From assembly GCA_963719225.1 (NCBI GenBank), contig CAVRAY010000001.1:1920001-1984000 (forward strand): a stretch of 64,000 nucleotides of DNA, in the 5' to 3' direction. The translations under genes were made by a program, and so were the position numbers. Source of the DNA: Thermoanaerobaculia bacterium. GTDB taxonomy: Bacteria > Acidobacteriota > Thermoanaerobaculia > UBA5066. Within the stretch, counting starts at the first letter, position 1. Each line of letters begins with the position of its first letter. The notes beneath the pieces are model-generated. The model made no database searches, had not been told where the DNA came from, and was given only the letters and a program-made list of their open reading frames with translations. Of the stretch, positions 1-64,000 are shown piece after piece.

Positions 1-69
1 GCTGGCGCCCGCCACAATGGCCGTGCGTCCTGACATGAGTTGCTCCCTGATTGTAGGCGAGAATCGGGT

Positions 70-1638
70 GTGGCCACGGTCGAAACGATCCTGACCCTTC
101 TCGTCCTCACCACTGCGCTCGCGTTCCTGGCACGCAAGGTGAACGTGCCCTATCCGATCGTTCTCGTCGTCGCGGGGATGGGCCTGGCGTTCGTGCCGGG
201 TCTTCCACGCGTGACGCTCGACCCGCAGATCGTCTTCCTGCTCTTCCTGCCGCCGATCCTCTATGCCGCCGCGTATTTCACGTCGTGGCGCGACTTCCGG
301 ACGAACCTCTTCTCGATCTCCCTGCTGGCCGTGGGCCTCGTCATCGCGACGATGACGGCCGTCGCGGCGGCGGTCCACGCGCTCGTCCCGGGAGTCTCGT
401 GGCCCGTCGCCCTCGTGCTCGGCGCGATCGTCTCGCCGCCGGACGCGATCGCCGCCACCGCGATCGCGCAGCGGCTACATCTTCCGCGACAGATCGTGAC
501 GATTCTCGAGGGGGAAAGCCTGGTGAACGACGCGACGGGCCTCGTGCTCCTGAAGTTCGCGACGGCCGCCGTCGTGACGGGCAAGTTCGCGATCGCGTCC
601 GGCGTCCTCGAGTTCCTGGGCCTCGTCGCGGGAGGGATCGGCGTGGGGCTCGCGATGGGGTATCTCTTCGTCTGGGTCCAGCGCTTTCTCGACGAGCCGA
701 TCCTCGCGACGACGGCGTCGATCCTCTTCTCGTTTCTCATCTTCATCGTGGCGGAACGCCTGCACGTCTCGGGCGTCCTCGCCGTTGTCGTCGGGGGGCT
801 GATCCAGGGGCGCTACGTGCCGCACATCTGGTCATCCGCGACGCGGCTGGAGGGAGCCGCCGTCTGGCAGACGCTCGTCTTCCTGCTCAATGCGCTCGTG
901 TTCGTCCTCATCGGGCTCCAGCTCCCGATGATCCTCAAAGGCCTCGACCAGCCCTGGCCCACCGTGGTGGATGGCGTGTTCGCTTCGTTCGGCGCCATGG
1001 TCGTCGTCCGACTCGTGTGGATGTTTCCGGGCGCGTATCTGCCCCGATTCCTCTCGGAAAAGTTCCGGACGACGCATCCGTACCCGCCGTGGCAGGCCGT
1101 GACGATCGTGGGCTGGGCCGGGATGCGCGGCGTGGTCTCGCTCGCGGCCGCGCTCTCGCTGCCCTTCACCCTGGCGGACGGAAGCCCGTTTCCAGCGCGG
1201 AACTTTCTCATCTTCCTCACGTTTGCCGTCATTCTGGGCTCGCTCCTGGTCCAGGGACTCACGCTGCCGCCGCTGATCCGCTGGCTTCGCGTCGCGGAAG
1301 ACCGGACTTCCGAGCGCGAGGAGCGACACGCCCGTCTGAAGCTCGCCGAGGCCGCGATCGGGCATCTCGACGGGAAGATGGACGCGGGCACGATGCACGC
1401 GCACCAGGTTCATCCCGTGAGACAGGAGTACGTGCAGAGGATTCGGTCCCTGAGGGGTCTCGAGGGCGAGGCGCCGGCCGGGCTCGCGACGGTCGGCACC
1501 ACGAAGGCGCTGCGCCGCGAGGCCCTCGACGTCCAGCGCGATCAGCTCCTCAAGCTCCGCCAGGAGGAAGTCATCGGCGACGACGTCCTGAACCGGATCC
1601 AGTACGAGCTGGACCTCGAGGAGCTGGGGTTGAGGTGA
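70..1638 (+). CDS. Na+/H+ antiporter, CPA1 family (NhaP/YjcE-like)
   Basis: About 12 hydrophobic segments with LFLPPILY, SPPDAIA, ILEGESLVNDA and WAGMRGVVSLAAAL motifs. Start placed at GTG 70 (ORF track starts at TTG 40). Confidence 0.92.
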   Translation: MATVETILTLLVLTTALAFLARKVNVPYPIVLVVAGMGLAFVPGLPRVTLDPQIVFLLFLPPILYAAAYFTSWRDFRTNLFSISLLAVGLVIATMTAVAAAVHALVPGVSWPVALVLGAIVSPPDAIAATAIAQRLHLPRQIVTILEGESLVNDATGLVLLKFATAAVVTGKFAIASGVLEFLGLVAGGIGVGLAMGYLFVWVQRFLDEPILATTASILFSFLIFIVAERLHVSGVLAVVVGGLIQGRYVPHIWSSATRLEGAAVWQTLVFLLNALVFVLIGLQLPMILKGLDQPWPTVVDGVFASFGAMVVVRLVWMFPGAYLPRFLSEKFRTTHPYPPWQAVTIVGWAGMRGVVSLAAALSLPFTLADGSPFPARNFLIFLTFAVILGSLLVQGLTLPPLIRWLRVAEDRTSEREERHARLKLAEAAIGHLDGKMDAGTMHAHQVHPVRQEYVQRIRSLRGLEGEAPAGLATVGTTKALRREALDVQRDQLLKLRQEEVIGDDVLNRIQYELDLEELGLR

Positions 1639-1644
1639 CGAACC

Positions 1645-3396
1645 CTAGCGGATCACCGGCGTCGGCGCTTCGCCTTCGACCCACCGGTAGAGGCCGGGCG
1701 AGAGGTCCTTCGCCGAAGCCATCGTCGCGTCCGGCCAGTGGACGTCGACCGAGTCGGCCTTCGCCGCCTGGCCGAGGCCGATGACGACGGTTCGGTCGCT
1801 CGCCGAAAGATAGCCGTCGCCGCCCGAGATCTCGTCGACGCGCTTGCGAGATCCCACCGTCGAAACCACGCGGGCGCCGAGGGCTGCGCGGTTCTTCCTC
1901 TTCGTGGCGAGCTGGAGTCTCACGGCGCGCGCGGGGGTCTCCGTGACGTTCCGGAAGACGCGGGCGGGGCCGCCGTTCTCGGTGACGACGAGGTCGGCCC
2001 GGCCGTCGCCGTCGAAGTCGGCCACGGCGAGGCCTCGCCCCACGATCGGGACGAGGAAGCTCGCGCCGGCCTGCGACGAGACGTCGGCGAACCGCCCGGC
2101 GCCGAGCCCGCGGAATAGGAGCGTCGGCTGCCGGTACGTGACGGTCGGCTGCACGTCCTGGACGGAGGTCTCCACGTGACCGTTCACGCCCACGACGTCC
2201 AGGATTCCGTCGAGGTCGAAGTCGGCAAATGCGACGCCGAACGTGAGCGGAAGGAGCGACGTCCGTCCGATGCCGCTTTGGACGGACTCGTCCACGAAGA
2301 AATCGCCCTTCGGCCCGGCGCTCCAGACGGACCACATCTCGTTCGAGAAGTTGCCGATCACGAGCGAGGTCCCGCCCTCGTTCTTCGTGTCCCCGAAGGC
2401 CACGCCCATCGCCCCGCGCGCGCGGCCGTCCTCTCCCACGGCAACGCCCGTCTCGACGGCGGCGTCGCGGAAGATCGGGATGCCGTTCACGGTCTTCTCG
2501 TTCCGGCAGAGGTTGTTCGGAGACGTGTCGTTCGCGACGACCATGTCGATGCGGCCGTCGCCGTCGACGTCACGCACGGCCACGCCGAGCGCCTTGCCGA
2601 GAGGGTTCACGAGGCCCGCTTCCTTCGTGATGTCGCGGAAGCGGCCGCCGCCGAGGCCCTTGTAGAGGCGCGAAGGCGTTCCCGGATAACGCTCGGGCGT
2701 GCAATAGGACTTCGTCTTGCCGTCCAGCGAGCAGTACATGTCCGTCTTCGGCGTCCAGTTCACGTACTGGCCGACGAAGAGGTCGAGCGTGCCGTCCCCG
2801 TCGAAATCCGCGAACGCCGCGGACGTCCCCCAGCCCGACCCGACGAGACCGGAGCCCTTCGTCGCGTCGCGGAAGCGTCCCTTCCCGTCGTTCAGGAAGA
2901 GCCGGATGTCGTCGAGGCCCGTGATGACGACGTCGGGGAACCCGTCGTCGTTCACGTCGCCGACGGCGACCCCCATGCCGAAGAGGGAGACTCCCAGGCC
3001 GCTCTCCTTCGTCCTGTCCTCGAAGCGGATGGGGCCGCCGGGGCTCGTGACGTTGCGGTAGAAGGCGAGCGTGGCCCGGGCCGCCGTCCCGCGCGGGTCT
3101 CCCGCCCAGTAGCGGCCGTTGACGAAGAGGAGGTCGACGCGGCCGTCGCCGTCCGCGTCGAACGCGGCCACGCCCGATCCCATCGTCTCGGGCATCCACT
3201 TCTTGCCGGCGGCGCCGTTCACGTGCGTGAAGGCCACTCCGGAGGCTTTCGTCACGTCCTCGAATCGAATCGAGGAGACCGCGCGCGTCGGCTCGGGCGC
3301 CGGAGTGGGGGAGACGGGTTTCGCCTCGGGTTTGCGGCAGGCAGTAGCGGCGAACGCAAGGGCAAGAAAGAGAGGAAGATTTCTTAGAATGGTCAT
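1645..3396 (-). CDS. CRTAC1/ASPIC-UnbV family FG-GAP repeat lipoprotein
   Basis: Lipobox-like AATAC, PETMGSG motif, repeated DxDGDGxxDL FG-GAP units, C-terminal GGDGYLS..GLG ASPIC/UnbV domain. Start ATG 3396. Confidence 0.9.
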   Translation of the reverse strand: MTILRNLPLFLALAFAATACRKPEAKPVSPTPAPEPTRAVSSIRFEDVTKASGVAFTHVNGAAGKKWMPETMGSGVAAFDADGDGRVDLLFVNGRYWAGDPRGTAARATLAFYRNVTSPGGPIRFEDRTKESGLGVSLFGMGVAVGDVNDDGFPDVVITGLDDIRLFLNDGKGRFRDATKGSGLVGSGWGTSAAFADFDGDGTLDLFVGQYVNWTPKTDMYCSLDGKTKSYCTPERYPGTPSRLYKGLGGGRFRDITKEAGLVNPLGKALGVAVRDVDGDGRIDMVVANDTSPNNLCRNEKTVNGIPIFRDAAVETGVAVGEDGRARGAMGVAFGDTKNEGGTSLVIGNFSNEMWSVWSAGPKGDFFVDESVQSGIGRTSLLPLTFGVAFADFDLDGILDVVGVNGHVETSVQDVQPTVTYRQPTLLFRGLGAGRFADVSSQAGASFLVPIVGRGLAVADFDGDGRADLVVTENGGPARVFRNVTETPARAVRLQLATKRKNRAALGARVVSTVGSRKRVDEISGGDGYLSASDRTVVIGLGQAAKADSVDVHWPDATMASAKDLSPGLYRWVEGEAPTPVIR

Positions 3397-3454
3397 GGGG
3401 GCGAAAATGTTACTCCAGGGAGCGACGGCGCGGATCCATCGTAGAGTCCGTGGG

Positions 3455-6154
3455 ATGAAGCGAGCGGTTTCGACGCTTTCTTTCGCAGCTGTCCTTCTTT
3501 CGGTCTTCACGGCGTCCGTCTCGAGGGCTGAGTCCCCGCCGCCTCCGAAGCTTCGCCTGCCCGCGGGAGCCGCTCCACTGGGCTACGCCGCGGAGCTCTG
3601 GATCGACCCTTCCCAGGGGACGTTCAAGGGGAAGATAGAGATAGAAATCTCTTCGAAAGGCGAAGAGGGCACCGTCTGGTTGAACGCCAGGGATCTGGTC
3701 GTGGAAACGGCGTCCGCCCGCCGCGCCGAGGGGGGCGAGGCGAATCCCGCCGCTGCGGCTTTGGCAGGCAGGGACTTCGTCTCCCTCACCTTTCAAAGAA
3801 ATCTTTCTCCCGGCCGGTGGATCCTGAGCCTCGAGTACAAGGGCCGCGTCGACCTCAAGGACACCCACGGCCTCTTCCGGCAACGGGAGGGAGACGACTG
3901 GTATGTCTTCAGCCAGTTCGAAGCCATCTCGGCGAGACGGGCGTTCCCCTGCTTCGACGAGCCGGGATTCAAGGTCCCGTGGCAGCTCACGCTGCACGTC
4001 CCGAGGCACCACGTCGCCGTCTCGAACACGCCGGTCCTCTCCGAGGCCGACGAAGCGGGCGGCACGAAGAAGGTGGTGTTCGAGCGGACGAAGCCCCTCC
4101 CGAGCTACCTGATCGCTCTCGGAGTCGGACCGTTCGATGTCGTGTCCGCGGGCACGGCCGGCCGGAACAAGGTCCCGATCCGGATGATCGTTCCGAAGGG
4201 CCGCGGCGCCGAGGCGCGCTGGGCCGTCGCGTCCACGGGAACGATCCTCGATCTCCTTGAGACCTATTTCGACATTCCGTACCCTTACGAGAAGCTCGAT
4301 CACCTCGTGATTCCCCAGACCGTCGGATTCGGGGCGATGGAGAACCCGGGCCTCGTCACGTACGTCTCGACGTCCATCCTCGCGAAGAGTGCCGACGAGA
4401 CGATCCTCTTCCGGAGGCGATACGCGGGCGTCTGCGCCCACGAGACCGCGCACCAGTGGTTCGGCGACTTCGTGACGATGGCCTGGTGGGACGACGTGTG
4501 GCTGAACGAGTCTTTCGCGACGTGGATGGCGAACAAGATCATCGGGAAGTGGAAACCCGAGTGGGGCTCGCGCGCGGCACGTGTCTCGACGCGCTCCTAC
4601 GCCATGGACCTGGATTCCCTCGTTTCAGCCCGGCGCATCCGCCAGCCCATCGAATCCAACGACGACATCGAAAACGCGTTCGACGGCATCACGTACCAGA
4701 AGGGCGGCGCCGTTCTCGACATGTTCGAGTCGTGGGTCGGCGAAGAGACCTTCCGGAAAGGCGTTCACCAGTACCTGAAATCGCACGCGTTCGGCAACGC
4801 GACGGCGGCCGACTTCGTCGGAGCCATCGCCTCCGAGGCGAGGAAGCCGGAGCTGAACGCCGCTTTCTTCTCGTTCCTCGACCAGCCGGGGGTTCCGCTC
4901 GTGTCGGTCGAGCTGACCTGTACGGGAGGCGCGCCCCGCGTGCTCCTGTCGCAGAAGCGCTTTCTGCCCGCCGGCTCCTCGGGCTCGACGCGGGAGACCT
5001 GGCGCATTCCGGTCTGCGTGCGGACCGGCGAAGTCGGGGCGGCCCCCGTCTGCACTTTGCTCACGGAGGAAAAGGGGAGCCTCGCGCTCCCGGGGGCCTG
5101 CCCCGAGCGGGTCGTCGCGAACGCCGCTTCCGCCGGCTACTACCGGGTGCTGTACAAGGGAAGCGCGCTCGGAAAGGCGCTCGCCGATTCCGGGAGGCAC
5201 CTCTCGCCGGTCGAACGCATCGCCGTGCTGGTGGACGTGGCGGCTCTCGCGCGCACGGGCGAGGTGCCGATGGCGACGGCGCTCGCGCTCGTGCCCGCCT
5301 TCGCCGGCGATCCGGATCGACAGGTCGTGGAGGCGATGGCTCGAATCGCGGCGTCGCCGCGCGATCTCTTCGTCACGGACGAGCTGCGTCCGAACTACCG
5401 GCGCTTCGTGTCTGACGCGTTCGGCGCGCGGGCGCGGGCTCTCGGCCTGAAGTCGAAGCCGGGCGAGGACGACGACACGAAGCTCCTCCGGTCGGCCCTG
5501 GTCGGCCTCGTCGCGGATGAAGCGGACGATCCGGCGCTCGTCGCCGAGGCTTCGTCGCTCGCGAAGAAGTGGCTCACCGACCGTTCCGCGATCGAGCCGG
5601 AGATGCTGCCCACGGTGCTGACGGTGGCGGCCCGGCACGGCGACGCGGAGACGTTCACGGCGTTCCTGGCCGCGGCGAAGACGTCGCGGGACCGGCGCGA
5701 GCGCGGGCGCCTTCTCGCGGCTCTCGGCGCTTTCCGCGATCCGTCCGTCCAGAAGCTCGCTTTGAACGTCACACTTTCTCCCGATTTCGACGCGCGCGAG
5801 TCGCTCGTGGTGCTCCGCGAGGCGGCCGCCGACCGCGTGACGCGCGAGGGCGCCTGGGCGTTCCTGAAGGCGAACTTCGCCGCGCTCGCCGCGCGGCTCC
5901 CGAGCGAGTCTCCCGCCGGGTTCCCGCAGCTCACCGCCGGTTTCAGCGACGAGGCGCACCGGGCGGACGTCGCGGCTTTCTTCAAGGACAAGGCCCCGAA
6001 CTACACCGGCGGTCCGAGGCGCCTCGCGCAATCGCTCGAACAGATCCAGCTCAAGGCCGCCCTCCGCGCCGCGCAGCAGGAGAGTGTGACCGCCTTTCTC
6101 AAGAACTATCCGGCCAAGCCCATGATCGACGTCCGGCCCCAGACGGGCATCTAG
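3455..6154 (+). CDS. M1 family aminopeptidase with ERAP1-like C-terminal domain, secreted
   Basis: Signal peptide, SQFE..ARRAFPCFDEP, GAMEN, HETAHQWFG..WLNES, YQKG. Start ATG 3455. Confidence 0.93.
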   Translation: MKRAVSTLSFAAVLLSVFTASVSRAESPPPPKLRLPAGAAPLGYAAELWIDPSQGTFKGKIEIEISSKGEEGTVWLNARDLVVETASARRAEGGEANPAAAALAGRDFVSLTFQRNLSPGRWILSLEYKGRVDLKDTHGLFRQREGDDWYVFSQFEAISARRAFPCFDEPGFKVPWQLTLHVPRHHVAVSNTPVLSEADEAGGTKKVVFERTKPLPSYLIALGVGPFDVVSAGTAGRNKVPIRMIVPKGRGAEARWAVASTGTILDLLETYFDIPYPYEKLDHLVIPQTVGFGAMENPGLVTYVSTSILAKSADETILFRRRYAGVCAHETAHQWFGDFVTMAWWDDVWLNESFATWMANKIIGKWKPEWGSRAARVSTRSYAMDLDSLVSARRIRQPIESNDDIENAFDGITYQKGGAVLDMFESWVGEETFRKGVHQYLKSHAFGNATAADFVGAIASEARKPELNAAFFSFLDQPGVPLVSVELTCTGGAPRVLLSQKRFLPAGSSGSTRETWRIPVCVRTGEVGAAPVCTLLTEEKGSLALPGACPERVVANAASAGYYRVLYKGSALGKALADSGRHLSPVERIAVLVDVAALARTGEVPMATALALVPAFAGDPDRQVVEAMARIAASPRDLFVTDELRPNYRRFVSDAFGARARALGLKSKPGEDDDTKLLRSALVGLVADEADDPALVAEASSLAKKWLTDRSAIEPEMLPTVLTVAARHGDAETFTAFLAAAKTSRDRRERGRLLAALGAFRDPSVQKLALNVTLSPDFDARESLVVLREAAADRVTREGAWAFLKANFAALAARLPSESPAGFPQLTAGFSDEAHRADVAAFFKDKAPNYTGGPRRLAQSLEQIQLKAALRAAQQESVTAFLKNYPAKPMIDVRPQTGI

Positions 6155-6158
6155 CAGC

Positions 6159-8570
6159 GTGCGGCGGATCGCCTCGACGTTTCTTCTCGCGGCATTCACC
6201 GCTCTGCCGGCGCGCGACGCGACCGCCCAGGTCGAAGCGACGGTACGGGTGTCCGACTCCGGCTACGAGGCTCTTTGCGCGGCGCGACCCGTCGAGCCCC
6301 TTGCGGTACGGGGGCTCACCGTGGAACGGGACGTGATCCGCTTCGAGTTCGAATCGGGACTGTTCTGGCTTCTGCCGTCCGTACGGGGCCGCGTGACGGG
6401 TGCGGTCTTCGAGGGCAAGGGCCGCTATAGCCTCACGCCGGCCAGCAACTCTGAAAAGCGGCACCTCGCCGTCGTGACCGAGAACAAGAGCTTCTCGGTC
6501 CTGACGGACTCGTTCGAGGAGCTCATTCTTCTCTTCACCGACGGGACAGCGGACGAGGTCAGGAAGAACGGCACGCCGTCCGGCGCTTCCGCCGAGAAGG
6601 CGTCCTCCGCCTGGGAGAATTTCTGGAAACGCGAGCGGAAGGACCATCGCCCGAATCTCCGCCTCCGTCTCCTCGCCGACCTCGTCGAGAAGACGCCCGC
6701 TTCCCGGGGGGTGTTCCTCGCGTTCACGGAGGGAAAGAAGCTTCCTTCCGCGCTCATGGCCGTGGACCCGCGCGGGATCGAAAGCCTGAGCCTGGCATCG
6801 CACCTCGGAGACGAGAAGGTGATGTTCCTTTCCTTCGACGACCAGCACCGCGGGTTCTGGTACCTGAGCCCGCGAAAGGATGCGCCCCAGGGCCGGCGCT
6901 CGACCGACATGTCTCCGGCGGAAGCCGCGCATTTCACGATCGACACGCGGATCAAGAAGAACGCCGGCCTCGAGGGCACAGCCGCGATCCGCTTCAGGGT
7001 CTCGAGACCGGGGACGCAGCTTCTGCGCCTTCACCTCCTCTCGAAGCTCCACGTCGGCAGCGCGTCGTTCGCGGCGGGAGACGGAGCTCCCAAGCCCGTG
7101 GAGTTCATCCAGGACGGAGGCCTCGCCGTCGTGCTCCCCGAGCCCATGAACGTGGGCGACGGCGGAACGCTTTCGATCGAGTACTCGGGAGAGAGCGTCC
7201 TCGAGGACGCCGGCGACGGCAACTTCTACGTGAGCGCACGCCAGAGCTGGTATCCGAACTTCGGCACCTTCACGCAGCCCGCGACGTTCGACCTGACCTA
7301 CCGCGTTCCCCCGAAATACGAGGTCGTCTCCGTCGGCACGCTCGTGGAATCCAGAGTGGAGAAGGATGCCGTCTTCAGCCGGTGGAAAGTCGAGTCGCCG
7401 ATCCGAGTGGCCGGTTTCAACTACGGGCGCTTCCGGAAGCTCGAGAAGAAAGATCCCGAGACCGGGTTCGACATTCGCGTCTTCACGAACCCCGGCGAGC
7501 CGTCCATCGCACGCGAGCTCAAGGCCATGTTCGAGCTGGCGAGGTTCAACACGAGCCGGCTCGCCGATTCGGCTCTCGCGGACGGCATCAACTCGGCACG
7601 GACGTTCGAGACCTTCTTCGGGCCGCTCGCGCACAAGGAGATCTCGATCACGCAACAGGCTCAGTGGAACTTCGGCCAGTCCTGGCCTTCGCTCGTCTTC
7701 CTGCCGTACATCGCATTCCTCGATTCGCTCACACGGCAGCAGCTCGGTCTCGGAGGGGCGACATCGTTCGTCGACGAGGTCGGCTACCACGAGTTCTCGC
7801 ACCAGTGGTGGGGCCACCACGTCGGGTGGGCCACGTACCACGATCAGTGGCTTTCGGAGGGATTCGCGGAGTTCTCGGCGGCTCTGGCCGTCCAGCAGAC
7901 CCAGGGCATCAAGAGCTACGTGGCCTTCTGGTCCGGCGCCCGGAAGCGGATTCTCGAGACGCAGCGCGGCGGGCATCAGCCGGCGGCCGACGTCGGCCCC
8001 ATCACGCTCGGGTTCCGGCTCGCCGACCGGCGGGACCCGCACGCTTACCAGGCGCTCGTCTATTCGAAGGGCGGATACGTCCTTCACATGTTGCGGATGC
8101 TCATGTGGGATTCGAAAGACAAGAACTCCGACGCGCGCTTCATCGCGATGATGAAGGACTACACGTCCACCTGGGCCGGGAGAAACCCCTCCACGGACGA
8201 CTTCAAGGCGGTCGTCGAGCGCCATATCGCTCCCGCGATGGACCTCAGGAAGGACGGCAAGCTGGATTGGTTCTTCGACCAATGGGTCAACGGAACCGAG
8301 ATCCCGACTTTCACGAACAAGCTCGAGATCAAGGACGAGGGCGGCGGAAAGTACCGGATCACGGGTGAGGTGAGCCAGTCCGGCGTCTCGCCCGGCTTTC
8401 TGACCTCGCTTCCTCTCTACGTGGAGTTCGACAAGGGAGACCTCGCCCGCCTCGGCACGCTCCTCATGAACGGCGTCGCGACCGTCACGGCGAACACCGA
8501 GATCCGCCTGCCGAAGAAGCCGAAGCGCCTCGTCATCAACGCGTACCGCGACGTCCTCTCGCGGGACTGA
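6159..8570 (+). CDS. M1-like (gluzincin) metallopeptidase, secreted
   Basis: Signal peptide, HEFSHQWWG..WLSEGFAE and YSKG. GQSWP occupies the GAMEN position. Confidence 0.85.
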   Translation: MRRIASTFLLAAFTALPARDATAQVEATVRVSDSGYEALCAARPVEPLAVRGLTVERDVIRFEFESGLFWLLPSVRGRVTGAVFEGKGRYSLTPASNSEKRHLAVVTENKSFSVLTDSFEELILLFTDGTADEVRKNGTPSGASAEKASSAWENFWKRERKDHRPNLRLRLLADLVEKTPASRGVFLAFTEGKKLPSALMAVDPRGIESLSLASHLGDEKVMFLSFDDQHRGFWYLSPRKDAPQGRRSTDMSPAEAAHFTIDTRIKKNAGLEGTAAIRFRVSRPGTQLLRLHLLSKLHVGSASFAAGDGAPKPVEFIQDGGLAVVLPEPMNVGDGGTLSIEYSGESVLEDAGDGNFYVSARQSWYPNFGTFTQPATFDLTYRVPPKYEVVSVGTLVESRVEKDAVFSRWKVESPIRVAGFNYGRFRKLEKKDPETGFDIRVFTNPGEPSIARELKAMFELARFNTSRLADSALADGINSARTFETFFGPLAHKEISITQQAQWNFGQSWPSLVFLPYIAFLDSLTRQQLGLGGATSFVDEVGYHEFSHQWWGHHVGWATYHDQWLSEGFAEFSAALAVQQTQGIKSYVAFWSGARKRILETQRGGHQPAADVGPITLGFRLADRRDPHAYQALVYSKGGYVLHMLRMLMWDSKDKNSDARFIAMMKDYTSTWAGRNPSTDDFKAVVERHIAPAMDLRKDGKLDWFFDQWVNGTEIPTFTNKLEIKDEGGGKYRITGEVSQSGVSPGFLTSLPLYVEFDKGDLARLGTLLMNGVATVTANTEIRLPKKPKRLVINAYRDVLSRD

Positions 8571-8588
8571 CCGGCGGGGACGTCCGCG

Positions 8589-9086
8589 TCACCGCCCGTC
8601 CGGGATCCTCGCGAACGTCCGGATCAACGCCACGGTCCAGCCGACCGAGAACACGAGATACGCCCCGAGCACGGGCAGGAAGGTGGTCGTGGGGAGGTCT
8701 CCGCCCCGGCTCGCCAGGGACGTCAGCTCGAAGAGCACGAGGAGGAAGAGCACCGTCGCACACGCGAAGATCTCGAAGGACGACGCGAGCCGTTCCATCG
8801 TCTCCTCGCGTCGCTCGGGCGCGAGCCAGTAGCTCTTGTTCGGCAGGTTGATCAGGCCCGCCGGAGTGAATTTCAACAGCGCGGGGATCGCGACGAAGAG
8901 CGCCGCGATCAGAAGCGTGACGCCGACCTGCATGACGAAGAACTCGTCATGGGTGGACCAGGAGTTCGGATGGCCCGCGGCGTCGAAGTGGGACGGAACC
9001 CGGCCCGGAGCGAAGCTCCACTGGCGGGCGGCCTCGACGAGCGACACGAGGACGAGGCCGAGAAGCAAAACACGCGACCGACGCAT
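8589..9086 (-). CDS. DUF1648-type membrane protein
   Basis: P.RVPSHFDAAG.PNSW signature, INLPNKSYW, four hydrophobic segments. ATG 9086 is preceded by TATCGT+6 nt. Confidence 0.75.
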   Translation of the reverse strand: MRRSRVLLLGLVLVSLVEAARQWSFAPGRVPSHFDAAGHPNSWSTHDEFFVMQVGVTLLIAALFVAIPALLKFTPAGLINLPNKSYWLAPERREETMERLASSFEIFACATVLFLLVLFELTSLASRGGDLPTTTFLPVLGAYLVFSVGWTVALIRTFARIPDGR

Positions 9087-9108
9087 GTCAAGACGATACA
9101 CCGGGCGG

Positions 9109-11226
9109 TTACGGGACCCACTCGAACGTCCGGCTGAGCGTGCGCATGCGGCCGTCGGCCGCGCGGAAGACGACGTGGAGGTCGTGCGCGCCGTCGTCGC
9201 CGGAAAGGATCGGGAACCGCGCCTCGTAGCCGGCTTCCGCGCAATTCCCGAGCGCCGGCAGGACGGCGGCGACGTCCGGACGCGGCGTCCTCGTGAAGGA
9301 CAGGGCCGCGCGCCGGTCGCGGTCGATACGGATCTCGACGATCTCCCCTGGAGCGCCGGGCGTCTGGCTCCAGCCGCGCACCCTCAGCTCGCCGTGCACG
9401 ATCTGGGCGCCGGGCGGCTCGTCGATCGAAGCCGGAAACTGGGCGTCTTCGAATCGTCCGATTCGCGGCGCCACCGCGACATGCTCGAGAAAAAGCGCTT
9501 TGTCCTTTTCCGCGGCTCCAACGTCCGCCGCAAGCGCCGGGGACGTGGATGGGTTGCGGAGAAAGAAGACCCAGTCGTCGCCTCCCCGATGTTCGAACCG
9601 ATGAGGCCCCTCGAGAGCGCCTGCCCGAAGCCCCGCCGCAACGAGCTCCATCGTGGGTCTGATGCGCTCGAGGGGAAGAGCGTGCTCGTGAACGACGAGA
9701 GTGCCCACGGGCCATTCCGCGAGGAGAACGAGCGTCGACCCGGGAATGTCCTCCGAAGAAAGAATGGCGGCGAGCTCCTGGTTTCGACGGGGCAGGTAGC
9801 TCGCGTAGCCGTTCACGATCGGCTTGAAGTGCGCGAGGCTGGCGAACGTCCAGCGCACGTCGCCCGGCGCGTGATAGAGGGGTAGATGGAGGATCGGGCC
9901 GCCGGTGTCCGACCGGGCAAGGAACGCTTCGACCGGCGGATGGGGGAGCTCGGGCCGGAAGCCGAATCGGACCGTCTGGCGCACGTCGGCCGTGATCCCG
10001 ACCGCGAGCGCCACGCCCAGGAGAGCCCGTGCGCTCCGCGAACGGGTCCATTCGAGCAGCGCCGCACAGCCGGCCGCCGCAAGGAGCCCGAACCCGATCT
10101 GGCTCAAACAGCCGAAGCGCGTGAAAGCCCGGATCCCCGAGAAGAGGAATGGAAGGACGATCTTCAGCACGGGCACGACCGGCCCCGCGGGGCCGAACGA
10201 ACCCAGGATGCCGAGACAAGTGAGAACGGCCCCCGAGGCGACGAGACCGCCGTTCCTCTTCGTGAAGAGGAACCCGAGGATTCCGGCGGCGCTCAGAACG
10301 AGCGCGGCGGTCCCGGGATAGAGGCTCCTCTCGGAATCGTTTCGCCATTTCAGGAAGGCCTGCCCGGGATTGAAGCTCGTCGTCGTCAACCAGTCCCGCG
10401 GGACGGCGGAATAGAGGCGGCTCTCGGGCTCGGCTCGCTTGAAGCCGTATTCCCGGCGGACCTCGAGCATGCGCGCTGCGAGAGGGGCGAGGAGGAAGGC
10501 CGACAGCACGAGAGCGCCGCCGAGCTTCGAGAGAAGCGCGACACGGCGCGTCTCCCTCCTGGTCGCAAGGTCGAGGATCACGATGACCAGGAGGGCGGCG
10601 AAACCGAACGCGAAGACGTGGAGTGAGAACCACCCGAGGGTGCCGATCGCCGTGCCGAGAGCGAAGGCGACGGACGAGCGGCCGGTTTCCCGAAGCCTCT
10701 TCCAGGCGAGGAGGACGAGGGCGATCCCGCCCCCCACGACGAACGAGACATATCCGAACGCGCACGCCGTCTCTGCACCGAGAGCGGCCGCGAAGGCCCC
10801 GAGAAGCGCGGGAAGGCGAGCGACCCCGTGCGAGATCGCGAGGCGCGAGATCGCCCAGGCGGAGAAGGCGACGCCGAGGAGGCAGAGCACGTTCGCCACG
10901 CCGGCAGGACTCAGGCCCGCCAGGCCGAGAGGGAGGCCGGCGAGGCCGTATCCGATGAGCGGCTCCGTGAAAGCGAGCGCGTTTCGGGCGGGGGCGAAGA
11001 AGTTCGCGTCGAAGACGTGAGCCGGCGCGTGGACGATCGCGTGCCCTACCCAGGCGATTTCCCACGCCTGGAACTGCGCGTCGTATGCATCTCGCAGGTG
11101 GGTGAGGAGGCGCGGGAGCGCCTGCCCGGCCCAGGCACCCGTCACGAGCAGACAGACGACAAAATCGAGGAAGGCGGCCCAGCCCGGGGCTCCCCCCGGG
11201 CGTTCGCGCCGGGGGGTCTCGGGCAT
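9109..11226 (-). CDS. Polytopic GT-C/YfhO-like membrane glycosyltransferase candidate with C-terminal Ig-like domain
   Basis: W...W..HA, FAP.RNALAFTE, SLYPG, IRAFTRF and HFKPIVNGYASY motifs, many TM helices, C-terminal VRGW..RPDVAA..AGY module. Confidence 0.6.
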   Translation of the reverse strand: MPETPRRERPGGAPGWAAFLDFVVCLLVTGAWAGQALPRLLTHLRDAYDAQFQAWEIAWVGHAIVHAPAHVFDANFFAPARNALAFTEPLIGYGLAGLPLGLAGLSPAGVANVLCLLGVAFSAWAISRLAISHGVARLPALLGAFAAALGAETACAFGYVSFVVGGGIALVLLAWKRLRETGRSSVAFALGTAIGTLGWFSLHVFAFGFAALLVIVILDLATRRETRRVALLSKLGGALVLSAFLLAPLAARMLEVRREYGFKRAEPESRLYSAVPRDWLTTTSFNPGQAFLKWRNDSERSLYPGTAALVLSAAGILGFLFTKRNGGLVASGAVLTCLGILGSFGPAGPVVPVLKIVLPFLFSGIRAFTRFGCLSQIGFGLLAAAGCAALLEWTRSRSARALLGVALAVGITADVRQTVRFGFRPELPHPPVEAFLARSDTGGPILHLPLYHAPGDVRWTFASLAHFKPIVNGYASYLPRRNQELAAILSSEDIPGSTLVLLAEWPVGTLVVHEHALPLERIRPTMELVAAGLRAGALEGPHRFEHRGGDDWVFFLRNPSTSPALAADVGAAEKDKALFLEHVAVAPRIGRFEDAQFPASIDEPPGAQIVHGELRVRGWSQTPGAPGEIVEIRIDRDRRAALSFTRTPRPDVAAVLPALGNCAEAGYEARFPILSGDDGAHDLHVVFRAADGRMRTLSRTFEWVP

Positions 11227-11245
11227 CACCTGCGGTTCTCTCGGA

Positions 11246-14044
11246 TCACTCGGGAATCTGGATCGCGGCGACCGGCACGGTCTTCGCCGCGTTCTGTCCT
11301 TTCGCCGTCTTCGGCGTGTCGGCCCTCGCGAAGGGACGCGGGGCGCCCGCGGGGCGGTCGTCGTGTAGGACCATCTCGTTCGGCGGGACGGCTCCCTTGT
11401 ATTCGTAGCCTTTCGGACCGATCTCGGCGATCCACGGCGGCACAGACGATTTCGCCGGGACGGGCTCGTCGTGGACGTGGACCGGAAGCGACTCGCGGTT
11501 GTCGTACGGGTGCGCCCTGCGGTAATCGGCAAGGACGGCGCGGGAAGCCTCGTCGTCCTTGAAGAAGCGGTACCACTTCTCCTCGGCCGCAGCTTCCTCG
11601 GCGCGGCCGAGCGCCTTCAGACAGAGCATGGCGTTGTAGTGCGCCGCGAGGTCCTCGCCGTCGATCGCGAGGACCCGGTCGATGAAAGGCAGCGCGTCCG
11701 AATAGCGGCCGGCGAGGTAGAGCACGCGCGCCTTCTGGTTCAGGACGAACCGGTCCTTCGGGTACTTCGCAAGCACGCGCTCGAGATCCGCCAGCGCGTC
11801 GTCGAGGCGACCCTCTTCCTTCGACACGAGCGACCGGAAGACCTGCGTCTTTCCCCAGTTCGGCCGCCTCTTCTCGGACTCCGCGAGCGCGGCCTTGGCG
11901 GCCGGGAGATCGCCCTCCCGCAGCTTCGCGCGCGCGAGGTTGAGGGGGCCGTCCGGCTTTTCGGCGGCGATCTCGGCCACGCGGGAGAACGCGTACGAGG
12001 CGCCCTTGAGGTCGCCCTGGAGGAAGAGGCCGATACCGTAGTCGTTCCAACGAATCCACTGCCTTTCAGGCCAGTCGGGGTTGCCGCGCTTGACGTCTTT
12101 CGCGAGCGTTCCCTCGGGGGCCGGCGCGACGGGCAGCGTCACGCTGTCGCTCGAGATCGCCGTGACGGGGAGCTCGACGGCGTTCGGACCGCCCACGAAG
12201 ATCGAGTAGTCGCGCGAGAACTTGCGGTAATTGAGCGCGGCGGAGAGGGTCACGGACCCCTTCGCGTCCTTCGGCACCGTGAAGCGGTAGTGCACCGCAC
12301 GAGCCGCGCCCGGCGGGATGAAGTTGTTGAAGAGCGGGACGTGGATGTCCTGCGGCTGGCGACGGTCCATGGCCGATCCGTCGTGAGCAATGACGAGCTG
12401 GGAGATCTTGTCCGCGGCAGGATCGAGGCGCTTGTCCTGATCGAGCGTGCCGGACGTCATCAGCGCGCGCGCGCCCTCGTCGGCGTGGAACTCCACCCAC
12501 GTCTCGTTCGAATCCGCCGTGCCGTTCGTGTAGGGGTGCCCGACCGTGCGCGTCCTCACGACGACCTCGACGTCCACGGCTTCGCCGGGCTTCAGAGCGG
12601 GCAGCGTCGGGCCGAGCGGGACGATGGCGCCGCCCCGGCGGATGCCGAAGATGTCGATCGAGAGCGAGCCGAGCAGGATCTTCTTCCGGATGTCCTCGAT
12701 CGTGTCCTTCTCGCCGCGGAATGCCGGAAGCGCCGTGTTCGCCGCAGGGAAGAGGTGGTCGTGGAGCTTGCCGTCGCGGTTGCCGAACTCCTGGGAGGCG
12801 ACGAGCGGGAGGTGGCAGTCGCGGCAGGCCTTCGTCTGCGGCGGGTCGTAGAAGGAGCGGACGGCGACGCCCGAGACCCCCGAGTCGAACCAGCTGTCGT
12901 AGTGGTTCTGGCCGCGCAGCCAGTGGTAGTCGTTGAGGGGCGGCAGGAGGCCGACCTTGTGGCACGTCGCGCAGAACTCCGGCGTCCGCATGAACGGCTT
13001 CATGAAGGTCTCGCGGTGGAGAGAGGGCTCCATGCGAATGAGGAGCTTGTTGACTTCCTTGAGCGTCTTGCTCTTCGCGAACGCGAAGGGGTATTGCTTG
13101 CTCTCCTCCACGACGTAGCCGCCGTTGCCGCGGACGTCCTTCAGCTCGGCGATCGAGTGGCACGCCATGCACGCGAGCCCCTGCTGCGCCTCGAACTGGT
13201 CGTACGAGAAGGAGGCCATCGTGGCCTTGCCCATCTGGCCCGTGAAGAGGACGACGGGATCGTGGCAGCCGGCGCACCACTTCGTCTTCTCGCGGCCGAC
13301 GCGGTCGGCCATCAGCTCGACGGAGCGGCGGTAGAACGGGTTGTTGAAGGACGAGAAGCGGTGAGCGCCCTTCTCCCAGCGCTTGAACGAGTCGGGGTGG
13401 CACTCCTGGCAATACTGGTTCGCGGCGAACTTCTTTCCGTCGAGGAGGCCCTGGTCGAACGTCTCGGCGGACGAGAGGAAGAACTGGGTGTCGCCGTTCT
13501 TGTTCACGATGCGCTGCGGGGGCTTTTCGAGCTTGTGGAGGATCGCCATGCCTGCGAGGAAGGCCGCCACCGCGCCGCCCCACTGGAAGAGCCGCTTGAA
13601 GTGAAGCTTGTGGACGGCCGCTCGGCGGTGAAGGATGAACGCGATCAGAGCGAGCGGAATCGCGCAGACGTGCGCGACGTAAACGGGACGGTGCGTGAGC
13701 GTCGCGCCCTGGAGGGCCATGTAGACGCCCGTCGAGATGCACGTGAGCGCGAGCGTGACGATCGTGATGCCGGCCGCCTTCGCCTTCCGGTTCCGGATGT
13801 TCGCGAGCATGCGCGGGCCGTGCGTGAACGCGAAGACGAGGAAGGGAATCGCGATGAGCACGCCGAGGACGAGGTGCATGAGGAGCATCCCCATGTAGAA
13901 CGACGAGATCTTCGTGAACGACACGAGGTAGATCGAGTTCGCGGCCATGAGCCCGAGCGGGATGAGCAGCAGCCCGTAGAGCCTTCTCTGCCACGGATGA
14001 AGAACGCCTTTTGCCCGGACCGCGCCTTCGTTTTTCATGCTCAT
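11246..14044 (-). CDS. Membrane-anchored multiheme c-type cytochrome with C-terminal TPR repeats
   Basis: About five N-terminal TM helices, five CxxCH motifs (CQECH, CAGCH, CMACH, CATCH, CRDCH), TPR region starting at WNDYGIGL. Confidence 0.85.
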   Translation of the reverse strand: MSMKNEGAVRAKGVLHPWQRRLYGLLLIPLGLMAANSIYLVSFTKISSFYMGMLLMHLVLGVLIAIPFLVFAFTHGPRMLANIRNRKAKAAGITIVTLALTCISTGVYMALQGATLTHRPVYVAHVCAIPLALIAFILHRRAAVHKLHFKRLFQWGGAVAAFLAGMAILHKLEKPPQRIVNKNGDTQFFLSSAETFDQGLLDGKKFAANQYCQECHPDSFKRWEKGAHRFSSFNNPFYRRSVELMADRVGREKTKWCAGCHDPVVLFTGQMGKATMASFSYDQFEAQQGLACMACHSIAELKDVRGNGGYVVEESKQYPFAFAKSKTLKEVNKLLIRMEPSLHRETFMKPFMRTPEFCATCHKVGLLPPLNDYHWLRGQNHYDSWFDSGVSGVAVRSFYDPPQTKACRDCHLPLVASQEFGNRDGKLHDHLFPAANTALPAFRGEKDTIEDIRKKILLGSLSIDIFGIRRGGAIVPLGPTLPALKPGEAVDVEVVVRTRTVGHPYTNGTADSNETWVEFHADEGARALMTSGTLDQDKRLDPAADKISQLVIAHDGSAMDRRQPQDIHVPLFNNFIPPGAARAVHYRFTVPKDAKGSVTLSAALNYRKFSRDYSIFVGGPNAVELPVTAISSDSVTLPVAPAPEGTLAKDVKRGNPDWPERQWIRWNDYGIGLFLQGDLKGASYAFSRVAEIAAEKPDGPLNLARAKLREGDLPAAKAALAESEKRRPNWGKTQVFRSLVSKEEGRLDDALADLERVLAKYPKDRFVLNQKARVLYLAGRYSDALPFIDRVLAIDGEDLAAHYNAMLCLKALGRAEEAAAEEKWYRFFKDDEASRAVLADYRRAHPYDNRESLPVHVHDEPVPAKSSVPPWIAEIGPKGYEYKGAVPPNEMVLHDDRPAGAPRPFARADTPKTAKGQNAAKTVPVAAIQIPE

Positions 14045-14078
14045 GATACGGATTCTAAATCGCTCGGAAACGTACGCG

Positions 14079-14777
14079 TCAACGTGCTCCGAGCTCGCCC
14101 GCCAGCCACTCGGCGGCGTCGCGGTAGGCCTCGCGGGGGAGGCGCCCGTCGACGTCCGGGGCATAGAGCTTCTCGATCACTCCATCGGAGGAAATATTTG
14201 CTTCGGACCCGAGCAATGCCTCCAGCAGCACTCTTCGGGGTGCGCTGTCGAAGAATTTCCTAGAAGGGGAAGAGGGGGAGGGAAAGCCCGCGGGGTCGGG
14301 CGTTCTGCTTTGCAAAATCGCTACGGCGGCGGGAGCCGCGTCGGCCCCCATCCACTTTCTAAGAAAATCCCCCGTGGGTTCCACGAGAAGCCAGCCCGTT
14401 GGCGCGCCCTTGCTCTCTGCACGGGTCCGAAGCAAATCTTCCCTCGGCGGCTCTTTCGGCGCGTTCTCGAAAAGCAGAACGACGAACCCGCGCTCCGCGA
14501 GGGGCCCGAGGATCCGATCCTTCGGGCACGCCCTTGCGCCCGGCGCCGCGCAGACGACGACGATGGAAGGGCGGCCGGCAGCCGCGACGCGCTTTCGCTT
14601 GTCCGGATAGACGGAGCCGGGGAGCAGGGCGGCGTAGAGCTTCGGAACGTAGAGGCGCGCCCAGTCGCCGTTCGAAGAGATCTTCTCGGTCCGCTGCCAA
14701 AGGGACGACGCGCAGCCCGTCAGGCCGAAGGCCAGAAGCGCGACGAGGAAACAACGGGCGGCGGCAAAGTCTTTCAA
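14079..14777 (-). CDS. Hypothetical lipoprotein
   Basis: TTG 14777 overlaps the addA stop, lipobox LTGC follows a hydrophobic stretch. This is the 3' part of ORF 14079..16163. Confidence 0.55.
   Translation of the reverse strand: MKDFAAARCFLVALLAFGLTGCASSLWQRTEKISSNGDWARLYVPKLYAALLPGSVYPDKRKRVAAAGRPSIVVVCAAPGARACPKDRILGPLAERGFVVLLFENAPKEPPREDLLRTRAESKGAPTGWLLVEPTGDFLRKWMGADAAPAAVAILQSRTPDPAGFPSPSSPSRKFFDSAPRRVLLEALLGSEANISSDGVIEKLYAPDVDGRLPREAYRDAAEWLAGELGAR
14250..14370. repeat. Inverted pair of TTCTTAGAA motif inside the lipoprotein CDS
   Basis: AAGAATTTCCTAGAAGG (14257-14265) and CTTTCTAAGAAAATCC (14357-14365). Confidence 0.75.
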
Positions 14778-17700
14778 TCTTCTTCGAATGGTAAGGAGGC
14801 CTGGACGGGACGCCGGCCCTGCGCCTGCGACGCGCCCGCTTCGGGCTCCGCCGCTCTCTCTACCCCCTTCAAAGAATCTCTTTCTTTCTCCCCCCTCGAC
14901 GTATCTCGGCTTCGTCCTTCCTCCAGCCACTGCAGATGTCCGTTGTCCATGAAATAGAGCCCCGCCACGGCGCGCTGTTTCGTGAGCGCCTCCCACGCCT
15001 TGCGGTAATGCTCGATCTGCGGCGCGTAGTGAGCGACGAGGGCGTCGAGGTTGTCGCCGACGACGTCGGATTTCCAGTCCACGATGTGCCAGATCCCGTC
15101 CTCTTCGAAGACGAGGTCGATCGCGCCCTTGAGGAGCGTCTCCTCCGGCCCGCCCGAGACTCCGAGCTCGGCCGATGGAACCATCATGGCGAAAGGCGCC
15201 TCGACGAACCTGCGTTTCGCCGCGAGGGCCCGCGCCCAGAGCGGCGACGTCGTGACCGAGTCGGCCACGCGGAGCACCTCGTCGAGAAACGCCGATCCGA
15301 GCTCCTCCTCGCGCAGGAGGTTCTGCGCGACGGGGCGCAGCGAGAGGCCGGGCGTTCGCATCGCCGCCTCGAGGAGCTGGTGCAGAACGCGTCCCCAGGC
15401 GGTGCCGCGGGCGTTCTCGGCTGCGGCCGGCGCGCGCGGGCCTTCCTTCTTCGCGAGCGCGGTGACGGGCGCCACGACGAACGAAGGAGTCGCGGCGCTC
15501 AGACGCCCCTCGGCGATCCTCTTTCGGGCCCCGGCGAGCTCCGCCGCGAGCGGCGGAGTCTTCGCGGGAGCGAAAGGCCGAAGCTCGGCGATCGCGGGCG
15601 GAAGTTCCTTCAACCCGGACCTCAGAGGCGCCCATGCTCCGCTTTCCGGCTTGTCCTCCCGGAGGCTCACGACCAGCGTGTCGCGGGCCCGTGTCGCAGC
15701 GACGTAGAGGAGTCGCGTCCTCTCGGCCTCCTCGAAGGCGATCTCGTCGTTCTTGCGGCTCTCCCAGTCGGGAGGAGTCGCTGTCGCGGCCCACTGATTC
15801 GGCCGCATCCAGTATCCCGCCGTGAACCAGCCGCGCGATCCCGCGGCGCCGCGCGCGACGTGGCGCCTGGGCTCGGGCTTCCTCCAGACACTGAGCTCGG
15901 CGAGGACCACGATGGGGGCCTCGAGGCCCTTGGCCCGGTGGAGGTTCATGAGTCGGACGGCGTCCGCGTCGACGGGCTCGACGCTCATCTCCTCGAGATC
16001 GAGGGAGGGCGCGTCCTCGGCGAGCCGCTGTACGACGTCCCGGAACGAATGCCCTTCGCTCGTCAGCCGCCGCGCGAGCGCCAGTACTTTCAGGAGGTTG
16101 CCGCTGGCGGTTCGTCCTTCGGGCCCTGCGGCGAGCCGTGCGACGAGGCCGAGCCTGTCGCACGTGAGGGCGAGAGCGGCGCCGGCCGGATGCACGTTCA
16201 CGTCCTTCCGCGCTCTTGCGAGGAGGCCGAGGCCGCGGGAGATCCTCGGGTCCGTTCCCGGCGGAGGGTCGACGAGATAGGAGAAGCGCCCGCCGGCCCG
16301 ATGGAATTCGTAGAGCGCTTCGTCGTCGACGCCCGAGAGAGGGCCCGAGAGGAACGCGACGATCGAGACGTCGTCATCCGGATCCTGGATCGCCGCGAGG
16401 AACGGCCGCAGCACCGCGAGCCCTTTCGAGATCGGGAGCGCCCGGCTTCCCGACACGTCCACCGGTATTCCGAGCGCCTCGAACGCCCGTGCATAGACGT
16501 CGAGGTGTTCACGCGTCCGCGTCAGGACCAGGAAGTCACCGAAACGCGCGGCGCGTTCGGGCCCGTCGGATGAGACCGGCCATTTGTGGTCGACTGCTCC
16601 CCGGACGAAGCTCGCGACGTCGGAGGCATTGGCACATGCGAGCTCTTCGGCGCTGGCGCCGGCGCGCGTGAGGAGGCGAAACGCTCCGGACCTCTCCGAC
16701 CGGTCGTCTCGCACGGGTTCGAGGGGAGAGAAGGCAGCCTGGCGGTCGTCGGCGACCGCCGGAAACCGGCTTCGAAACCAGGCATTCGCCGGATCCGTGA
16801 GAGCTCGGACGGCCCGGAAGTTCGCGTCGAGCCGGACGATGCGTCCGCCGGACGCGACGAGCGTGCGGCGAAAATTCATGTATGCCGCGATGTCCGCGCG
16901 CCGGAAGCGATAGATCGACTGCTTGGGATCGCCCACGACGAAGAGCGATCCGGCCCTGGGCTTCAGACGCGACACGTCCTTCTCGTCCAGGTCGTCGCTC
17001 GTCAGGTAAAGGAGGATCTCTGCCTGCAGCGGATCGGTGTCCTGGAACTCGTCGACGAGGAGGTGCGTGAAGCGCGTCGTGAACGCCCGCCGAACCGCGG
17101 GGAAGTCCCGCAGGAGGTCGCGTGTCGCGAGAAGCAGGTCCGCATACGTGAACGGCCCGTTACCGGCGCGCCGCGACGCGAGATGCGCCAGCCCCGGCCG
17201 GAGCACGGCATAGATCCGCTCGTGCAGCGCGAGCTGCCACTCCGCGAGCGCAGGCTTGATGACGTCCTGGCGAAGAGCCTCGAACTCCTTGCCGAGGCTT
17301 CTCGCCAGTTCCTTGTCGGGCCATTTGTACAGGGTCGCACCGCCGGCCGGACGAAGAATTCTTAGAAGGCGGGCGAAGCCAGGCGGCGTCGCGTATTCGG
17401 GAAGCTCTCGCAGATTTCGCGCTTCGAGCAGCCGCGCCTGCAGGTCGTCGCGACCCGCCGCGCCGGGCGCTTCCGGGACCAGCGGAATTACCCTTCTAAG
17501 AAAATCTTCAATCTTCCCTCGTATTTCCTCGAAGTCGGGCAGCGCGAGCGGATCGGCGACGACGGGGACGACGTCGGGGTATTCGGCGTAGAGCTCGAAG
17601 CTGTCCTCCAGCTCTCTCATCGTGACGCCGAGCGCGAAGAGGGAAGCGACGGGGCTCCGGGCGTCCGCAAGCGTGCCGACATACTCGCGGAACGTTCGAG

Positions 17701-18136
17701 CGCGAAAGAGCGCCGCCTCCTGCAGCTCGACCCGGAGCGCCGCGGGATCGATTCCGGCCTCGAGGGGACGCTCCGAGAGCAGGAGGGCGCAGAAGGAGTC
17801 GATCGTGCCGAGCGTGAGGCGATCGAGCGTCCCCCGTGCGTCGTCGAGACGCCTCTTGCGCGCGGGATCCCGCTCGCGCCGCGCGGCCGTTTCGAGAGCG
17901 CTCTGGAAACGGCGCCTCAGATGCGACGCGGCCTTTCGCGTGAACGTGACGGCCGCGAGGTTCTCGGGGTCCGCCTTTCCTTCCGCCAGGAGCGCGAGCA
18001 TCCGGTCGACGAGCATCGTCGTCTTGCCGGAGCCGGCGCCGGCCTCGACGAGGAGCGTCACGTCGAGCGAGGTACGGATCTCGTGACGAGCCGCCGCATC
18101 TGGAAGAATCGCCGCGTCTTCGCCCGCGAAGCCCAT
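14774..18136 (-). CDS. addA: AddA-like UvrD helicase/nuclease
   Basis: AGAGSGKT, VDEFQD, VGDPKQSIYRFR, HRAKGLE, RLLYVAATRA and C-terminal GAID..IVDWKS nuclease motif. ATG 18136 is coupled to the addB stop. Confidence 0.9.
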   Translation of the reverse strand: MGFAGEDAAILPDAAARHEIRTSLDVTLLVEAGAGSGKTTMLVDRMLALLAEGKADPENLAAVTFTRKAASHLRRRFQSALETAARRERDPARKRRLDDARGTLDRLTLGTIDSFCALLLSERPLEAGIDPAALRVELQEAALFRARTFREYVGTLADARSPVASLFALGVTMRELEDSFELYAEYPDVVPVVADPLALPDFEEIRGKIEDFLRRVIPLVPEAPGAAGRDDLQARLLEARNLRELPEYATPPGFARLLRILRPAGGATLYKWPDKELARSLGKEFEALRQDVIKPALAEWQLALHERIYAVLRPGLAHLASRRAGNGPFTYADLLLATRDLLRDFPAVRRAFTTRFTHLLVDEFQDTDPLQAEILLYLTSDDLDEKDVSRLKPRAGSLFVVGDPKQSIYRFRRADIAAYMNFRRTLVASGGRIVRLDANFRAVRALTDPANAWFRSRFPAVADDRQAAFSPLEPVRDDRSERSGAFRLLTRAGASAEELACANASDVASFVRGAVDHKWPVSSDGPERAARFGDFLVLTRTREHLDVYARAFEALGIPVDVSGSRALPISKGLAVLRPFLAAIQDPDDDVSIVAFLSGPLSGVDDEALYEFHRAGGRFSYLVDPPPGTDPRISRGLGLLARARKDVNVHPAGAALALTCDRLGLVARLAAGPEGRTASGNLLKVLALARRLTSEGHSFRDVVQRLAEDAPSLDLEEMSVEPVDADAVRLMNLHRAKGLEAPIVVLAELSVWRKPEPRRHVARGAAGSRGWFTAGYWMRPNQWAATATPPDWESRKNDEIAFEEAERTRLLYVAATRARDTLVVSLREDKPESGAWAPLRSGLKELPPAIAELRPFAPAKTPPLAAELAGARKRIAEGRLSAATPSFVVAPVTALAKKEGPRAPAAAENARGTAWGRVLHQLLEAAMRTPGLSLRPVAQNLLREEELGSAFLDEVLRVADSVTTSPLWARALAAKRRFVEAPFAMMVPSAELGVSGGPEETLLKGAIDLVFEEDGIWHIVDWKSDVVGDNLDALVAHYAPQIEHYRKAWEALTKQRAVAGLYFMDNGHLQWLEEGRSRDTSRGEKERDSLKGVERAAEPEAGASQAQGRRPVQASLPFEED
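17353..17520. repeat. Inverted pair of TTCTTAGAA motif inside addA
   Basis: GAAGAATTCTTAGAAGG (17359-17367) and TTACCCTTCTAAGAAAATCTTC (17494-17502). Confidence 0.8.
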
Positions 18137-21100
18137 CAGACGTCTCTCCGCTCGATCGCGCGAATCGGATCCAGCAGCGGGTCGCCGGTCTCGGAGTCTC
18201 TCTTTCGCCCGGCTTGGGCGGCCGTCACCGCGACGTCCCCGCAGATCGACCGGAAGCGACAGAAGCGGCAATCGTCCGCGTCCGCCGTGTGCGGAAACGA
18301 CCCCGAGGCGACGAGCGCGAACAGGTCGTCGAGCGTCTCGTCGACGACGGCGTCTTCGGCCTCGAGCGTGAACCGCTGCATCTTTCCCTTCCGCGTCGGA
18401 AGGAGGTAACCAGAGGTCACCTCTGCGGCCCGGATGCCGGCGCGCTCGAGAAGGGCGGCGGCGGCCCGCTTGTAGAGGGCGTGCTGGAGCAGACGCCCGC
18501 CGCGCAGGGGCCGCTCCGCGCGATGCTCCTCCTTGAAAGCGTAATCGCCTCCGGACTTGTAGTCCCAGACGGCGTATCGCCCGGGCGCGGTCTCGTCGAT
18601 CCGGTCGATCTGGCCCTGTAGCAGGAACGAGCCGCCCGGAGTCCGGATCTCGACGGGCTCGGGCGAACCGAGCGGCTCGTCACGGCTCGCGCGTTTCAGC
18701 CCGAAGGGTACCTCGAACCACTTCGGCGTCGAGCTCGGATTCTCGGCCTCTGACCGAAGGAAGATGTCGCAGGCGGCGAAGAGCTCGTCCTCCTGCGCCC
18801 TCAGCGCGGCGAGGTTTGGCGGTGGGACGAGCTCCTTCCAACGCGCGATCTTCTTCCCGGCGACGGCCTTGAGGCGCGCGACGTCGCGCACGGGATCGAG
18901 CTTCACGCTCTCGGCGCGGAGGTCCGACATGAACGCGTAGAGCACCTCGTGAAGCAGATTCCCGAACTCGCGCGCGTTGAGCCACTCGCTCTCCGAGCGC
19001 TCTTCGTCGGGAGGCGAGAGGCCGAGGACGTACTCGTAGAAGTACATCCGGGGGCATTTCGCGAGCTTTTCGAGGCGGGAGGCCGAGAGAGGCTGCTTCG
19101 TCCTGCGGGGATCGAGATCGGCCGCGGCCGAGGATACGCGTCCGTCCCACGGCGTGAACGCCTCGCTTTCGCGCTCCCTCTCCGCGCGCGCTCCGTCCCG
19201 GAGCCAGGGGTAGGCGTTCTCGACCTCGGCGCGGAGTCCCCTCGCTCCTGTCGCGGCGCGGATCCGGGCGAGCCACCATTCGGTCTCGTCGAGCGGAGCG
19301 CCGCCCGGCACGAACGTCGCAGGCGCCCCGAGCGCCTTCGCGAGCGCGTCGTATCCGGCCTCGGGCGCGCCTTCGCGCTCGCGGAAGAGCTGCAGAAGGA
19401 CGGGCGAGGGAAAGCGCTCGGCGTCCTGAAGGATGTCGCGATTCGAAAACGAAAGAGCGACGGTTCCCCGCGCGCGCGCGAGAAGAGCGCGGAGAGCCTG
19501 GCGTCTCTCGTCGGCGGAGGTCAGGCCCGGGAGGCCGAGGCGCGAGGCGGGAGGAAGGGTGCGATTCAGCGCGTCGCGCTCGGAATCGAGAAGGACGGGA
19601 TCCTGGCGCGGCGGCCCCGGGAAGCGAGTTTCGTCGAGGCCCAGGACGAACGTCCGGGATCGGGCGGAATAGCCCGCGCGTGCCAGGCGTGCGACGTGGA
19701 CATGACCGGGCGCGGGTGTCGCCGAGACGACGGCGAGGCGCACGACCGCTTCCCGCAGGCGGTCGGCCGCCTCCGCCGTCGAGAGAGCACGTTCCGGAAG
19801 CTCCGCGAGCTGCTGAAAGAGGCCGGAGAGCGCCTCGGCCGCGGCCCCGTCCAGGTCGCTGCCCTTCGTGATCATTTCGCCGACGACCTCGTGACAAGCC
19901 GCGGCAAGGGCCGGAAGGGAAACGCGACGGCTCGAGATTTCCGGGCTGAGCTCGAAGAGCCGGCTCACGAACGCGCGCAGCGCCTCGGCGGCGGCGAGGC
20001 GCTCGGCCCGCGCGGCGTCGCGCGCGGAGTCCGTCTCGTCCTGGGGTTCCGGCTGTCTCTCCCGTTCGACGAGCGCGTCGAGGCGCGGCATGTAACGCGG
20101 CGCGCCGGCGAAGATGCGCGCCCGGCGGAGAAGCCGCGCCGCGCGGACGCCTCCGACGCGCGTGGCCGCTGGCTGGAACGGCTTCAACTCGGCGCGCCCG
20201 TCCGCGAGAAGGCGCTCCAGCGCCCCGACGCGGAAGTCGTGCGCGATCCAGTCGAGATAATCGAGGACGCCCTGTCCGGGCCGGGTGTAGGTGACCGGCA
20301 CGCCGTCGTCGAAGGTGCACGGAATCCCGTATTGCGACGCGAGCTCGTGGACGAGCGGTCGATACGTCGCGTCGTCGTCGAAGGCGATCTCGACGTCGTC
20401 GAGGCGCAGGCCCTCGTCGAGGATCCGCCGGAACGCGCCGCGAACTTCGTTCTCCTCGCTCAGGGCGTGCGAGAACGTCAGCGTCGACGGCGTGTGGCCG
20501 GTCCCGGGCGTGTCCTCGGCGAGAGGAACCGTCACGGGTGCGCATTTCGCGAGGAAACGCTTCTCGAGCGGCGCGAGCTCCAGCCCGGCAGGAAGGAGGA
20601 CGTGCGCCGACGGAGGAACGCGAAGAGCCGGGTCAACGCACGCCCGTGCCGCGCGGTCGAAGACCTCGGCGGCGTCGGCGGCGCCGAGCTTCTCGAGCAT
20701 CGCGTCGAAGGCCCGCGCGAGTGCCGCGAGCTCTCGCGCCTTCCGGGCGTCCTCGAACGCGTCCAGAGGAAGGGCGCCGGGCGCCACGCCGGCCCTTCGC
20801 AGCTCGTCGAGCGTGCGGTGAAGCGCGCGATGGAGTCCGACCCGCTCTCTCAGCCTTCCGAAATAGGAGTCGGCCTTCAGGACCTCGTCGCAGGCTGATT
20901 CCACGACGGCGAGGAGCTGCGCGCGCGAAAGCAGGCGGCGCCCGTCGGCGGCGAGGAACGGGCCGGCCACCTCGAGCGCGAGCGAGAACAGCGTCGCGGG
21001 CCTGAGGTTGAGGTGCGCGCAGCCCGAGCGTGCGAGCGTGTCGAGGATCTGCGTGCCGACCGCGAACGACGGGACGAGGAGGATCTTCTCGTCCAGGGAA

Positions 21101-21162
21101 TGATCTCCGCAGAACGCGGCGAGCTCCTGAAGGAGCCTGTTTCTCTCGACGGCCGCGCCCAT
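18136..21162 (-). CDS. addB: AddB-like PD-(D/E)XK nuclease with Fe-S cluster cysteines
   Basis: SASRLE..KCP, GQIDRID..WDYKS, CRFCRFRSIC. Lies directly upstream of addA. Confidence 0.85.
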   Translation of the reverse strand: MGAAVERNRLLQELAAFCGDHSLDEKILLVPSFAVGTQILDTLARSGCAHLNLRPATLFSLALEVAGPFLAADGRRLLSRAQLLAVVESACDEVLKADSYFGRLRERVGLHRALHRTLDELRRAGVAPGALPLDAFEDARKARELAALARAFDAMLEKLGAADAAEVFDRAARACVDPALRVPPSAHVLLPAGLELAPLEKRFLAKCAPVTVPLAEDTPGTGHTPSTLTFSHALSEENEVRGAFRRILDEGLRLDDVEIAFDDDATYRPLVHELASQYGIPCTFDDGVPVTYTRPGQGVLDYLDWIAHDFRVGALERLLADGRAELKPFQPAATRVGGVRAARLLRRARIFAGAPRYMPRLDALVERERQPEPQDETDSARDAARAERLAAAEALRAFVSRLFELSPEISSRRVSLPALAAACHEVVGEMITKGSDLDGAAAEALSGLFQQLAELPERALSTAEAADRLREAVVRLAVVSATPAPGHVHVARLARAGYSARSRTFVLGLDETRFPGPPRQDPVLLDSERDALNRTLPPASRLGLPGLTSADERRQALRALLARARGTVALSFSNRDILQDAERFPSPVLLQLFREREGAPEAGYDALAKALGAPATFVPGGAPLDETEWWLARIRAATGARGLRAEVENAYPWLRDGARAERERESEAFTPWDGRVSSAAADLDPRRTKQPLSASRLEKLAKCPRMYFYEYVLGLSPPDEERSESEWLNAREFGNLLHEVLYAFMSDLRAESVKLDPVRDVARLKAVAGKKIARWKELVPPPNLAALRAQEDELFAACDIFLRSEAENPSSTPKWFEVPFGLKRASRDEPLGSPEPVEIRTPGGSFLLQGQIDRIDETAPGRYAVWDYKSGGDYAFKEEHRAERPLRGGRLLQHALYKRAAAALLERAGIRAAEVTSGYLLPTRKGKMQRFTLEAEDAVVDETLDDLFALVASGSFPHTADADDCRFCRFRSICGDVAVTAAQAGRKRDSETGDPLLDPIRAIERRDV

Positions 21163-21305
21163 GCCGCGAGCTTAAGCGAAGCGAGGAAGGGGGCACGGGG
21201 GAAACGCGAACGTGTTTCCCCCGCTGGCTCGCAGATGCCGGGCCCGCCTGTCCCAGTTCGGACCGCGAAGCGGTCCGCGGGCCCGGCGTGTGATCATCGC
21301 GCCGC

Positions 21306-22838
21306 ATGGAAGGCGTCTCGCTCGGGCTGCCGACGCTGATCGCGATCGCCGTGTACCTCGCCGGCATCAACGTCCTCGGCGCGGTGCTCGGGCGGGGCCA
21401 GAAGGACGCGAAGGACTATTTCCTGGGCTCTCACGCGATGCCCTGGTGGGCCGTGATGGCCTCGATCGTCGCGACGGAGACCTCGGCGCTCACGTTCCTT
21501 TCCGTCCCCGGAGACGCCTACCGCACGGGCTTCACGTTTCTGCAGCTCGCGTTCGGCTATCTCCTCGGGCGCATCGCGGTCTCGTCGCTGCTCCTGCCCG
21601 GCTACTTTCAGGGCGAGATCACGACCGCCTACGCGCTCCTCGAACGGCGGTTCGGCGTCGGCGCGCGTCGCTTCACGTCGCTCATCTTCATGGTCACGCG
21701 CGTCATGGCCGCGAGCGTCCGCCTCGCGGTTCCCGCGATCCCGATCGCGCTCATCCTCGGCATTCCCGTGTGGATCGCGATCCTGTTGCTCGCGGCCGCG
21801 ACGGCTCTCTACACGTTCCTGGGGGGCCTCAAGGCCGTCATCTGGATCGATCTGATCCAGGTCGTCGTGTATCTCTCGGGCGCGATCATGGCGTTATGGG
21901 TGCTTCTCAATTCGTTCGGCGGGGGATTCGGAGGATTTCAAGAGATTCTTAGAAGGTGCAATGCGCTGGGGAACCCGGTTCGGCTCATTAACCTTTCTAA
22001 GAACTTTGCAGAACCCTACACTTTGTGGGCAGGTGTCATCGGAGGAGCCGTGCTTGCGATGGCCTCGCACGGCGCCGACCAGCTCATCGTCCAGCGGCTC
22101 CTCGCGTGTCGCGGCCTGCGCGACGCGCAGAAGGCCCTCGTCGGGAGCGGCGTCCTCGTGATCCTGCAGTTCTGCCTTTTCCTCGCCGTCGGAGTCGGAC
22201 TCTTCGCGTTCTACGGAGGGCGCGCCGTGGGCCCGGGCGGGTTCGCGACGAGCGACGAGATCTTCCCGGCGTTCATCGTCGGCCATCTCCCGCCCTTCAT
22301 TTCCGCGTATCTCATCGCCGGCATCTTCTCGGCGGCCATGTGCTCGGAGTCGTCCGCGCTCAACTCGCTCGCCTCGGCGCTCTCGCTCGACATCGTGGCG
22401 CCGCTGCTCGGGAGGAAGTACGTGGAAGGGAAGAGGGGCCTCGTCCTCGGGAAGATTCTGACGCTGTTCTGGACGGTCGTTCTCGCCGGGCTGGCCGTCG
22501 GCTTCTCGCGCCTGCCGCAGAACGTCCCGGCCGTACAGGTCGCGCTGGGCCTCGCGAGCGTGACGGCGGGCGGCCTCCTCGGCGCATTCCTGCTCGCGCT
22601 TTGGGCGAAGAAGGCGACTCAGACGGACGCGATGATCGGCATCGCCACGTCGGCCGTCTTCATGTTCGTCCTGTGGCTCGGATCGAAGGGCTGGGTGCCG
22701 TTCACGCTCGGGAAAATGATCGCGTGGCCGTGGTACTCGCTCCTCGGCTCGACGATCGCGTTCGGGACGGGGTGGCTCCTGTCACAGCGCCATACGACGC
22801 GAGGCCCGCGGTTCGGTGTGCCGCCGTCCCCGAGCTGA
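21306..22838 (+). CDS. Sodium:solute symporter (SSS) family transporter
   Basis: DYFLG, SIVATETSALTF, YALLERRFG, YT.LGGLKAVIW.D, DQLIVQRLLA. Confidence 0.92.
   Translation: MEGVSLGLPTLIAIAVYLAGINVLGAVLGRGQKDAKDYFLGSHAMPWWAVMASIVATETSALTFLSVPGDAYRTGFTFLQLAFGYLLGRIAVSSLLLPGYFQGEITTAYALLERRFGVGARRFTSLIFMVTRVMAASVRLAVPAIPIALILGIPVWIAILLLAAATALYTFLGGLKAVIWIDLIQVVVYLSGAIMALWVLLNSFGGGFGGFQEILRRCNALGNPVRLINLSKNFAEPYTLWAGVIGGAVLAMASHGADQLIVQRLLACRGLRDAQKALVGSGVLVILQFCLFLAVGVGLFAFYGGRAVGPGGFATSDEIFPAFIVGHLPPFISAYLIAGIFSAAMCSESSALNSLASALSLDIVAPLLGRKYVEGKRGLVLGKILTLFWTVVLAGLAVGFSRLPQNVPAVQVALGLASVTAGGLLGAFLLALWAKKATQTDAMIGIATSAVFMFVLWLGSKGWVPFTLGKMIAWPWYSLLGSTIAFGTGWLLSQRHTTRGPRFGVPPSPS
21941..22006. 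repeat. Inverted pair of TTCTTAGAA motif inside the SSS symporter CDS
   Basis: AGAGATTCTTAGAAGGT (21946-21954) and ACCTTTCTAAGAACTT (21995-22003). Confidence 0.8.
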
Positions 22839-23069
22839 TCAGCTCCGACGCCGGACGAGTACCGCGATGGCCAGTCCGAGTCCGGCTGCAAGCCCGGCGC
22901 CGACGAGCGTGACCGCCGTACGGTGGCGCCGCAGCTGCAGCCGCCAGTCCAGGGCCTCGTGGCGCCGGCGGTCGATTTCCGCGAGGTACGCCCCGAGATC
23001 GGAGCGCGCCTTCTCGATGTCCTGAACGACCTCGGAGGCCTTCCGCTCGCGAGAGGTGTCGGCTCTCAT
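22839..23069 (-). CDS. Small membrane-anchored DUF3618-like protein
   Basis: DIEKARSDL helix and C-terminal TM segment. ATG 23069 overlaps the upstream stop, the usual partner of holin-like (YqjE) domains. Confidence 0.6.
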   Translation of the reverse strand: MRADTSRERKASEVVQDIEKARSDLGAYLAEIDRRRHEALDWRLQLRRHRTAVTLVGAGLAAGLGLAIAVLVRRRS

Positions 23070-24514
23070 GCGAATCGATTGCGGAGCCATTGGAACGTCT
23101 CCTCGAGTGAGCGCCTCGTCTCCCGAAGTGGCGCGGTGACGTTGTGGGCACGTGCCAGGAGCAGGAATGCGACGGTCAGGACGAGCAGCGGCGCGCTCAC
23201 GAGAAGAGCCGCCGCCCAGCCCGGCATCGTCCGGGCGAGGGCGAGAACGACCGCGACGAGAAGCATCTGGAGGAACGAGACCGCGGTGAGCAGCGCGATC
23301 GCGGCGTCCTTTGCCAGCTTGAGCTCCGCGCGCAGGTCTTCCCGGATCTCCGTCTTCGCGAGCTCGGCTTCCTCACGCAGGAGTCGCTCGGCCCTTTCGA
23401 CCGCGCCGGAAACGAGCGCCCCCAGCGGCACGTTTTCGAGAGGACGAGTCGTGGATTCGAGCGCGGCTTCGGTCTTTTCCATGGAGCCCTCCTCGTTTTC
23501 GGGGTCGTTGCCCTCGAGCAGCTGGCGCTGCCCGGAAAGCGCCCTCGAGAGTTGCAAAGCCTGTCGATACACGATCTGCCAGTCGTCGTAGCCGACGGGC
23601 AATTTCACGATGTCCTCCGCGATTCCATCGAGACTGCGCGTGAGAACGAAAGACCGCGCGTGGGCGCGGTGCGCCGTTCCGAACGCCTTCCACACGTCCT
23701 TGATTCGGAGCTCGATGGCCTGAGCTGCCGGATCCATCGACTGAAACGCGTCCGTACGGGTCATCGCCTCGGCAATGAGCCCGTGCGCGCGGGAGGTCGT
23801 GGTCCCGGGCCCGTGAAGCGTGACGCCGTGCATCGTCACCGTGACGTCCAGACCTGGCGCCCGGAAATACCGGATTCGGGCCTGTTCGGCGCCGAACGCA
23901 TCCCCGCCGAGGTTCGCGAGAATGGCCGCGGGCGCCTTCATCCAGAACGTCGGCTCTTCGCGCCGCAGCGAAAGGCCGTGAAGCTCGAGGACGCGCGTCG
24001 AGATCCGGACGACCTCGTCGAAAGCCGCGGGCTCGATGGAGAGAGGAACGGTGTCGTCGCGCAGACCCTTCAGGACGGCGACGAGCTTCCGAATCGGCGT
24101 GGAGACGAGCAGCACGAGGAACGCTCCGGCCAACGCGACCGTGATCGGAAATCCCCGAGCGACCCGTTTCAGCCCCGACTCGTGGCGGGCGCGCGGCGAA
24201 CGGTTCGCGAAAACGATCCCAACCACGACGGGCACGGCCACCGCGAGAAAGATCCAGCCGAGGCGGACGGCCGGCGTCGAGACGGACTTCGGAAGCGGGA
24301 CGAACGCGAGCACGAAGGCCGCGACCTTCGGAGCGACGATGCCGACCGCGAGCAGCGGCCAGGCGGCCGCCGCGGCGAGGAGAGCGGAGAGCCAGGCTTG
24401 TTCGCGCTCGCTGGTCCTGCCGAAGAGGGCCAGGACGGCCCAGCCGAGGAGGGCGCTGAAGATTTTGCCGGCCGAGCGGGAGATGAGAGCGAGGATTGCC
24501 TGCAAAACGGCCAT
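23066..24514 (-). CDS. Membrane protein with C-terminal phage-holin-family (YqjE/DUF1469-like) domain
   Basis: N-terminal TM domain, C-terminal LLREEAELAKTEIRE motif followed by two TM helices. Confidence 0.7.
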   Translation of the reverse strand: MAVLQAILALISRSAGKIFSALLGWAVLALFGRTSEREQAWLSALLAAAAAWPLLAVGIVAPKVAAFVLAFVPLPKSVSTPAVRLGWIFLAVAVPVVVGIVFANRSPRARHESGLKRVARGFPITVALAGAFLVLLVSTPIRKLVAVLKGLRDDTVPLSIEPAAFDEVVRISTRVLELHGLSLRREEPTFWMKAPAAILANLGGDAFGAEQARIRYFRAPGLDVTVTMHGVTLHGPGTTTSRAHGLIAEAMTRTDAFQSMDPAAQAIELRIKDVWKAFGTAHRAHARSFVLTRSLDGIAEDIVKLPVGYDDWQIVYRQALQLSRALSGQRQLLEGNDPENEEGSMEKTEAALESTTRPLENVPLGALVSGAVERAERLLREEAELAKTEIREDLRAELKLAKDAAIALLTAVSFLQMLLVAVVLALARTMPGWAAALLVSAPLLVLTVAFLLLARAHNVTAPLRETRRSLEETFQWLRNRFA

Positions 24515-24545
24515 GCCCTCGGGAGAGCAAACGCCGCGCCAGCGC

Positions 24546-24980
24546 TCACATGCCCAACATCACCCTTGCCACGCGCGACATCATCTCCGCGGTCCAGGGC
24601 GGCTCCCAGACGAGCTCGACCTTCGCATCGGTGATGCCGGGGATGGCCTTGATCTTCGTCTCGACCTCGCCCGGCAGGGAGCCTGCGACCGGACACGCGG
24701 GCGCCGTCAGCGTCATCTTCACGTTCGCGACGCCTTCGGGTGACACGCGCACGTCGTAGATCAGCCCCAGCTCCCAGATGTTCACGGGGATCTCGGGGTC
24801 GAAGCACTTCTTCAAGGCCTCATCGATGACCTTCTGCTCGAGAGGACTGGGAGAAGAGGAAGACGAAGATTGCTCGGATGACACGGGGTCGGACGCCGCA
24901 GACTGTACCGCCGATGCCGCGTACGCTTCGCCAGTGCTCTTGCCCTTATTACCTTCTAAGAAATCTTTCTCTTCTCCCAT
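24546..24980 (-). CDS. sufT: SUF Fe-S assembly protein SufT (DUF59)
   Basis: DPEIPVNIWELGLIY, MTLTAPACP, WEPPW. Last gene of the suf operon, with a low-complexity N-terminal extension. Confidence 0.88.
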   Translation of the reverse strand: MGEEKDFLEGNKGKSTGEAYAASAVQSAASDPVSSEQSSSSSSPSPLEQKVIDEALKKCFDPEIPVNIWELGLIYDVRVSPEGVANVKMTLTAPACPVAGSLPGEVETKIKAIPGITDAKVELVWEPPWTAEMMSRVARVMLGM

Positions 24981-25007
24981 TTCTCTATCTATTCTTTCTT
25001 TCTTTAA

Positions 25008-25460
25008 TTACTCGGTCTTCGCGACTTCATGCGAGTCCTTCAGCGCCGACTCGAGCGTGTGCCACGCGAGCGTCGCGCACTTGACGCGGACGGGGAACTC
25101 GCGGACGCCGGAGAAGACGGCCAGCTTGCCGAGCCCAGAGCCGTCGGCCTTGACATCCGGCGGCCCGGTGAGGAGCTCGTGGAACTTCGCGTAGAGCTCT
25201 TCGGCTTCCGCGAGGCTCCTGCCCTTGACCGCGTCCGTCATGAGCGACGCGGATGCCTTCGAGATCGCGCACCCCGAGCCCTGGAACGCGACGTCCGCGA
25301 TGCGGTCGCCTTCGACTTTCACGTAGAGCTTCAGCTTGTCGCCGCAGAGCGGGTTGTTGCCCAGCGCGAGGCGCGTGGCGTCCGGCATCTCCCGGAAATT
25401 GTGCGGAGACTTGTTGTGGTCGAGGATGACCTCCTGATACAGGTCGCGGAGGTCCGTCAT
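25008..25460 (-). CDS. sufU: SUF sulfur-transfer protein SufU
   Basis: LYQEVILDH, NPLCGD, GCAISKASAS, RVKCATLAW. ATG 25460. Confidence 0.92.
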   Translation of the reverse strand: MTDLRDLYQEVILDHNKSPHNFREMPDATRLALGNNPLCGDKLKLYVKVEGDRIADVAFQGSGCAISKASASLMTDAVKGRSLAEAEELYAKFHELLTGPPDVKADGSGLGKLAVFSGVREFPVRVKCATLAWHTLESALKDSHEVAKTE

Positions 25461-26719
25461 CAGCCGAACACCTCGCGCACCTTCTCGATTCCCGCCGCGA
25501 GGGCGTCGACTTCCGCGCGCGTGTTGTAGAGGCCGAACGAGGCCCGTGCCGTGGCGGGAAGGCCGAAGCGGTCCATGACGGGCTGCGCGCAGTGGTGGCC
25601 CGTCCGGATGGCGATGCCCTCGCGGTCGAGGATCGTGCCGATGTCGTGCGGGTGCACGTTCTCGAGGACGAACGAGATCACGGCGGCCTTCTCCTTCGCC
25701 CGGCCCACGATCGTGACGCCGGGAATGCCGGAGAGCTTCTTCGTGCCGTGGACGAGGAGTTCGTGCTCGTGCTCGGCCACCGCGGCGAGCCCCGTGCCTT
25801 TCAGCCAGTCGGCGGCGACGCCGAAAGCGATCCCGCCGGCGATGTTCGCGGTGCCCGCCTCGAACTTCCAGGGCAGGACGTTGTACGTGGTCTTCTCGAA
25901 CGTGACGGACGAGATCATGTCGCCCCCGCCCTGGTAGGGGGGCAGCTTCTCGAGCCATTCCTCGGTGCCGTAGAGCGCGCCAATACCCGTCGGCCCGTAC
26001 ATCTTGTGGCCCGAGATCGCGTAGAAGTCGCAGCCGAGCTCCACGACGTCGATCGGGAGGTGCGGCGCGGCCTGAGCGCCGTCCACGAGGACGGGAACGC
26101 CCCGCGCGTGCGCGAGCGCGATGAACGTCTTCACGGGGTTCACGGTGCCGAGCGCGTTCGAGACGTGCGATACGGCGGCGAGCTTCGTCCGCGGCGTCAG
26201 GCGCCTTTCGAACTCGTCGACCGGCACTTCGCCCCCGTCGGTGATCGGCACGACGACGAGCTTCGCGCCCGTCCTCTCGCAGGCGAGCTGCCACGGCACG
26301 ATGTTCGAGTGATGCTCGAGGCCGGTGATGAGGACTTCGTCGCCCGCCTTCAGGAAATCCCGGGCGAATCCGGCCGCGACGAGGTTGATCGCCTCCGTCG
26401 TGCCGCGCGTGAAGACGATTTCCTTCGGTGAGGCGGCCCCGAGAAAGCGCGCGACCTTTTCGCGGCCGCCTTCGTAGGCCTCGGTGGCCTTCTCGGAAAG
26501 CCAGTGCGTGCCCCGGTGGATGTTCGCGTTCTCTTCCTCGTAGTAGCGCCGAATCGCGTCGATCACGACCCTAGGCTTCTGCGTCGTGTTCGCGTTGTCG
26601 AGGTAGACGAGGGGCTTGCCGTATACCGAGCGCGAAAGGATCGGGAACTCGGCGCGGACGCGCTCCACGTCGTACGCGCGGGCGCGCGGCTCGGAAGCGG
26701 TCTTCGTGACGGCGCTCAT
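25460..26719 (-). CDS. sufS: Cysteine desulfurase SufS
   Basis: VYLDNA, EHHSN, SGHKMYGPTG, RTGHHCAQP. Confidence 0.95.
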   Translation of the reverse strand: MSAVTKTASEPRARAYDVERVRAEFPILSRSVYGKPLVYLDNANTTQKPRVVIDAIRRYYEEENANIHRGTHWLSEKATEAYEGGREKVARFLGAASPKEIVFTRGTTEAINLVAAGFARDFLKAGDEVLITGLEHHSNIVPWQLACERTGAKLVVVPITDGGEVPVDEFERRLTPRTKLAAVSHVSNALGTVNPVKTFIALAHARGVPVLVDGAQAAPHLPIDVVELGCDFYAISGHKMYGPTGIGALYGTEEWLEKLPPYQGGGDMISSVTFEKTTYNVLPWKFEAGTANIAGGIAFGVAADWLKGTGLAAVAEHEHELLVHGTKKLSGIPGVTIVGRAKEKAAVISFVLENVHPHDIGTILDREGIAIRTGHHCAQPVMDRFGLPATARASFGLYNTRAEVDALAAGIEKVREVFG

Positions 26720-28098
26720 CGGCTCTCCGGAGCCGCGAGGTTCGCGGGCAGCCACGCGCGGAGGTGCCCCTCGAGGAAGGCCCTGACGTCGCGGGAGGCC
26801 ACCTTCTCGATCATCTCGCTGCCGAACGCGTACGTGAGGAGGGCGCGCGCCGCCTCGGGCGAGAGGCCGCGCGAGCGGAGGTAGAAGACGGCGTCCGCGT
26901 CGAGGCGTCCCGTCGTGGAGCCGTGCGAGCAGCGGACGTCGTTGTTGTGGATCTCGAGCTGCGGCTTGCTGTCGACGAGGGCGTTGTCCGAGAGGATGAG
27001 GTTGCGGTTCGTCTGGCGCGCGTCGGTTCGCGCGGCCCCGGGACGCACGACGATCTTGCCGTCGAAGACCCCGCGGCCCGTCCCATCGAGGACGCCCTTG
27101 TAGAGCTCGACGCTGTTGGCGCGAGGCGCCACGTGGTCGATGAGCGTGTGACAGTCGACGTGCTGGCCCGAGTCCGCGCAGAAGAGGCCGTTGAGCTCGG
27201 TTCCCGCCCCTTCGCCCGCGAGGTCCATCGCGAGCTCGTTGCGGACGAGCCTGCCGCCGAACGAAAAGACGTGGGACGCGGACGTCGCGCCCGCGGCGTG
27301 GGCGACCGAGAGATTCCCGACGTGAAACGACTCCGGACCCTCGAGCTGGAGCTTGACGTGATTGATGCGCGCGTCCCGCGCGAGGGAAACGTCCGTCCGG
27401 GTGTTCATGAAGGACGGGCCGCCGGCACCGAGATAGGTCTCGATCACCGTGGCCGAGGAATTCTCTTCGAAGGTGAAGAGATTCCGCGTGTGCACCATCC
27501 GGGGCGCTTCCGAGGAGCCAGGGGGCGTCGCGACGTGAAGGATGAAGAGGGGCTCTTCGAGGCGGACGCCGGCGGCGACGCGAAGAACGACACCTTCGTC
27601 CAGAAAAGCATCACCGAGAGCGGCAAAACTGCCCCGCGCGGGACCCTCAGCCGCGGCCGACGCGACGAGGGCCTTCTCGACGACCTCCGGCGATTCCCGG
27701 AGGACCGTCCCCATCCATTCGAAGAAGACCCCCGGGGGAAGAGCTCCGGCGTTTCGACGCAGGTGTCGCCCGTTCACGAACGCGAGCCTCGGCTCCGAAG
27801 CCGAAAATCCGATCGTTCCGAGCCGCGCCTCCATCTCGAGGGCCGCGGTCCGCTCGGCGAGGGAGACCTCGTCGGGGGGGAGGCCGAATCCCGTTCGGGT
27901 CAGCGGCGCGAGGTTCGTGAATCGCCATTCCTCGTCGTACGTCGAGGGAAACCCGAGCCGCTCGAATCCCGCGAGACCGTTCCGGCGCAGCTTCTGCAGC
28001 CAGGGCGGGCCCGGACGGGAGGCGGCAAAGTCCGAGGCCTGCGCCGCGAGCGCCGCGACTCCCTCGTGGAGCACCAGGGGCCGGGCCGCGCGCGTCAT
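26716..28098 (-). CDS. sufD: Fe-S assembly protein SufD
   Basis: EEWRFT, PQLEI..DVRCSHG, FYLRSRG. Confidence 0.92.
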
Positions 28099-28892
28099 CG
28101 TGCCGCGGCTCCCGCGACGGCCGATACGGCCGCCGGCGGCTCCTTCTCGATCCAGGAGTAGCCCTTCGCCTCCAGCTCCTTTGCGAGGTTCTTGTCGCCG
28201 GATTTCACGATCCTGCCCTCCGAGAGGACGTGGACGAAGTCCGGGATGATGTAGTCGAGCAGGCGCTGGTAGTGCGTGATGACGAGCATCCCGCGCGCGC
28301 CGTCGCGGAGCGCGTTCACGCCCGAGGCCGCCACGCGCAGGGCGTCGATGTCGAGACCCGAGTCCGTCTCGTCGAGGATCGCGAGCTTCGGGTCGAGGAC
28401 CGCCATCTGGAGGACCTCGTTGCGCTTCTTCTCGCCGCCGGAGAAGCCCTCGTTCACGGAACGGTTGAGGAGCGCTTCCTCCATCTTCACCGTCTTCGCT
28501 TTTTCGTCGAGGAGCGCGAGGAAGTCGATCGCGTCGAGCTCCGGCTGGCCGCGGTGCTTGCGCACGGTGTTGACGGCCGTACGCAGGAAGTACGTGTTCG
28601 AGACGCCCGGGATCTCCACCGGATACTGGAACGCGAGGAAGATGCCTTCGCGCGCGCGCATCTCGGCCGGCATCGCGAGAAGGTCCATGCCCAGAAAGAG
28701 GGCCGAGCCCTGCGTCACGACGTAGCCGGGGCGTCCCGCCAGGACGTGCGCGAGCGTGCTCTTGCCCGATCCGTTCGGGCCCATGACCGCGTGCACTTCG
28801 CCGGGGCGGATGACGAGTTCGATGCCCTTGAGGATCTCGTGCCCGTCCTCCTCGATGGAGGCGTGAAGATTCGTGACTTCGAGAAGATTCAT
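28095..28892 (-). CDS. sufC: Fe-S assembly ATPase SufC
   Basis: [39 protein letters not shown] 28892. Confidence 0.95.
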
Positions 28893-30334
28893 CCGACTGA
28901 TCCTTCGAGCGAAACGCCCAGCAGTTTCTGCGCTTCCACCGCGAACTCCATCGGGAGCTCCTTGAGCACGCGCTTGGCGAAGCCGTTGACGATGAGCGAG
29001 ACGGCGTCCTCCGCCGAGAGGCCGCGCTGGCGGCAGTAGAAGAGCTGGTCCTCGCCGATCTTCGACGTGGACGCCTCGTGCTCGAGCGTGGCCGAGCTGT
29101 TCTTGACCTCGATGTAGGGGAACGTGTGCGCGCCGCACTGGTCTCCGATCAGGAGCGAGTCGCACTGCGAGTAATTCCGCGCGCCCTGGGCGTTCTTCAT
29201 GATCGTGACGGCGCCGCGATACGTGTTCTGCCCGTGGCCCGCCGAGATTCCCTTCGACACGATCGTGGAGCGCGTGTTCTTCCCGATGTGGATCATCTTC
29301 GTGCCCGTGTCGGCCTGCTGGTAGTTGTTCGTGAGAGCGACCGAGTAGAACTCGCCGACCGAGTTGTCGCCCAGGAGGATGCAGCTCGGGTACTTCCACG
29401 TGATGGCCGAGCCCGTCTCGACCTGGGTCCACGAGATGCGCGAGTTCCGGCCGGCGCATTTCCCGCGCTTCGTCACGAAGTTGTAGATGCCGCCCTTGCC
29501 CTCGCGGTCGCCCGGGTACCAGTTCTGCACGGTCGAGTACTTGATCTGGGCGTCGTCCAGCGCCACGAGCTCGACGACCGCCGCGTGTAGCTGGTTCGTG
29601 TCGCGCTTCGGCGCGGTGCATCCCTCCAGGTACGACACGACCGCCCCCTGCTCGGCGACGATGAGCGTCCTCTCGAACTGGCCCGTGTCGGCCTGGTTGA
29701 TCCGGAAGTACGTGGAGAGCTCCATCGGGCAGCGCACCCCCTTCGGAATGAAGCAGAACGAGCCGTCCGAGAAGACCGCCGAGTTCAGCGCCGCGAAGAA
29801 GTTGTCGCTCGAGGGCACGACGCTGCCGAGGTACTTCTTCACGAGGTCGGGGTGCTCGCGCACGGCCTCCGAGAACGAGCAGAAGATGATCCCGAGGGAC
29901 GCGAGCTTCTCCTTGAACGTCGTCGCGACGGAAACGCTGTCGATGACGGCGTCCACGGCGACGCCCGCGAGGATCTCGCGCTCCTTCAGCGGGACGCCGA
30001 GCTTCTCGTACATGGCGAGGAGCTCGGGCTCGACTTCCGCGAGGCTCTTCGGGGCGCCTTCCGCACTGGACTTCGGCGCGGCGTAGTAGACGATCTTCTG
30101 GTAGTCGATCGGCGGGTACGTCACGCGCGCCCACTTGGGCTCCGTCATCGTGAGCCAGTGCCGGTAGGCCTTGAGGCGCCAGTCGAGGAGCCACTCGGGC
30201 TCTCCCTTCTTCCCGGAGATGAGCCGCACGACGTCCTCGGAAAGGCCCGCCGGGATGGCGTCCGTGGCGATGTCCGTCACGAAGCCGTGCGGGTATTCCT
30301 GCTGCGTCAGCCGGTCGAGAACGGCGTCGCTCAT
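28889..30334 (-). CDS. sufB: Fe-S assembly protein SufB
   Basis: [37 protein letters not shown] 30334. Confidence 0.96.
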
Positions 30335-30798
30335 ATCCGCCCCTCCGGAGCCCGGGAGGGAAGCGCGAAGGCGCTCGGCAGGGAGATGCGCCGCGCGAGC
30401 GGGCGCGTCATGTCCGCGAGCGTGAGGCCCTCGAGGGCTCCGCGGATCGTCTCGTTGATGATCTGCCAGTTCGGGCGCGTCGCGCAGAAGCTCTCGTGCT
30501 CGCAGCGCGTCAGGCCGTTGCACTCGGTGATGGCGACGGGTCCCTCGAGCGTCGCGATGATGGAAGAGACGGAGATCTCGCGAGGCGGCTTGGCCAGGAC
30601 GTAGCCGCCCTTCGTTCCGCGCTGCGAGGCGAGAAGACCGCCCTTCGAGAGCTGCTTGAGGAGCTTTCCCACGGTCGGGAGAGGCAGGCGCGTCTCCTGG
30701 GAGAGCTCGCGCGCCGTATGCGCCACCTGGTCGTCGTGCGCCGCGAAGTGCGTCAGCAGCACGATCCCGTAGTCGGTCAGCTTCGTCATCCGGAACAT
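30331..30798 (-). CDS. Rrf2-family SUF system regulator
   Basis: [16 protein letters not shown], three C-terminal Cys (EC..RC..FC). First gene of the suf operon. Confidence 0.9.
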
Positions 30799-30819
30799 CG
30801 TTTTTCTCCCCGGCCCGGC

Positions 30820-30866
30820 ATACCGAACCGAATCGGTACGATATGAAATGGGACTGATTTAGTCAA
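30820..30866 (-). promoter_or_regulatory. suf promoter with two palindromic operators
   Basis: Minus-strand TTGACT (30866-30861)-17 nt-TATCGT (30843-30838). Palindromes GACT-GATTT-AGTC (30852-30864) and TACCGA-N6-TCGGTA (30821-30838). Confidence 0.7.
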
Positions 30867-30879
30867 GAGAGAGAATGGA

Positions 30880-31005
30880 GATTGAAGAGAAGATAAGGGA
30901 TTCTCTTAGAAAGGGTTAGTGAGAAGTCGTCTCAATGCCGGGGACGGCACCGTGAGCCGCGAACTAGCTTCAAACCCTCTTACCTTCTAAGAAATCCGAA
31001 TCTCT
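30880..31005. repeat. Inverted pair of TTCTTAGAA motif
   Basis: Purine tract-ATTCTCTTAGAAAGG (30903-30911) and TACCTTCTAAGAAATC (30985-30993). Confidence 0.8.
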
Positions 31006-31826
31006 CGTTCTCCCATTCCGACCGCGAAGGCGCCGTAGCCGACGACCCGGTGCGGGTCGCCGGCCGTGTCCGCCGAAGTCCTGAGGTCGAGGAGCTCCAC
31101 CGGGAGGTCTTTCCGGCGCGCGAGCTCGACGAGGCCACGGAGCGCGAAGATCCCGCACGCGTCCCCCTCGACGAGCGCGCTCGCCTTCCGCGCGACGACG
31201 TTCTCGGCCGTTTGTCTGTCGAGCCGGCGGGCGGTCTCGACGCCGTGGTAGTGGCTGAGGTCCGTGCTCACGAGGACGAGGGTGCCCGCCTCGCCCAGGA
31301 AAGCGTCGATGAGATCGGCCGTCTCCGGAGCCGGCTGCTCCGAGACGGCGACAGGCAGAAAGGTGAATCCTTCGCCGAAAACCCGCTGCAGGAACGGGAG
31401 CTGAACCTCGAGCGAATGCTCGGGGGCGTGCGGCCGGTCGTCGACCGTCGCTCCATGGGCCACGGCCCGTTCGCGAAGCGCGGTATCGACCAGCACCTCA
31501 CCGAGGGGCGTCGCCCATGCGCCCGCTGCGGGAACCGCCGCGCCGCGGACGGCAACGTAGTGGACCGGCCCGAAAGCCACGACGCGCGAGATCGAGGCGG
31601 CCATGCTGCTCAACCAGGCGTACGCCGTCGCCGCGACGGGACCCGAGTAGACGTAGCCCGCGTGCGGGACGACGAGGGCCAGTGGCGGCGGCGCACTTGC
31701 CGGAATGGCCGCTCCCGCGAGCAAATCGTCGACCATCCGCTCCAGCTCGCCGGGCCGTGCCGGATAGAACGTCCCCGCGACGGCGGGCGCCCGAACCCGG
31801 GACGGCGCCGCGGCGCCGAGCCTCAT
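30987..31826 (-). CDS. amrB: AmmeMemoRadiSam system protein B (MEMO1 family)
   Basis: PAVAGTFYP, PHAGYVYSG, EHSLEVQLPFLQ, STDLSHY, VVGYG. Confidence 0.92.
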   Translation of the reverse strand: MRLGAAAPSRVRAPAVAGTFYPARPGELERMVDDLLAGAAIPASAPPPLALVVPHAGYVYSGPVAATAYAWLSSMAASISRVVAFGPVHYVAVRGAAVPAAGAWATPLGEVLVDTALRERAVAHGATVDDRPHAPEHSLEVQLPFLQRVFGEGFTFLPVAVSEQPAPETADLIDAFLGEAGTLVLVSTDLSHYHGVETARRLDRQTAENVVARKASALVEGDACGIFALRGLVELARRKDLPVELLDLRTSADTAGDPHRVVGYGAFAVGMGEREIRIS

Positions 31827-32938
31827 CTCGCCGCCAAGTGGACCGGAAGGCGGCGGGGACCCCAGGAACCGGGGATTTCTTCGAAGGTTCCCGGGCAGGC
31901 TGCTCCGCAGGAGCAACACAGACCTCCCTTGGTGAGGGACCATTCGAAGATCTGGTAGCCGTCGCGTCCTATGAGGCGCGTGCCGCATTGCGGGCAGGTC
32001 GTACTCTGTCCTTCTGGATCATGAACATTCCCCGTGTAGACGTAGCGGAGGCCGTTCTTCCGCGCGATCTCACGCGCACGCGTGAGCGTGGCGGGGGGCG
32101 TCGCGGGCCGGTCTCGCATCTTCCAGTCCGGATGAAACGCGGTGAAGTGGAGAGGGACGTCCGGGCCGAGGTGGTCCCTTATCCAGAGCGTCATGGCGTC
32201 GATCTCTTCGTCCGAGTCGTTGAGGCCCGGGATGAGGAGGGTCGTGATCTCGGTCCAGACGCTTGTCTCCTTCACGAGGTACTCGAGCGTCTCGAGAACC
32301 GGCGCGAGGTGCGCCCCGCAGACCTTCTGGTAGAAGTCCGCCGTGAACGCCTTGAGGTCGACGTTGGCGGCGTCCATGTACGTGTACATCTCGGCACGCG
32401 GCGCCGGGGACATGTAGCCCGCGGTCACGGCGACGGACTTGATGCCCCGTTCGCGGCACGCCTGGGCCACGTCGATGGCGTACTCCATGAAGACGACGGG
32501 GTCGTTGTACGTGAAGGCCACGCTCCGGCAGCCGAGCGACGCGGCGGAGTCGGCGATGCGCCCGGGGGACGCGGAATCCGCGAGCGTGTCGACCTGCCGG
32601 GACTTCGAGATGTCCCAGTTCTGGCAGAACCGGCACGCCAGGTTGCAGCCGGCCGTGCCGAACGAGAGGACGGACGAGCCCGGAAAGAAATGGTTCAGGG
32701 GCTTCTTCTCGATGGGGTCGACGCAGAATCCGCTGCTCCGGCCGTAGCTCGTGAGGACGATCGCGTCTCCCTGGCGCCCGCGCACGAAGCAGTGGCCGAG
32801 CTGGCCCTCTTTCAGTCGGCACTCCTTCGGGCAGACGTCGCACTGAATGCGACCGTCGTCGACGGCGTGCCAGTAGTGGGTTGGGTGGCCGACACCCGTG
32901 AGGGTTTCCAGGGACGTTCCTCGCTCCCCATGATGCAC
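31823..32938 (-). CDS. amrS: AmmeMemoRadiSam system radical SAM enzyme
   Basis: DPIEKKPLNHF, GCNLACRFCQNW, AFTYNDP, FHPDWKM, YVYTGN. Start codon uncertain (GTG 32938 or slightly downstream). Confidence 0.92.
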   Translation of the reverse strand: MHHGERGTSLETLTGVGHPTHYWHAVDDGRIQCDVCPKECRLKEGQLGHCFVRGRQGDAIVLTSYGRSSGFCVDPIEKKPLNHFFPGSSVLSFGTAGCNLACRFCQNWDISKSRQVDTLADSASPGRIADSAASLGCRSVAFTYNDPVVFMEYAIDVAQACRERGIKSVAVTAGYMSPAPRAEMYTYMDAANVDLKAFTADFYQKVCGAHLAPVLETLEYLVKETSVWTEITTLLIPGLNDSDEEIDAMTLWIRDHLGPDVPLHFTAFHPDWKMRDRPATPPATLTRAREIARKNGLRYVYTGNVHDPEGQSTTCPQCGTRLIGRDGYQIFEWSLTKGGLCCSCGAACPGTFEEIPGSWGPRRLPVHLAAR

Positions 32939-33077
32939 CCGCCGCGCGCCGGAGGCGAGGGGCACCGTGAACCGAAGACGAGGATTTCTTCGAAGGCTCG
33001 TGAGCGCTTCTCGATGCCGGCCTCGACGCACCGCGCCGGTAGCCGTCGCCTTCGGTACATGTTGTCGATCGCCACGC

Positions 33078-33416
33078 TCAGCCGCCCAGGATTTCGTTCA
33101 ACCCTTCGAGGACCTGCTCGAGCTCGTCCGGCGTGGCGCGCGCCAGGCGCTTCCCGAGCCTCTCCGTCGAGAGGGTCCGCAGCTGGCCGATCTTGACCCA
33201 GGACTTCTTCGGGAGCTTCGGGTCCGAAAGGGGAAGCGTGAGGGGGAATCCGGCCCGCGGCGCCTGACCCGTGAGCGCAACCGCGATGACGGTTCCGGAG
33301 TTTCGGTTGAAGACGTCGGCGCTCAAGATGAGTACCGGACGGAGACCCGCCTGCTCGCTGCCACGGACCGGGTTCAGGTCCGCCCAGACGATGTCCCCTC
33401 TCAGTAGGGCGGCCAT
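33078..33416 (-). CDS. mazF: Type II toxin, PemK/MazF family endoribonuclease
   Basis: RGDIVWADLNPVRGSEQAG.RPVLILS..FN, QLRTLS.ERL. Confidence 0.9.
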   Translation of the reverse strand: MAALLRGDIVWADLNPVRGSEQAGLRPVLILSADVFNRNSGTVIAVALTGQAPRAGFPLTLPLSDPKLPKKSWVKIGQLRTLSTERLGKRLARATPDELEQVLEGLNEILGG

Positions 33417-33640
33417 TCGGCGACCGGTTCCAGACCTTCCTCTGCGAGAGCACGCTCGACGCGGCGATCCAGCTTCGCGCACTCGCGTGCGAGGCGAGTG
33501 CCGTCGATCCGGCCGAGCTTGTCCTCGATGGAGTCCTGCACGAACCGGCTCCGGCTCGGGAACATGCCCCGACGAACGAGCCGGTCGACCTGTGTCAGCG
33601 TTCGCCGGTCCAGCGAGACGGCGACCTTCGCGGTTCTCAT
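33401..33640 (-). CDS. Ribbon-helix-helix (CopG-like) antitoxin
   Basis: KVAVSLD..VDRLV..FPSRSRF, overlaps the toxin start. Confidence 0.85.
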   Translation of the reverse strand: MRTAKVAVSLDRRTLTQVDRLVRRGMFPSRSRFVQDSIEDKLGRIDGTRLARECAKLDRRVERALAEEGLEPVAEWPPY

Positions 33641-33676
33641 GGGTATGACTCTAAGTCATACCCATGGATTCGTCAA
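33638..33676 (-). promoter_or_regulatory. TA promoter and operator palindrome
   Basis: Perfect 13-bp inverted repeat CATGGGTATGACT-cta-AGTCATACCCATG (33638-33666). Minus-strand TTGACG-17 nt-TAGAGT, then 7 nt to the ATG. Confidence 0.8.
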
Positions 33677-33707
33677 ACGTCAATGCCGTCACTTCGAGAG
33701 GGACCCA

Positions 33708-34755
33708 TCAGTAGCCTTCGCCCTCGGGGGCCGCGTTTGACTTGCCTCGGTGAAGCCGTAACACGACGACGAGATAGAAAAGGGCGAGCGGCAGGCCCGG
33801 AATGAGCCATCGGAGAGCCGTTCTCAGACCCGCCGAATCGCCGCCGGAGTTGAAAGCCGTCAGGGAGAGCGCGGGATCCGGAATCGCGCGCAGCATGACC
33901 GGGAAGACGCACGCCGCGGTGGCTGTCGAGAGCCCGGCGAGAAACGCCGAGGAGCCCATGAACGTCGCCAGGTCGCGATCCCGAGCGAGTCCCCGGAAGA
34001 CACCGAAGAGCCCCGCGACCGCGATGGCCGCGAGGAAGATCGCGAGAGGGCGGGAGACCAGCGCCTCGAGAAGCTCCCTGTTCTCGCGCCACGTCGCGGC
34101 CGTCACGACGAGCCAGAGCACCGTCATGGCGACGAAAAGACGTCGTGCCGCCGCGCGGCTTCTCTCCCGAACCGGTCCGGAGGTCTTCCAGGAAAGGAAC
34201 GCCGCGCCGTGTGCCGCGAGCGCGACGAGCGCGAAAACGCCCACGAGGCAGGTGTACCAGTCGAGAATTCCGACCGGAGAGCGTGCGCTGAAGTCGGTGA
34301 AGAGCGTGAGCTCGAACCAGCCGTCGGCCGTGAGCGGGACGCCGCGGATCAGATTGCCGAGAGCAGCCCCGAAGAACACGGGCAGGAGAGTGCTCGCGAG
34401 CGCGAAGAAGAAATCCCAGGAAAGGCGCCAGACGGGATCCTGAACGTGGCTCCGGAACTCGATCGCGATGCCTCGGAGGATGAGACACCAAAGGACGAGA
34501 AAGATCGCGAAGTAGAAGCCTGATATTCCGCCCGAGAGGACTCGCGGAAACGCCACGAAAAGGATGCCGCCGGCGGCCAGCAGCCAGACTTCGTTGCCGT
34601 CCCAGTACGGGCCCGATCGCCGCGAGGACCTGGCGGCGCTCGGAGTCTTTGCGGGCCACGATCAGGTGGAGCGCGCCGGCACCGAGGTCGAAGCCGTCCA
34701 GAACGACGTATGCGGTCAGCATGAAGACGGCGACGGCGTACCAGAGCTCAAACAT
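33708..34755 (-). pseudogene. cydB: Cytochrome bd oxidase subunit II, frameshifted
   Basis: VLDGFDLGAG..AIGP is in one frame and YWDGNEVWL..RGIAIEFR continues in another. One extra base in GGGCCCG near 34610. Confidence 0.85.
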
Positions 34756-35359
34756 GGACGGCCTCGGAGGCGGGCACGGGCCCGTGCTCGATCTCTCGCG
34801 TCAGAAGGAAGAGGAAGAGCACGCCGAGGGCGAGAAGGACGAAGGCCCCGAAGTCGGCGAGATGGAGCGTGCCGTCGGGGGCGACCGCGAACCCCGCCGG
34901 ATGCTGGAGAAACGCGTTCGTCGCGACGATGAAATAGCCGGAGAGCCAGCTTCCGAAAAAGAGCGCCACCGCGGCGAGAAAATGTCCGCTCTTTCCCAAG
35001 CGTTTCTCCCCCCAGACGAGAAGGGAAAGAAAGCTCGACTCGAGGAAGAACGCGAAGAGCCCCTCCATCGCCAGCGTGTGGCCGACGACGTTGCCCGCGA
35101 AACGCGAGAACCGCGCCCAGTTCGTCCCGAACTGGAACTCCATGGGAATTCCGGTCACGACTCCCATCGCGAAGTTGAGCCCGAAGATCCGGATCCAGAA
35201 GCGCGCGGCGTCATTCCACCTCTCGCCGCTCGAACGGAGACCGAGCGCCTTCATGACGACGATGAGGAACGCGAGCCCCATCGTCAGAACGGGAAAGAGA
35301 TAGTGATAGACGATCGTGAAGGCGAACTGGAGGCGGTGGAGGAAGAGCGGATCGCTCAT
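34748..35359 (-). pseudogene. cydA: Cytochrome bd oxidase subunit I with large in-frame internal deletion
   Basis: RLQFAFT..YHYLF, GVVTGIPMEFQFGTNW and FFLESSF are present, then the sequence jumps to the terminal helix (REIEHGP). Only 203 aa, no Q-loop or GRQPW motif. Confidence 0.85.
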
Positions 35360-35380
35360 GCTGCGGTGTGAGGCCGCCGG

Positions 35381-38269
<2,889 letters not shown>

Positions 38270-38370
38270 GCGGGCATCTCCTTATGACTTCAGGAATCTA
38301 CTCCGATACGCGGCCCGGCGCTTCGAAGTTTCGGAACGCGAGCGTATCGTGAAAGGGGAGCGGAGCTCGG

Positions 38371-39396
38371 ATGGACCGTCTCGACGACGCGCTCGAAATT
38401 CTGGACGGAGCCGGACCCGAGTACGGCGGCGGCCTCTCGAATCACGGCCCGATGGCGGCCGAGGCTCTCTTCGCGCTCGAACAGCCCGGCGCGGTCGTCC
38501 CCTGGACCGAACGCTACCGCAGGAAGCTGGGGGAGGAGCCCGCGCCCGGCAGGCCGGTGGAACGTGGTGCGATCCGCGACGCGCTCGGACAGATGAGGAG
38601 GTACCCCGACTGGCTCGCTCTTTTCCTGGAGGAGTTCCACGAGGGTCCGTGGAAACCGGCTCTGGACCGGTGGGTATACGAGCTCGCGCCGGGATTCGCG
38701 GGTGCTGCCGCGCACGGCGTCATCCGGGTCGGGCACGCGGCGCGCTCTCTCGCCCGGCACGACACAACGGGGAGGCGCAAGGAGCTCGCGCGAGGGTTCG
38801 CGTACTGGGCGGCGACCCATCAGACTCTGCCCACCAACGAAAGCTGGACGGCCCACCTCGCGCCCGATCAGGCGCTGGCACGCGTGCCGCGTGTGCCCGA
38901 CGACGTCCGGCGCACGGGGTCGATCGCGCAGGGCCTGAAGCTCGTCGCGACCCTGCCGGATTTCCCGGGTGCCATCTCGCTCGTCGACACAGGTCCGCCC
39001 GAGTCGTTCGTGCCCGCGGTCGGGGAGACCTTCGCCCGCGCCTTCCTCGCGGGAACAGCGCCCTCGGGGGAGGGGACGATCGCGCTCATCCACGCCGTGA
39101 CCGGCCCGGCCGCCGCGGGCCTTCTCGTGCCGCACGTGTCTCCGCGGACGGCGGCGCGACTGCTGGCCTGCGCATGGCAGGCGGGAGCGGCGATTTACGC
39201 CGTGTTCGGAAAGCCGCTTGGGCCGGGCGCGGTGGGAACGCCGCACGCGACGCCAGAGGAGTTGATCGCCGGCGCCGTGAAAAGCGGCGACGAGCATGCG
39301 ATCAAGTTCACGGAAGCGTGCCTGCGTCTCGACGCGGCGGCGCCGTCGCCTGCGTTCCGCGCAGCGGCGTCGCGGGCGATCGAGCTGCTTTCGTAA
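38371..39396 (+). CDS. Questin oxidase-like (DUF4243) protein
   Basis: LSNHGPMAAEAL, HGVIRVGHA, IHAVTG, GDEHAIKF. Confidence 0.75.
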   Translation: MDRLDDALEILDGAGPEYGGGLSNHGPMAAEALFALEQPGAVVPWTERYRRKLGEEPAPGRPVERGAIRDALGQMRRYPDWLALFLEEFHEGPWKPALDRWVYELAPGFAGAAAHGVIRVGHAARSLARHDTTGRRKELARGFAYWAATHQTLPTNESWTAHLAPDQALARVPRVPDDVRRTGSIAQGLKLVATLPDFPGAISLVDTGPPESFVPAVGETFARAFLAGTAPSGEGTIALIHAVTGPAAAGLLVPHVSPRTAARLLACAWQAGAAIYAVFGKPLGPGAVGTPHATPEELIAGAVKSGDEHAIKFTEACLRLDAAAPSPAFRAAASRAIELLS

Positions 39397-39412
39397 GCCC
39401 TAGAATCGCGAC

Positions 39413-40606
39413 GTGAACGACATGGGCCTCCCGGCATACGAGCGCGAGCCATACCGCACGACTCTCGACGCGTCGATCCTCGAAGTGCGCGACGACGCGG
39501 GAAAGCCCTACGCCGTTCTCGACGACACGATCCTCTTTCCCGAGGGCGGCGGCCAGCCGCCGGATCACGGCCTGGTGAACGATGTTTCGGTTCTCGACGT
39601 GCAGAAGGCCGAAGGCGAGATCCGGCACTACCTCGCCGCGCCCGTGACACCGGGACCCGCGCGCGTCCAGCTGGACTGGGAGCGCCGCTTCGACCACATG
39701 CAGCAGCACACGGGACAGCATCTTCTCTCCGCTCTCGCGCAGGACCGCTTCGGCTGGCTGACGACGGCATTTCATCTCGGCCAGGAGGTCTCGGACGTGG
39801 AGCTCGACGCGCGCGGCCTTTCGGCCGCCGGCCTCACGGCGCTCGAGGACGCGGTCGCCGCCGAGATCCGCGCGGCCCACCCGGTCCACCCGCGGCGCGT
39901 CTCGTTCGAGGAGTTCCGCGCGCTGCCCGTCAGGACCCGCGGACTCCCCGAGGACCACAAAGGCGACGTGCGCCTCGTCGCGATCGAGGGCGTCGATCTC
40001 AATACGTGCGGCGGGACTCACCTCTCGAACACCGCCGAGATCGAGGCGATCGCTCTTCTCTCGACGGAGCCCCTGCGCGGAGGAACGCGTCTTTTCTTCG
40101 TGGCCGGCCGGCGTGCGCGCAGGAGGCTCTCAGGCCACGAGGAGCGGAACGCGGCCCTGAGGGCGCTGCTCGGCGCCCCGGACGCGGGCCTCGCGGCCGC
40201 AGCGAAGGCGAAGCTCGACCAGCTGGCGGAGGCGCAGCGTGCGCTCCGGCGCGCCGACGAGGACCTGGCCGCCGCTGCCACGGCGGCCGCGCTGGCCTCG
40301 GGTGAGCGTGTCGTCTACGCGCACTTCGAAGGGCGGGACATGGCCTTCGTCCAGGCGGTCGCGAGGCGCTTCTCGGAAAAGGCCGGGGCGCGCGCGGCGT
40401 TCCTCACCGCGACGCGCGACGGGCAGCACGTCTTCGCGCTGGGAGCCGGCGAGGGCTTCGGCGACCCGCAGAAGCTGGGCCGCGAGATCGCATCGCGGGT
40501 CGGCGGAAAGGGCGGAGGCGCGGGCCGCGTCTTCCAGGGCAAGGCGCCCGGCCCGTTCGAGGCGGACCGGGCTCTCGCGTGCCTGAAAGGGAGCTCGAGC
40601 TCGTGA
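39413..40606 (+). CDS. Alanyl-tRNA editing protein (AlaX, long form with DHHA1 domain)
   Basis: FPEGGGQP.D, HMQQHTGQH, CGGTH, C-terminal GGKGGG. Confidence 0.9.
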   Translation: MNDMGLPAYEREPYRTTLDASILEVRDDAGKPYAVLDDTILFPEGGGQPPDHGLVNDVSVLDVQKAEGEIRHYLAAPVTPGPARVQLDWERRFDHMQQHTGQHLLSALAQDRFGWLTTAFHLGQEVSDVELDARGLSAAGLTALEDAVAAEIRAAHPVHPRRVSFEEFRALPVRTRGLPEDHKGDVRLVAIEGVDLNTCGGTHLSNTAEIEAIALLSTEPLRGGTRLFFVAGRRARRRLSGHEERNAALRALLGAPDAGLAAAAKAKLDQLAEAQRALRRADEDLAAAATAAALASGERVVYAHFEGRDMAFVQAVARRFSEKAGARAAFLTATRDGQHVFALGAGEGFGDPQKLGREIASRVGGKGGGAGRVFQGKAPGPFEADRALACLKGSSSS

Positions 40607-41521
40607 TCAACGGGGCTCGGGGCAGAACTCCTCGAAGCCGCGAGCGTGATCCCGGCGTGCGAGCCGCGAAGGGTCCGGGTCGCGCGGCAGGACGCCGAGC
40701 GCGATGAGCTGCGGCCGAAACTCGTAGCGCAGGCGCACGAGGGCGGCGGGTTCGCTCTCGAGCTCGAGGTCGACCTGCGTCACGCCGAACTGGGTTCTCC
40801 GACCCATGCCCGTCGCGGCGTACTCGTCCGAGAGCTTCGGGGAGGGAACGGGAGAAGTCGAAAGAGATTTCTGCGAGTGGTCCCGGGCCGTGCCGGACGG
40901 CTCGTTCTGCGCGATCCGGCCTTCGGCTTCGCCACCGTCCGATGAGGACCTTTTCTTCGAAAGGTCGCGATCGTCGCCGCGGCCGTCCGCCGCCGGCGCC
41001 GCGGCGGACGAGTCCGTATTCTCATTCGAAGGAATCCTCTCTCTTCTGCGGTCTTCTTCCTTCCACCACCTCTGGACGCGGTAGGGGAGTCTCTCGCGGA
41101 AGAACACCGCCTCGATGACGCCCAGGTCCTGGGTCTTCCCGAGCGCCGCGCCGTAAGAGCCGCGTTCACCCGTGAAGACGAACCTGCGGGAGGCCGCGTT
41201 CGAGACCTGCCAGCCCGGGATGATCACGGTTTCGTATGGCGCGAGGACCCATTTGCGCGCGTCCCGGGCCGTCGTGTGCCGGGAGTCGAGCGTGTTGAGG
41301 CCGTCCACCGAGAGCGCCACGGCGACGCGCGTTCCCGTCGGGTTCGAAAGGCGCAGGGCGTAATCGTGGCCGCGAAGCGCCTCGACGTAGACGGTGCCCC
41401 GCGAGGCGAACTCGGGGCGTTCGCGGCCGTCCACGAGGACGTCGAGGCCGAAGCCGAACGAAGAGGAAGCGTTCGCGGCCCCGGCGGTGAGGAGGAGTGC
41501 CGCGAGAATCTGGTGGCGCAT
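40607..41521 (-). CDS. Conserved hypothetical secreted protein
   Basis: Signal peptide, LSVDGLN, IPGWQ..RRFVFT, LGVIEAVFFRE, low-complexity linker. SD GGAG upstream. Confidence 0.7.
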   Translation of the reverse strand: MRHQILAALLLTAGAANASSSFGFGLDVLVDGRERPEFASRGTVYVEALRGHDYALRLSNPTGTRVAVALSVDGLNTLDSRHTTARDARKWVLAPYETVIIPGWQVSNAASRRFVFTGERGSYGAALGKTQDLGVIEAVFFRERLPYRVQRWWKEEDRRRERIPSNENTDSSAAAPAADGRGDDRDLSKKRSSSDGGEAEGRIAQNEPSGTARDHSQKSLSTSPVPSPKLSDEYAATGMGRRTQFGVTQVDLELESEPAALVRLRYEFRPQLIALGVLPRDPDPSRLARRDHARGFEEFCPEPR

Positions 41522-41541
41522 CGGAATCTCCCTTCGAGGAA

Positions 41542-41569
41542 TTGGACCTCCGCGCCTCCATTCGGTTCC
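41542..41569 (-). promoter_or_regulatory. Possible ECF sigma promoter
   Basis: Minus-strand GGAACC-N16-GTCCAA just upstream of the SD of 40607..41521. Confidence 0.4.
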
Positions 41570-41671
41570 CGGATAGGATCGGCTCTTGGATGCCCTGCAA
41601 AAACTCGCGGAAGCGGCTCGGGAGCTGGGGAAACCCCCGAAGGTCGCCCATGAAGTCGTAGGCTCGGTCCG

Positions 41672-43178
41672 AATGGGCCGAGCGCGCCGTGGAGCGGCGG
41701 AAGCGCCCGACCGGGCGGCGGTACCCCGCGCGGCGGCGGCCGGCGTCCGCGCCGTCCTCGTGGTCCACGGGATCGGGCAGCAGGTGCGCTTCCAGGCCCT
41801 GGACCAGATCGCGGAAGGGCTGCTGCGCGAAGCGGGTGACGGCGCGAGGAAGCCCGTCGCGCGAGCCGTCTCGATCGGCGACGAGATGTACCAGAGACTG
41901 GAGCTTTTTCTGCCGCTCGGGGACGGGGGAGAGCGCGAGGTCCACGTCTACGAGACGTACTGGGCCGAGCTCACGGAGGGACGCGTGACCCTGCGCGACG
42001 TGACGTCGTTTCTCTTCGGCGCCGCCCTCAACGGCTTTCGAAACCTCGGCGGCGTCCTGCGCGTCTCCTTCGGAAGCATCCACACGATTCGCCCGCCCCT
42101 CCCGGCCGTCCTCGGCCTTCTCGGCGCGTGCGCCGTTCTCCTCACGCTCGCCGCGATGAATGCCGTTCTTCTCGCGCTCGCCGCCCTCGAGGGGCTCCAG
42201 CCCGGCTTCGTACCCGCGTCGATCAAGGAGCGCTTTGCGGACAACGTTTCCGCGCTCCTCGCCCTTCTGACCGCCTTCAGCCTCGCCACGCTCGGCGTGC
42301 TGGCCCTCCTGTTCGTCGCGGCATGGGCGAAGCGGCGGACGGCGCGCGTGGGATTCGAGGGCTTCTGGCGCGCGGTCGGCGCGTCGCTGCAAGGCGTCTT
42401 CCTCGCGTGGCTGGCCCTGACGATTCTCGCGGGACTCGCCGTCGCGGTTCTCGTTTCGGGTGTCGGCCCCGAGGGGTGGACGCGCGAGGCTCTCTCGTGC
42501 CCATGGCTCGCGACACACTGGATGTTCCCTCTCGCCGCTCTCCTTCTCGCGTCGTCCGCGGTGAGGCGCTTCCTGGTCCAGTACCTGGGAGATGTCGCCG
42601 CTTACGTCACGTCCTACCGAATCGACCGCTTCGCAGAATTACGAAGCCGGGTAAAGGAGGTCGTTCGGAGAACCGCCGAGGCGGTCTACGAGGCGACTGA
42701 TAGCCCGGGGAGCAAGGTGAGGGCGTACGACGGAGTCGCCGTCGTGGCGCATTCTCTGGGGTCAGTCATCGCGTACGACGCGTTGAATACGCTCCTTCTC
42801 GATGATTCGTTCTGCGCCGAGACGCGCGACGTGGCGGAGAGAACCCGTCTCTTCCTCACGTTCGGCTCGCCGCTCGAGAAGATCGCGTTCGTATTCTCGA
42901 CGCGGGCGACGACGTACGCGCGCGAGGCCCTCGCGACGGCCTTGCAGCCCCTCATCAGCGATTACGCCTTCCGGCCGTTCCGTTGGATCAACGTCTTCTC
43001 CCCGCGCGACCCCATTTCGGGACGGCTCACGTCCTTCGACGACGCGAGCCAGCCGCTCTATCGCAAGCGGAGGATCCGCAATCTCCGGGACAGGGGAGCG
43101 GTGCTGCCCCTCCTCGCCCACCTGGAGTACTTCAGCGACCCGGTCCTGATTCGGCAGCTCGTCCGCGCTTTGCGGTAA
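41672..43178 (+). CDS. Membrane protein with alpha/beta-hydrolase-like motifs
   Basis: VHGIGQQ, AHSLGS nucleophile elbow, TFGSPL, DPISG, late His, with TM helices inserted. Start uncertain (41586-41672). Confidence 0.65.
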
Positions 43179-43180
43179 CG

Positions 43181-43304
43181 CAGAGAAAGAGGAAGACGAA
43201 AGAAAGATTTCTTAGAAGGTAAGAAGCGCGGCGCAGCAGGCGCGGTGCGCCGAGGTCGGCATGCGAGGCGCCTCACGCGCTTTCTAAGAAAATTCTCTTT
43301 CTTT
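43181..43304. repeat. Inverted pair of TTCTTAGAA motif, intergenic
   Basis: GAAAGAAAGATTTCTTAGAAGGTAAG (core 43209-43217) and CTTTCTAAGAAAATTCTCTTTCTTT (core 43282-43290). Confidence 0.85.
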
Positions 43305-43317
43305 GGCCCCGGTCTTT

Positions 43318-44877
43318 CTACGGAGGCGGCAATGCCGCCTTCAGGAACGCGCCGACGTCCTTGCGCAGCTTCGCGAGCTCGCCCGTGTGGATGTACATCA
43401 TGTGGCCGGCCTCGTACTCGCGTGCCGTGATCCGCGCCCGCTGGCTGGGGTCGAGGCCCATGTGCTGGAGCGTGTACTGCGTCGCGAAGTACGGCGTGGC
43501 GAGATCGAAGTGCCCCGAGGCGACGAAGAGCTTCATGTCGGGGTTCTTCGCGAAGGCCTGGCGCAGCGACTCGCTCGTGTCGGCGAAGCCGTTCCGCGCG
43601 CCCCAGTCCCACGGCCCGATGCCCCCGCCGAGGATGTGATACGTGGCGTCCGACTTGTAGCCGAGCGCGGCGCGCACGTATTGGTTGAACATGGCCGTGT
43701 ACGGCGGGCGAATGGCCGTCATGCTCGGGTCGAAATCGGGACGTTCGGAGACGGCGCTCTGGTCGATGCCCACGAACCGCGAGTCGAGCCGGCCCGCCGT
43801 CCGCCGCTCGTTCCGGAGGAGCTCCTTGCAGAAATGCTGGATCTCGATTCTGAGATCGGCGCGGTCGAGCCACGCCGCGTCCAGGCCGGTATAGCGCGCG
43901 AGGCGTTCGGCGATCGCCTTGCGCTCCGCCTGCGGCAGGGCATCGCCTTTCGCGAGAGCGAACGGATAGTCGCCGGAAGCGAACTTCTCGACTTCGTCGA
44001 GAACGGCGCGGAGGGGCTTGCTCTGGAGGTCGGCGGGGAGCTTCTTGTGGTACCAGGCCGTCGCCGTGTAGGTCGGGAGGAAGAGAGGATAAGGAAGGTC
44101 GTTGCCCTTCGTGAACTGGGCGGTCTGGAAGTTCAGGATGGACGACACGAGGAGGATGCCGTTGAAGGCGATTCCCTTGTCGACGAGGTGGCCCGAAAGG
44201 CCCGCAGCCCGGGTCGTGCCATAGCTCTCGCCCACGAGGAAGAGCGGCGAGGTCCAGCGTTCGTTTCGCGCGAGATAGAGGCGAATGAACTCCCCGACGG
44301 AAACGATGTCCCCCTCGACGCTCCAGAACTTCTTCCCGAGCTCCGGTTTGGCGGCGCGGCTGTACCCCGTCCCGACGGGATCGATGAAGACGAGATCGGA
44401 CTCCGCGAGCCAGGTTTCCTCGTTGTCGACGAGCGCATACGGAGGCGACGGCATCATGCCGTCGTCCTTCATCCGGACGCGCTTCGGTCCGAGGGCGCCG
44501 AGGTGGAGCCACACGGACGAGGACCCCGGGCCGCCGTTGAACGAGAACATGAGCGGCCTCTTCTCGGCCGGCGCGCCGGCGCGGTCGAGCGTGTAGGCGA
44601 CGAAGAAGATTCGCGCCTCGACCTCTCCCGACTCGCTCTTGAGCGGCATGAGGCCCGTCGTGGCCGTGTATTTCAGGATCCGCCCGCCGGCGCGGATTTC
44701 GTGGTGCGTGACGACGGGAGGCTCTTCCTTCTCCTCCTTCTTCTTCGGCTCGGGCGTCTTCGCCTTTTCGGACGCGGCGGCCTCGGGGCGCGGGTCGTCG
44801 GCCGGCGCGCTCGCCGGGCGAGCCGCCTGCGGCTGGGCGAGCAGGGCGAGGAGCGGAAGGATTGCGGACGCCGGCAT
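43318..44877 (-). CDS. S10 serine carboxypeptidase
   Basis: FNGGPGSSS, DPVGTGYS, GESYG, GHMMY, signal peptide. ATG 44877 with SD GAGGAGG. Confidence 0.92.
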   Translation of the reverse strand: MPASAILPLLALLAQPQAARPASAPADDPRPEAAASEKAKTPEPKKKEEKEEPPVVTHHEIRAGGRILKYTATTGLMPLKSESGEVEARIFFVAYTLDRAGAPAEKRPLMFSFNGGPGSSSVWLHLGALGPKRVRMKDDGMMPSPPYALVDNEETWLAESDLVFIDPVGTGYSRAAKPELGKKFWSVEGDIVSVGEFIRLYLARNERWTSPLFLVGESYGTTRAAGLSGHLVDKGIAFNGILLVSSILNFQTAQFTKGNDLPYPLFLPTYTATAWYHKKLPADLQSKPLRAVLDEVEKFASGDYPFALAKGDALPQAERKAIAERLARYTGLDAAWLDRADLRIEIQHFCKELLRNERRTAGRLDSRFVGIDQSAVSERPDFDPSMTAIRPPYTAMFNQYVRAALGYKSDATYHILGGGIGPWDWGARNGFADTSESLRQAFAKNPDMKLFVASGHFDLATPYFATQYTLQHMGLDPSQRARITAREYEAGHMMYIHTGELAKLRKDVGAFLKAALPPP

Positions 44878-44934
44878 CGTGGCCTCCTCGGTGGAACTTT
44901 GACCGGGAAGGGGCGTACCGTACATGGCGAGCTC

Positions 44935-46239
44935 ATGAAAAGCGACTCCCTTGAGCCCGTTCGCATCGGCCTGATCGGCTTCGGCACGGTGGGCCGGGCG
45001 TTCGCGAGCCTCCTCGCGAGGGAGGCGCCCGACCTTTCCGCCCGGCGCGGAGTCCGTCTGTCTCTCGTGGCCGTCGCGACGCGAAACGCGGACCAGAAAC
45101 GCGAGCCTTCCCTCGGACCCGGCGTGCGTTGGACGAGCGACCTCGCTTCGGTCGCGACGGATCCCGGTGTCGATCTCGTCGTCGAGCTGCTCGGCGGGAT
45201 CGAGCCCGCGAACGGCCTCATCCGCACCTCTCTCGACGCGGGCAAGAGCGTCGTCACGGCGAACAAGATGCTCCTCGCGCGGCACGGAACCCAGCTTCAG
45301 GAGCTCGCGCGGGGAAAAGGCGCCGGCCTCGGCATCGAGGCTGCCGTCGCGGGCGGGATTCCCATCCTGCGGGCTCTCCGCACGAGCTTCACGGGGGACC
45401 GCGTGATCGCGGTCTCCGGCATCCTGAACGGCACGTGCAACTTCATCCTCACGGAAATGGAGAAGACGGGGCGTGCCTACGAGGAGGTCCTCGCAGAAGC
45501 GCAGAAGCTCGGCTACGCGGAGGCGGTTCCGGCGAGCGACGTCGAGGGCGACGACGCGGCGTACAAGCTGGCGCTCCTCGCGCGCCTCGCGTTCGGCTGC
45601 GATGTGGCGTTCGACCAGATCGCCCGTGAGGGGATCACGCGCCTTCTTCCGTGCGATTTCGTCTATGCCCGGAGGCTGCTCAGGACCCCGCGCCAGCTCG
45701 GGACGGCGAGACTCCTCGAGAGCGGCCACCTCCACCTCTCGGTCAGGACGCACCTCGTCTCCGAAACGTCGCTGCTCGCGAAGGTGACGGGGCCGTTCAA
45801 CGCGGTGGAGGTGCGGGGGGAAAGCGGCGGCCCGTTCGTCTTCTCGGGTCGCGGCGCGGGTGGCGGGCCGACGGCCACCGCCGTCCTGGCGGATGTCGTC
45901 GAGCTCGCGCGCGGAGGCGGGCACGCGGCCCCTCCGCTCGGCTTCGGCGTTCTCCAGCAGTGCGTCGCGGCGACGCCGGGCGAGTTCGTGTCGCCGTTCT
46001 ATCTGAGATTCGTCGTACGAGACCGGCCCGGAATCATCGCGGACCTCGCGCGCATCCTGGCGGTTCACGGGATCAACATCGACGCCGTGTTTCAGGCGCC
46101 CTACGAGGACAAGGGCGCGCTGCCGTTCGTCGTGACGCTCGAGCCGGTGCCCGGAAGATCGCTCGCCGGAGCCCTCGCCGAGATCGAGCCGCTGACGTTC
46201 CACGTCCTCCCGCCGCTCGCGCTTCCGATGACGGACTAG
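44935..46239 (+). CDS. hom: Homoserine dehydrogenase with ACT domain
   Basis: GFGTVG, VVTANK, EAAVAGGIP, GILNGTCNFIL, GRGAGG.PTA, DRPGIIA. Confidence 0.93.
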   Translation: MKSDSLEPVRIGLIGFGTVGRAFASLLAREAPDLSARRGVRLSLVAVATRNADQKREPSLGPGVRWTSDLASVATDPGVDLVVELLGGIEPANGLIRTSLDAGKSVVTANKMLLARHGTQLQELARGKGAGLGIEAAVAGGIPILRALRTSFTGDRVIAVSGILNGTCNFILTEMEKTGRAYEEVLAEAQKLGYAEAVPASDVEGDDAAYKLALLARLAFGCDVAFDQIAREGITRLLPCDFVYARRLLRTPRQLGTARLLESGHLHLSVRTHLVSETSLLAKVTGPFNAVEVRGESGGPFVFSGRGAGGGPTATAVLADVVELARGGGHAAPPLGFGVLQQCVAATPGEFVSPFYLRFVVRDRPGIIADLARILAVHGINIDAVFQAPYEDKGALPFVVTLEPVPGRSLAGALAEIEPLTFHVLPPLALPMTD

Positions 46240-47177
46240 GTGTCGGGGCTAAACAGGTTGTTCACTCTGGACACCGGTGGTTTACCTCCGAGTGAGGAGT
46301 GCTGGCGATGGAAATTGTAGTAGTGCAGCCATCGCGGCAGGGCGTGACGGCGCTTTGCTGAGGAAGAGTAAGAGCGGCGATAGGCCCACTCCCTGAGCAT
46401 GGTCTGGATGAAGCGCTCGGCCTTGCCGTTGGTGCGCGGGCGGTAGCGGCGAGTAAAGCCGTGGCGAATCGAGGCCCTGTCGAGGACTTCATTGAAAGTG
46501 CCTGAGGTAAAGACCTTGCCGTTGTCGGTGAGGAGTCGTCGGGGCTGGATGCCTGAGGCGCGGTACCAGGCGATGGCACGCTCGAGAAAACCGGTGGCCG
46601 TCTGTTTGTCCTCCGCTTTCAGCGGCTCGACGTAGCTCAGCCGGGAATGGTCGTCGATGCAGACATAGATGTGTTCATAGCCGACGCGGCGTTTCCGCTT
46701 GGTGCGGTCGCCGTGAATGCGATGGCCGGGGCCTCCGACGATGCGGGCGAGCTTCTTGATGTCAATGTGCAGAAGGTCTCCCGGGTTCGGGAGCTCGTAA
46801 CGATTCGGTGGCTCGGGCGGCTCGAGTGAGCGCAGGCGCCCCAGCCCGGCCATTCGAAGAATCCGACTCACGGTGGCCCGCGGAAGCCCCATCGTTTCGG
46901 AAATCTCACGCCCGGTAAGACGCTTCAGCCTGAGCTCGAGGGCTCGCCTTCGAAGATTCTCGGGAGTGCGGCGGGGCGAGCTTCGCGGCCGACTCGACCG
47001 ATCCAGCAGCCCTAAAGCGCCCTCCTCTCGGAAACGCTTGAGCCACTTGGCGGCAGTCCTGACGCTAAGGCCAAGGGCTTCCGCCGCCTTCCGGCGGCTC
47101 CAGCCCTCGGCCTTTACTCTGTCGACTAATAGCTCTCGACTTCGGGGGTTCGTCTTTGCTCTGCTATGGGCGTTCAT
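46236..47177 (-). CDS. IS481-family DDE transposase
   Basis: HTH, DRSSRP, HIDIKKL, IDDHSR, TDNG, TNGKAERFIQT, YN..RQHS. Stop codon lies in the target duplication. Confidence 0.95.
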   Translation of the reverse strand: MNAHSRAKTNPRSRELLVDRVKAEGWSRRKAAEALGLSVRTAAKWLKRFREEGALGLLDRSSRPRSSPRRTPENLRRRALELRLKRLTGREISETMGLPRATVSRILRMAGLGRLRSLEPPEPPNRYELPNPGDLLHIDIKKLARIVGGPGHRIHGDRTKRKRRVGYEHIYVCIDDHSRLSYVEPLKAEDKQTATGFLERAIAWYRASGIQPRRLLTDNGKVFTSGTFNEVLDRASIRHGFTRRYRPRTNGKAERFIQTMLREWAYRRSYSSSAKRRHALPRWLHYYNFHRQHSSLGGKPPVSRVNNLFSPDT

Positions 47178-47263
47178 CCGGGTCCTTTCCGATGGGGTCC
47201 TGCTGCTCGCACCAACAGCATTCCACCGGTTAACCCGGGTGAACAACCTCCTGAGCCTTTACA
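46241..47263 (-). mobile_element. IS481-family insertion sequence (1023 bp)
   Basis: TGT...ACA ends, imperfect terminal IRs sharing GGCT..AGGTTGTTCAC, ACTAGG direct repeats at 46235-46240 and 47264-47269, lower GC. Confidence 0.93.
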
Positions 47264-47264
47264 A

Positions 47265-48128
47265 CTAGGCGGGGCGGCGACCCTCTTCCCACGCGAGGAG
47301 CGAGGCGAAGAAACCGACGCGCGCCATCGCGAGCAGGAAGAATCCGAGCTGCCGGAAGACGAAGAGCCCCGCGACGGCTCCCGTCGTGCGCGGATTCAGG
47401 CGGAGACCCAGGCTCGTGAAGAGGGCCTGTACGAGGACGAAGACCACGACCCAGAACAGCATGATGCGGATGCCCGAGGCGCGGCGTCCCGAAAGGCGTT
47501 GTTCCGCGATGCGGTAGGCGCCGCGGGCATTCCGGGCGTCGTCGCGCGCCAGGGCGATGCGGGCGAGGTCGTACCTGAGCGCCGTGTTGAGGAGGACGAG
47601 AAGCCCCCCGAGAAGGGCCCACCAGAAGAGCAGCGTCGCCGCGCCGCCGTGGGGCGGCGCCTGCTTCGCGATCCGGCCGAGGACCGCACACGGAACGACG
47701 ACGAGGAGGCCGAGCCAGAAGAGAGACGAAAGGACGAAGCGCGCCGCCGCCCACAAGTTCGCCTTGAAGAGGGCGGCCGACTCGGCGATCACCGTCGCGA
47801 GCACGGGACGCGCTCTGCCCGCGACGAGGACCCTGAGCATCCCGCCCGTCAGGAAGATCTGGAGAAAGGCGAACGCCACGGCCGCGCCCAGGAACGCCGC
47901 GAGCACCAGGCGGAGCTGCGCACGCTCCACGACGAGAAACGAGAGCATCCCCCACGAGTCCCAGCCTCTGACGAGGGACTCGCGGAACGGCCCGGAGTCG
48001 AGAATCGCGGTGACGGACCGGAGCGGGAACCATGCGAGGAGGCCCGAAGCCAGGAGAGAAAGCCAGAGGACGCCGGCGAGGCGCCGGTGCTTGAGGGCCG
48101 AGGACAGCCCGGCGACGACGGGGCTCAC
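47265..48128 (-). CDS. Hypothetical polytopic membrane protein
   Basis: About six TM helices, GTG 48128 overlaps the stop of the M1 peptidase gene. Confidence 0.7.
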   Translation of the reverse strand: MSPVVAGLSSALKHRRLAGVLWLSLLASGLLAWFPLRSVTAILDSGPFRESLVRGWDSWGMLSFLVVERAQLRLVLAAFLGAAVAFAFLQIFLTGGMLRVLVAGRARPVLATVIAESAALFKANLWAAARFVLSSLFWLGLLVVVPCAVLGRIAKQAPPHGGAATLLFWWALLGGLLVLLNTALRYDLARIALARDDARNARGAYRIAEQRLSGRRASGIRIMLFWVVVFVLVQALFTSLGLRLNPRTTGAVAGLFVFRQLGFFLLAMARVGFFASLLAWEEGRRPA

Positions 48129-50218
48129 AGGGCCATCCAGAGGTTCGAAAGCAGGATCTCGAGGAGGTGAAGACCGTAGACGCGGGCCTTCCCCGCCGCG
48201 GACGGGCCCGCGTATTCCTTCGTCGTGAGAGCATTGTTCAACGGATTGCGGTCGAGAACGATCCGGTGCGCAGCGTCGACTTCGGCTTTCACGAGCGCCG
48301 CCTGGGAGGTCACGCGAAATCGGATCCAGCTGTCGGTCGCGCCCCAGCTCTTCCTCCAGGTCGTGCCATCCGCGAACGTCAGGACGATTTCCGCGGGGAG
48401 GAGGAGATCTCCGTCGCGGCCGACGAGGACGACCGATTCCCACGGACGAGCCTTCCGGTCCTCGTGCGCGCGCTTTTCGTTATCGTTCTCGACTTTCTTC
48501 GGACCTTTTGCGGTCAACTCGAAGCCGAACGCCTTTCCGGCGTCGTCGTATCCCTTGAACGTCGCGGCCTTCCCGGTCGAGGCCTCGAGAACGGAGAAGT
48601 CGATGAAGGACGTCCCGAGCCACACCTTTTCGATGACTTCCGAGACGGCGGGGACGCCGGGCGCCCCCAGGGCGTCGAAGAAGTCCTCGGACGTCGGATG
48701 GTCGAAGCGCCAGCGCTCCGCATAGCTGCGGAAGGCGCGCCAGAACGTCTCCTCGCCGAGTAGAAGGCGAACCTGCTGGATCGCAGTCGCGGTCTTCGGG
48801 TAGGAGTTTCGTCCGTAGGAGGCGTTGCTCCGGAACTTCCAGGCCGGCGTCACGATTCGATCGAAATCCGGCCTGAAGACCGCCTCGGCGCGGTTGATGT
48901 CCTCGTACGTCCAGCCGATCCCGGTCGGAAGCTCGACGTAGAGCCCGTACTTTCGTCCCATCATCTCGACTTCGACGAAGGAGTCGATCCCCTCGTCCAT
49001 CCAGCTCTCCTCGAACTCGTTCGACGCGAGGAGGCCGTAGAAGTAGCCGTGCCCGAACTCGTGAATCGTGGCGTCCTCGGCAATCCGATAACCGTTCAAG
49101 GGCCAGCGCTCCAGCGCCTTGACGGTGACGGTCGTGTAGAGAGTCTGGTACTCCATGCCGGCGGCGCCGAAGCCGTCTTCAGGCGGGTCGATGGCCGAGA
49201 CCTGAGCGTAGGGATACGGGAAGGCATAGAGCCCGAGCCAGGCCAGCGCCCACTTCTGCGCGTCCCGATGACGCGTCCACTGGCCGACGTGGTCCGGCTG
49301 CATGTAGAACCTGAGCGTTACTTTGTGGAAGCCCGCGCGCAACGCTTCCGGCGTTCGGCCGAGGAGCTTCGCGGCGCGTGCGACCTCGGCCGGCGGGAGG
49401 TCGACGCGTGGGTCGAAGACGTCGTCCTTCACGACGTATCGCGGGTCGGCCGTGAACGCGAAGTCGTGGATCGACTTCTGTGCGAACGTGAGCGTCTTCC
49501 TGCCGTTCGCCTTCTTCTCGTCCAAGAGCGCGCCCGCCGAGCCGACGACGAATTTCTCCGGCAGCGTGATCGACACGCGGTAATCTCCCCAGTCGGCGTA
49601 GAACTCGGAGTTCGCGTGGTACTGGTGGCAGTTCCAGCCGGCGTCGGCGCGGCGGCGCCGGCCCTTCGGCTCGTAGACGCCGATCTTCGGGAACCACTGG
49701 CCGAACATGAAGAAGTCGCGCACGTAGCCGGCGCGCGCGAAGACCCTCGGGATCCGGGCTTTCCAGGCGATCGCGAGCGTGATCGTCTCGCCGCCGGCGA
49801 CAGGCCGCGGGAGCGGAACGACGAGGACCGTCCGGTCGTCCGGGTTTCCGTCGTCCGGGCTGTCGAAGCGGAACTGCTTCGCGAGCTCCGTCCCCTCCCA
49901 CGTCATCGAAGTCACGTCGAGTGAACCCCAGCCGGTGTCCTTGTCCGCCGTGTCGCGCCGGAGCCGCCCGCCCGATTCCTTGAAGAACGTGGACCGGCTG
50001 TTGCGGAAGGCGTTCCAATAGAGGTGAAAGCGCAGCTCGGCGACGGGGCCGTCGGACGGGTTCGTCCACCTCAGTGTTTCGTGTCCGTCGACGGTCTTTC
50101 GCTCGGGGTCGATCGTGACGTCGATCGCGTAGTCGACGATCTTCTTCGGGGCCTCGAGGGCATGAGCCGGCATCGCGAAAGCGAGGGCCAGGGCCGCGCC
50201 GTGGAGACTCTTTCGCAT
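48125..50218 (-). CDS. M1 family metallopeptidase with C-terminal hydrophobic tail
   Basis: Signal peptide, HLYWNAF, QWFPK, GMEY, HEFGH..WMDEG, SYPK. Confidence 0.9.
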   Translation of the reverse strand: MRKSLHGAALALAFAMPAHALEAPKKIVDYAIDVTIDPERKTVDGHETLRWTNPSDGPVAELRFHLYWNAFRNSRSTFFKESGGRLRRDTADKDTGWGSLDVTSMTWEGTELAKQFRFDSPDDGNPDDRTVLVVPLPRPVAGGETITLAIAWKARIPRVFARAGYVRDFFMFGQWFPKIGVYEPKGRRRRADAGWNCHQYHANSEFYADWGDYRVSITLPEKFVVGSAGALLDEKKANGRKTLTFAQKSIHDFAFTADPRYVVKDDVFDPRVDLPPAEVARAAKLLGRTPEALRAGFHKVTLRFYMQPDHVGQWTRHRDAQKWALAWLGLYAFPYPYAQVSAIDPPEDGFGAAGMEYQTLYTTVTVKALERWPLNGYRIAEDATIHEFGHGYFYGLLASNEFEESWMDEGIDSFVEVEMMGRKYGLYVELPTGIGWTYEDINRAEAVFRPDFDRIVTPAWKFRSNASYGRNSYPKTATAIQQVRLLLGEETFWRAFRSYAERWRFDHPTSEDFFDALGAPGVPAVSEVIEKVWLGTSFIDFSVLEASTGKAATFKGYDDAGKAFGFELTAKGPKKVENDNEKRAHEDRKARPWESVVLVGRDGDLLLPAEIVLTFADGTTWRKSWGATDSWIRFRVTSQAALVKAEVDAAHRIVLDRNPLNNALTTKEYAGPSAAGKARVYGLHLLEILLSNLWMAL

Positions 50219-50256
50219 CGAGGAGGCAGATCATAGTCGAGCGATAGACTCGCCCG

Positions 50257-51282
50257 ATGGCGCGCGGGGACCTCGTCGCCCTCACGGGCGGTACCGGATT
50301 CGTGGGCAGCCACGCCGCCGACGCGCTTCTCGCGGCGGGCTACCGCGTGCGCGCTCTGGCGCGCCGTCCCGAGGACCCGGGTTGGCTGAAAGGCACTTCG
50401 GTCGAGGTCGTTTCCGGCGATGTGAGGAGACCGGAGTCGCTCGAGGCGCTCGTGGCGGGGGCCGACGCCGTGGTTCACGTGGCGGGCAGGACGTCGGCGC
50501 GAAACGAGGCCGAATACATGGCCTCGAATGCCGCCGGCACGGCGAACGTCGTCGCGGCGGTCCGCAAGTCGGCGCCGAACGCGCACGTCGTCCTCGTGTC
50601 CTCCCAGGCCGCCGGCGGCCCGAGCCGGAACGGGGCGCCCGTTTGCACGGCGGACCGGCCGGGTCCGGTCTCCTCCTACGGGCGCTCGAAGCTCGCGGGC
50701 GAGGAAGCGGTTCGGAAGGAGCCGGGACTCGCCTTCACGATCCTCCGTCCAAGCGCCGTGTACGGGCCCCGCGAAACCGCGATCCGGGACCTGTTCGTCG
50801 CCGCGTCGCGGGGCTTCGTGCCGGTCCTCGCAGGCGGAAAGCCCCGGATCCAGATGGTCTTTGCCGAGGACGTGGCGCGGGCGGTCGTCGGCGCGCTCGA
50901 AAGGGGAGGCCGGGGGGAGACGTTTTTCGTCGCCCATCCGGAGGTTCTCGAGTACCGGGCCATCGCCGAGACGCTCGCGACCCTGCCCTCGAGGCGGCCT
51001 CGGCTCGTGCCGGTCCCGACGGCAGCCATCCGGGCTGCGGGCTCACTGGCGGGCCTCCTTTCGACATTCTCCAAGGGCCCCCCGGTCTTCAACGCCGAGA
51101 AGGCGAACGAGCTCCTCCAGAGCGCCTGGATTTGCGACGTATCCGACGCACAAATGGCGTTGGGGCAGCCGTTTAGGACTAATTTCGAGGTCGGGGCGAG
51201 GGTTACCTGGGAGTGGTACCTCGAGCGCGGGTGGATCTCGGATCGAGGTGGTAAAATCCGAGCGACAGGGGACACGAAATGA
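50257..51282 (+). CDS. Extended SDR / NAD-dependent epimerase family, candidate ceramide reductase (CerR-like)
   Basis: TGGTGFVG, VSSQAA, YGRSK, RPSAVYGP. Coupled (ATGA) to the spt-like gene. Confidence 0.75.
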   Translation: MARGDLVALTGGTGFVGSHAADALLAAGYRVRALARRPEDPGWLKGTSVEVVSGDVRRPESLEALVAGADAVVHVAGRTSARNEAEYMASNAAGTANVVAAVRKSAPNAHVVLVSSQAAGGPSRNGAPVCTADRPGPVSSYGRSKLAGEEAVRKEPGLAFTILRPSAVYGPRETAIRDLFVAASRGFVPVLAGGKPRIQMVFAEDVARAVVGALERGGRGETFFVAHPEVLEYRAIAETLATLPSRRPRLVPVPTAAIRAAGSLAGLLSTFSKGPPVFNAEKANELLQSAWICDVSDAQMALGQPFRTNFEVGARVTWEWYLERGWISDRGGKIRATGDTK

Positions 51283-52556
51283 GACAGCACCACGGGGCGC
51301 GGCCCGCGGCCGCAGAGGATGGATCGATGCTTGCTCGCTCGCAGGTCGTCGCCGAACCCGCCTCGAGCCGCGCACTTTTCGACAAGTGTCGAACTTATAC
51401 GGTGCCCGACGACCTCCGCGCCGCGGGGGTCTTCACGTTCTTCAGGACGATCGAGTCCGGCCAGGACCCGGTCGTCATGATGGGCGGCCGCGAGATGGTC
51501 ATGCTGGGGTCGAACAACTACCTCGGGCTGACGTCCCACCCGAAGATCAAGGAACGCGCGATCGAGGCCATCCGGAAATATGGCGCCGGCTGCGCGGGGA
51601 GCCGACTCCTGAACGGGACGCTCGACATCCACGTCGAGCTGGAGGAACGCCTCGCCGACTTCATGAAAAAGCCCGCCTGCGTGACCTTTTCGACGGGCTT
51701 TCTCGTCAACCTGGGCGTCCTCTCCTCCCTCGCCGGCAAGGGTGACGCGATCTACCTCGACCGGCAGGACCACGCCTGCATCTACGACGGCGCCCGGCTC
51801 GCCGTCGGGGCCGAGGTCAAGAAGTTCAAGCACAACGATCCGGAGGACCTCCGTCGCCTGCTCGCCCTGAACGGCGACCGCAACGGGCGGATCCTCGTGG
51901 TCGACGGCGTGTTCTCTATGGAGGGCGACATCGCGCCCCTTCCCGAGTACGCGCGCATCTGCGACGACTACGACGTCGCGTTCATGGTCGACGACGCGCA
52001 CGGCGTCGGCGTTCTCGGCAAGCACGGCCGCGGCACGGCCGAGCACTTCGGCCTCGAGCACAAGGTCGACCTCACCATGGGCACGTTCTCGAAGTCCCTC
52101 GCGACCGTCGGGGGCTTCGTCGTGGGCGAGCCGGACGTCATCAAGTTCATCAAGCACCGCGCGCGCGCGTTGATGTTCACGGCGGCGCCTCCGCCGGCCT
52201 CGGTCGCGGCCGTCCTCGCCGCGCTCGACATCATCGAGAGCGAGCCCGAGCGCCGCGAGCGCCTGTGGGACAACACGCGGTTCATGCTGACCTCTCTGCG
52301 CACCATGGGCTTCGACTGCGGCAACTCCATGACTCCCGTCATCCCGATCGTCGTCGGGCCGGACCATCTCGCGTTCCGGATGGCCGCGCGCCTGGACGAC
52401 GAAGGCGTGTTCGTGAACGCCGTCGTCAGCCCCGGCTCGCCTCCGGGCCGCGCGCTCATCCGCACGTCCTACATGGCCACCCACACGAAGGCTCATCTCA
52501 CACGCGCCCTCGAAGCGTTCCACAAGGTGGGCCGGGAGCTCGGGCTCGTTTCGTAG
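51279..52556 (+). CDS. spt: PLP-dependent alpha-oxoamine synthase, probable serine palmitoyltransferase
   Basis: GSNNYLGL, GSRLLNGT, DHACIYDG, DGVFSMEGD, DDAHG, GTFSKS. Spt preferred over BioF/Kbl from the GSR.LNGT and TFSKS motifs and the neighbourhood. Confidence 0.75.
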   Translation: MRQHHGARPAAAEDGSMLARSQVVAEPASSRALFDKCRTYTVPDDLRAAGVFTFFRTIESGQDPVVMMGGREMVMLGSNNYLGLTSHPKIKERAIEAIRKYGAGCAGSRLLNGTLDIHVELEERLADFMKKPACVTFSTGFLVNLGVLSSLAGKGDAIYLDRQDHACIYDGARLAVGAEVKKFKHNDPEDLRRLLALNGDRNGRILVVDGVFSMEGDIAPLPEYARICDDYDVAFMVDDAHGVGVLGKHGRGTAEHFGLEHKVDLTMGTFSKSLATVGGFVVGEPDVIKFIKHRARALMFTAAPPPASVAAVLAALDIIESEPERRERLWDNTRFMLTSLRTMGFDCGNSMTPVIPIVVGPDHLAFRMAARLDDEGVFVNAVVSPGSPPGRALIRTSYMATHTKAHLTRALEAFHKVGRELGLVS

Positions 52557-52601
52557 AGAAGCCTCTTCTTCCCTCTTCCCGTCATAATCGGCCGACGCCT
52601 C

Positions 52602-55007
52602 ATGCCTCTGACCGAGGGCTCGAAAATCGGCCCGTACGAAGTCGTCGCGCGTCTGGGGGCGGGCGGCATGGGCGAGGTTTGGCGTGCACGCGACCCGCGG
52701 CTCGGGCGCGACGTCGCCATCAAGGTCCTTCCCGACGACATGTCACGTGACCCGGACCGCGTCGCGCGTTTTCGCGCGGAGGCGCGCGCGGCGTCCGCCC
52801 TCAACCATCCGAACATCATCGCGGTCTACGACATCGGTGAGGACGGCGGGCGGACGTACCTGGCGATGGAGCTCCTCGAGGGCACGAACCTGAGACAGCT
52901 CCTCGACGCCGGCGTGCCGCCGCTCTCGAAGGCGCTCCAGATCTCCTGCCAGATTGCCGAGGGACTCGCGGCCGCGCATGCGAGAGGCATCGTTCACCGC
53001 GACCTGAAGCCGGAGAACGTGATGCTGACGACGGACGGCGTCGTCAAGATCCTCGATTTCGGCCTGGCCAAGAGCTCACCGCTCGCGGCCTCGGGAGACG
53101 ACGAGCCGACGATGTCCGCGCCGCCGGTGACCTCGGCGGGGACGCTGCTCGGTACGGTCGGCTACATGTCCCCCGAGCAGGTTTCCGGAGCCGCCGTGGA
53201 TTTCCGCTCGGACCAGTTTTCGTTCGGCACGATCCTCTACGAGCTCGTGACCGGGCGCCGGGCGTGGAAAAAGACCACGCCTGCCGAGACGCTCGTTGCG
53301 ATCCTGAGAGAAGACCCGGCGCCGATCTCATCCGGCGATCACATCGTTCCCGCTGCCGTGAGCCGGATCGTCGACAGAAGCCTCTCCAAGGTTCCGCAAG
53401 ACCGCTACGGCTCGACCCGCGACCTCGCCGGAGACATCAGGTATCTCGTGGACCACTTTTCCGAGATCCAGGCCACGTCGGTCGTTCGTCTAGCCTTGAA
53501 ACCTCCGGTTCGCGGCATGCGCCGCTTCGCCGCGCCAGCCGTCCTCGGGTTCTCCGCCCTCATCGTCCTCGCGGCCCTCGGTGCGGTCATTCGGAACCGC
53601 CTCCAGCACGGTCATAGGGCAATCGAATCGCTCGCGGTCCTGCCGTTCGAGAACGGCACTCGCGACGCCGACAGCGAGTACCTGAGCGACGGCATCACCG
53701 AGAGCCTGATCGACCAGATGTCGCGCCTGCCCGCCCTCAAGGTCATGGCCCGCGCCACGGTTTTCCACTTCAAGGGTTCCATGGATCCGCAGGAAGCGGG
53801 CCGAAAGCTGGGCGTGGGCGCCGTCCTGATGGGAAGGATCTCCCGGCGGGACGGCCGTCTCTCGATCTCGGCGGAGCTGGTGGAGGTCGCGACCGGCGCG
53901 CGCCTCTGGGGCGAAAAGTACGACAGGCCGTTCGCGGACTTGCTCCGCGTGCAGGACGAGATCGCGTCGGTCATCTCCGACGGACTTCGTCTGAAGCTCA
54001 CGGAGCCGGAGAAGCGTGCCCTCGGCCGGCACGGCACCGAGAACCCGGAAGCCTACGAGCTGTATCTCAAAGCGCGCTACTTCTTCTACAAGGACACCGA
54101 GGAGGGATACCTCGAGGCGAGACGGCTCTTTAATCAGGCTGTCGAGAAAGACCCGAAGTTCGCGGAGGCTCATCTGGGCGCCGCGGAGACATTTGGCGTG
54201 ATGGCGGCGGACGGTTACTTGACGCCCGCCGAGGGATGCGCGCGACAACGCGAGGGGGCGCACAAAGCCCTCGCTCTCTCGCCTGGCCTGCCGCAGGCGC
54301 GCTTCGTCCTCGCCGACAGCCGGTTCTTCTGCGACTGGGACTGGGACGGCGCCGAGCGCGAGCTTCGCGAGCTCGTCGCGGACCCAACAGGGCTGGGAAC
54401 CCTCGATTTTCGTGTCCTCGCCCTCCTCCTCTGGTCGCGTGGTCGAACCGAAGAGGCGCTCTCGATCATGGAGAAGGCGCGGCGGGCCGACCCGGGAAAC
54501 CTCGCGTTCACCGTCACGACCGCCGACTACCTCAAGAAGGCCGGCAAACTCGAGGAGGCGGCCGCTCTTTACCGAACCGCGATGGAAGCCGATCCGTTGG
54601 ACCCGCGCGCGCCGTTCGGCCTGGCCGAGGTCCTGAAGCGCCAAGGAGACATGAGCGGCGCGGTCGGCGCTCTGCGCAAGGCTTACGAGCTCACCGGGGA
54701 GGACGAAGGCGTGAAGGCGCTCGCCTCTGCACGCACCGAGAAGGACTACGAAAACGCGCAGGTCGCGGTGGCTCGAGTCCGGCTCCGCGACCTGGAGGCG
54801 CTCGCGAAGGAGCGGTACGTCTCTCCGCTCGACCTGGCGCGCCTCGCGGCGCAGGCTGGGGAACGCGAGAAGGCGTTCCAACACCTCGATGCGGCGTTCG
54901 CCGAGCGCTCCGGCGGGCTCGTCCTTCTCAATGTGGATTCGGCATGGGACCGGATCCGCGAGGAGCCCCGATTCGCCGCTCTCGTTAAAAAGGTCGGAAT
55001 CCCCTGA
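52602..55007 (+). CDS. Ser/Thr protein kinase with TM, TolB-like and TPR domains
   Basis: GAGGMGEV, AIK, HRDLKPEN, DFG, YMSPEQ, SLAVLPF..YLSDGITE, TPRs. Confidence 0.93.
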   Translation: MPLTEGSKIGPYEVVARLGAGGMGEVWRARDPRLGRDVAIKVLPDDMSRDPDRVARFRAEARAASALNHPNIIAVYDIGEDGGRTYLAMELLEGTNLRQLLDAGVPPLSKALQISCQIAEGLAAAHARGIVHRDLKPENVMLTTDGVVKILDFGLAKSSPLAASGDDEPTMSAPPVTSAGTLLGTVGYMSPEQVSGAAVDFRSDQFSFGTILYELVTGRRAWKKTTPAETLVAILREDPAPISSGDHIVPAAVSRIVDRSLSKVPQDRYGSTRDLAGDIRYLVDHFSEIQATSVVRLALKPPVRGMRRFAAPAVLGFSALIVLAALGAVIRNRLQHGHRAIESLAVLPFENGTRDADSEYLSDGITESLIDQMSRLPALKVMARATVFHFKGSMDPQEAGRKLGVGAVLMGRISRRDGRLSISAELVEVATGARLWGEKYDRPFADLLRVQDEIASVISDGLRLKLTEPEKRALGRHGTENPEAYELYLKARYFFYKDTEEGYLEARRLFNQAVEKDPKFAEAHLGAAETFGVMAADGYLTPAEGCARQREGAHKALALSPGLPQARFVLADSRFFCDWDWDGAERELRELVADPTGLGTLDFRVLALLLWSRGRTEEALSIMEKARRADPGNLAFTVTTADYLKKAGKLEEAAALYRTAMEADPLDPRAPFGLAEVLKRQGDMSGAVGALRKAYELTGEDEGVKALASARTEKDYENAQVAVARVRLRDLEALAKERYVSPLDLARLAAQAGEREKAFQHLDAAFAERSGGLVLLNVDSAWDRIREEPRFAALVKKVGIP

Positions 55008-55049
55008 GGCGACTCGGCCCGTCAGAGAGATCGGAAGCCAGTGGCGCGC

Positions 55050-55577
55050 TCAGGGTTTCAGGTCGACGTTCTTTCTCGCCTTCGCGTGCAGCCCGACGGC
55101 CTCGTCGAGGGCGTCGAGGAGGGAGTCGCCGCTCGCGGGAGCCTTCAAGACGACTCCCCAGATCCTGCGCGCCTCCGCGAGCTCCTGGCGCGACGCGTTG
55201 TTGAGGACCGGGAGGATGACCGGGCCGGAGGATCCCGCCGGCGCGCGTTTCTCGACCGTCCGCGCGTCCGCGATGTCCACGAGCACGACGTCCGGGCTCT
55301 TGCCCCTCAGGAGTCCGTCGAGGTCCTGGGCGGAGGCGGCGGTGGCGGGACGGTAACCCGCGCGACTCAGGACGCTGTCGACGGAGAGATTCGCGAGTCC
55401 TGCGCTGAGAGCCGAAGCGGGGGGCGCGTAGATCAGGACCGTCGCGCGCGCGTTTCCGCGCTGAAAGCGTGCGCCGCGCCCGGCCACGAGGAACTTGTCG
55501 CCGCAGGCGAGGAGACTGGTGTTCGCGAAGACTCCTGCGATGCCGACGAAACCAATTACGCCGACGCGAAATCTCAT
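55050..55577 (-). CDS. Exported protein with receiver-like fold
   Basis: Signal peptide then ACGDKFL, PDVVLVD, VLKAP. ATG 55577. Confidence 0.6.
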   Translation of the reverse strand: MRFRVGVIGFVGIAGVFANTSLLACGDKFLVAGRGARFQRGNARATVLIYAPPASALSAGLANLSVDSVLSRAGYRPATAASAQDLDGLLRGKSPDVVLVDIADARTVEKRAPAGSSGPVILPVLNNASRQELAEARRIWGVVLKAPASGDSLLDALDEAVGLHAKARKNVDLKP

Positions 55578-55653
55578 GAACCCCCCAGGCCTGCGCGACC
55601 GGTCGAGAACCGGTCTCACCGCGTGACAAGAATAGCAGAAGGCGGCGCCCGCG

Positions 55654-56595
55654 TTACTTGGTTCCACCGAAATACCACGTCGCTCCGACGGTGTAGGCCT
55701 GCCCGTCGTGTGTGTCGGTTCCCCAGACGTACTTCGTGAACGAGGCAAAGACGTCGAACGATCCAACGGAGTACGAGACTCCGCCTCCGGCCTGCCAGTA
55801 GTTGTTGCGAAAGAGACGATGGAACTCGTCGAGGCGCTCGGGAGTATTGACGTCCCCGGGGAAGGGAAACGGGTCTCCACTCGGGGACCCGAGCCTCAAG
55901 CCGCCGTGCGTCTTTTGCCAGACACCGGTCGCGCGGAGGAAGAGCCGGCGGGTCACCGCGTACCCGATCTCGACCGTGCCGTTGCTCCGGTCGTTCGGAA
56001 TCCCGAGGAACTGCTCGACGAACGAGTACGTGTAGCCGGCCTGGAGGCTGGCCTTGGGCAGAAGGCCGGCGAGGCGCAGAGACGCGTTCACGCCCAGCGC
56101 GACCTCCCTGCGATCGAAACCCACGACCGCCTCCCCCTGATAGGGATAGTCGTGGCTGGGTTCGACCAGCCTTACGAGCGGGGTGACGGCCCACGGGTCG
56201 TTTCCGAGGCGGTAGCGGGCCGTGAGGGAAAAGTCCTGGAAAGTCGAATGCCAGCAATGGCACTCGTCGTTGGCAGAGTAGTCGTAGGGGATAAACGGCG
56301 GCGGCGGCCCCCCCAGCCATCTCGCGAAGACGTAGGGAAGGCCGAGAGTCGCGGAAAGGCGATCCGTGACGCCGTAATCCGCCTCGAGGAACACGGTGAC
56401 CGTTTCGGTGGGCCCGACCGACAGGCGGGTTCCGTCGCTGAACCGGCGGCCGGTGTCGTCGTAGTACTGGAGGGCGAAGGTCAGGGATCCGACGCCCCTC
56501 GGGAGCGTAAAGGCCTGCGCGGCGAGGGGAGCCGGAACGGACGCGAGCGCGCCCGCGACCGCGAGAGGGAAAAGGAAACGGCGCGCCGCGGTCAT
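55654..56595 (-). CDS. Putative outer-membrane beta-barrel protein
   Basis: Signal peptide, DYGVTDRL, alternating aromatic/hydrophobic strands, terminal GATWYF. Confidence 0.65.
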   Translation of the reverse strand: MTAARRFLFPLAVAGALASVPAPLAAQAFTLPRGVGSLTFALQYYDDTGRRFSDGTRLSVGPTETVTVFLEADYGVTDRLSATLGLPYVFARWLGGPPPPFIPYDYSANDECHCWHSTFQDFSLTARYRLGNDPWAVTPLVRLVEPSHDYPYQGEAVVGFDRREVALGVNASLRLAGLLPKASLQAGYTYSFVEQFLGIPNDRSNGTVEIGYAVTRRLFLRATGVWQKTHGGLRLGSPSGDPFPFPGDVNTPERLDEFHRLFRNNYWQAGGGVSYSVGSFDVFASFTKYVWGTDTHDGQAYTVGATWYFGGTK

Positions 56596-56781
56596 CGTGC
56601 CACGCTTTCGCGCATCCAGGTCTCACGAACCTCGATCGGGTTCATCTGAGCCTCCCGAGCCTCGCCGGCTCGTCGAAAACAGTTCCGGGATGTCCATCGA
56701 AGATATCAAAGGCGGCGCCGCCCACGTTCAATCTGGCGCCGTGACCGGCGGAAGTCCTTGTAGAATTCTCAGGATTTCCTG

Positions 56782-57435
56782 ATGACCGCGAGCGTCGACC
56801 CTCCGAAAAAGGTCTCCATTGGCGCCTTCGCCTTCGACGCGGAACGCCGCCAGATCCTCGGAGAAAGCGGGCCGGTCGCTCTTTCTTCGAAGGAGTTCGA
56901 GCTCCTTGCCCTCCTCGTCTCGAGGAGGCCGCGCGCCGTCTCGAAGGAAGAGATCCAGGACGCGCTGTGGCCCCGAACGGCCGTGGCCGAGACGAGCCTG
57001 ACCACGCTCGTCAGAGAAGTTCGGACCAAGCTCGGCCAGGAGGGCCGCGAAGGGCCCATTCGCACCGTGCATGGTTTCGGATACGCGCTGGAGGCCGACG
57101 AGGAACTCCCGGCGCAATCCACGGGACCCCGCCTCCTGCGGGGTGCGGCGGAGATCAAGCTGGCGTCGCCCGAGCTCGTTCTGGGGCGCGAGCCGGGACA
57201 CCCCGGAACGATCGACGACGCCTCCGTTTCGAGGCGCCACGCGCGCCTGAGCTGGGACGGCGCGGCGGTCTTCCTGTCGGACCTCGGGAGCAAGAACGGG
57301 ACGTTCGTGAAGGGAGTCCGCGTCTCCGAACCCGTCGCTCTCGAGGACGGGGACGAGATCCGACTCGGCCTCGTGTCGTTCGTCTACCGTGCGCCGCGTT
57401 ACGCGGGCGAATCAACCACGAATACGGTCGCTTGA
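56782..57435 (+). CDS. OmpR-type winged-helix plus FHA domain regulator
   Basis: KEFELL..LWP..IRTVHGFGY, FHA motifs LGR..SVSRRHA..DLGSKNGT. Confidence 0.9.
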   Translation: MTASVDPPKKVSIGAFAFDAERRQILGESGPVALSSKEFELLALLVSRRPRAVSKEEIQDALWPRTAVAETSLTTLVREVRTKLGQEGREGPIRTVHGFGYALEADEELPAQSTGPRLLRGAAEIKLASPELVLGREPGHPGTIDDASVSRRHARLSWDGAAVFLSDLGSKNGTFVKGVRVSEPVALEDGDEIRLGLVSFVYRAPRYAGESTTNTVA

Positions 57436-57436
57436 T

Positions 57437-57943
57437 TCATCGCGGCGCCAGGGCGCGTCGCCCGGGGTCCGTCGCGCGGTCGATCCGAAACATGAAGCAT
57501 CCCCAGGTGCTGTTCCGTGCGTGCAGGTACGAAACGCGCGGATTCTCGAAGAGGCGCGCGATGACGTGCTCGACCGACTGCTTCCCCACGAGTTCCGCGT
57601 CCTCGATCTCGTCCCGTTCGTCGTACGCGCGCAGGACGACGGCTTCGCGTGGGAACTCGACGGGGTATTCCCGATCGTCTTCGTAAGGTCGGCATTCCCT
57701 CTCGTGAATGAAGACGGGACCGACCTCGGCGTACGGCTGATCGGACGTGAAAGGAGAGTAGGACAGGAGGATGCATCCTTCCCCGGGTTCCGTCAGCCGG
57801 AGGCAGGCGCGACATTGATGGGGAGAGGGGTCGCGGCGCACCGAGAGGGAATGGCCGAAGTCGTCCTTCATCTCGCGGCGAATCCGCGAGGCGACGTCGG
57901 GGTGAAGCGGGGAGATCCGGAACGACTCCACGAGTACTTTCAT
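57437..57943 (-). CDS. DUF1203 domain protein
   Basis: CRACL, PYAEVGPVFIH, LRAYD, YLHARN..GCF. Confidence 0.85.
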   Translation of the reverse strand: MKVLVESFRISPLHPDVASRIRREMKDDFGHSLSVRRDPSPHQCRACLRLTEPGEGCILLSYSPFTSDQPYAEVGPVFIHERECRPYEDDREYPVEFPREAVVLRAYDERDEIEDAELVGKQSVEHVIARLFENPRVSYLHARNSTWGCFMFRIDRATDPGRRALAPR

Positions 57944-58071
57944 GCTCACAAGATGCACCGTCGGCGGCTGGGAATCTGGCCGTTTTCGGACGTGACAACC
58001 CGGGCCCTGCTCTCGAGCTTGATCGCCCCGAGCCGCTGTGAGACCGTCCACGCCCGGAGGCGCAAAGGGGC

Positions 58072-59223
58072 GTGAGCGATTCGGCGGCCGTGCGGGTGGA
58101 TCCCGTCTCCTCCTCGCCCGACCTCAAGGAGTTCGTCGAGCTGCCGTACCGAATTTACGCCGGTGATCCGAGCTGGCCGCCGCCGCTGCGCTCGGACGTG
58201 CGCTGGATGCTCGACGAGGCGAAGAATCCGTTCTGGAAACACGCGAAAAGGAAGCTCTTCCTGGCGCGGCGCGGGGGCAAGGTCGTCGGTCGCATCGCGG
58301 CGATCGCGGACGCCGAGCACAACCGGGTCCACGCGGACAAGACGGGGTTCTTCGGATTCTTCGAATGTGAGAACGATCCGGAAGCGGCGCGCGCCCTTCT
58401 TGGCGCCGCCGAGGCTGCGGCGCGAGAGCTCCTCCCGGGCTGCGACCGGTTGCGAGGCCCCGCGAACCCATCCTTGAACGACGAGGTGGGAGCATTCGTC
58501 CCGGGCGAAAGCGACCCGGGGCTGCCGTTCCTCATGATGACGTACAACCCCGCGTATTACCTCGACCTCTTCGCGGACGCGGGCTACGCGAAGGAGAAGG
58601 ACCTCGTCGCGATCCTCGCGCCCGTGAGCGACGTCTCGTTCAAGCGCCTCGCGCGCCTCGCGGAAGGCGTGAGGCGCCGCGAGCCCAAGCTCGTCGTGCG
58701 GCCGATCCGCATGGGCAAGTTCGACGAGGACCTCGCGATCGTCAAGACGATCTACAACGGGGCGTGGGAGAAGAACTGGGGCTTCGTGCCGATGACGTCC
58801 GACGAGATCGACGCGATGGCGAAGAAGCTCAAGCCCATCCTCTATCCGCCCTACATCCTCTTCGCGGAGATCGACGGGAAGCCCGCGGCCTTCCACCTCG
58901 CGCTTCCGGACTTCAATCAGGTCCTCGTGAAAATGGGAGGATCGCTGTTTCCCCTCGGTTGGCTGAAGTTCCTGACCGAGAGGAAGAAGATCGACCGCTG
59001 CCGCACGATGGCGCTCGGCGTGCTGCCGGAGTACCGCAAGCGGGGCCTCGACGCCGTCCTCTATTACGAGGCCATGAAGGAAGGAATCCGCATCGGCCAC
59101 AAGTGGGCGGAGTTCTCGTGGATGCTCGAAGACAACCTCGACATCCTGAAACCCCTCGAAGTGTTCGGCGGGCGCGTGTACCGGCGCTACCGGCTCGTCG
59201 CACGGAGCCTCGTCGCGCCGTAG
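58072..59223 (+). CDS. Tandem-GNAT acyltransferase (YghO-like), candidate bacterial ceramide synthase
   Basis: VGRIAAI, GFFGFFEC, YNPAYY, NWGFVP, LPDFN, LGVLPEYRKRG, SWMLEDN. Confidence 0.75.
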   Translation: MSDSAAVRVDPVSSSPDLKEFVELPYRIYAGDPSWPPPLRSDVRWMLDEAKNPFWKHAKRKLFLARRGGKVVGRIAAIADAEHNRVHADKTGFFGFFECENDPEAARALLGAAEAAARELLPGCDRLRGPANPSLNDEVGAFVPGESDPGLPFLMMTYNPAYYLDLFADAGYAKEKDLVAILAPVSDVSFKRLARLAEGVRRREPKLVVRPIRMGKFDEDLAIVKTIYNGAWEKNWGFVPMTSDEIDAMAKKLKPILYPPYILFAEIDGKPAAFHLALPDFNQVLVKMGGSLFPLGWLKFLTERKKIDRCRTMALGVLPEYRKRGLDAVLYYEAMKEGIRIGHKWAEFSWMLEDNLDILKPLEVFGGRVYRRYRLVARSLVAP

Positions 59224-59224
59224 A

Positions 59225-62200
59225 ATGCCGTTCAAGGTTTTCCGGTTGAAGTATCCGGTTCGATCTCTTGCGCTCGGTGTCTGCGCCCTCGTCGCGCTCT
59301 GCGCCGCGGCGCCGGCCCGGGCTCAAACGTACGAGATCGTCACCGCGTTCACCGTTCCCGCCGCGCAGCCGGTCGCCGGCCTCGTGCAGGGGACCGACGG
59401 CTTCTTCTATGGAACGACGCGGGGCGGGGGGGCCTCCTCCGGCGGCACGGTCTTCAGGATCGACTCCGCCGGCAACCTCACGACGCTTCACACCTTCTCT
59501 TACGAGGACGGGAACGACCCTGAGGCCGGCCTCATTCAGGCGAGTGACGGCAGCTTCTACGGCACGACGTACGGGGGTGGCGCGCACGGTTTCGGCACGG
59601 TGTTCAAGATCGACAGTGCCGGCGACCTGACCACCCTGCACTCGTTTGCTGGCGACGACCAGAGCACGTCCGGCAACGACGGGGGCCATCCTGTCGCCCC
59701 GCTCGTGCAGGCGCCCGACGGGAACTTCTACGGCACCACGTCCTCGGGCGGCCTCTCGTTCAACGACCTCGGCACCGTCTTCAAGATGACACCCGCCGGG
59801 ACGGTGACGATCATCCACAGCTTCACGGGGGGCCCGAGCGACGGCGTCTATCCGGTCGCCGGCCTCGTCTACAGCTCTGCAGACGCGAAGCTGTACGGCA
59901 CGACCCAGGTCGGAGGAGGCGGCTCGGGCATGGTGTTCCGCCTCAGCCTCGACGGATCGAACTTCGCCGATCTTCACAACTTCGTGATCACCGACGGCGC
60001 CGCCCCGAGCGCCGCCCTCGTCGCTGCGAACGGAAAGTTCTACGGCACGACGAAGTCGGGCGGCAGCGCCGGCTTCGGGACGATCTTCAGCATCGACGTC
60101 CCCGGCACATTCGCGGTGCTGAAGCACCTCGGCGCTGCCGACGGGCATGCTCCGACCGCGCCGCTCTTCCTCGCGGGCGACGGAAAGCTCTACGGCACGA
60201 CGACGGCCGGCGGCACCAACGATCTCGGGACCACCTTCAAGGTCGATTTCGCCGGCACCCTGACGACGCTGCACCCGATCGCCGCGGGCGAAGGCTCCAC
60301 GCCGCTCGGCGGAGTCGTGCAGGGAAGCGACGGCAACTTCTACGGGACGGCGAGGGACGGCGGCGCGTTCGGCGGCGGCACCGTGTTCAAGATGACTTCC
60401 GCGGGGGCGCTGACGAAGATCTACGACTTCGGTGGTTCGAGCACCGGCTACGAGCCGGAGTCGGGCGTCCTGCAGGCGAACGACGGCAATCTCTATGGCA
60501 CGACGTTCTGGGGCGGCCCGGGCAACTTCGGGACCATCTACAAGCTCACGTTCGCCGGAACGCGTACGATCGTCCACAACTTTTCCGGCGCCGACGGCTC
60601 CGCGCCGTGGGCCAAGCTCATTCAGCTCAGTGACGGCAAGCTCTACGGCACTGCCAGCCGCGACGGCGGGTCGCACTGGGGCACCGCGTTCAGCGTCACC
60701 CTTGCCGGCACCTTCTCGCTGCTCCACAGCTTCAATGGGACCGACGGGCTCGGCCCCCGTGATGCCGCCCTCGTTCTGCGGCCGGCCGACGGCATGCTCT
60801 ACGGCACGACCGAGGGCGGGGGCACGGGTCTCGGGAACGCGTTCAAGATGTCGACCGCGGGCGCGGTCACGTCCATCCACGCCTTCAACTTGACGGACGG
60901 CGCCTACCCGAGCGACGGCCTGCTGCTCGGGACCGACGGAAACCTCTACGGTACGACCGCGAGCGGAGGCGCCGCGGTCGCCCAGGGCAACGTCATCAAG
61001 ATCACGCCCGCCGGAGCCGTGACGGTCCTCCACGAGTTCAACCACACGCAGGGCGCCGACGATGACGGCATGTGGCCCGTGGGCGGTCTCATCCGCGCGA
61101 CGGACGGCAAGTTCTATGGGACGACGCGCGCAGGCGGCGCGAACACGGCCGGAAACGTCTTCCGGATCGACGCCGCCGGCACCTACGCCTCCATCCACAG
61201 CTTCTCGGGAAGCGACGGGAGCGAGCCTTACGGCAACCTCCTGCAGGCCTCCGACGGCAGGCTCTACGGCACCACCTTGACGGGCGGCGCCCATGGCCAC
61301 GGGACGGTCTTCAGTATCGACACCGCCGGCACCGACTTCTCGTCGCTTCACAGCCTTACGCTCGAGGAGGGTGCGGGCCCGCGCGGCGGCCTGATACAGG
61401 CTTCCGACGGCAAAGTCTACGGCGTCACGGGTGGGGGAGGCCCGGGAAAAGCCGGTGTCGTCTTCAGACTGACGCTCGCGGGCTGCACGCCTCCGGCGCC
61501 GCCGACCGCCGGCAACAACGGGCCGAAATGCGCGGGGCAGACCCTGCAGCTCACCGCCTCGACGATCGGAGGCGCGACGTACGCGTGGACCGGTCCCAAC
61601 AGTTTCACGTCGGCGCTGCAGAACCCGAGCATCGCCGCCGCGACGACCGCGGCCTCCGGCACGTACAGCGTGCGGGCCACCGTGGCCGGCTGCACGTCGG
61701 CCGCCGCCACGACGACGGCGACCGTCAATCCGCTCCCGTCCCCGGCCATCACCGCGCCGTCACCGCTTTGTCCCAACGTTACGGGCCAGGTCGCGTCGGT
61801 CCCCGCCGCGGGACCTGGCGCCACGTACGCGTGGTCGATCGTGAACGGAACGATCACGGCCGGCTCCGGCACGCGCACGATCACGTTTTCGGCGGGCGCA
61901 AGCGGCAGCGTCACGTTGAACGTCACCGTGACGAGCGCGAGCGGCTGCGCCTCCTCCGGTTCGCTGCCGATCCCGATCTCCACTTCCTGCGGCTCCGCGT
62001 CGCGCTTCTTCCCGGTGACACCGTGCCGGCTCGCCGACACGCGCAATCCGACAGGCCCCCTCGGAGGCCCGGCGCTCGCCGCGGGAGCGCAGCGCTCGTT
62101 CCCGTTGACCGGCACGTGCGGCGTCCCGGCGGGAACGCGCGCTCTCTCTCTGAACGTCACGATCACGTCCCCGACGTCCGCCGGCGATCTGAAGCTCTTC

Positions 62201-62371
62201 GCGGCCGGCACTTCCGTCCCGGTCTCCACCGCGATCAGCTACCGTACGGGCCAGACCCGGGCGAACAACGCCATCGCGGCTCCCTCCACGTCGGGCGCTC
62301 TCGCCGTCTACGCCAACCAGCCGAGCGGAACGGTGCAGGTCATCCTCGACGTGAACGGGTACTTCAAGTAG
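59225..62371 (+). CDS. Secreted GloVer-type tandem repeat protein with Ig-like and C-terminal PCR..DTR domains
   Basis: 14 repeats of G.L....DG..YGT..GG..GTVF, then PKD/Ig-like segments and FFPVTPCRLADTR..VILDVNGYF. Confidence 0.88.
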   Translation: MPFKVFRLKYPVRSLALGVCALVALCAAAPARAQTYEIVTAFTVPAAQPVAGLVQGTDGFFYGTTRGGGASSGGTVFRIDSAGNLTTLHTFSYEDGNDPEAGLIQASDGSFYGTTYGGGAHGFGTVFKIDSAGDLTTLHSFAGDDQSTSGNDGGHPVAPLVQAPDGNFYGTTSSGGLSFNDLGTVFKMTPAGTVTIIHSFTGGPSDGVYPVAGLVYSSADAKLYGTTQVGGGGSGMVFRLSLDGSNFADLHNFVITDGAAPSAALVAANGKFYGTTKSGGSAGFGTIFSIDVPGTFAVLKHLGAADGHAPTAPLFLAGDGKLYGTTTAGGTNDLGTTFKVDFAGTLTTLHPIAAGEGSTPLGGVVQGSDGNFYGTARDGGAFGGGTVFKMTSAGALTKIYDFGGSSTGYEPESGVLQANDGNLYGTTFWGGPGNFGTIYKLTFAGTRTIVHNFSGADGSAPWAKLIQLSDGKLYGTASRDGGSHWGTAFSVTLAGTFSLLHSFNGTDGLGPRDAALVLRPADGMLYGTTEGGGTGLGNAFKMSTAGAVTSIHAFNLTDGAYPSDGLLLGTDGNLYGTTASGGAAVAQGNVIKITPAGAVTVLHEFNHTQGADDDGMWPVGGLIRATDGKFYGTTRAGGANTAGNVFRIDAAGTYASIHSFSGSDGSEPYGNLLQASDGRLYGTTLTGGAHGHGTVFSIDTAGTDFSSLHSLTLEEGAGPRGGLIQASDGKVYGVTGGGGPGKAGVVFRLTLAGCTPPAPPTAGNNGPKCAGQTLQLTASTIGGATYAWTGPNSFTSALQNPSIAAATTAASGTYSVRATVAGCTSAAATTTATVNPLPSPAITAPSPLCPNVTGQVASVPAAGPGATYAWSIVNGTITAGSGTRTITFSAGASGSVTLNVTVTSASGCASSGSLPIPISTSCGSASRFFPVTPCRLADTRNPTGPLGGPALAAGAQRSFPLTGTCGVPAGTRALSLNVTITSPTSAGDLKLFAAGTSVPVSTAISYRTGQTRANNAIAAPSTSGALAVYANQPSGTVQVILDVNGYFK

Positions 62372-63245
62372 CGGTCTGTCGTGCCCGGCCGAACTTCGCG
62401 TAGATCGCGTTCCCGAGCGGCACCGCCACGAGCGCGAGTGCGAAGCCGCCGATGACGTCCGCGACGTAGTGATAACGGCAGTAGACCGTGGCGAGGATGA
62501 GGCCGACGGCGAACGGCAGGAACGCCCAGAACGTCTTTTTCGAGCGGCGATATGCCTCGAGGAGGATCGCGACGAGGACCATCGTGTGGCCTGACGGGAA
62601 GCAGTCCCGCTTGTTCTTCTCGAGGACGTCGAGGGTGTGATCGATCGCCTGTGAGATCGCGCCCCGCGGGAGCGGTCCGGCGTGCACGAGCGTGTAACGG
62701 GGCCCGGTCGCGGGCACGAAGAAGTAGCACGCGTAGCTGACGTAGAAGACGAAAACGATGACGAACGCGTAGCGCGGAAAGTCGCGCGTTTCCGCCGGGC
62801 GAGCCCGGTCGTCGAGGAGCACGAGCGTCCCCAGAATGATCGGATGGAAATAATAAAGGGCGTAGAAGATCGTCAGGACGTCCGAGAGGAACGGCGTCGC
62901 GATTGTCTCGAGCACCACCGTGGGGTCCGTTCCGAACATCGCGCGGTCGAGGGCGATGAGCGTGGCGTCGTAGTCGACGGGGTGCACGGCGCGGATGAGC
63001 GGGCCGAGCCCGTCGAAGATCGCGACGACGCAGCCAATGATGTAGTAGTCGAAGAGAATCCGAAGATTCTTAGAAGGTGAAGAGACGCGCGCGCGCATGA
63101 AGGCGATGCCCGCGGGTACCGCCGCGACCACGATCATCCTCAGAAGAACTCCTCGGTCCTCGAGCGCATCGATGCGCACGAGGCCGGCGAGAAAGAGAAG
63201 GGATGCGAAACCTGTCGTCAAAACGTCGACCGGCTTCCAACGCAT
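62364..63245 (-). CDS. PAP2-superfamily membrane phosphotransferase, AUR1/IPC-synthase-like
   Basis: Multi-TM, PATGPRY, CFPSGHT, YCRYHYVADV. Confidence 0.75.
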   Translation of the reverse strand: MRWKPVDVLTTGFASLLFLAGLVRIDALEDRGVLLRMIVVAAVPAGIAFMRARVSSPSKNLRILFDYYIIGCVVAIFDGLGPLIRAVHPVDYDATLIALDRAMFGTDPTVVLETIATPFLSDVLTIFYALYYFHPIILGTLVLLDDRARPAETRDFPRYAFVIVFVFYVSYACYFFVPATGPRYTLVHAGPLPRGAISQAIDHTLDVLEKNKRDCFPSGHTMVLVAILLEAYRRSKKTFWAFLPFAVGLILATVYCRYHYVADVIGGFALALVAVPLGNAIYAKFGRARQTAT

Positions 63246-63278
63246 CCACGCGTTCTAGCACGAACCTATAATGCCGCC

Positions 63279-64000
63279 GTGCGCTCCTGGGCGTCGGTCC
63301 TCTTGTTCTCGGCCTTCACGGTCCAGGGCGCGCCGCGTCCCGGTAAGGTCGTCGTCATCGACCTCGACACCCAGATTCATGCGGTGAGCGCCCGGTTCGT
63401 CTCGCAGGCGATCAAGGAGGCGGAGAAAGCCGACGCGAAGCTCGTCATCATCCGCATCGATACGCAGGGCGGCCGGCTCGATTCCACGCGGGTGATCGCA
63501 CAGGCGATCCTCGCCTCTCCCGTGCCGGTCGTGGGGTGGGTCGCTCCTCCCGGGTCGCAGGCGGCCTCCGCCGGTTTCATCGTCCTCATGTCGTGCGACG
63601 TGGCGGCGATGGCGCCGGGCACGAACGCGGGCGCGGCGTCGCCCGTCGGCGGCGGCGGAGAAGACCTTCCGAAGACGATCGCGAAGAAGGTAGGTGAGGA
63701 CGTCTCCGCGCTCCTTCGCTCGGTGACCGAGCCCCGCGGCCGCCCGGTGGACGACGCGGTGAAAGCCGTCAGCGATGCAGCGTCGTATTCCGAGACCGAA
63801 GCGGAGAAACGAAAGCTGATCGAGGTCGTCGCGCGCGATCTTCCGGATCTCCTCGCGCGACTCGACGGGCGAACCGCCAGGCGCGTGGGCAAGCCCGACG
63901 TGGTCCTGAAGACCGCCGGCCTCGCGGCCGAGGTCAAGGAGATGACGCGGCGCGAGAAGTTCCTCGGCGTCCTCGCGAGCCCCGCGCTCGCCGGCATCCT
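63279..64000 (+). CDS. nfeD: NfeD family membrane-bound ClpP-class serine protease (runs off window end)
   Basis: Translated by hand from GTG 63279: IDTQGG, PVPVVGWV, AASAG, AAMAPGTNAGAASPV. Absent from the ORF track because it has no stop in the window. Confidence 0.85.
   Translation, partial: MRSWASVLLFSAFTVQGAPRPGKVVVIDLDTQIHAVSARFVSQAIKEAEKADAKLVIIRIDTQGGRLDSTRVIAQAILASPVPVVGWVAPPGSQAASAGFIVLMSCDVAAMAPGTNAGAASPVGGGGEDLPKTIAKKVGEDVSALLRSVTEPRGRPVDDAVKAVSDAASYSETEAEKRKLIEVVARDLPDLLARLDGRTARRVGKPDVVLKTAGLAAEVKEMTRREKFLGVLASPALAGI

Follow-up and report, generated by a model that had tools for sequence, protein, structure and literature searches.

The genome of a high-GC soil acidobacterium carries a genus-specific element built from two facing copies of an oriented, purine-rich arm of about 45 bases, with the AT-rich word TTCTTAGAA as the core of each arm. 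On the strength of sequence comparison, we tentatively propose, at a probability of roughly 0.35, that these facing arm pairs are putative landing sites of a lineage-specific DNA-reading factor. An earlier note on the window (the whole 64-kb stretch of chromosome that was analysed) had treated the word as a lone dispersed site; the repeated unit proves instead to be the facing pair.

Read 5' to 3', an arm consists of a C-poor purine tract, (A/T)T, TTCTT-N-GAA, GG and TRA. Genome-wide, the tract spans about -20 to -3 relative to the core and is followed by (A/T)T, while on the 3' side of the core GG is followed by T/G-R-A-A, so that the description of conserved flanks first given for the window holds for the chromosome as a whole. 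The TTC-N3-GAA dyad of the earlier note is read asymmetrically, each base of TTCTT being 85–98% conserved and the sixth core base being free (A 43%, C 38%). A purine bias of one strand over ~45 bp is more usual for the reading of RNA or single-stranded DNA than for a duplex-binding protein, an observation that counts against a reader.

The over-representation claimed for the word withstood both a third-order Markov model and synonymous-codon shuffling. Within the window, exact TTCTTAGAA occurs 11 times against 0.05 expected (maximum 2 among 100 dinucleotide shuffles), and matches with at most one mismatch number 34, at 23 distinct places, against 2.86 expected. Genome-wide, 273 exact copies compare with 0–2 in a third-order Markov copy, and about 916–994 weight-matrix sites with 40–77 in such a copy, which amounts to roughly 900 arms. 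Ten synonymous-codon shuffles, preserving every protein and the codon usage of each gene, left 0–7 exact cores within called genes where 156 are present, and 168–184 weight-matrix sites where there are 663; the gene calls and the weight matrix come from our own crude scripts, and about a quarter of the genic matrix matches are possibly driven by coding.

All 11 exact cores reported earlier are present with the positions and strands claimed for them (Table 1), and eight of the ten proposed near-copies (3792, 14257, 14780, 14868, 30903, 31877, 32986 and 40953) lie within one mismatch; the other two (3649 and 41025) carry two mismatches each and were both recovered as arms by the weight matrix.

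Table 1. Arms and facing arm pairs in the 64-kb window.
Feature	Coordinates	Strand	Core(s)	Spacing	Context
Lone arm without partner	3356..3409	+	3381-3389, exact		Intergenic, upstream of gene 3455..6154(+)
Facing pair	3624..3825		3649(+) CTCTTCGAA; 3792(-) TTCTTTGAA	143	
Facing pair	14232..14390		14257(+) TTCCTAGAA; 14357(-) exact	100	
Facing pair	14755..14901		14780(+) TTCTTCGAA; 14868(-) TTCTTTGAA	88	
Facing pair	17334..17527		17359(+) exact; 17494(-) exact	135	In frame, long - strand gene
Facing pair	21921..22028		21946(+) exact; 21995(-) exact	49	In frame, gene 21306..22838(+)
Lone arm without partner	24934..24987	-	24954-24962, exact		Intergenic; long GA-rich tract
Facing pair	27438..27751		27463(+) CTCTTCGAA; 27718(-) TTCTTCGAA	255	In frame, gene 26716..28098(-)
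Facing pair	30878..31018		30903(+) CTCTTAGAA; 30985(-) exact	82	Intergenic
Lone arm without partner	31852..31905	+	31877 TTCTTCGAA		
Lone arm without partner	32961..33014	+	32986 TTCTTCGAA		Intergenic
Facing pair	40928..41058		40953(+) TTCTTCGAA; 41025(-) TCCTTCGAA	72	Inside gene 40607..41521(-)
Facing pair	43184..43315		43209(+) exact; 43282(-) exact	73	Intergenic, convergent genes either side
Lone arm without partner	63042..63095	+	63067-63075, exact		Antisense within gene 62364..63245(-)

The first lone arm has a matrix score of 35 and no adjacent facing partner scoring at least 11, and the lone arm at 24934..24987 has the top score of the window (41). Translation of the pair at 17334..17527 reads EDFLRR ... 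RLLRIL across its arms; both of its cores are exact at no fewer than nine orthologous loci and absent from homologues of 31–35% identity. The pair at 21921..22028 lies in a sodium:solute-symporter-like gene, in which GC3 drops from ~0.9 to ~0.55 across the pair, and the called gene 30987..31826(-) takes its stop codon, TAG, from the core at 30985. The pair at 40928..41058 is hosted by a fast-evolving linker with an extra same-direction arm ~70 nt upstream, and a six-species alignment (A1) shows the arm cores kept around an interior of variable sequence and length. The pair at 43184..43315 is found in the genome under study (G000) and in G011 and is missing at the corresponding junction of G003; comparison of filled and empty states at this one junction revealed no clear target-site duplication. 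This all-or-none intergenic difference resembles insertion or deletion rather than gradual writing, and as such speaks against a reader.

Facing orientation is close to a rule. A facing partner within 500 bp was found for 765 of 916 strong arms and a back-to-back partner for 85, and 317 of 342 '+-' neighbours are less than 400 bp apart, compared with 21 of 342 '-+' neighbours. Core spacing has a floor at ~68 bp and a mode at 73–79 bp: among 354 pairs, 24 are spaced by less than 68 bp and 330 by 68 bp or more, with 60 at 68–79 bp. The spacing has no helical phasing (Rayleigh power <1 at periods of 10–11 bp), and facing pairs at 0.4–3 kb show no excess over chance. Partner arms do not covary, own partners matching no better than arms from other pairs (flank pairability, counting Watson–Crick and G–U, 0.48 for real and 0.47 for shuffled partners), and because of this lack of a mutual match above that of other pairs a trans-acting reader fits better than self-pairing. 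Compared between elements, the interiors are unique, no two elements sharing one; only 50 had any non-self match, and these were to kinase-like paralogues, to a 9-copy IS or short. Same-direction arm duplications were also found. The elements are clustered along the chromosome and not evenly spaced, and therefore host architecture would not need the costly genic third.

Arms occur between and inside genes, across all three frames; 213 of the 354 pairs fall within called genes, and at least 120 (about a third) are firmly intragenic and in frame without a stop. The cores contain TTA and CTA, which account for 0.1% and 0.4% of Leu codons, respectively, and AGA, which accounts for 2.1% of Arg codons, and the use of TTA indicates that the motif is strong enough to override extreme codon bias. 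In three genes, the interior is a native protein segment and the arms arose with little or zero change in length, and outgroup genera have a protein segment of equal length without the motif (ALAAN where ILRRC is found here, FDFHLDFS where INLSKNFA is found). In IleRS the FFD/FFE and FL residues predate the arms, which grew from g9 through g17 to g1 as added K/E/R-rich and S-rich stretches, and a second window gene likewise shows arms arising in place. The arms arose in place, via substitutions and small low-complexity insertions. Core identity exceeds the overall identity of aligned DNA in G017 (0.93 versus 0.85) and G013 (0.84 versus 0.78) and is at neutral expectation in G003 (0.81 versus 0.84 overall), where at least 8 of 9 bases are kept in 11 of 20 aligned cores; the arm flanks diverge faster than average sequence (identity 0.69–0.76). 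The neutral-level retention in G003 and the fast flanks also weigh against a reader.

Arms occur about once per 5 kb along the chromosome, with equal use of the strands and no fork-direction bias (446 versus 457). Intergenic DNA contains four times the expected number of pairs (72 versus 18), and divergent spacers, which bear promoters, have ~2-fold fewer arms per kb than tandem or convergent spacers; the earlier view of a motif without ties to promoters or to a single gene class was borne out. The mapping relative to ori and ter suggested at that time revealed an arm density ~2.7x (2.6–2.9x) higher in the terminus-proximal 2.4 Mb, in genic and intergenic DNA alike, the limits of this zone having been set after the profile was seen and sites occurring everywhere on the chromosome. 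The signal is chromosome-wide, as had been supposed, and lineage-specific, extending beyond the window and into other genomes: as an 11-mer it is present in 26 of 26 genomes sampled from one Thermoanaerobaculia genus, with 37–267 copies each (a 7-fold range), in eight of eight sister-genus genomes with 1–31 copies, and elsewhere in the family and order with 0–1 copy. The motif is restricted to one genus and its sister genus, and 400 kb of the latter show the same architecture (16 facing versus 2 back-to-back pairs).

In the explanation that we favour, a factor, probably a protein or protein complex, would read the element arm by arm. Each arm would be bound in a fixed direction, through contacts with TTCTT-N-GAAGG and the polypurine/polypyrimidine flank, and two facing readers would jointly act on the intervening DNA; nucleoid bridging or organisation is our leading guess for a candidate output. 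No candidate for the reader protein emerged from the analysis, which weighs against this explanation. The ~68 bp floor would reflect steric exclusion between two inward footprints of ~30 bp, and the absent helical phasing would imply flexible or tracking coupling rather than a rigid loop. Directional pressure on point mutations and slippage would fix new arms, whether it came from weak selection for the reader's function or from reader-linked drive, and purifying selection on genes would set where arms survive, i.e. in intergenic DNA, linkers, loops and the terminus-proximal half. With the same reserve as for the landing sites, and as claims that go together, we suggest an undescribed DNA-reading system whose candidate factor would impose a 'facing-pair' code chromosome-wide by substitution and slippage, without transposition; arms would be forced over evolutionary time into spacers and the reading frames of essential genes, and the system would represent a new kind of signal for bacterial chromatin or architecture, or else a novel form of genomic drive that does without transposition.

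The arms could instead belong to an element that is selfish or a by-product and serves no function in the host, found wherever it is tolerated, a possibility that we consider doubtful yet serious. Such an element may be a very old, now immobile MITE- or REPIN-like family with decayed interiors, or its arms may spread through short-patch conversion or biased repair into look-alike sequences, and we know of no conversion machinery or template for such spread. The facing arms do look like terminal inverted repeats, their lengths having a floor and a mode close to 75 bp, and the intergenic enrichment, the terminus-proximal excess in both genic and intergenic DNA, the copy-number range among species, the fast-evolving flanks and neutral retention in G003, the one intergenic presence/absence case, the same-direction duplications and the costly placement within essential genes would all be accommodated. 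What this leaves unexplained is that interiors are unshared between elements, that in three genes arms formed around a native interior with little or zero length change, that cores are retained above overall identity in two of three comparisons, and that cores persist over six species inside a hypervariable linker. The Y1 transposase (PF01797), moreover, was not found in G000; it was found in four of 26 genus genomes. In relatives a different repeat, of the GGGTCAGGTCT type, flanks the Y1 gene at seven of seven loci examined, and a search for the motif at one of these loci (L324) gave no match. The motif is not the terminus of any IS of this genome, the one multi-copy IS found having unrelated ends, and the elements showed no signature of transposition. 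A MITE was rejected on shared interiors, these being unique save for paralogous genes and one IS, and a REPIN/RAYT system on the number of pairs within genes and the missing Y1 transposase. That the arms are recombinase sites between which the DNA flips seems to us highly improbable: inverted sites do flank segments of 60–300 bp, and a minimum distance between sites is typical of recombinase synapsis, but in-silico inversion keeps the frame open in 38% of 209 intragenic pairs (58% for random segments of the same length), interiors have a single orientation across all orthologues compared, and only facing pairs are enriched although back-to-back pairs are inverted repeats as well.

An RNA element, in which the 5' purine-rich and 3' pyrimidine-rich arms would pair in any transcript via UUCUUAGAAGG/CCUUCUAAGAA, is in our judgement unlikely. 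Such a hairpin would affect how transcripts are processed, how stable they are or where they terminate, e.g. with a C/U-rich, G-poor Rho entry after the loop. Whole elements fold into long hairpins (z = -2.3 and -1.4 for two window elements), and in 143 of 229 elements the minimum-energy fold pairs the two cores over at least 6 bp; absent helical phasing is expected of a flexible single strand, and the one-strand purine bias and the scarcity of arms in divergent spacers are consistent with this reading. However, partner arms lack covariation, stability per nucleotide is not above that of random genome segments (-0.371 versus -0.412 kcal/mol), a hairpin requires neither a 60-nt minimum loop nor a fixed consensus, and translated regions hold a third of the pairs. 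Terminator-like sites were not in excess (14 versus 11.7 expected), and nothing in Rfam matched the elements. Somewhat less probable still is a DNA uptake signal like DUS or USS, which would accumulate through preferential uptake and recombination of fragments that carry it. The motif is, as this reading requires, a lineage-specific word in hundreds of copies on both strands of coding and non-coding DNA, and the earlier suggestion of an uptake analogue stood as regards genus specificity (with weaker presence in the sister genus), permissive locations and in-place writing into coding DNA with amino acids altered; equal strand use, the lack of fork-direction bias and flanks less conserved than average, as likewise reported for DUS/USS (PMC2397512), agree with it. 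Homologues were found for ComEC, DprA, a ComEA-like protein and secretins, and these competence families also match in 6–11 of the 14 control genomes, which leaves their presence with little weight. The suggestion did not hold as regards near-obligatory pairing, the spacing floor, one arm per ~5 kb as against one DUS per 1.1–1.5 kb, and the ori-to-ter gradient. A single DUS is sufficient for uptake and DUS pairs lie at most 21 nt apart, as terminator hairpins (PMC2397512); on partner counts and spacing, the motif is not a single-site unit.

Among known systems, DUS (Neisseriaceae) and USS (Pasteurellaceae) share with the motif short lineage-specific words with oriented flanks, hundreds of copies on both strands, writing in place into genes and spacers, permissive positions, and dialects or weaker presence in relatives. 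They differ in that the unit here is a facing pair with at least 68 bp between its cores rather than a single site or tight terminator hairpin, and that the motif is 4–10 times less dense, has long purine tracts as flanks and rises in density toward the terminus. REPINs are similar in their inverted doublets, hundreds of copies, less conserved spacers, vertical inheritance and lineage specificity, and the modal spacing of 73–79 bp is comparable to the doublet peaks of 71 and 110 bp given for P. fluorescens in PMC3116915, where REPs are extragenic, with gene overlap in only 14 of 1,067 16-mers. Unlike the arms, which are not hairpins, each REP has its own palindromic core and REPs are replicated as units by a cognate RAYT, whereas this genome lacks a Y1 transposase and at least a third of its pairs lie in frame in genes, with unique native DNA as interiors. 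The concentration toward the terminus recalls matS/MatP, within the limits given above for that gradient, but matS is a symmetric dimer palindrome in tens of copies; the analogy with matS, parS or SlmA sites drawn earlier agrees with the gradient and is at odds with ~900 oriented, asymmetric arms over the whole chromosome. HIP1, the highly iterated palindrome GCGATCGC of cyanobacteria, is a true palindrome that matches genome composition and whose function is unknown; like the motif, it is a short, near-palindromic, hugely over-represented word embedded in coding DNA by codon choice and kept across species, but it has no oriented 45-bp arms and no facing-pair rule, and the motif opposes genome composition. 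Rickettsia palindromic elements are whole inserted units of conserved sequence, in frame in genes; they too are translated inside otherwise conserved proteins and add peptide segments, while in the present elements only the arms are new and the interior is host sequence.

For annotation, the arms are a source of spurious ORF ends and low-complexity protein inserts, and in binning and tracking the genus the motif can serve as a sharp marker. Words iterated genome-wide, among them DUS/USS, Chi, REP and HIP1, have each pointed to a dedicated molecular machine. Through the present motif, tRNA synthetases and transporters have acquired low-complexity peptides, and the motif's geometric rule of facing pairs at least 68 bp apart is unseen in any known class with which we compared it. 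Should a reader protein exist, an abundant, uncultured lineage of soil bacteria would possess a sequence-specific system that is new; should there be none, the family would show that sequences can spread through a bacterial genome in place and without transposing.

The earlier note had described an over-represented dispersed motif, and its eleven exact copies of the 9-base AT-rich core TTCTTAGAA in the window were all recovered where it had placed them; dinucleotide shuffles predict 0.05. Eight of its ten near-copies lie within one mismatch; the other two (Table) need two mismatches, yet score as weight-matrix arms. Allowing one mismatch gives 34 matches on both strands, or 23 distinct places in the window, with 2.86 expected. 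The whole assembly (4.75 Mb, 68% GC, contigs C1 and C2, the window being C1:1920001-1984000) holds 273 exact cores versus 0–2 in a third-order Markov copy; C1 carries 259 of them and C2 the other 14. A codon-aware null, which the earlier note had asked for, was provided by ten synonymous-codon shuffles inside each called gene that kept proteins and codon usage; the called genes hold 156 exact cores and 0–7 after shuffling, while TTCTTCGAA and its reverse complement are observed 209 times versus 54–76. Chance or composition as the origin is ruled out by these three controls. A weight matrix built in two rounds with our own script finds 994 sites at a score of at least 14 (Markov control 77) and 916 at a score of at least 16 (control 40). 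Of 663 genic matrix sites, 168–184 remain in the codon-shuffle control, so that about a quarter of the genic matches may be coding-driven. A reversed genome was unusable as a control because a reversed arm looks like an arm.

When all copies are aligned, the arm, i.e. the core with its purine-rich flanks, begins with a C-poor purine tract spanning about −25 to −3; next come (A/T)T and TTCTT-N-GAA, and 3′ of the core the arm continues with GG and T/G-R-A-A-R-R-G-G to about +19. On both flanks the purines lie on one and the same strand, and GAA triplets show a 6-nt rhythm with weak peaks at −12, −6, +6 and +12. The core tolerates any base at its sixth position (A 43%, C 38%, T 11%, G 7%). Variants with C, T or G at this base (TTCTTCGAA, 188; TTCTTTGAA, 66; TTCTTGGAA, 44) are translated within peptides such as ISSKG and ISLKG; in such frames A would give an in-frame TAG, and the standard genetic code is thus respected.

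The arms obey a strict rule of direction. A facing partner within 500 bp was found for 765 of 916 strong arms and a back-to-back partner for 85, which is about chance level; 358 also have a same-direction neighbour. Of the adjacent sites oriented '+-', 317 of 342 are less than 400 bp apart, versus 21 of 342 of those oriented '-+'. Facing pairs at 0.4–3 kb are not in excess, and hence no gene-sized element is bounded by the arms. Across the 354 facing pairs, as defined by our own script, the distance between cores has a sharp onset near 68 bp (24 pairs are closer), has its mode at 73–79 bp (60 pairs at 68–79 bp) and tails off to about 300 bp; it lacks a 10–11 bp periodicity, which rules out a rigid DNA loop. 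Spacings of 93 bp form a spike (17 pairs) that comes mostly from a paralogous family of kinase-like genes, identified by eye. These paralogues, clustered on C1 with additional scattered copies, each carry two facing pairs whose positions are fixed and whose spacings are 93 and 113–136 bp; their arm consensus reads EDFLEGEER. Partner arms are no more alike than arms from different pairs at any flank position, and it follows that each arm fits the common consensus independently. Flank pairability (Watson–Crick plus G–U) is 0.48 for real and 0.47 for shuffled partners. Such independence of the arms favours a reader acting in trans over self-pairing.

Coordinates of the arms, genes and neighbouring features discussed in the text
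Feature	Sequence	Position
Near-copies with two mismatches	window	3649, 41025
Facing pair in symporter-like gene	window	21946/21995 (gene 21306-22838)
Cores in minus-strand long gene	window	17359/17494
Facing pair in hypervariable linker	window	40953/41025
Intergenic facing pair	window	43209/43282
Stop-bearing stretches in arms	window	30985-30993, 3385-3387, 17363-17365, 21950-21952
Called gene ending at a core TAG	window	30987..31826 (-)
Stretch scanned for promoters and terminators	window	13000-32500
Copy of the 1,339-bp insertion sequence	C1	766246-767584
16S tail and spacer	C1	~905530 (locus L303:3040-3065)
Cluster of kinase-like paralogues	C1	~2295000-2320000
A/T-run-rich region	C1	1-400000
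GC-skew maximum	C1	~2.0 Mb
dnaA	C2	326280-326765
Other interspersed repeat	G027 (order-level relative), C1	2000001-2200000 (L314-L323)

Comparison with relatives, which are MAGs of uneven quality, indicates how arms arose. In the symporter-like gene the pair occupies a segment of equal length in four outgroup genera (one row, L014, belongs to G019, an unpublished genome), which read GGFAG-ALAANAAAGQPAHLFHFELVFARPYTFW versus GGFGGFQEILRRCNALGNPVRLINLSKNFAEPYTLW in the genome under study. Of the 12 orthologues from the genus, nine have an exact left core and three are one base off, two have an exact right core, and several species keep the ancestral FDFS; the second arm was thus built later, beside the first. 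Both cores of the minus-strand long gene are exact in at least nine orthologous loci amid variable synonymous sites, and in homologues at 31–35% identity the segment has the same length without the motif (these counts are minima). In IleRS the cores lie on residues that were already there, FF(D/E) for the left one and F(L/V) for the right one, and the arms strengthen stepwise from a further genus (g9) through the sister genus (g17) to the window's own genus by extra K/E/R-rich and S-rich residues; a second IleRS pair originated without length change. The hypervariable linker keeps its arm cores in six species while the interior varies in sequence and length, and the intergenic pair is shared with G011, a relative, and entirely missing in another, G003, where the convergent genes lie about 10 nt apart. 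Aligned to the window, three relatives show core identities of 0.81, 0.93 and 0.84 where the overall values are 0.84, 0.85 and 0.78; arm flanks, at 0.69–0.76, fall below the average. Retention of the cores is thus moderate, and the flanks evolve fast. Between 4 and 11 of the 27 window arms do not align in these relatives, and some elements are gained or lost among relatives.

The motif is confined to a narrow lineage. In the test of related genomes proposed by the earlier note, the 11-mer TTCTTAGAAGG had 37–267 copies in all 26 sampled genomes of the genus, 1–31 in all eight of g17 and 0–1 in the remaining genera of the family and order (reversed-word control 0–6; the order-level row G024 is an unpublished genome), counts that are not independent since the sampled genomes are kin. 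Across 400 kb of g17, which belongs to the same family, the matrix places 12 arms per 100 kb, and neighbours face each other in 16 cases versus 2 back-to-back. A dialect of the motif in other genera was rejected: a g9 genome has no matrix site in 200 kb, and an f2 genome has seven in 200 kb (3.5 per 100 kb, noise level) and a different repeat of its own. The order-level relative G027 is dominated by an interspersed repeat unlike the motif, CCTGACACC, in 29–30 copies versus about one expected, and also TGAAACCTGAAA.

Our own codon-statistics script called 4,075 genes, which take up 90% of the genome. Of the 354 pairs, 213 lie within genes, where random segments would give 280; the corresponding counts are 72 versus 18 for pairs wholly between genes, 33 versus 20 for those crossing a gene start and 29 versus 17 for those crossing a gene end. 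A stricter test found coding signal to either side of the element in one frame, with no stop across it, for 120 pairs. Arm density per kb is about twofold lower in divergent than in tandem or convergent spacers, and arm orientation is unbiased relative to genes (289 same, 285 antisense) and to fork direction (446 versus 457). As protein, the left arm is an E/K/R-rich stretch followed by, e.g., DFLRR, FLE or ISSKG, and the right arm gives LSKK, FEE or LLR and then S-rich stretches; the hosts include IleRS, LeuRS, AlaRS and an acyl-CoA-synthetase-like protein. The cores contain codons that the genome nearly avoids (among Leu codons TTA 0.1% and CTA 0.4%, among Arg codons AGA 2.1%). The core TAG, and TAA or TGA in GGTAAG/GGTGA, close many open frames; one called gene has its genuine end at a core TAG, and several spurious ORFs likewise end at such a triplet, making the stop triplets an annotation trap.

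With dnaA and the cumulative GC-skew minimum on C2 (0.87 Mb) and the skew maximum on C1, the two contigs are probably pieces of one chromosome, with the window close to its terminus. Arm density per 100 kb in the terminus-proximal 2.4 Mb versus the rest is 23.2 versus 9.0 in genes and 100.9 versus 34.6 between genes, and exact cores number 202 versus 71, ratios that are descriptive because the zone limits were picked after the profile was seen. The first 400 kb of C1, outside the window, are extreme for a genome of 68% GC: T9/A9 runs number 191, and A/T-rich words (ACAAAAACA, for example) are many. Either an unusual repeat region or an artefact of assembly could explain this.

Several known families resemble the facing pairs in part. 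REPINs are likewise inverted doublets, with similar modal spacings of 71 and 110 bp, and are extragenic, made of palindromic REPs and tied to RAYT (PMC3116915). A REPIN/RAYT origin was rejected, as the genome under study has no Y1 transposase (PF01797) and the Y1 genes of relatives are bounded by GGGTCAGGTCT-type inverted repeats, about 930–980 nt apart in 7 of 7 loci examined (L324–L329 and L331; genomes G043, G064, G071, G018 and G039); a search for the facing-pair motif at one of these, L324, gave no match. Y1 genes occur in 4 of 26 genomes of the genus versus 17 of 17 in g9 and 7 of 8 in g17, so the motif-richest genus has mostly lost the RAYT-like system. Whole-unit transposition was rejected, and a MITE is not supported, on account of the unique interiors, of which only 50 have any non-self match (the kinase-like paralogues, a nine-copy insertion sequence and a few short matches), and the ends of that insertion sequence are unrelated to the arms. 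It is 1,339 bp long, present in nearly identical copies on C1 and C2, has ends TAGCAGGCTGCTGAA... and one 388-aa transposase-like ORF, and by eye looks IS5-like. That the pairs are selfish or decayed elements without host function is somewhat unlikely. The clustered, tolerance-shaped distribution and the cost borne by genes make an origin by drive or as a by-product a serious rival to host function.

An element acting as an RNA hairpin appears unlikely, and an extended hairpin was rejected: partner arms lack covariation, and the elements do not exceed random segments in stability; G–U pairs are slightly more frequent in sense (718) than antisense (644), a difference that shuffled partners reproduce. 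The DNA-uptake analogue guessed at by the earlier note resembles DUS/USS in being written in place into genes, in its lineage specificity and in sitting at permissive locations. In PMC2397512, however, a single DUS is enough for uptake, DUS pairs are at most 21 nt apart and sites occur every 1.1–1.5 kb; competence homologues are present but uninformative, and we consider this reading quite unlikely. Intragenic invertons are very improbable, as inversion in silico does not preserve reading frames. Rfam returned no matches, and the scanned part of the window has no excess of sigma-70 promoters or intrinsic terminators. An altered anti-Shine–Dalgarno sequence was rejected, the 16S 3′ end being canonical (CACCTCCTTTCT). 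The 16S tail and spacer read CACCTCCTTTCTAAGGG, like the right arm (TTCACC-TTCTAAGAA), so that the left arm looks like an extended Shine–Dalgarno sequence; this likeness may be coincidence. A 14-mer scan of viral contigs gave only single, scattered matches among 120 of an estimated 760 or so stretches. The element is not described among the literature matches listed for the 9-mer, Thermoanaerobaculia repeats or Acidobacteria miniature inverted repeats, though work elsewhere is possible; those listed for the 9-mer are eukaryotic, viral or primer contexts.

No candidate reader protein emerged from the analysis. Taken together, the independent arms, fixed consensus, direction rule and unphased spacing floor are best fitted by a reader that acts in trans on each arm and is sensitive to its direction. 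We tentatively propose, at a probability of roughly 0.35, that the facing pairs are paired landing sites for a putative lineage-specific DNA-reading factor, which would bind each arm separately, such that two readers would face one another across at least 60 bp.

Follow-up and report, generated by a model that had tools for sequence, protein, structure and literature searches.

The window (the whole stretch of 64,000 nucleotides that was analysed) comes from a Thermoanaerobaculia genome and contains nine inward-facing pairs of a polar site of about 30 bp, composed of a purine tract, TTCTTHGAADG and a further purine tract, together with six other strong sites that are unpaired. The preliminary description listed eight of the pairs; their core starts equal the matrix matches exactly, and the forward copy comes first in all eight. 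It also had the tracts pointing outward, which holds for the long purine tract, but a tract (~10 bp) lies inward of the core as well. Six of these eight pairs fall inside coding sequence predicted by our own gene caller, a point absent from that description. The sites and their surroundings are as follows.

3381-3389 (+): extra forward copy, outside the M1 aminopeptidase gene (3455-6154)
3649-3657 (+) and 3792-3800 (-): cores of an inward pair, inside the M1 aminopeptidase gene
14197..14210 (+): outer variant B of the site (TTTGCTTCGGACCC), co-oriented with the forward core and lying ~60 bp outward of it
14257..14365: inward pair, inside a genus-conserved gene (14079-14777, -)
14423..14436 (-): outer variant site B', mirroring the one at 14197 and completing the order B-F-spacer-R-B'
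14671..14679 (-): weak site (11.9 bits), from a 12-bp in-frame patch in 5 of 16 aligned genus sequences
14780..14876: inward pair, addA gene (14774-18136, -), in its variable 3' tail
17359..17502: inward pair, inside addA
21946..22003: short inward pair (49 bp), inside a sodium/solute symporter gene (21306-22838)
24954..24962 (-): strong unpaired intergenic site (35 bits)
27463..27726: ninth inward pair (27463/27718, 255 bp), inside sufD, absent from the earlier list
30903..30993: inward pair, between an Rrf2 regulator gene and an AmmeMemo B gene
31877..31885 (+): unpaired site, radical SAM gene
32986..32994 (+): unpaired intergenic site
40953..41033: inward pair, inside an ORF without family match (40607-41521, -)
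43209..43290: inward pair, intergenic, between converging genes
58357..58365 (+): unpaired site, GNAT-like gene
63067..63075 (+): unpaired strong site, PAP2 gene

Comparison with related genomes presents different states of these loci. At 14257..14365 the spacer length varies between species, and two relatives carry a duplicated unit of ~78 bp that ends in the site. The addA pair at 17359..17502 is colinear with orthologues lacking both sites, so its spacer is native gene sequence. The symporter pair is colinear with four outgroup orthologues; some species add 9 and 12 bp in frame on the outer sides, and three orthologues have the forward site together with an outgroup-like reverse position. 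The sufD pair differs by a net 3 residues from the sister-genus orthologue. Several relatives carry a forward partner ~83 bp from the single site at 24954..24962, at the corresponding place. The reverse core of 30903..30993 overlaps the AmmeMemo B stop, and the spacer of 43209..43290 resembles a spacer at an unrelated locus (C1:947481). An Rfam search of the window gave no match.

Genome-wide, 914-994 copies of the site were counted, 994 of them at 13 bits, the threshold used for the neighbour census, with at most 7 sites per 1.5 kb. A looser first matrix gave 1488 overlapping matches at 16 bits versus 22 in a 5th-order Markov genome, and the backwards-pattern control gave 0 matches across 151 genomes. 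The 994 sites form 431 neighbour pairs within 300 bp, where ~60 would be expected under a uniform distribution; 312 neighbours are inward, 18 outward and 101 tandem, so that 624 sites (~63%) belong to one-way pairs. Spacing, considered for 295 pairs, has a one-sided floor near 65 bp (19 pairs below 65 bp, 107 at 65-99 bp), a mode at 70-80 bp and a tail to 300 bp. Even among 262 strong sites classed as single, a weak partner lies on the inner side in 121 and on the outer side in 21. The bipartite, oriented site suggested in the preliminary description is borne out by the predominance of inward pairs, the floor and the position of the weak partners; convergent pairs are in excess throughout the genome, and orientation is not random. 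A 30-bp spacing period (p 0.006, one among 11 periods tested) is probably a reflection of the single spacing mode and is not claimed as a signal.

The earlier observation that the spacers are unrelated also holds, as 278 of 312 are singletons, the sole large family (15) consists of kinase paralogues, and a more sensitive alignment of 170 spacers added few further families. Several simple roles were considered and rejected. Terminators do not apply, as the spacers are too long, 59% of pairs lie in genes, and converging genes flank 8 of 83 intergenic pairs, which is no enrichment; invertible segments are contradicted by constant spacer orientation in the symporter and addA alignments, and local fold-back copying by arms that are not more alike within one pair.

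More than half of the pairs (183 of 312, 59%) are located inside one predicted gene, with 83 intergenic and 46 mixed. When 77 in-gene pairs were compared with their sister-genus orthologues, 25 were colinear, with at most 2 residues of difference, and many spacers aligned with native protein. A further 49 had a net in-frame insertion of 3-45 residues, at least 25 residues in 16 of the 77, whereas only 11 of 169 controls had one and none reached 10 residues. The insertions concentrate at the sites and at the outer tails, which are built of repeated 5-6-base units of variable length, and the spacer remains native. In 87 alignments the gap fraction was 20-30% at pairs versus ~1% outside, and the pairs themselves turn over, with both sites present in 45, one in 24 and none in 18; the indels may in part reflect tolerant loops. 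Synonymous divergence in the spacers (0.356) equals the background (0.36-0.38), and therefore the spacers are not a point-mutation hotspot. Point hypermutation was rejected, since fourfold-site divergence is not elevated in the spacers, and an increase is confined to the zone 31-60 bp outside (0.50, n 586). Sense-strand bias is absent (138 vs 113) and sites are evenly distributed along genes, which argues against a promoter or Shine-Dalgarno role. Peptides encoded by the motif are enriched (FLEG, 26 vs 6.7; SKKS, 19 vs 3.0), and sites are scarce in highly conserved genes (2.4 per 100 kb where identity is at least 85%) compared with genes of 55-75% identity (26-33 per 100 kb).

Beyond the sites themselves, outer variants sit 55-100 bp further out, and 27 of 33 have a strong site 25-110 bp downstream, compared with 1 upstream. 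The clearest example is a permease loop, whose length is 99-117 bp among 6 genomes of the outgroup and ranges over 96-315 bp among 23 of the genus. It consists, in order, of outer variant, site, spacer, site and outer variant, with inverted TTTGCT/AGCAAA ends; this B-F-spacer-R-B' unit is ~220 bp long, its left end overlaps native Phe-Ala codons, and its modules are also present at unrelated loci. The unit ends had no match among the IS ends listed. An outer module of 70-100 bp is repeated in unrelated genes and reading frames, and common outer modules are limited to a few dozen loci, with no full-length internal sequence conserved among copies. Exact matches of at least 24 bp between sites number 89, versus 6-45 in Markov nulls; apart from IS copies, none between loci exceeds 36 bp, which implies that copying is old, short or partly convergent. 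A figure of 170 linked outer flanks is not used as a count, some of the links being of low complexity.

The distribution of the pairs has a sharp lineage boundary. Strict pairs were found in 28 of 28 other genus genomes and 7 of 8 sister-genus genomes, and in none of 114 further genomes from the order; two genera carry the sites, while eight genera of the same family do not. At orthologous places chosen independently of the pattern, the core mismatch in genes was 8-14% versus 20-27% in the flanks (125 comparisons, 37 sites), and in intergenic regions 5-18% versus 19-32% (21 comparisons, 12 sites), a conservation that fits selection and repeated rewriting alike. In this genome the terminus region has 24.5 sites per 100 kb and the origin region 6-8; G031, another genome, has a weak gradient, with 8 exact sites in 0.8 Mb around dnaA and ~14 per Mb in most other parts. 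Replichore bias is absent, single sites being balanced in every 500-kb bin of contig C1. A link to phages was rejected, the 22 viral contigs that match the pair pattern all having 32-45% GC and being read as chance.

Ten families of possible readers or nucleases gave no lineage-specific match. There was no PF01797 match (Y1/RAYT) in this genome, which is 97% complete, and no histone fold was found; HU/IHF is present in four ordinary copies, Cdc6 has no lineage-specific match, and the tyrosine recombinases are, in our reading, XerD-, integron- and phage-like. IS110 occurs in 15 of 29 genomes, and its copies in this genome are not inserted at the site. A second ParB is found in 55 of 63 family genomes, and ComEC in 57 of 63, carriers and non-carriers alike. 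The only reverse transcriptase found, a group II intron one, is encoded at a contig end that resembles contamination and has no sites; the search for a small GIY-YIG protein gave one short match, on that contig end, and no native gene.

In regard to the mechanism, the analyses demonstrate the geometry of the pairs, their lineage restriction, the conservation of the core, the gain of sites by both substitution and insertion, and modules common to unrelated loci. Our preferred explanation, to which we would give an even chance, is a two-site, orientation-dependent signal for a putative protein, likely promoting short-patch recombination and for that reason self-spreading. The putative reader would likely act on double-stranded DNA and need two facing copies; the absence of sense-strand and replichore bias is expected for a duplex-DNA signal. 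It could load one-way at each site, and the complexes could meet via sliding or flexible contact, as suggested by the strict polarity, by a ~65-bp floor like two abutting footprints, and by the absence of a helical phase. Their meeting may nick, pause or open the DNA. Site-bearing short patches could then be pasted by microhomology and purine tracts lengthened by slippage, a lone site would favour gaining a facing partner, and pairs would build up at places where they are compatible with the protein sequence, in the manner of uptake sequences. A recombination hotspot of this kind would carry copies of the site from one locus to another and make protein loops longer in frame. A more far-reaching proposal, which we consider unlikely, is that a dedicated cellular machine brackets segments of 65-300 bp, writes the missing partner and pastes modules between loci; the site would then be a DNA-editing signal that propagates itself and generates loop diversity proteome-wide in one lineage, through a new kind of enzyme acting only on two facing sites.

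Alternatively, the pairs could descend from a decayed MITE- or REPIN-like element, a lesser but real possibility. According to this model, the arms of an ancestral non-autonomous ~220-bp unit were later pasted on look-alike native sequence by ectopic conversion, and the geometry is inherited, with no present reader needed. The ordered permease modules with their inverted ends, the modules common to unrelated loci, the 16 pairs adding at least 25 residues and a spacing mode equal to the inner spacing of the unit are in line with it. The singleton spacers, to which sensitive alignment adds few families, are difficult to reconcile with such an origin, as are the 25 pairs without net length change, the many spacers matching native protein, the three symporter orthologues with an outgroup-like reverse position, the one-sided floor, the cross-species conservation of the core and the lack of a Y1/RAYT match in this genome. 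The preliminary description had named copies of one mobile element as the case against its reading; this does not apply to the spacers, and it does apply in part to the modular unit and the common outer modules. Improbable, in our view, is a DNA uptake sequence, with a competence receptor preferring site-bearing DNA and molecular drive writing the site into genes. A lineage-specific word with ~900 copies, 59% of its pairs in genes, and the presence of ComEC would suit it, as would the moderately conserved genes and FLEG/SKKS enrichment, which parallel the description of USS/DUS in the available text of PMC2817400; yet ComEC is found in the family irrespective of sites, the drive leaves insertions and module exchange unexplained, and ~63% of sites stand in one-way 65-300 bp pairs, unlike the H. 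influenzae USS in the accessible part of PMC7811141.

We would equally not expect an architectural role, in which a nucleoid protein bridges both sites and selection keeps ~300 small loops. The polarity, the minimum distance, the outer variants further out and the density gradient could be understood in this way; against it, the looping or wrapping suggested earlier is not supported in a helically phased form, no 10.5-bp period being present in either spacings (p 0.29) or A/T content, no histone fold was found, the second ParB is widespread in the family, the gradient is weak in G031, and the pairs turn over. Long-range pairing in RNA or ssDNA, the other earlier suggestion, in which the arms would form the stem of a large loop, as an attC-like site or an RNA processing signal, is very improbable, even though the consensus makes the arms complementary, those of the 49-bp pair fold together, and within-pair core identity is slightly raised (z 2.7). 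Outside the core, arms are no more alike within than between pairs (|z| <1, 295 pairs), core base pairs in the fold test are invariant or altered on one side only, spacers fold no better than random DNA (z -0.18 vs -0.26, 150 spacers), the short spacings most favourable to pairing are depleted, the order of the arms would not matter for pairing, and Rfam gave no match in the window. Both pairing and rigid looping thus lose support because of the ~65-bp floor and the absence of phasing, arm covariation and spacer hairpins. Hardly probable, too, is templated end-capping, where both 3' ends of a short piece of chromosome would receive from a polymerase the pyrimidine-rich motif strand with a variable repeat tail, before the piece is re-integrated. 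Insertions at sites and outer tails around a native spacer, tails of variable-length 5-6-base repeats and entire consensus patches appearing at once are what it would produce, but a template locus was not found, the sole reverse transcriptase is the intron-type one mentioned above, slippage accounts for the tails, and partners can arise separately.

To our knowledge, few words spread over a whole genome take precedence over protein sequence, and each known example (uptake sequences, Chi, KOPS, REPs) has led to a protein that handles DNA. Here a rule is added that those families lack: two copies have to point toward one another with ~65 bp or more between them, and sequence is gained in frame at the place they enclose. 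If the reader also drives the rewriting, this would be a new route to protein loop variation and possibly a two-site DNA tool. Type III restriction enzymes and McrBC track between two head-to-head sites, requiring orientation and a minimum distance and no helical phase; restriction sites are avoided, not amassed, and Chi and KOPS are replichore-skewed singles. The pairs resemble these systems in orientation, minimum distance without helical phase and polar duplex reading, and differ from them in being amassed and without replichore skew. Unlike an attC-type ssDNA hairpin site, the arms do not covary and the whole site does not fold. Rickettsia palindromic elements and MITEs within genes are in-frame insertions that add surface loops, which is comparable to the in-frame insertions here and to the ~220-bp unit with inverted ends at some loci; here, by contrast, no internal sequence is conserved across loci and a third of the pairs add no length.

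The layout matches no repeat family tested, and neither motif nor arrangement is described in the literature searched, mostly freely available main texts. As in REPINs and REP doublets with RAYT, in what is available of PMC3116915, inverted doublets exceed expectation relative to singlets and the unit is ~100 bp; REPIN/REP sequences are extragenic hairpins with a conserved spacer, whereas the pairs here are mostly intragenic, with unique, often native spacers, no hairpin signal, a wide spacing range and no Y1 transposase found in this genome. Neisserial NIME/dRS3 and NTS with SsnA, for which a role in site-specific recombination was proposed, share short inverted sites around variable spacers of 50-200 bp and dynamic loci (accessible parts of PMC1797815, PMC11893778). 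NIMEs, as presented there, form intergenic arrays with repeated spacer families and a palindromic 20-mer, while our sites are polar and mostly in single pairs in genes. As for the enzyme expected of that family, an IS110-type recombinase or small GIY-YIG nuclease with the repeat on its flanks, IS110 copies lie elsewhere than in the site, and a native small GIY-YIG gene was not found. Uptake sequences are mostly dispersed singles. In H. influenzae, according to the accessible sections of PMC7811141, 23% of USS have a neighbour no more than 100 bp away, the special USS pairs, which overlap (14 bp or less), come in either order, and uptake is not raised by two USS at most 100 bp apart. Similarly to USS of Pasteurellaceae and DUS of Neisseriaceae (PMC2817400, PMC7811141, as far as their available text goes), the site is a lineage-specific word with hundreds of copies, much of it in less conserved coding DNA, and shifts peptide frequencies. 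It differs from them in being arranged mostly in one-way 65-300 bp pairs, with in-frame insertions and common modules.

The motif is a polar DNA word of about 30 bp, in which a purine tract precedes the quasi-palindromic core TTCTTHGAA, and DG with about ten further purines comes after it, and its refined matrix converges at 914 sites genome-wide (15 bits) in the source genome G000 (4.75 Mb, two contigs, ~68% GC). The preliminary description had claimed eight inward pairs in the window, and all eight were recovered where it had placed them and at the same distances, with the forward (F) copy leading and the reverse (R) copy following. Among 994 sites detected at 13 bits, neighbours within 300 bp number 431 compared to about 60 expected, of which 312 face inward, 18 outward and 101 are in tandem. 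The spacing of 295 inward pairs, a count leaving out 17 pairs at 93 bp that belong mostly to kinase paralogues, is below 65 bp in 19, 65-99 bp in 107, 100-149 bp in 95 and 150-300 bp in 74. For strong "singles" (n = 262), a weak match in the opposite orientation was seen on the inner side in 121 cases and on the outer side in 21. Ser/Thr kinase paralogues lie in tandem at C1:2,295,000-2,320,000, each with a 93-bp pair in its N-lobe, and several have a second pair, with the outer module, in the linker. The motif is real, far beyond chance and outside each family tested; searches of openly accessible literature gave no description of it or of its arrangement.

In regard to its distribution, the site is lineage-specific. 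Each of the 28 further genus genomes shows the strict pair pattern (12-120 pairs), as do 7/8 genomes of a sister genus (1-13 pairs), but none of 26 other family genomes or 88 genomes of two other families, a result that stands without the unpublished G019 and G024 included among the negative genomes. A scan of 30/64 parts of a species collection returned 121 loci, 120 labelled Acidobacteriota or Thermoanaerobaculia and one Prevotella. Within G000, site density drops about fourfold from the terminus to the origin (dnaA), a trend that is weak in a second genome, G031 (49 exact sites).

Pairs are frequent inside coding sequences, 183 of the 312 lying within one predicted gene, with boundaries that are approximate since genes were called with our own hexamer model; the most conserved genes are avoided by sites. 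In the sister-genus genome G046 (2.4 of 4.2 Mb), orthologues were found for 82 of the 173 in-gene pairs, of which 77 allowed anchoring. Of these, 25 are within 2 residues of the orthologue, 3 are shorter, and the remainder gain 3-9 (19 pairs), 10-24 (14) or 25-45 residues (16), whereas in the 169 control intervals the length is within 2 residues in 149, with gains of 3-9 in 11, no larger gains and shortening in 9. Most of the gained sequence corresponds to the site plus its outer tail, of FLEGEE and SKKSSSS types, the spacer also being new in about ten cases. The motif peptides enriched across 1033 orthologue pairs were FLEG (26 vs 6.7) and SKKS (19 vs 3.0), with no enrichment of FFEG and FLRR.

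Turnover was followed at 120 loci of relatives picked by the strict pattern, 87 of which align across the pair; there, G000 has both sites at 45, one at 24 and none at 18. The gap fraction reaches 20-30% at the pair compared to ~1% away from it, core mismatch at sites not picked by pattern is 8-14% vs 20-27% in flanks, and fourfold-site divergence of the spacer equals background. The core is thus retained and its surroundings are reshaped by indels, whereas the spacer shows no evidence of hypermutation by point changes. Codon positions 1-2 are altered about twice as often, and fourfold-site A+T is elevated out to ~100 bp outward.

The arrangement also extends beyond the pair. A variant of the site, B, with the orientation of the main cores, is located 55-100 bp to their outer side, and 33 variant sites have a strong site downstream in 27 cases and upstream in one. 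The full set, with its counterpart B' on the other side, is found at:
Window 14197-14436: complete B-F-spacer-R-B' set
The B-to-F tract of 70-100 bp recurs at unrelated loci, in differing genes, strands and frames, and also between genes. An ABC-permease loop, measurable at 29/30 loci, spans 99-117 bp in 6 outgroup genomes vs 96-315 bp in 23 genus genomes, is in frame in 21 of the latter, and is made of the same ordered modules, two different ones alternating at one position. In gene 14079-14777, a 12-bp patch makes a new site in 5/16 aligned sequences. Exact matches between sites are in modest excess at 24 bp (89 vs 6-45 in Markov nulls) and number 17 at 28 bp, 5 of them IS copies, vs 0-4 in the nulls.

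Several explanations for such an arrangement could be considered. Architectural looping between facing sites is improbable; the ~10.5-bp periodicity for which the preliminary description proposed a test is absent from pair spacings (p 0.29), and no helical period was found in A/T content around sites. Pairing of the arms in ssDNA or RNA, also put forward there, is hardly credible: the nine-sequence fold of the symporter pair does join the arms, yet its core base pairs are invariant or altered on one side only, and arms of the same pair, in slight excess of likeness inside the core (z 2.7), are outside it no more alike than shuffled arms. Folding did not distinguish the spacers (150 tested of 279) from random segments either. 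Templated end-capping has a very slim probability.

The main rival, which we regard as unlikely, starts from a mobile unit of ~220 bp that has since decayed, its arms having been transferred to native DNA at a later stage. The spacers are indeed unrelated, as originally described (278/312 are singletons); a more sensitive comparison of 170 spacers gave 16 high scores vs 2-5 in controls, the top ones from kinase paralogues. Four outgroup orthologues of the symporter, none with either site, align colinearly across its pair, and in three genus symporters the forward site is present and the reverse position reads like the outgroup. Likewise, addA orthologues from the genus and the outgroup that have neither site are colinear across the 17359/17494 pair. 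Rickettsia palindromic elements also insert in frame, but no conserved body like theirs is present here. REPINs (PMC3116915) and NIMEs (PMC1797815; PMC11893778) share the doublet geometry, but our motif does not follow them in extragenic location, hairpins, repeated spacers or cognate enzymes. A DNA uptake sequence, to which we give a low probability, resembles the motif in its manner of colonising coding DNA (PMC2817400); unlike the facing pairs here, however, USS that lie close together overlap one another and are found in either order, and they give no gain in uptake (PMC7811141).

We infer a reader, a protein acting on the facing sites, and a function for them. The reading we prefer, with an even chance of being correct, is a directional two-complex signal combined with short-patch recombination. 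On duplex DNA, two protein complexes, each of them directional, would meet via sliding or flexible contact, which fits the polarity, the spacing floor and the lack of helical phase; head-to-head tracking enzymes are an analogue. Short-patch recombination may act at site-bearing spots, consistent with site-centred insertions and modules common to different loci, and the outcome would be a signal spreading itself wherever proteins tolerate insertion.

No reader emerged from the candidate families tested. Y1 transposase (in G000), histone fold and Cdc6 had no match, and ComEC and a second ParB were rejected as present in carriers and non-carriers alike. The latter belongs to a second parA-parB pair near the replication terminus (L212:7866-9525), its ParB occurring in 55/63 family genomes. 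The sole reverse transcriptase, of group II intron type, and the sole short GIY-YIG match were set aside, both being on the site-free, lower-GC end of contig 2 (C2:746,000-871,796), which looks like foreign or mis-binned DNA; the contamination estimate of G000 is 6.2%. IS110 was dismissed as patchy (15/29 genomes) and inserted elsewhere than at the sites. Five copies of an IS110-family element (one partial), at C1:2,198,800-2,210,200 (L213) and C1:1,111,400-1,112,950 (L214), have a strong site (29 bits) ~72 bp from the right end and facing it, and by our reading occupy attC-like cassette sites; C1:1,115,037-1,115,990 encodes an integrase of the integron type.

The window, which spans C1:1,920,001-1,984,000 of G000, has pepN-like, addAB, sodium/solute symporter and suf genes among its housekeeping genes, and no tRNA genes or Rfam matches. 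AddA (14774-18136) looks mosaic or fast-evolving, judging by its identity within the genus, which drops stepwise from 85% to 50%, compared to 87-92% among full-length matches of the neighbouring symporter. Downstream of addA in G027, a genome without the motif, locus L202 has a short palindromic repeat pair resembling CGTC-type REPs. The window also holds a PemK/MazF-like toxin gene (33078-33640) with a ribbon-helix-helix partner upstream, an insertion element of 1038 bp that encodes an integrase-core domain (46236-47273; one further copy at C1:3,326,489), a TPR protein weakly matching multiheme cytochrome (11246-14044), and a protein of 1048 aa containing 14 GloVer repeats (59225-62371).
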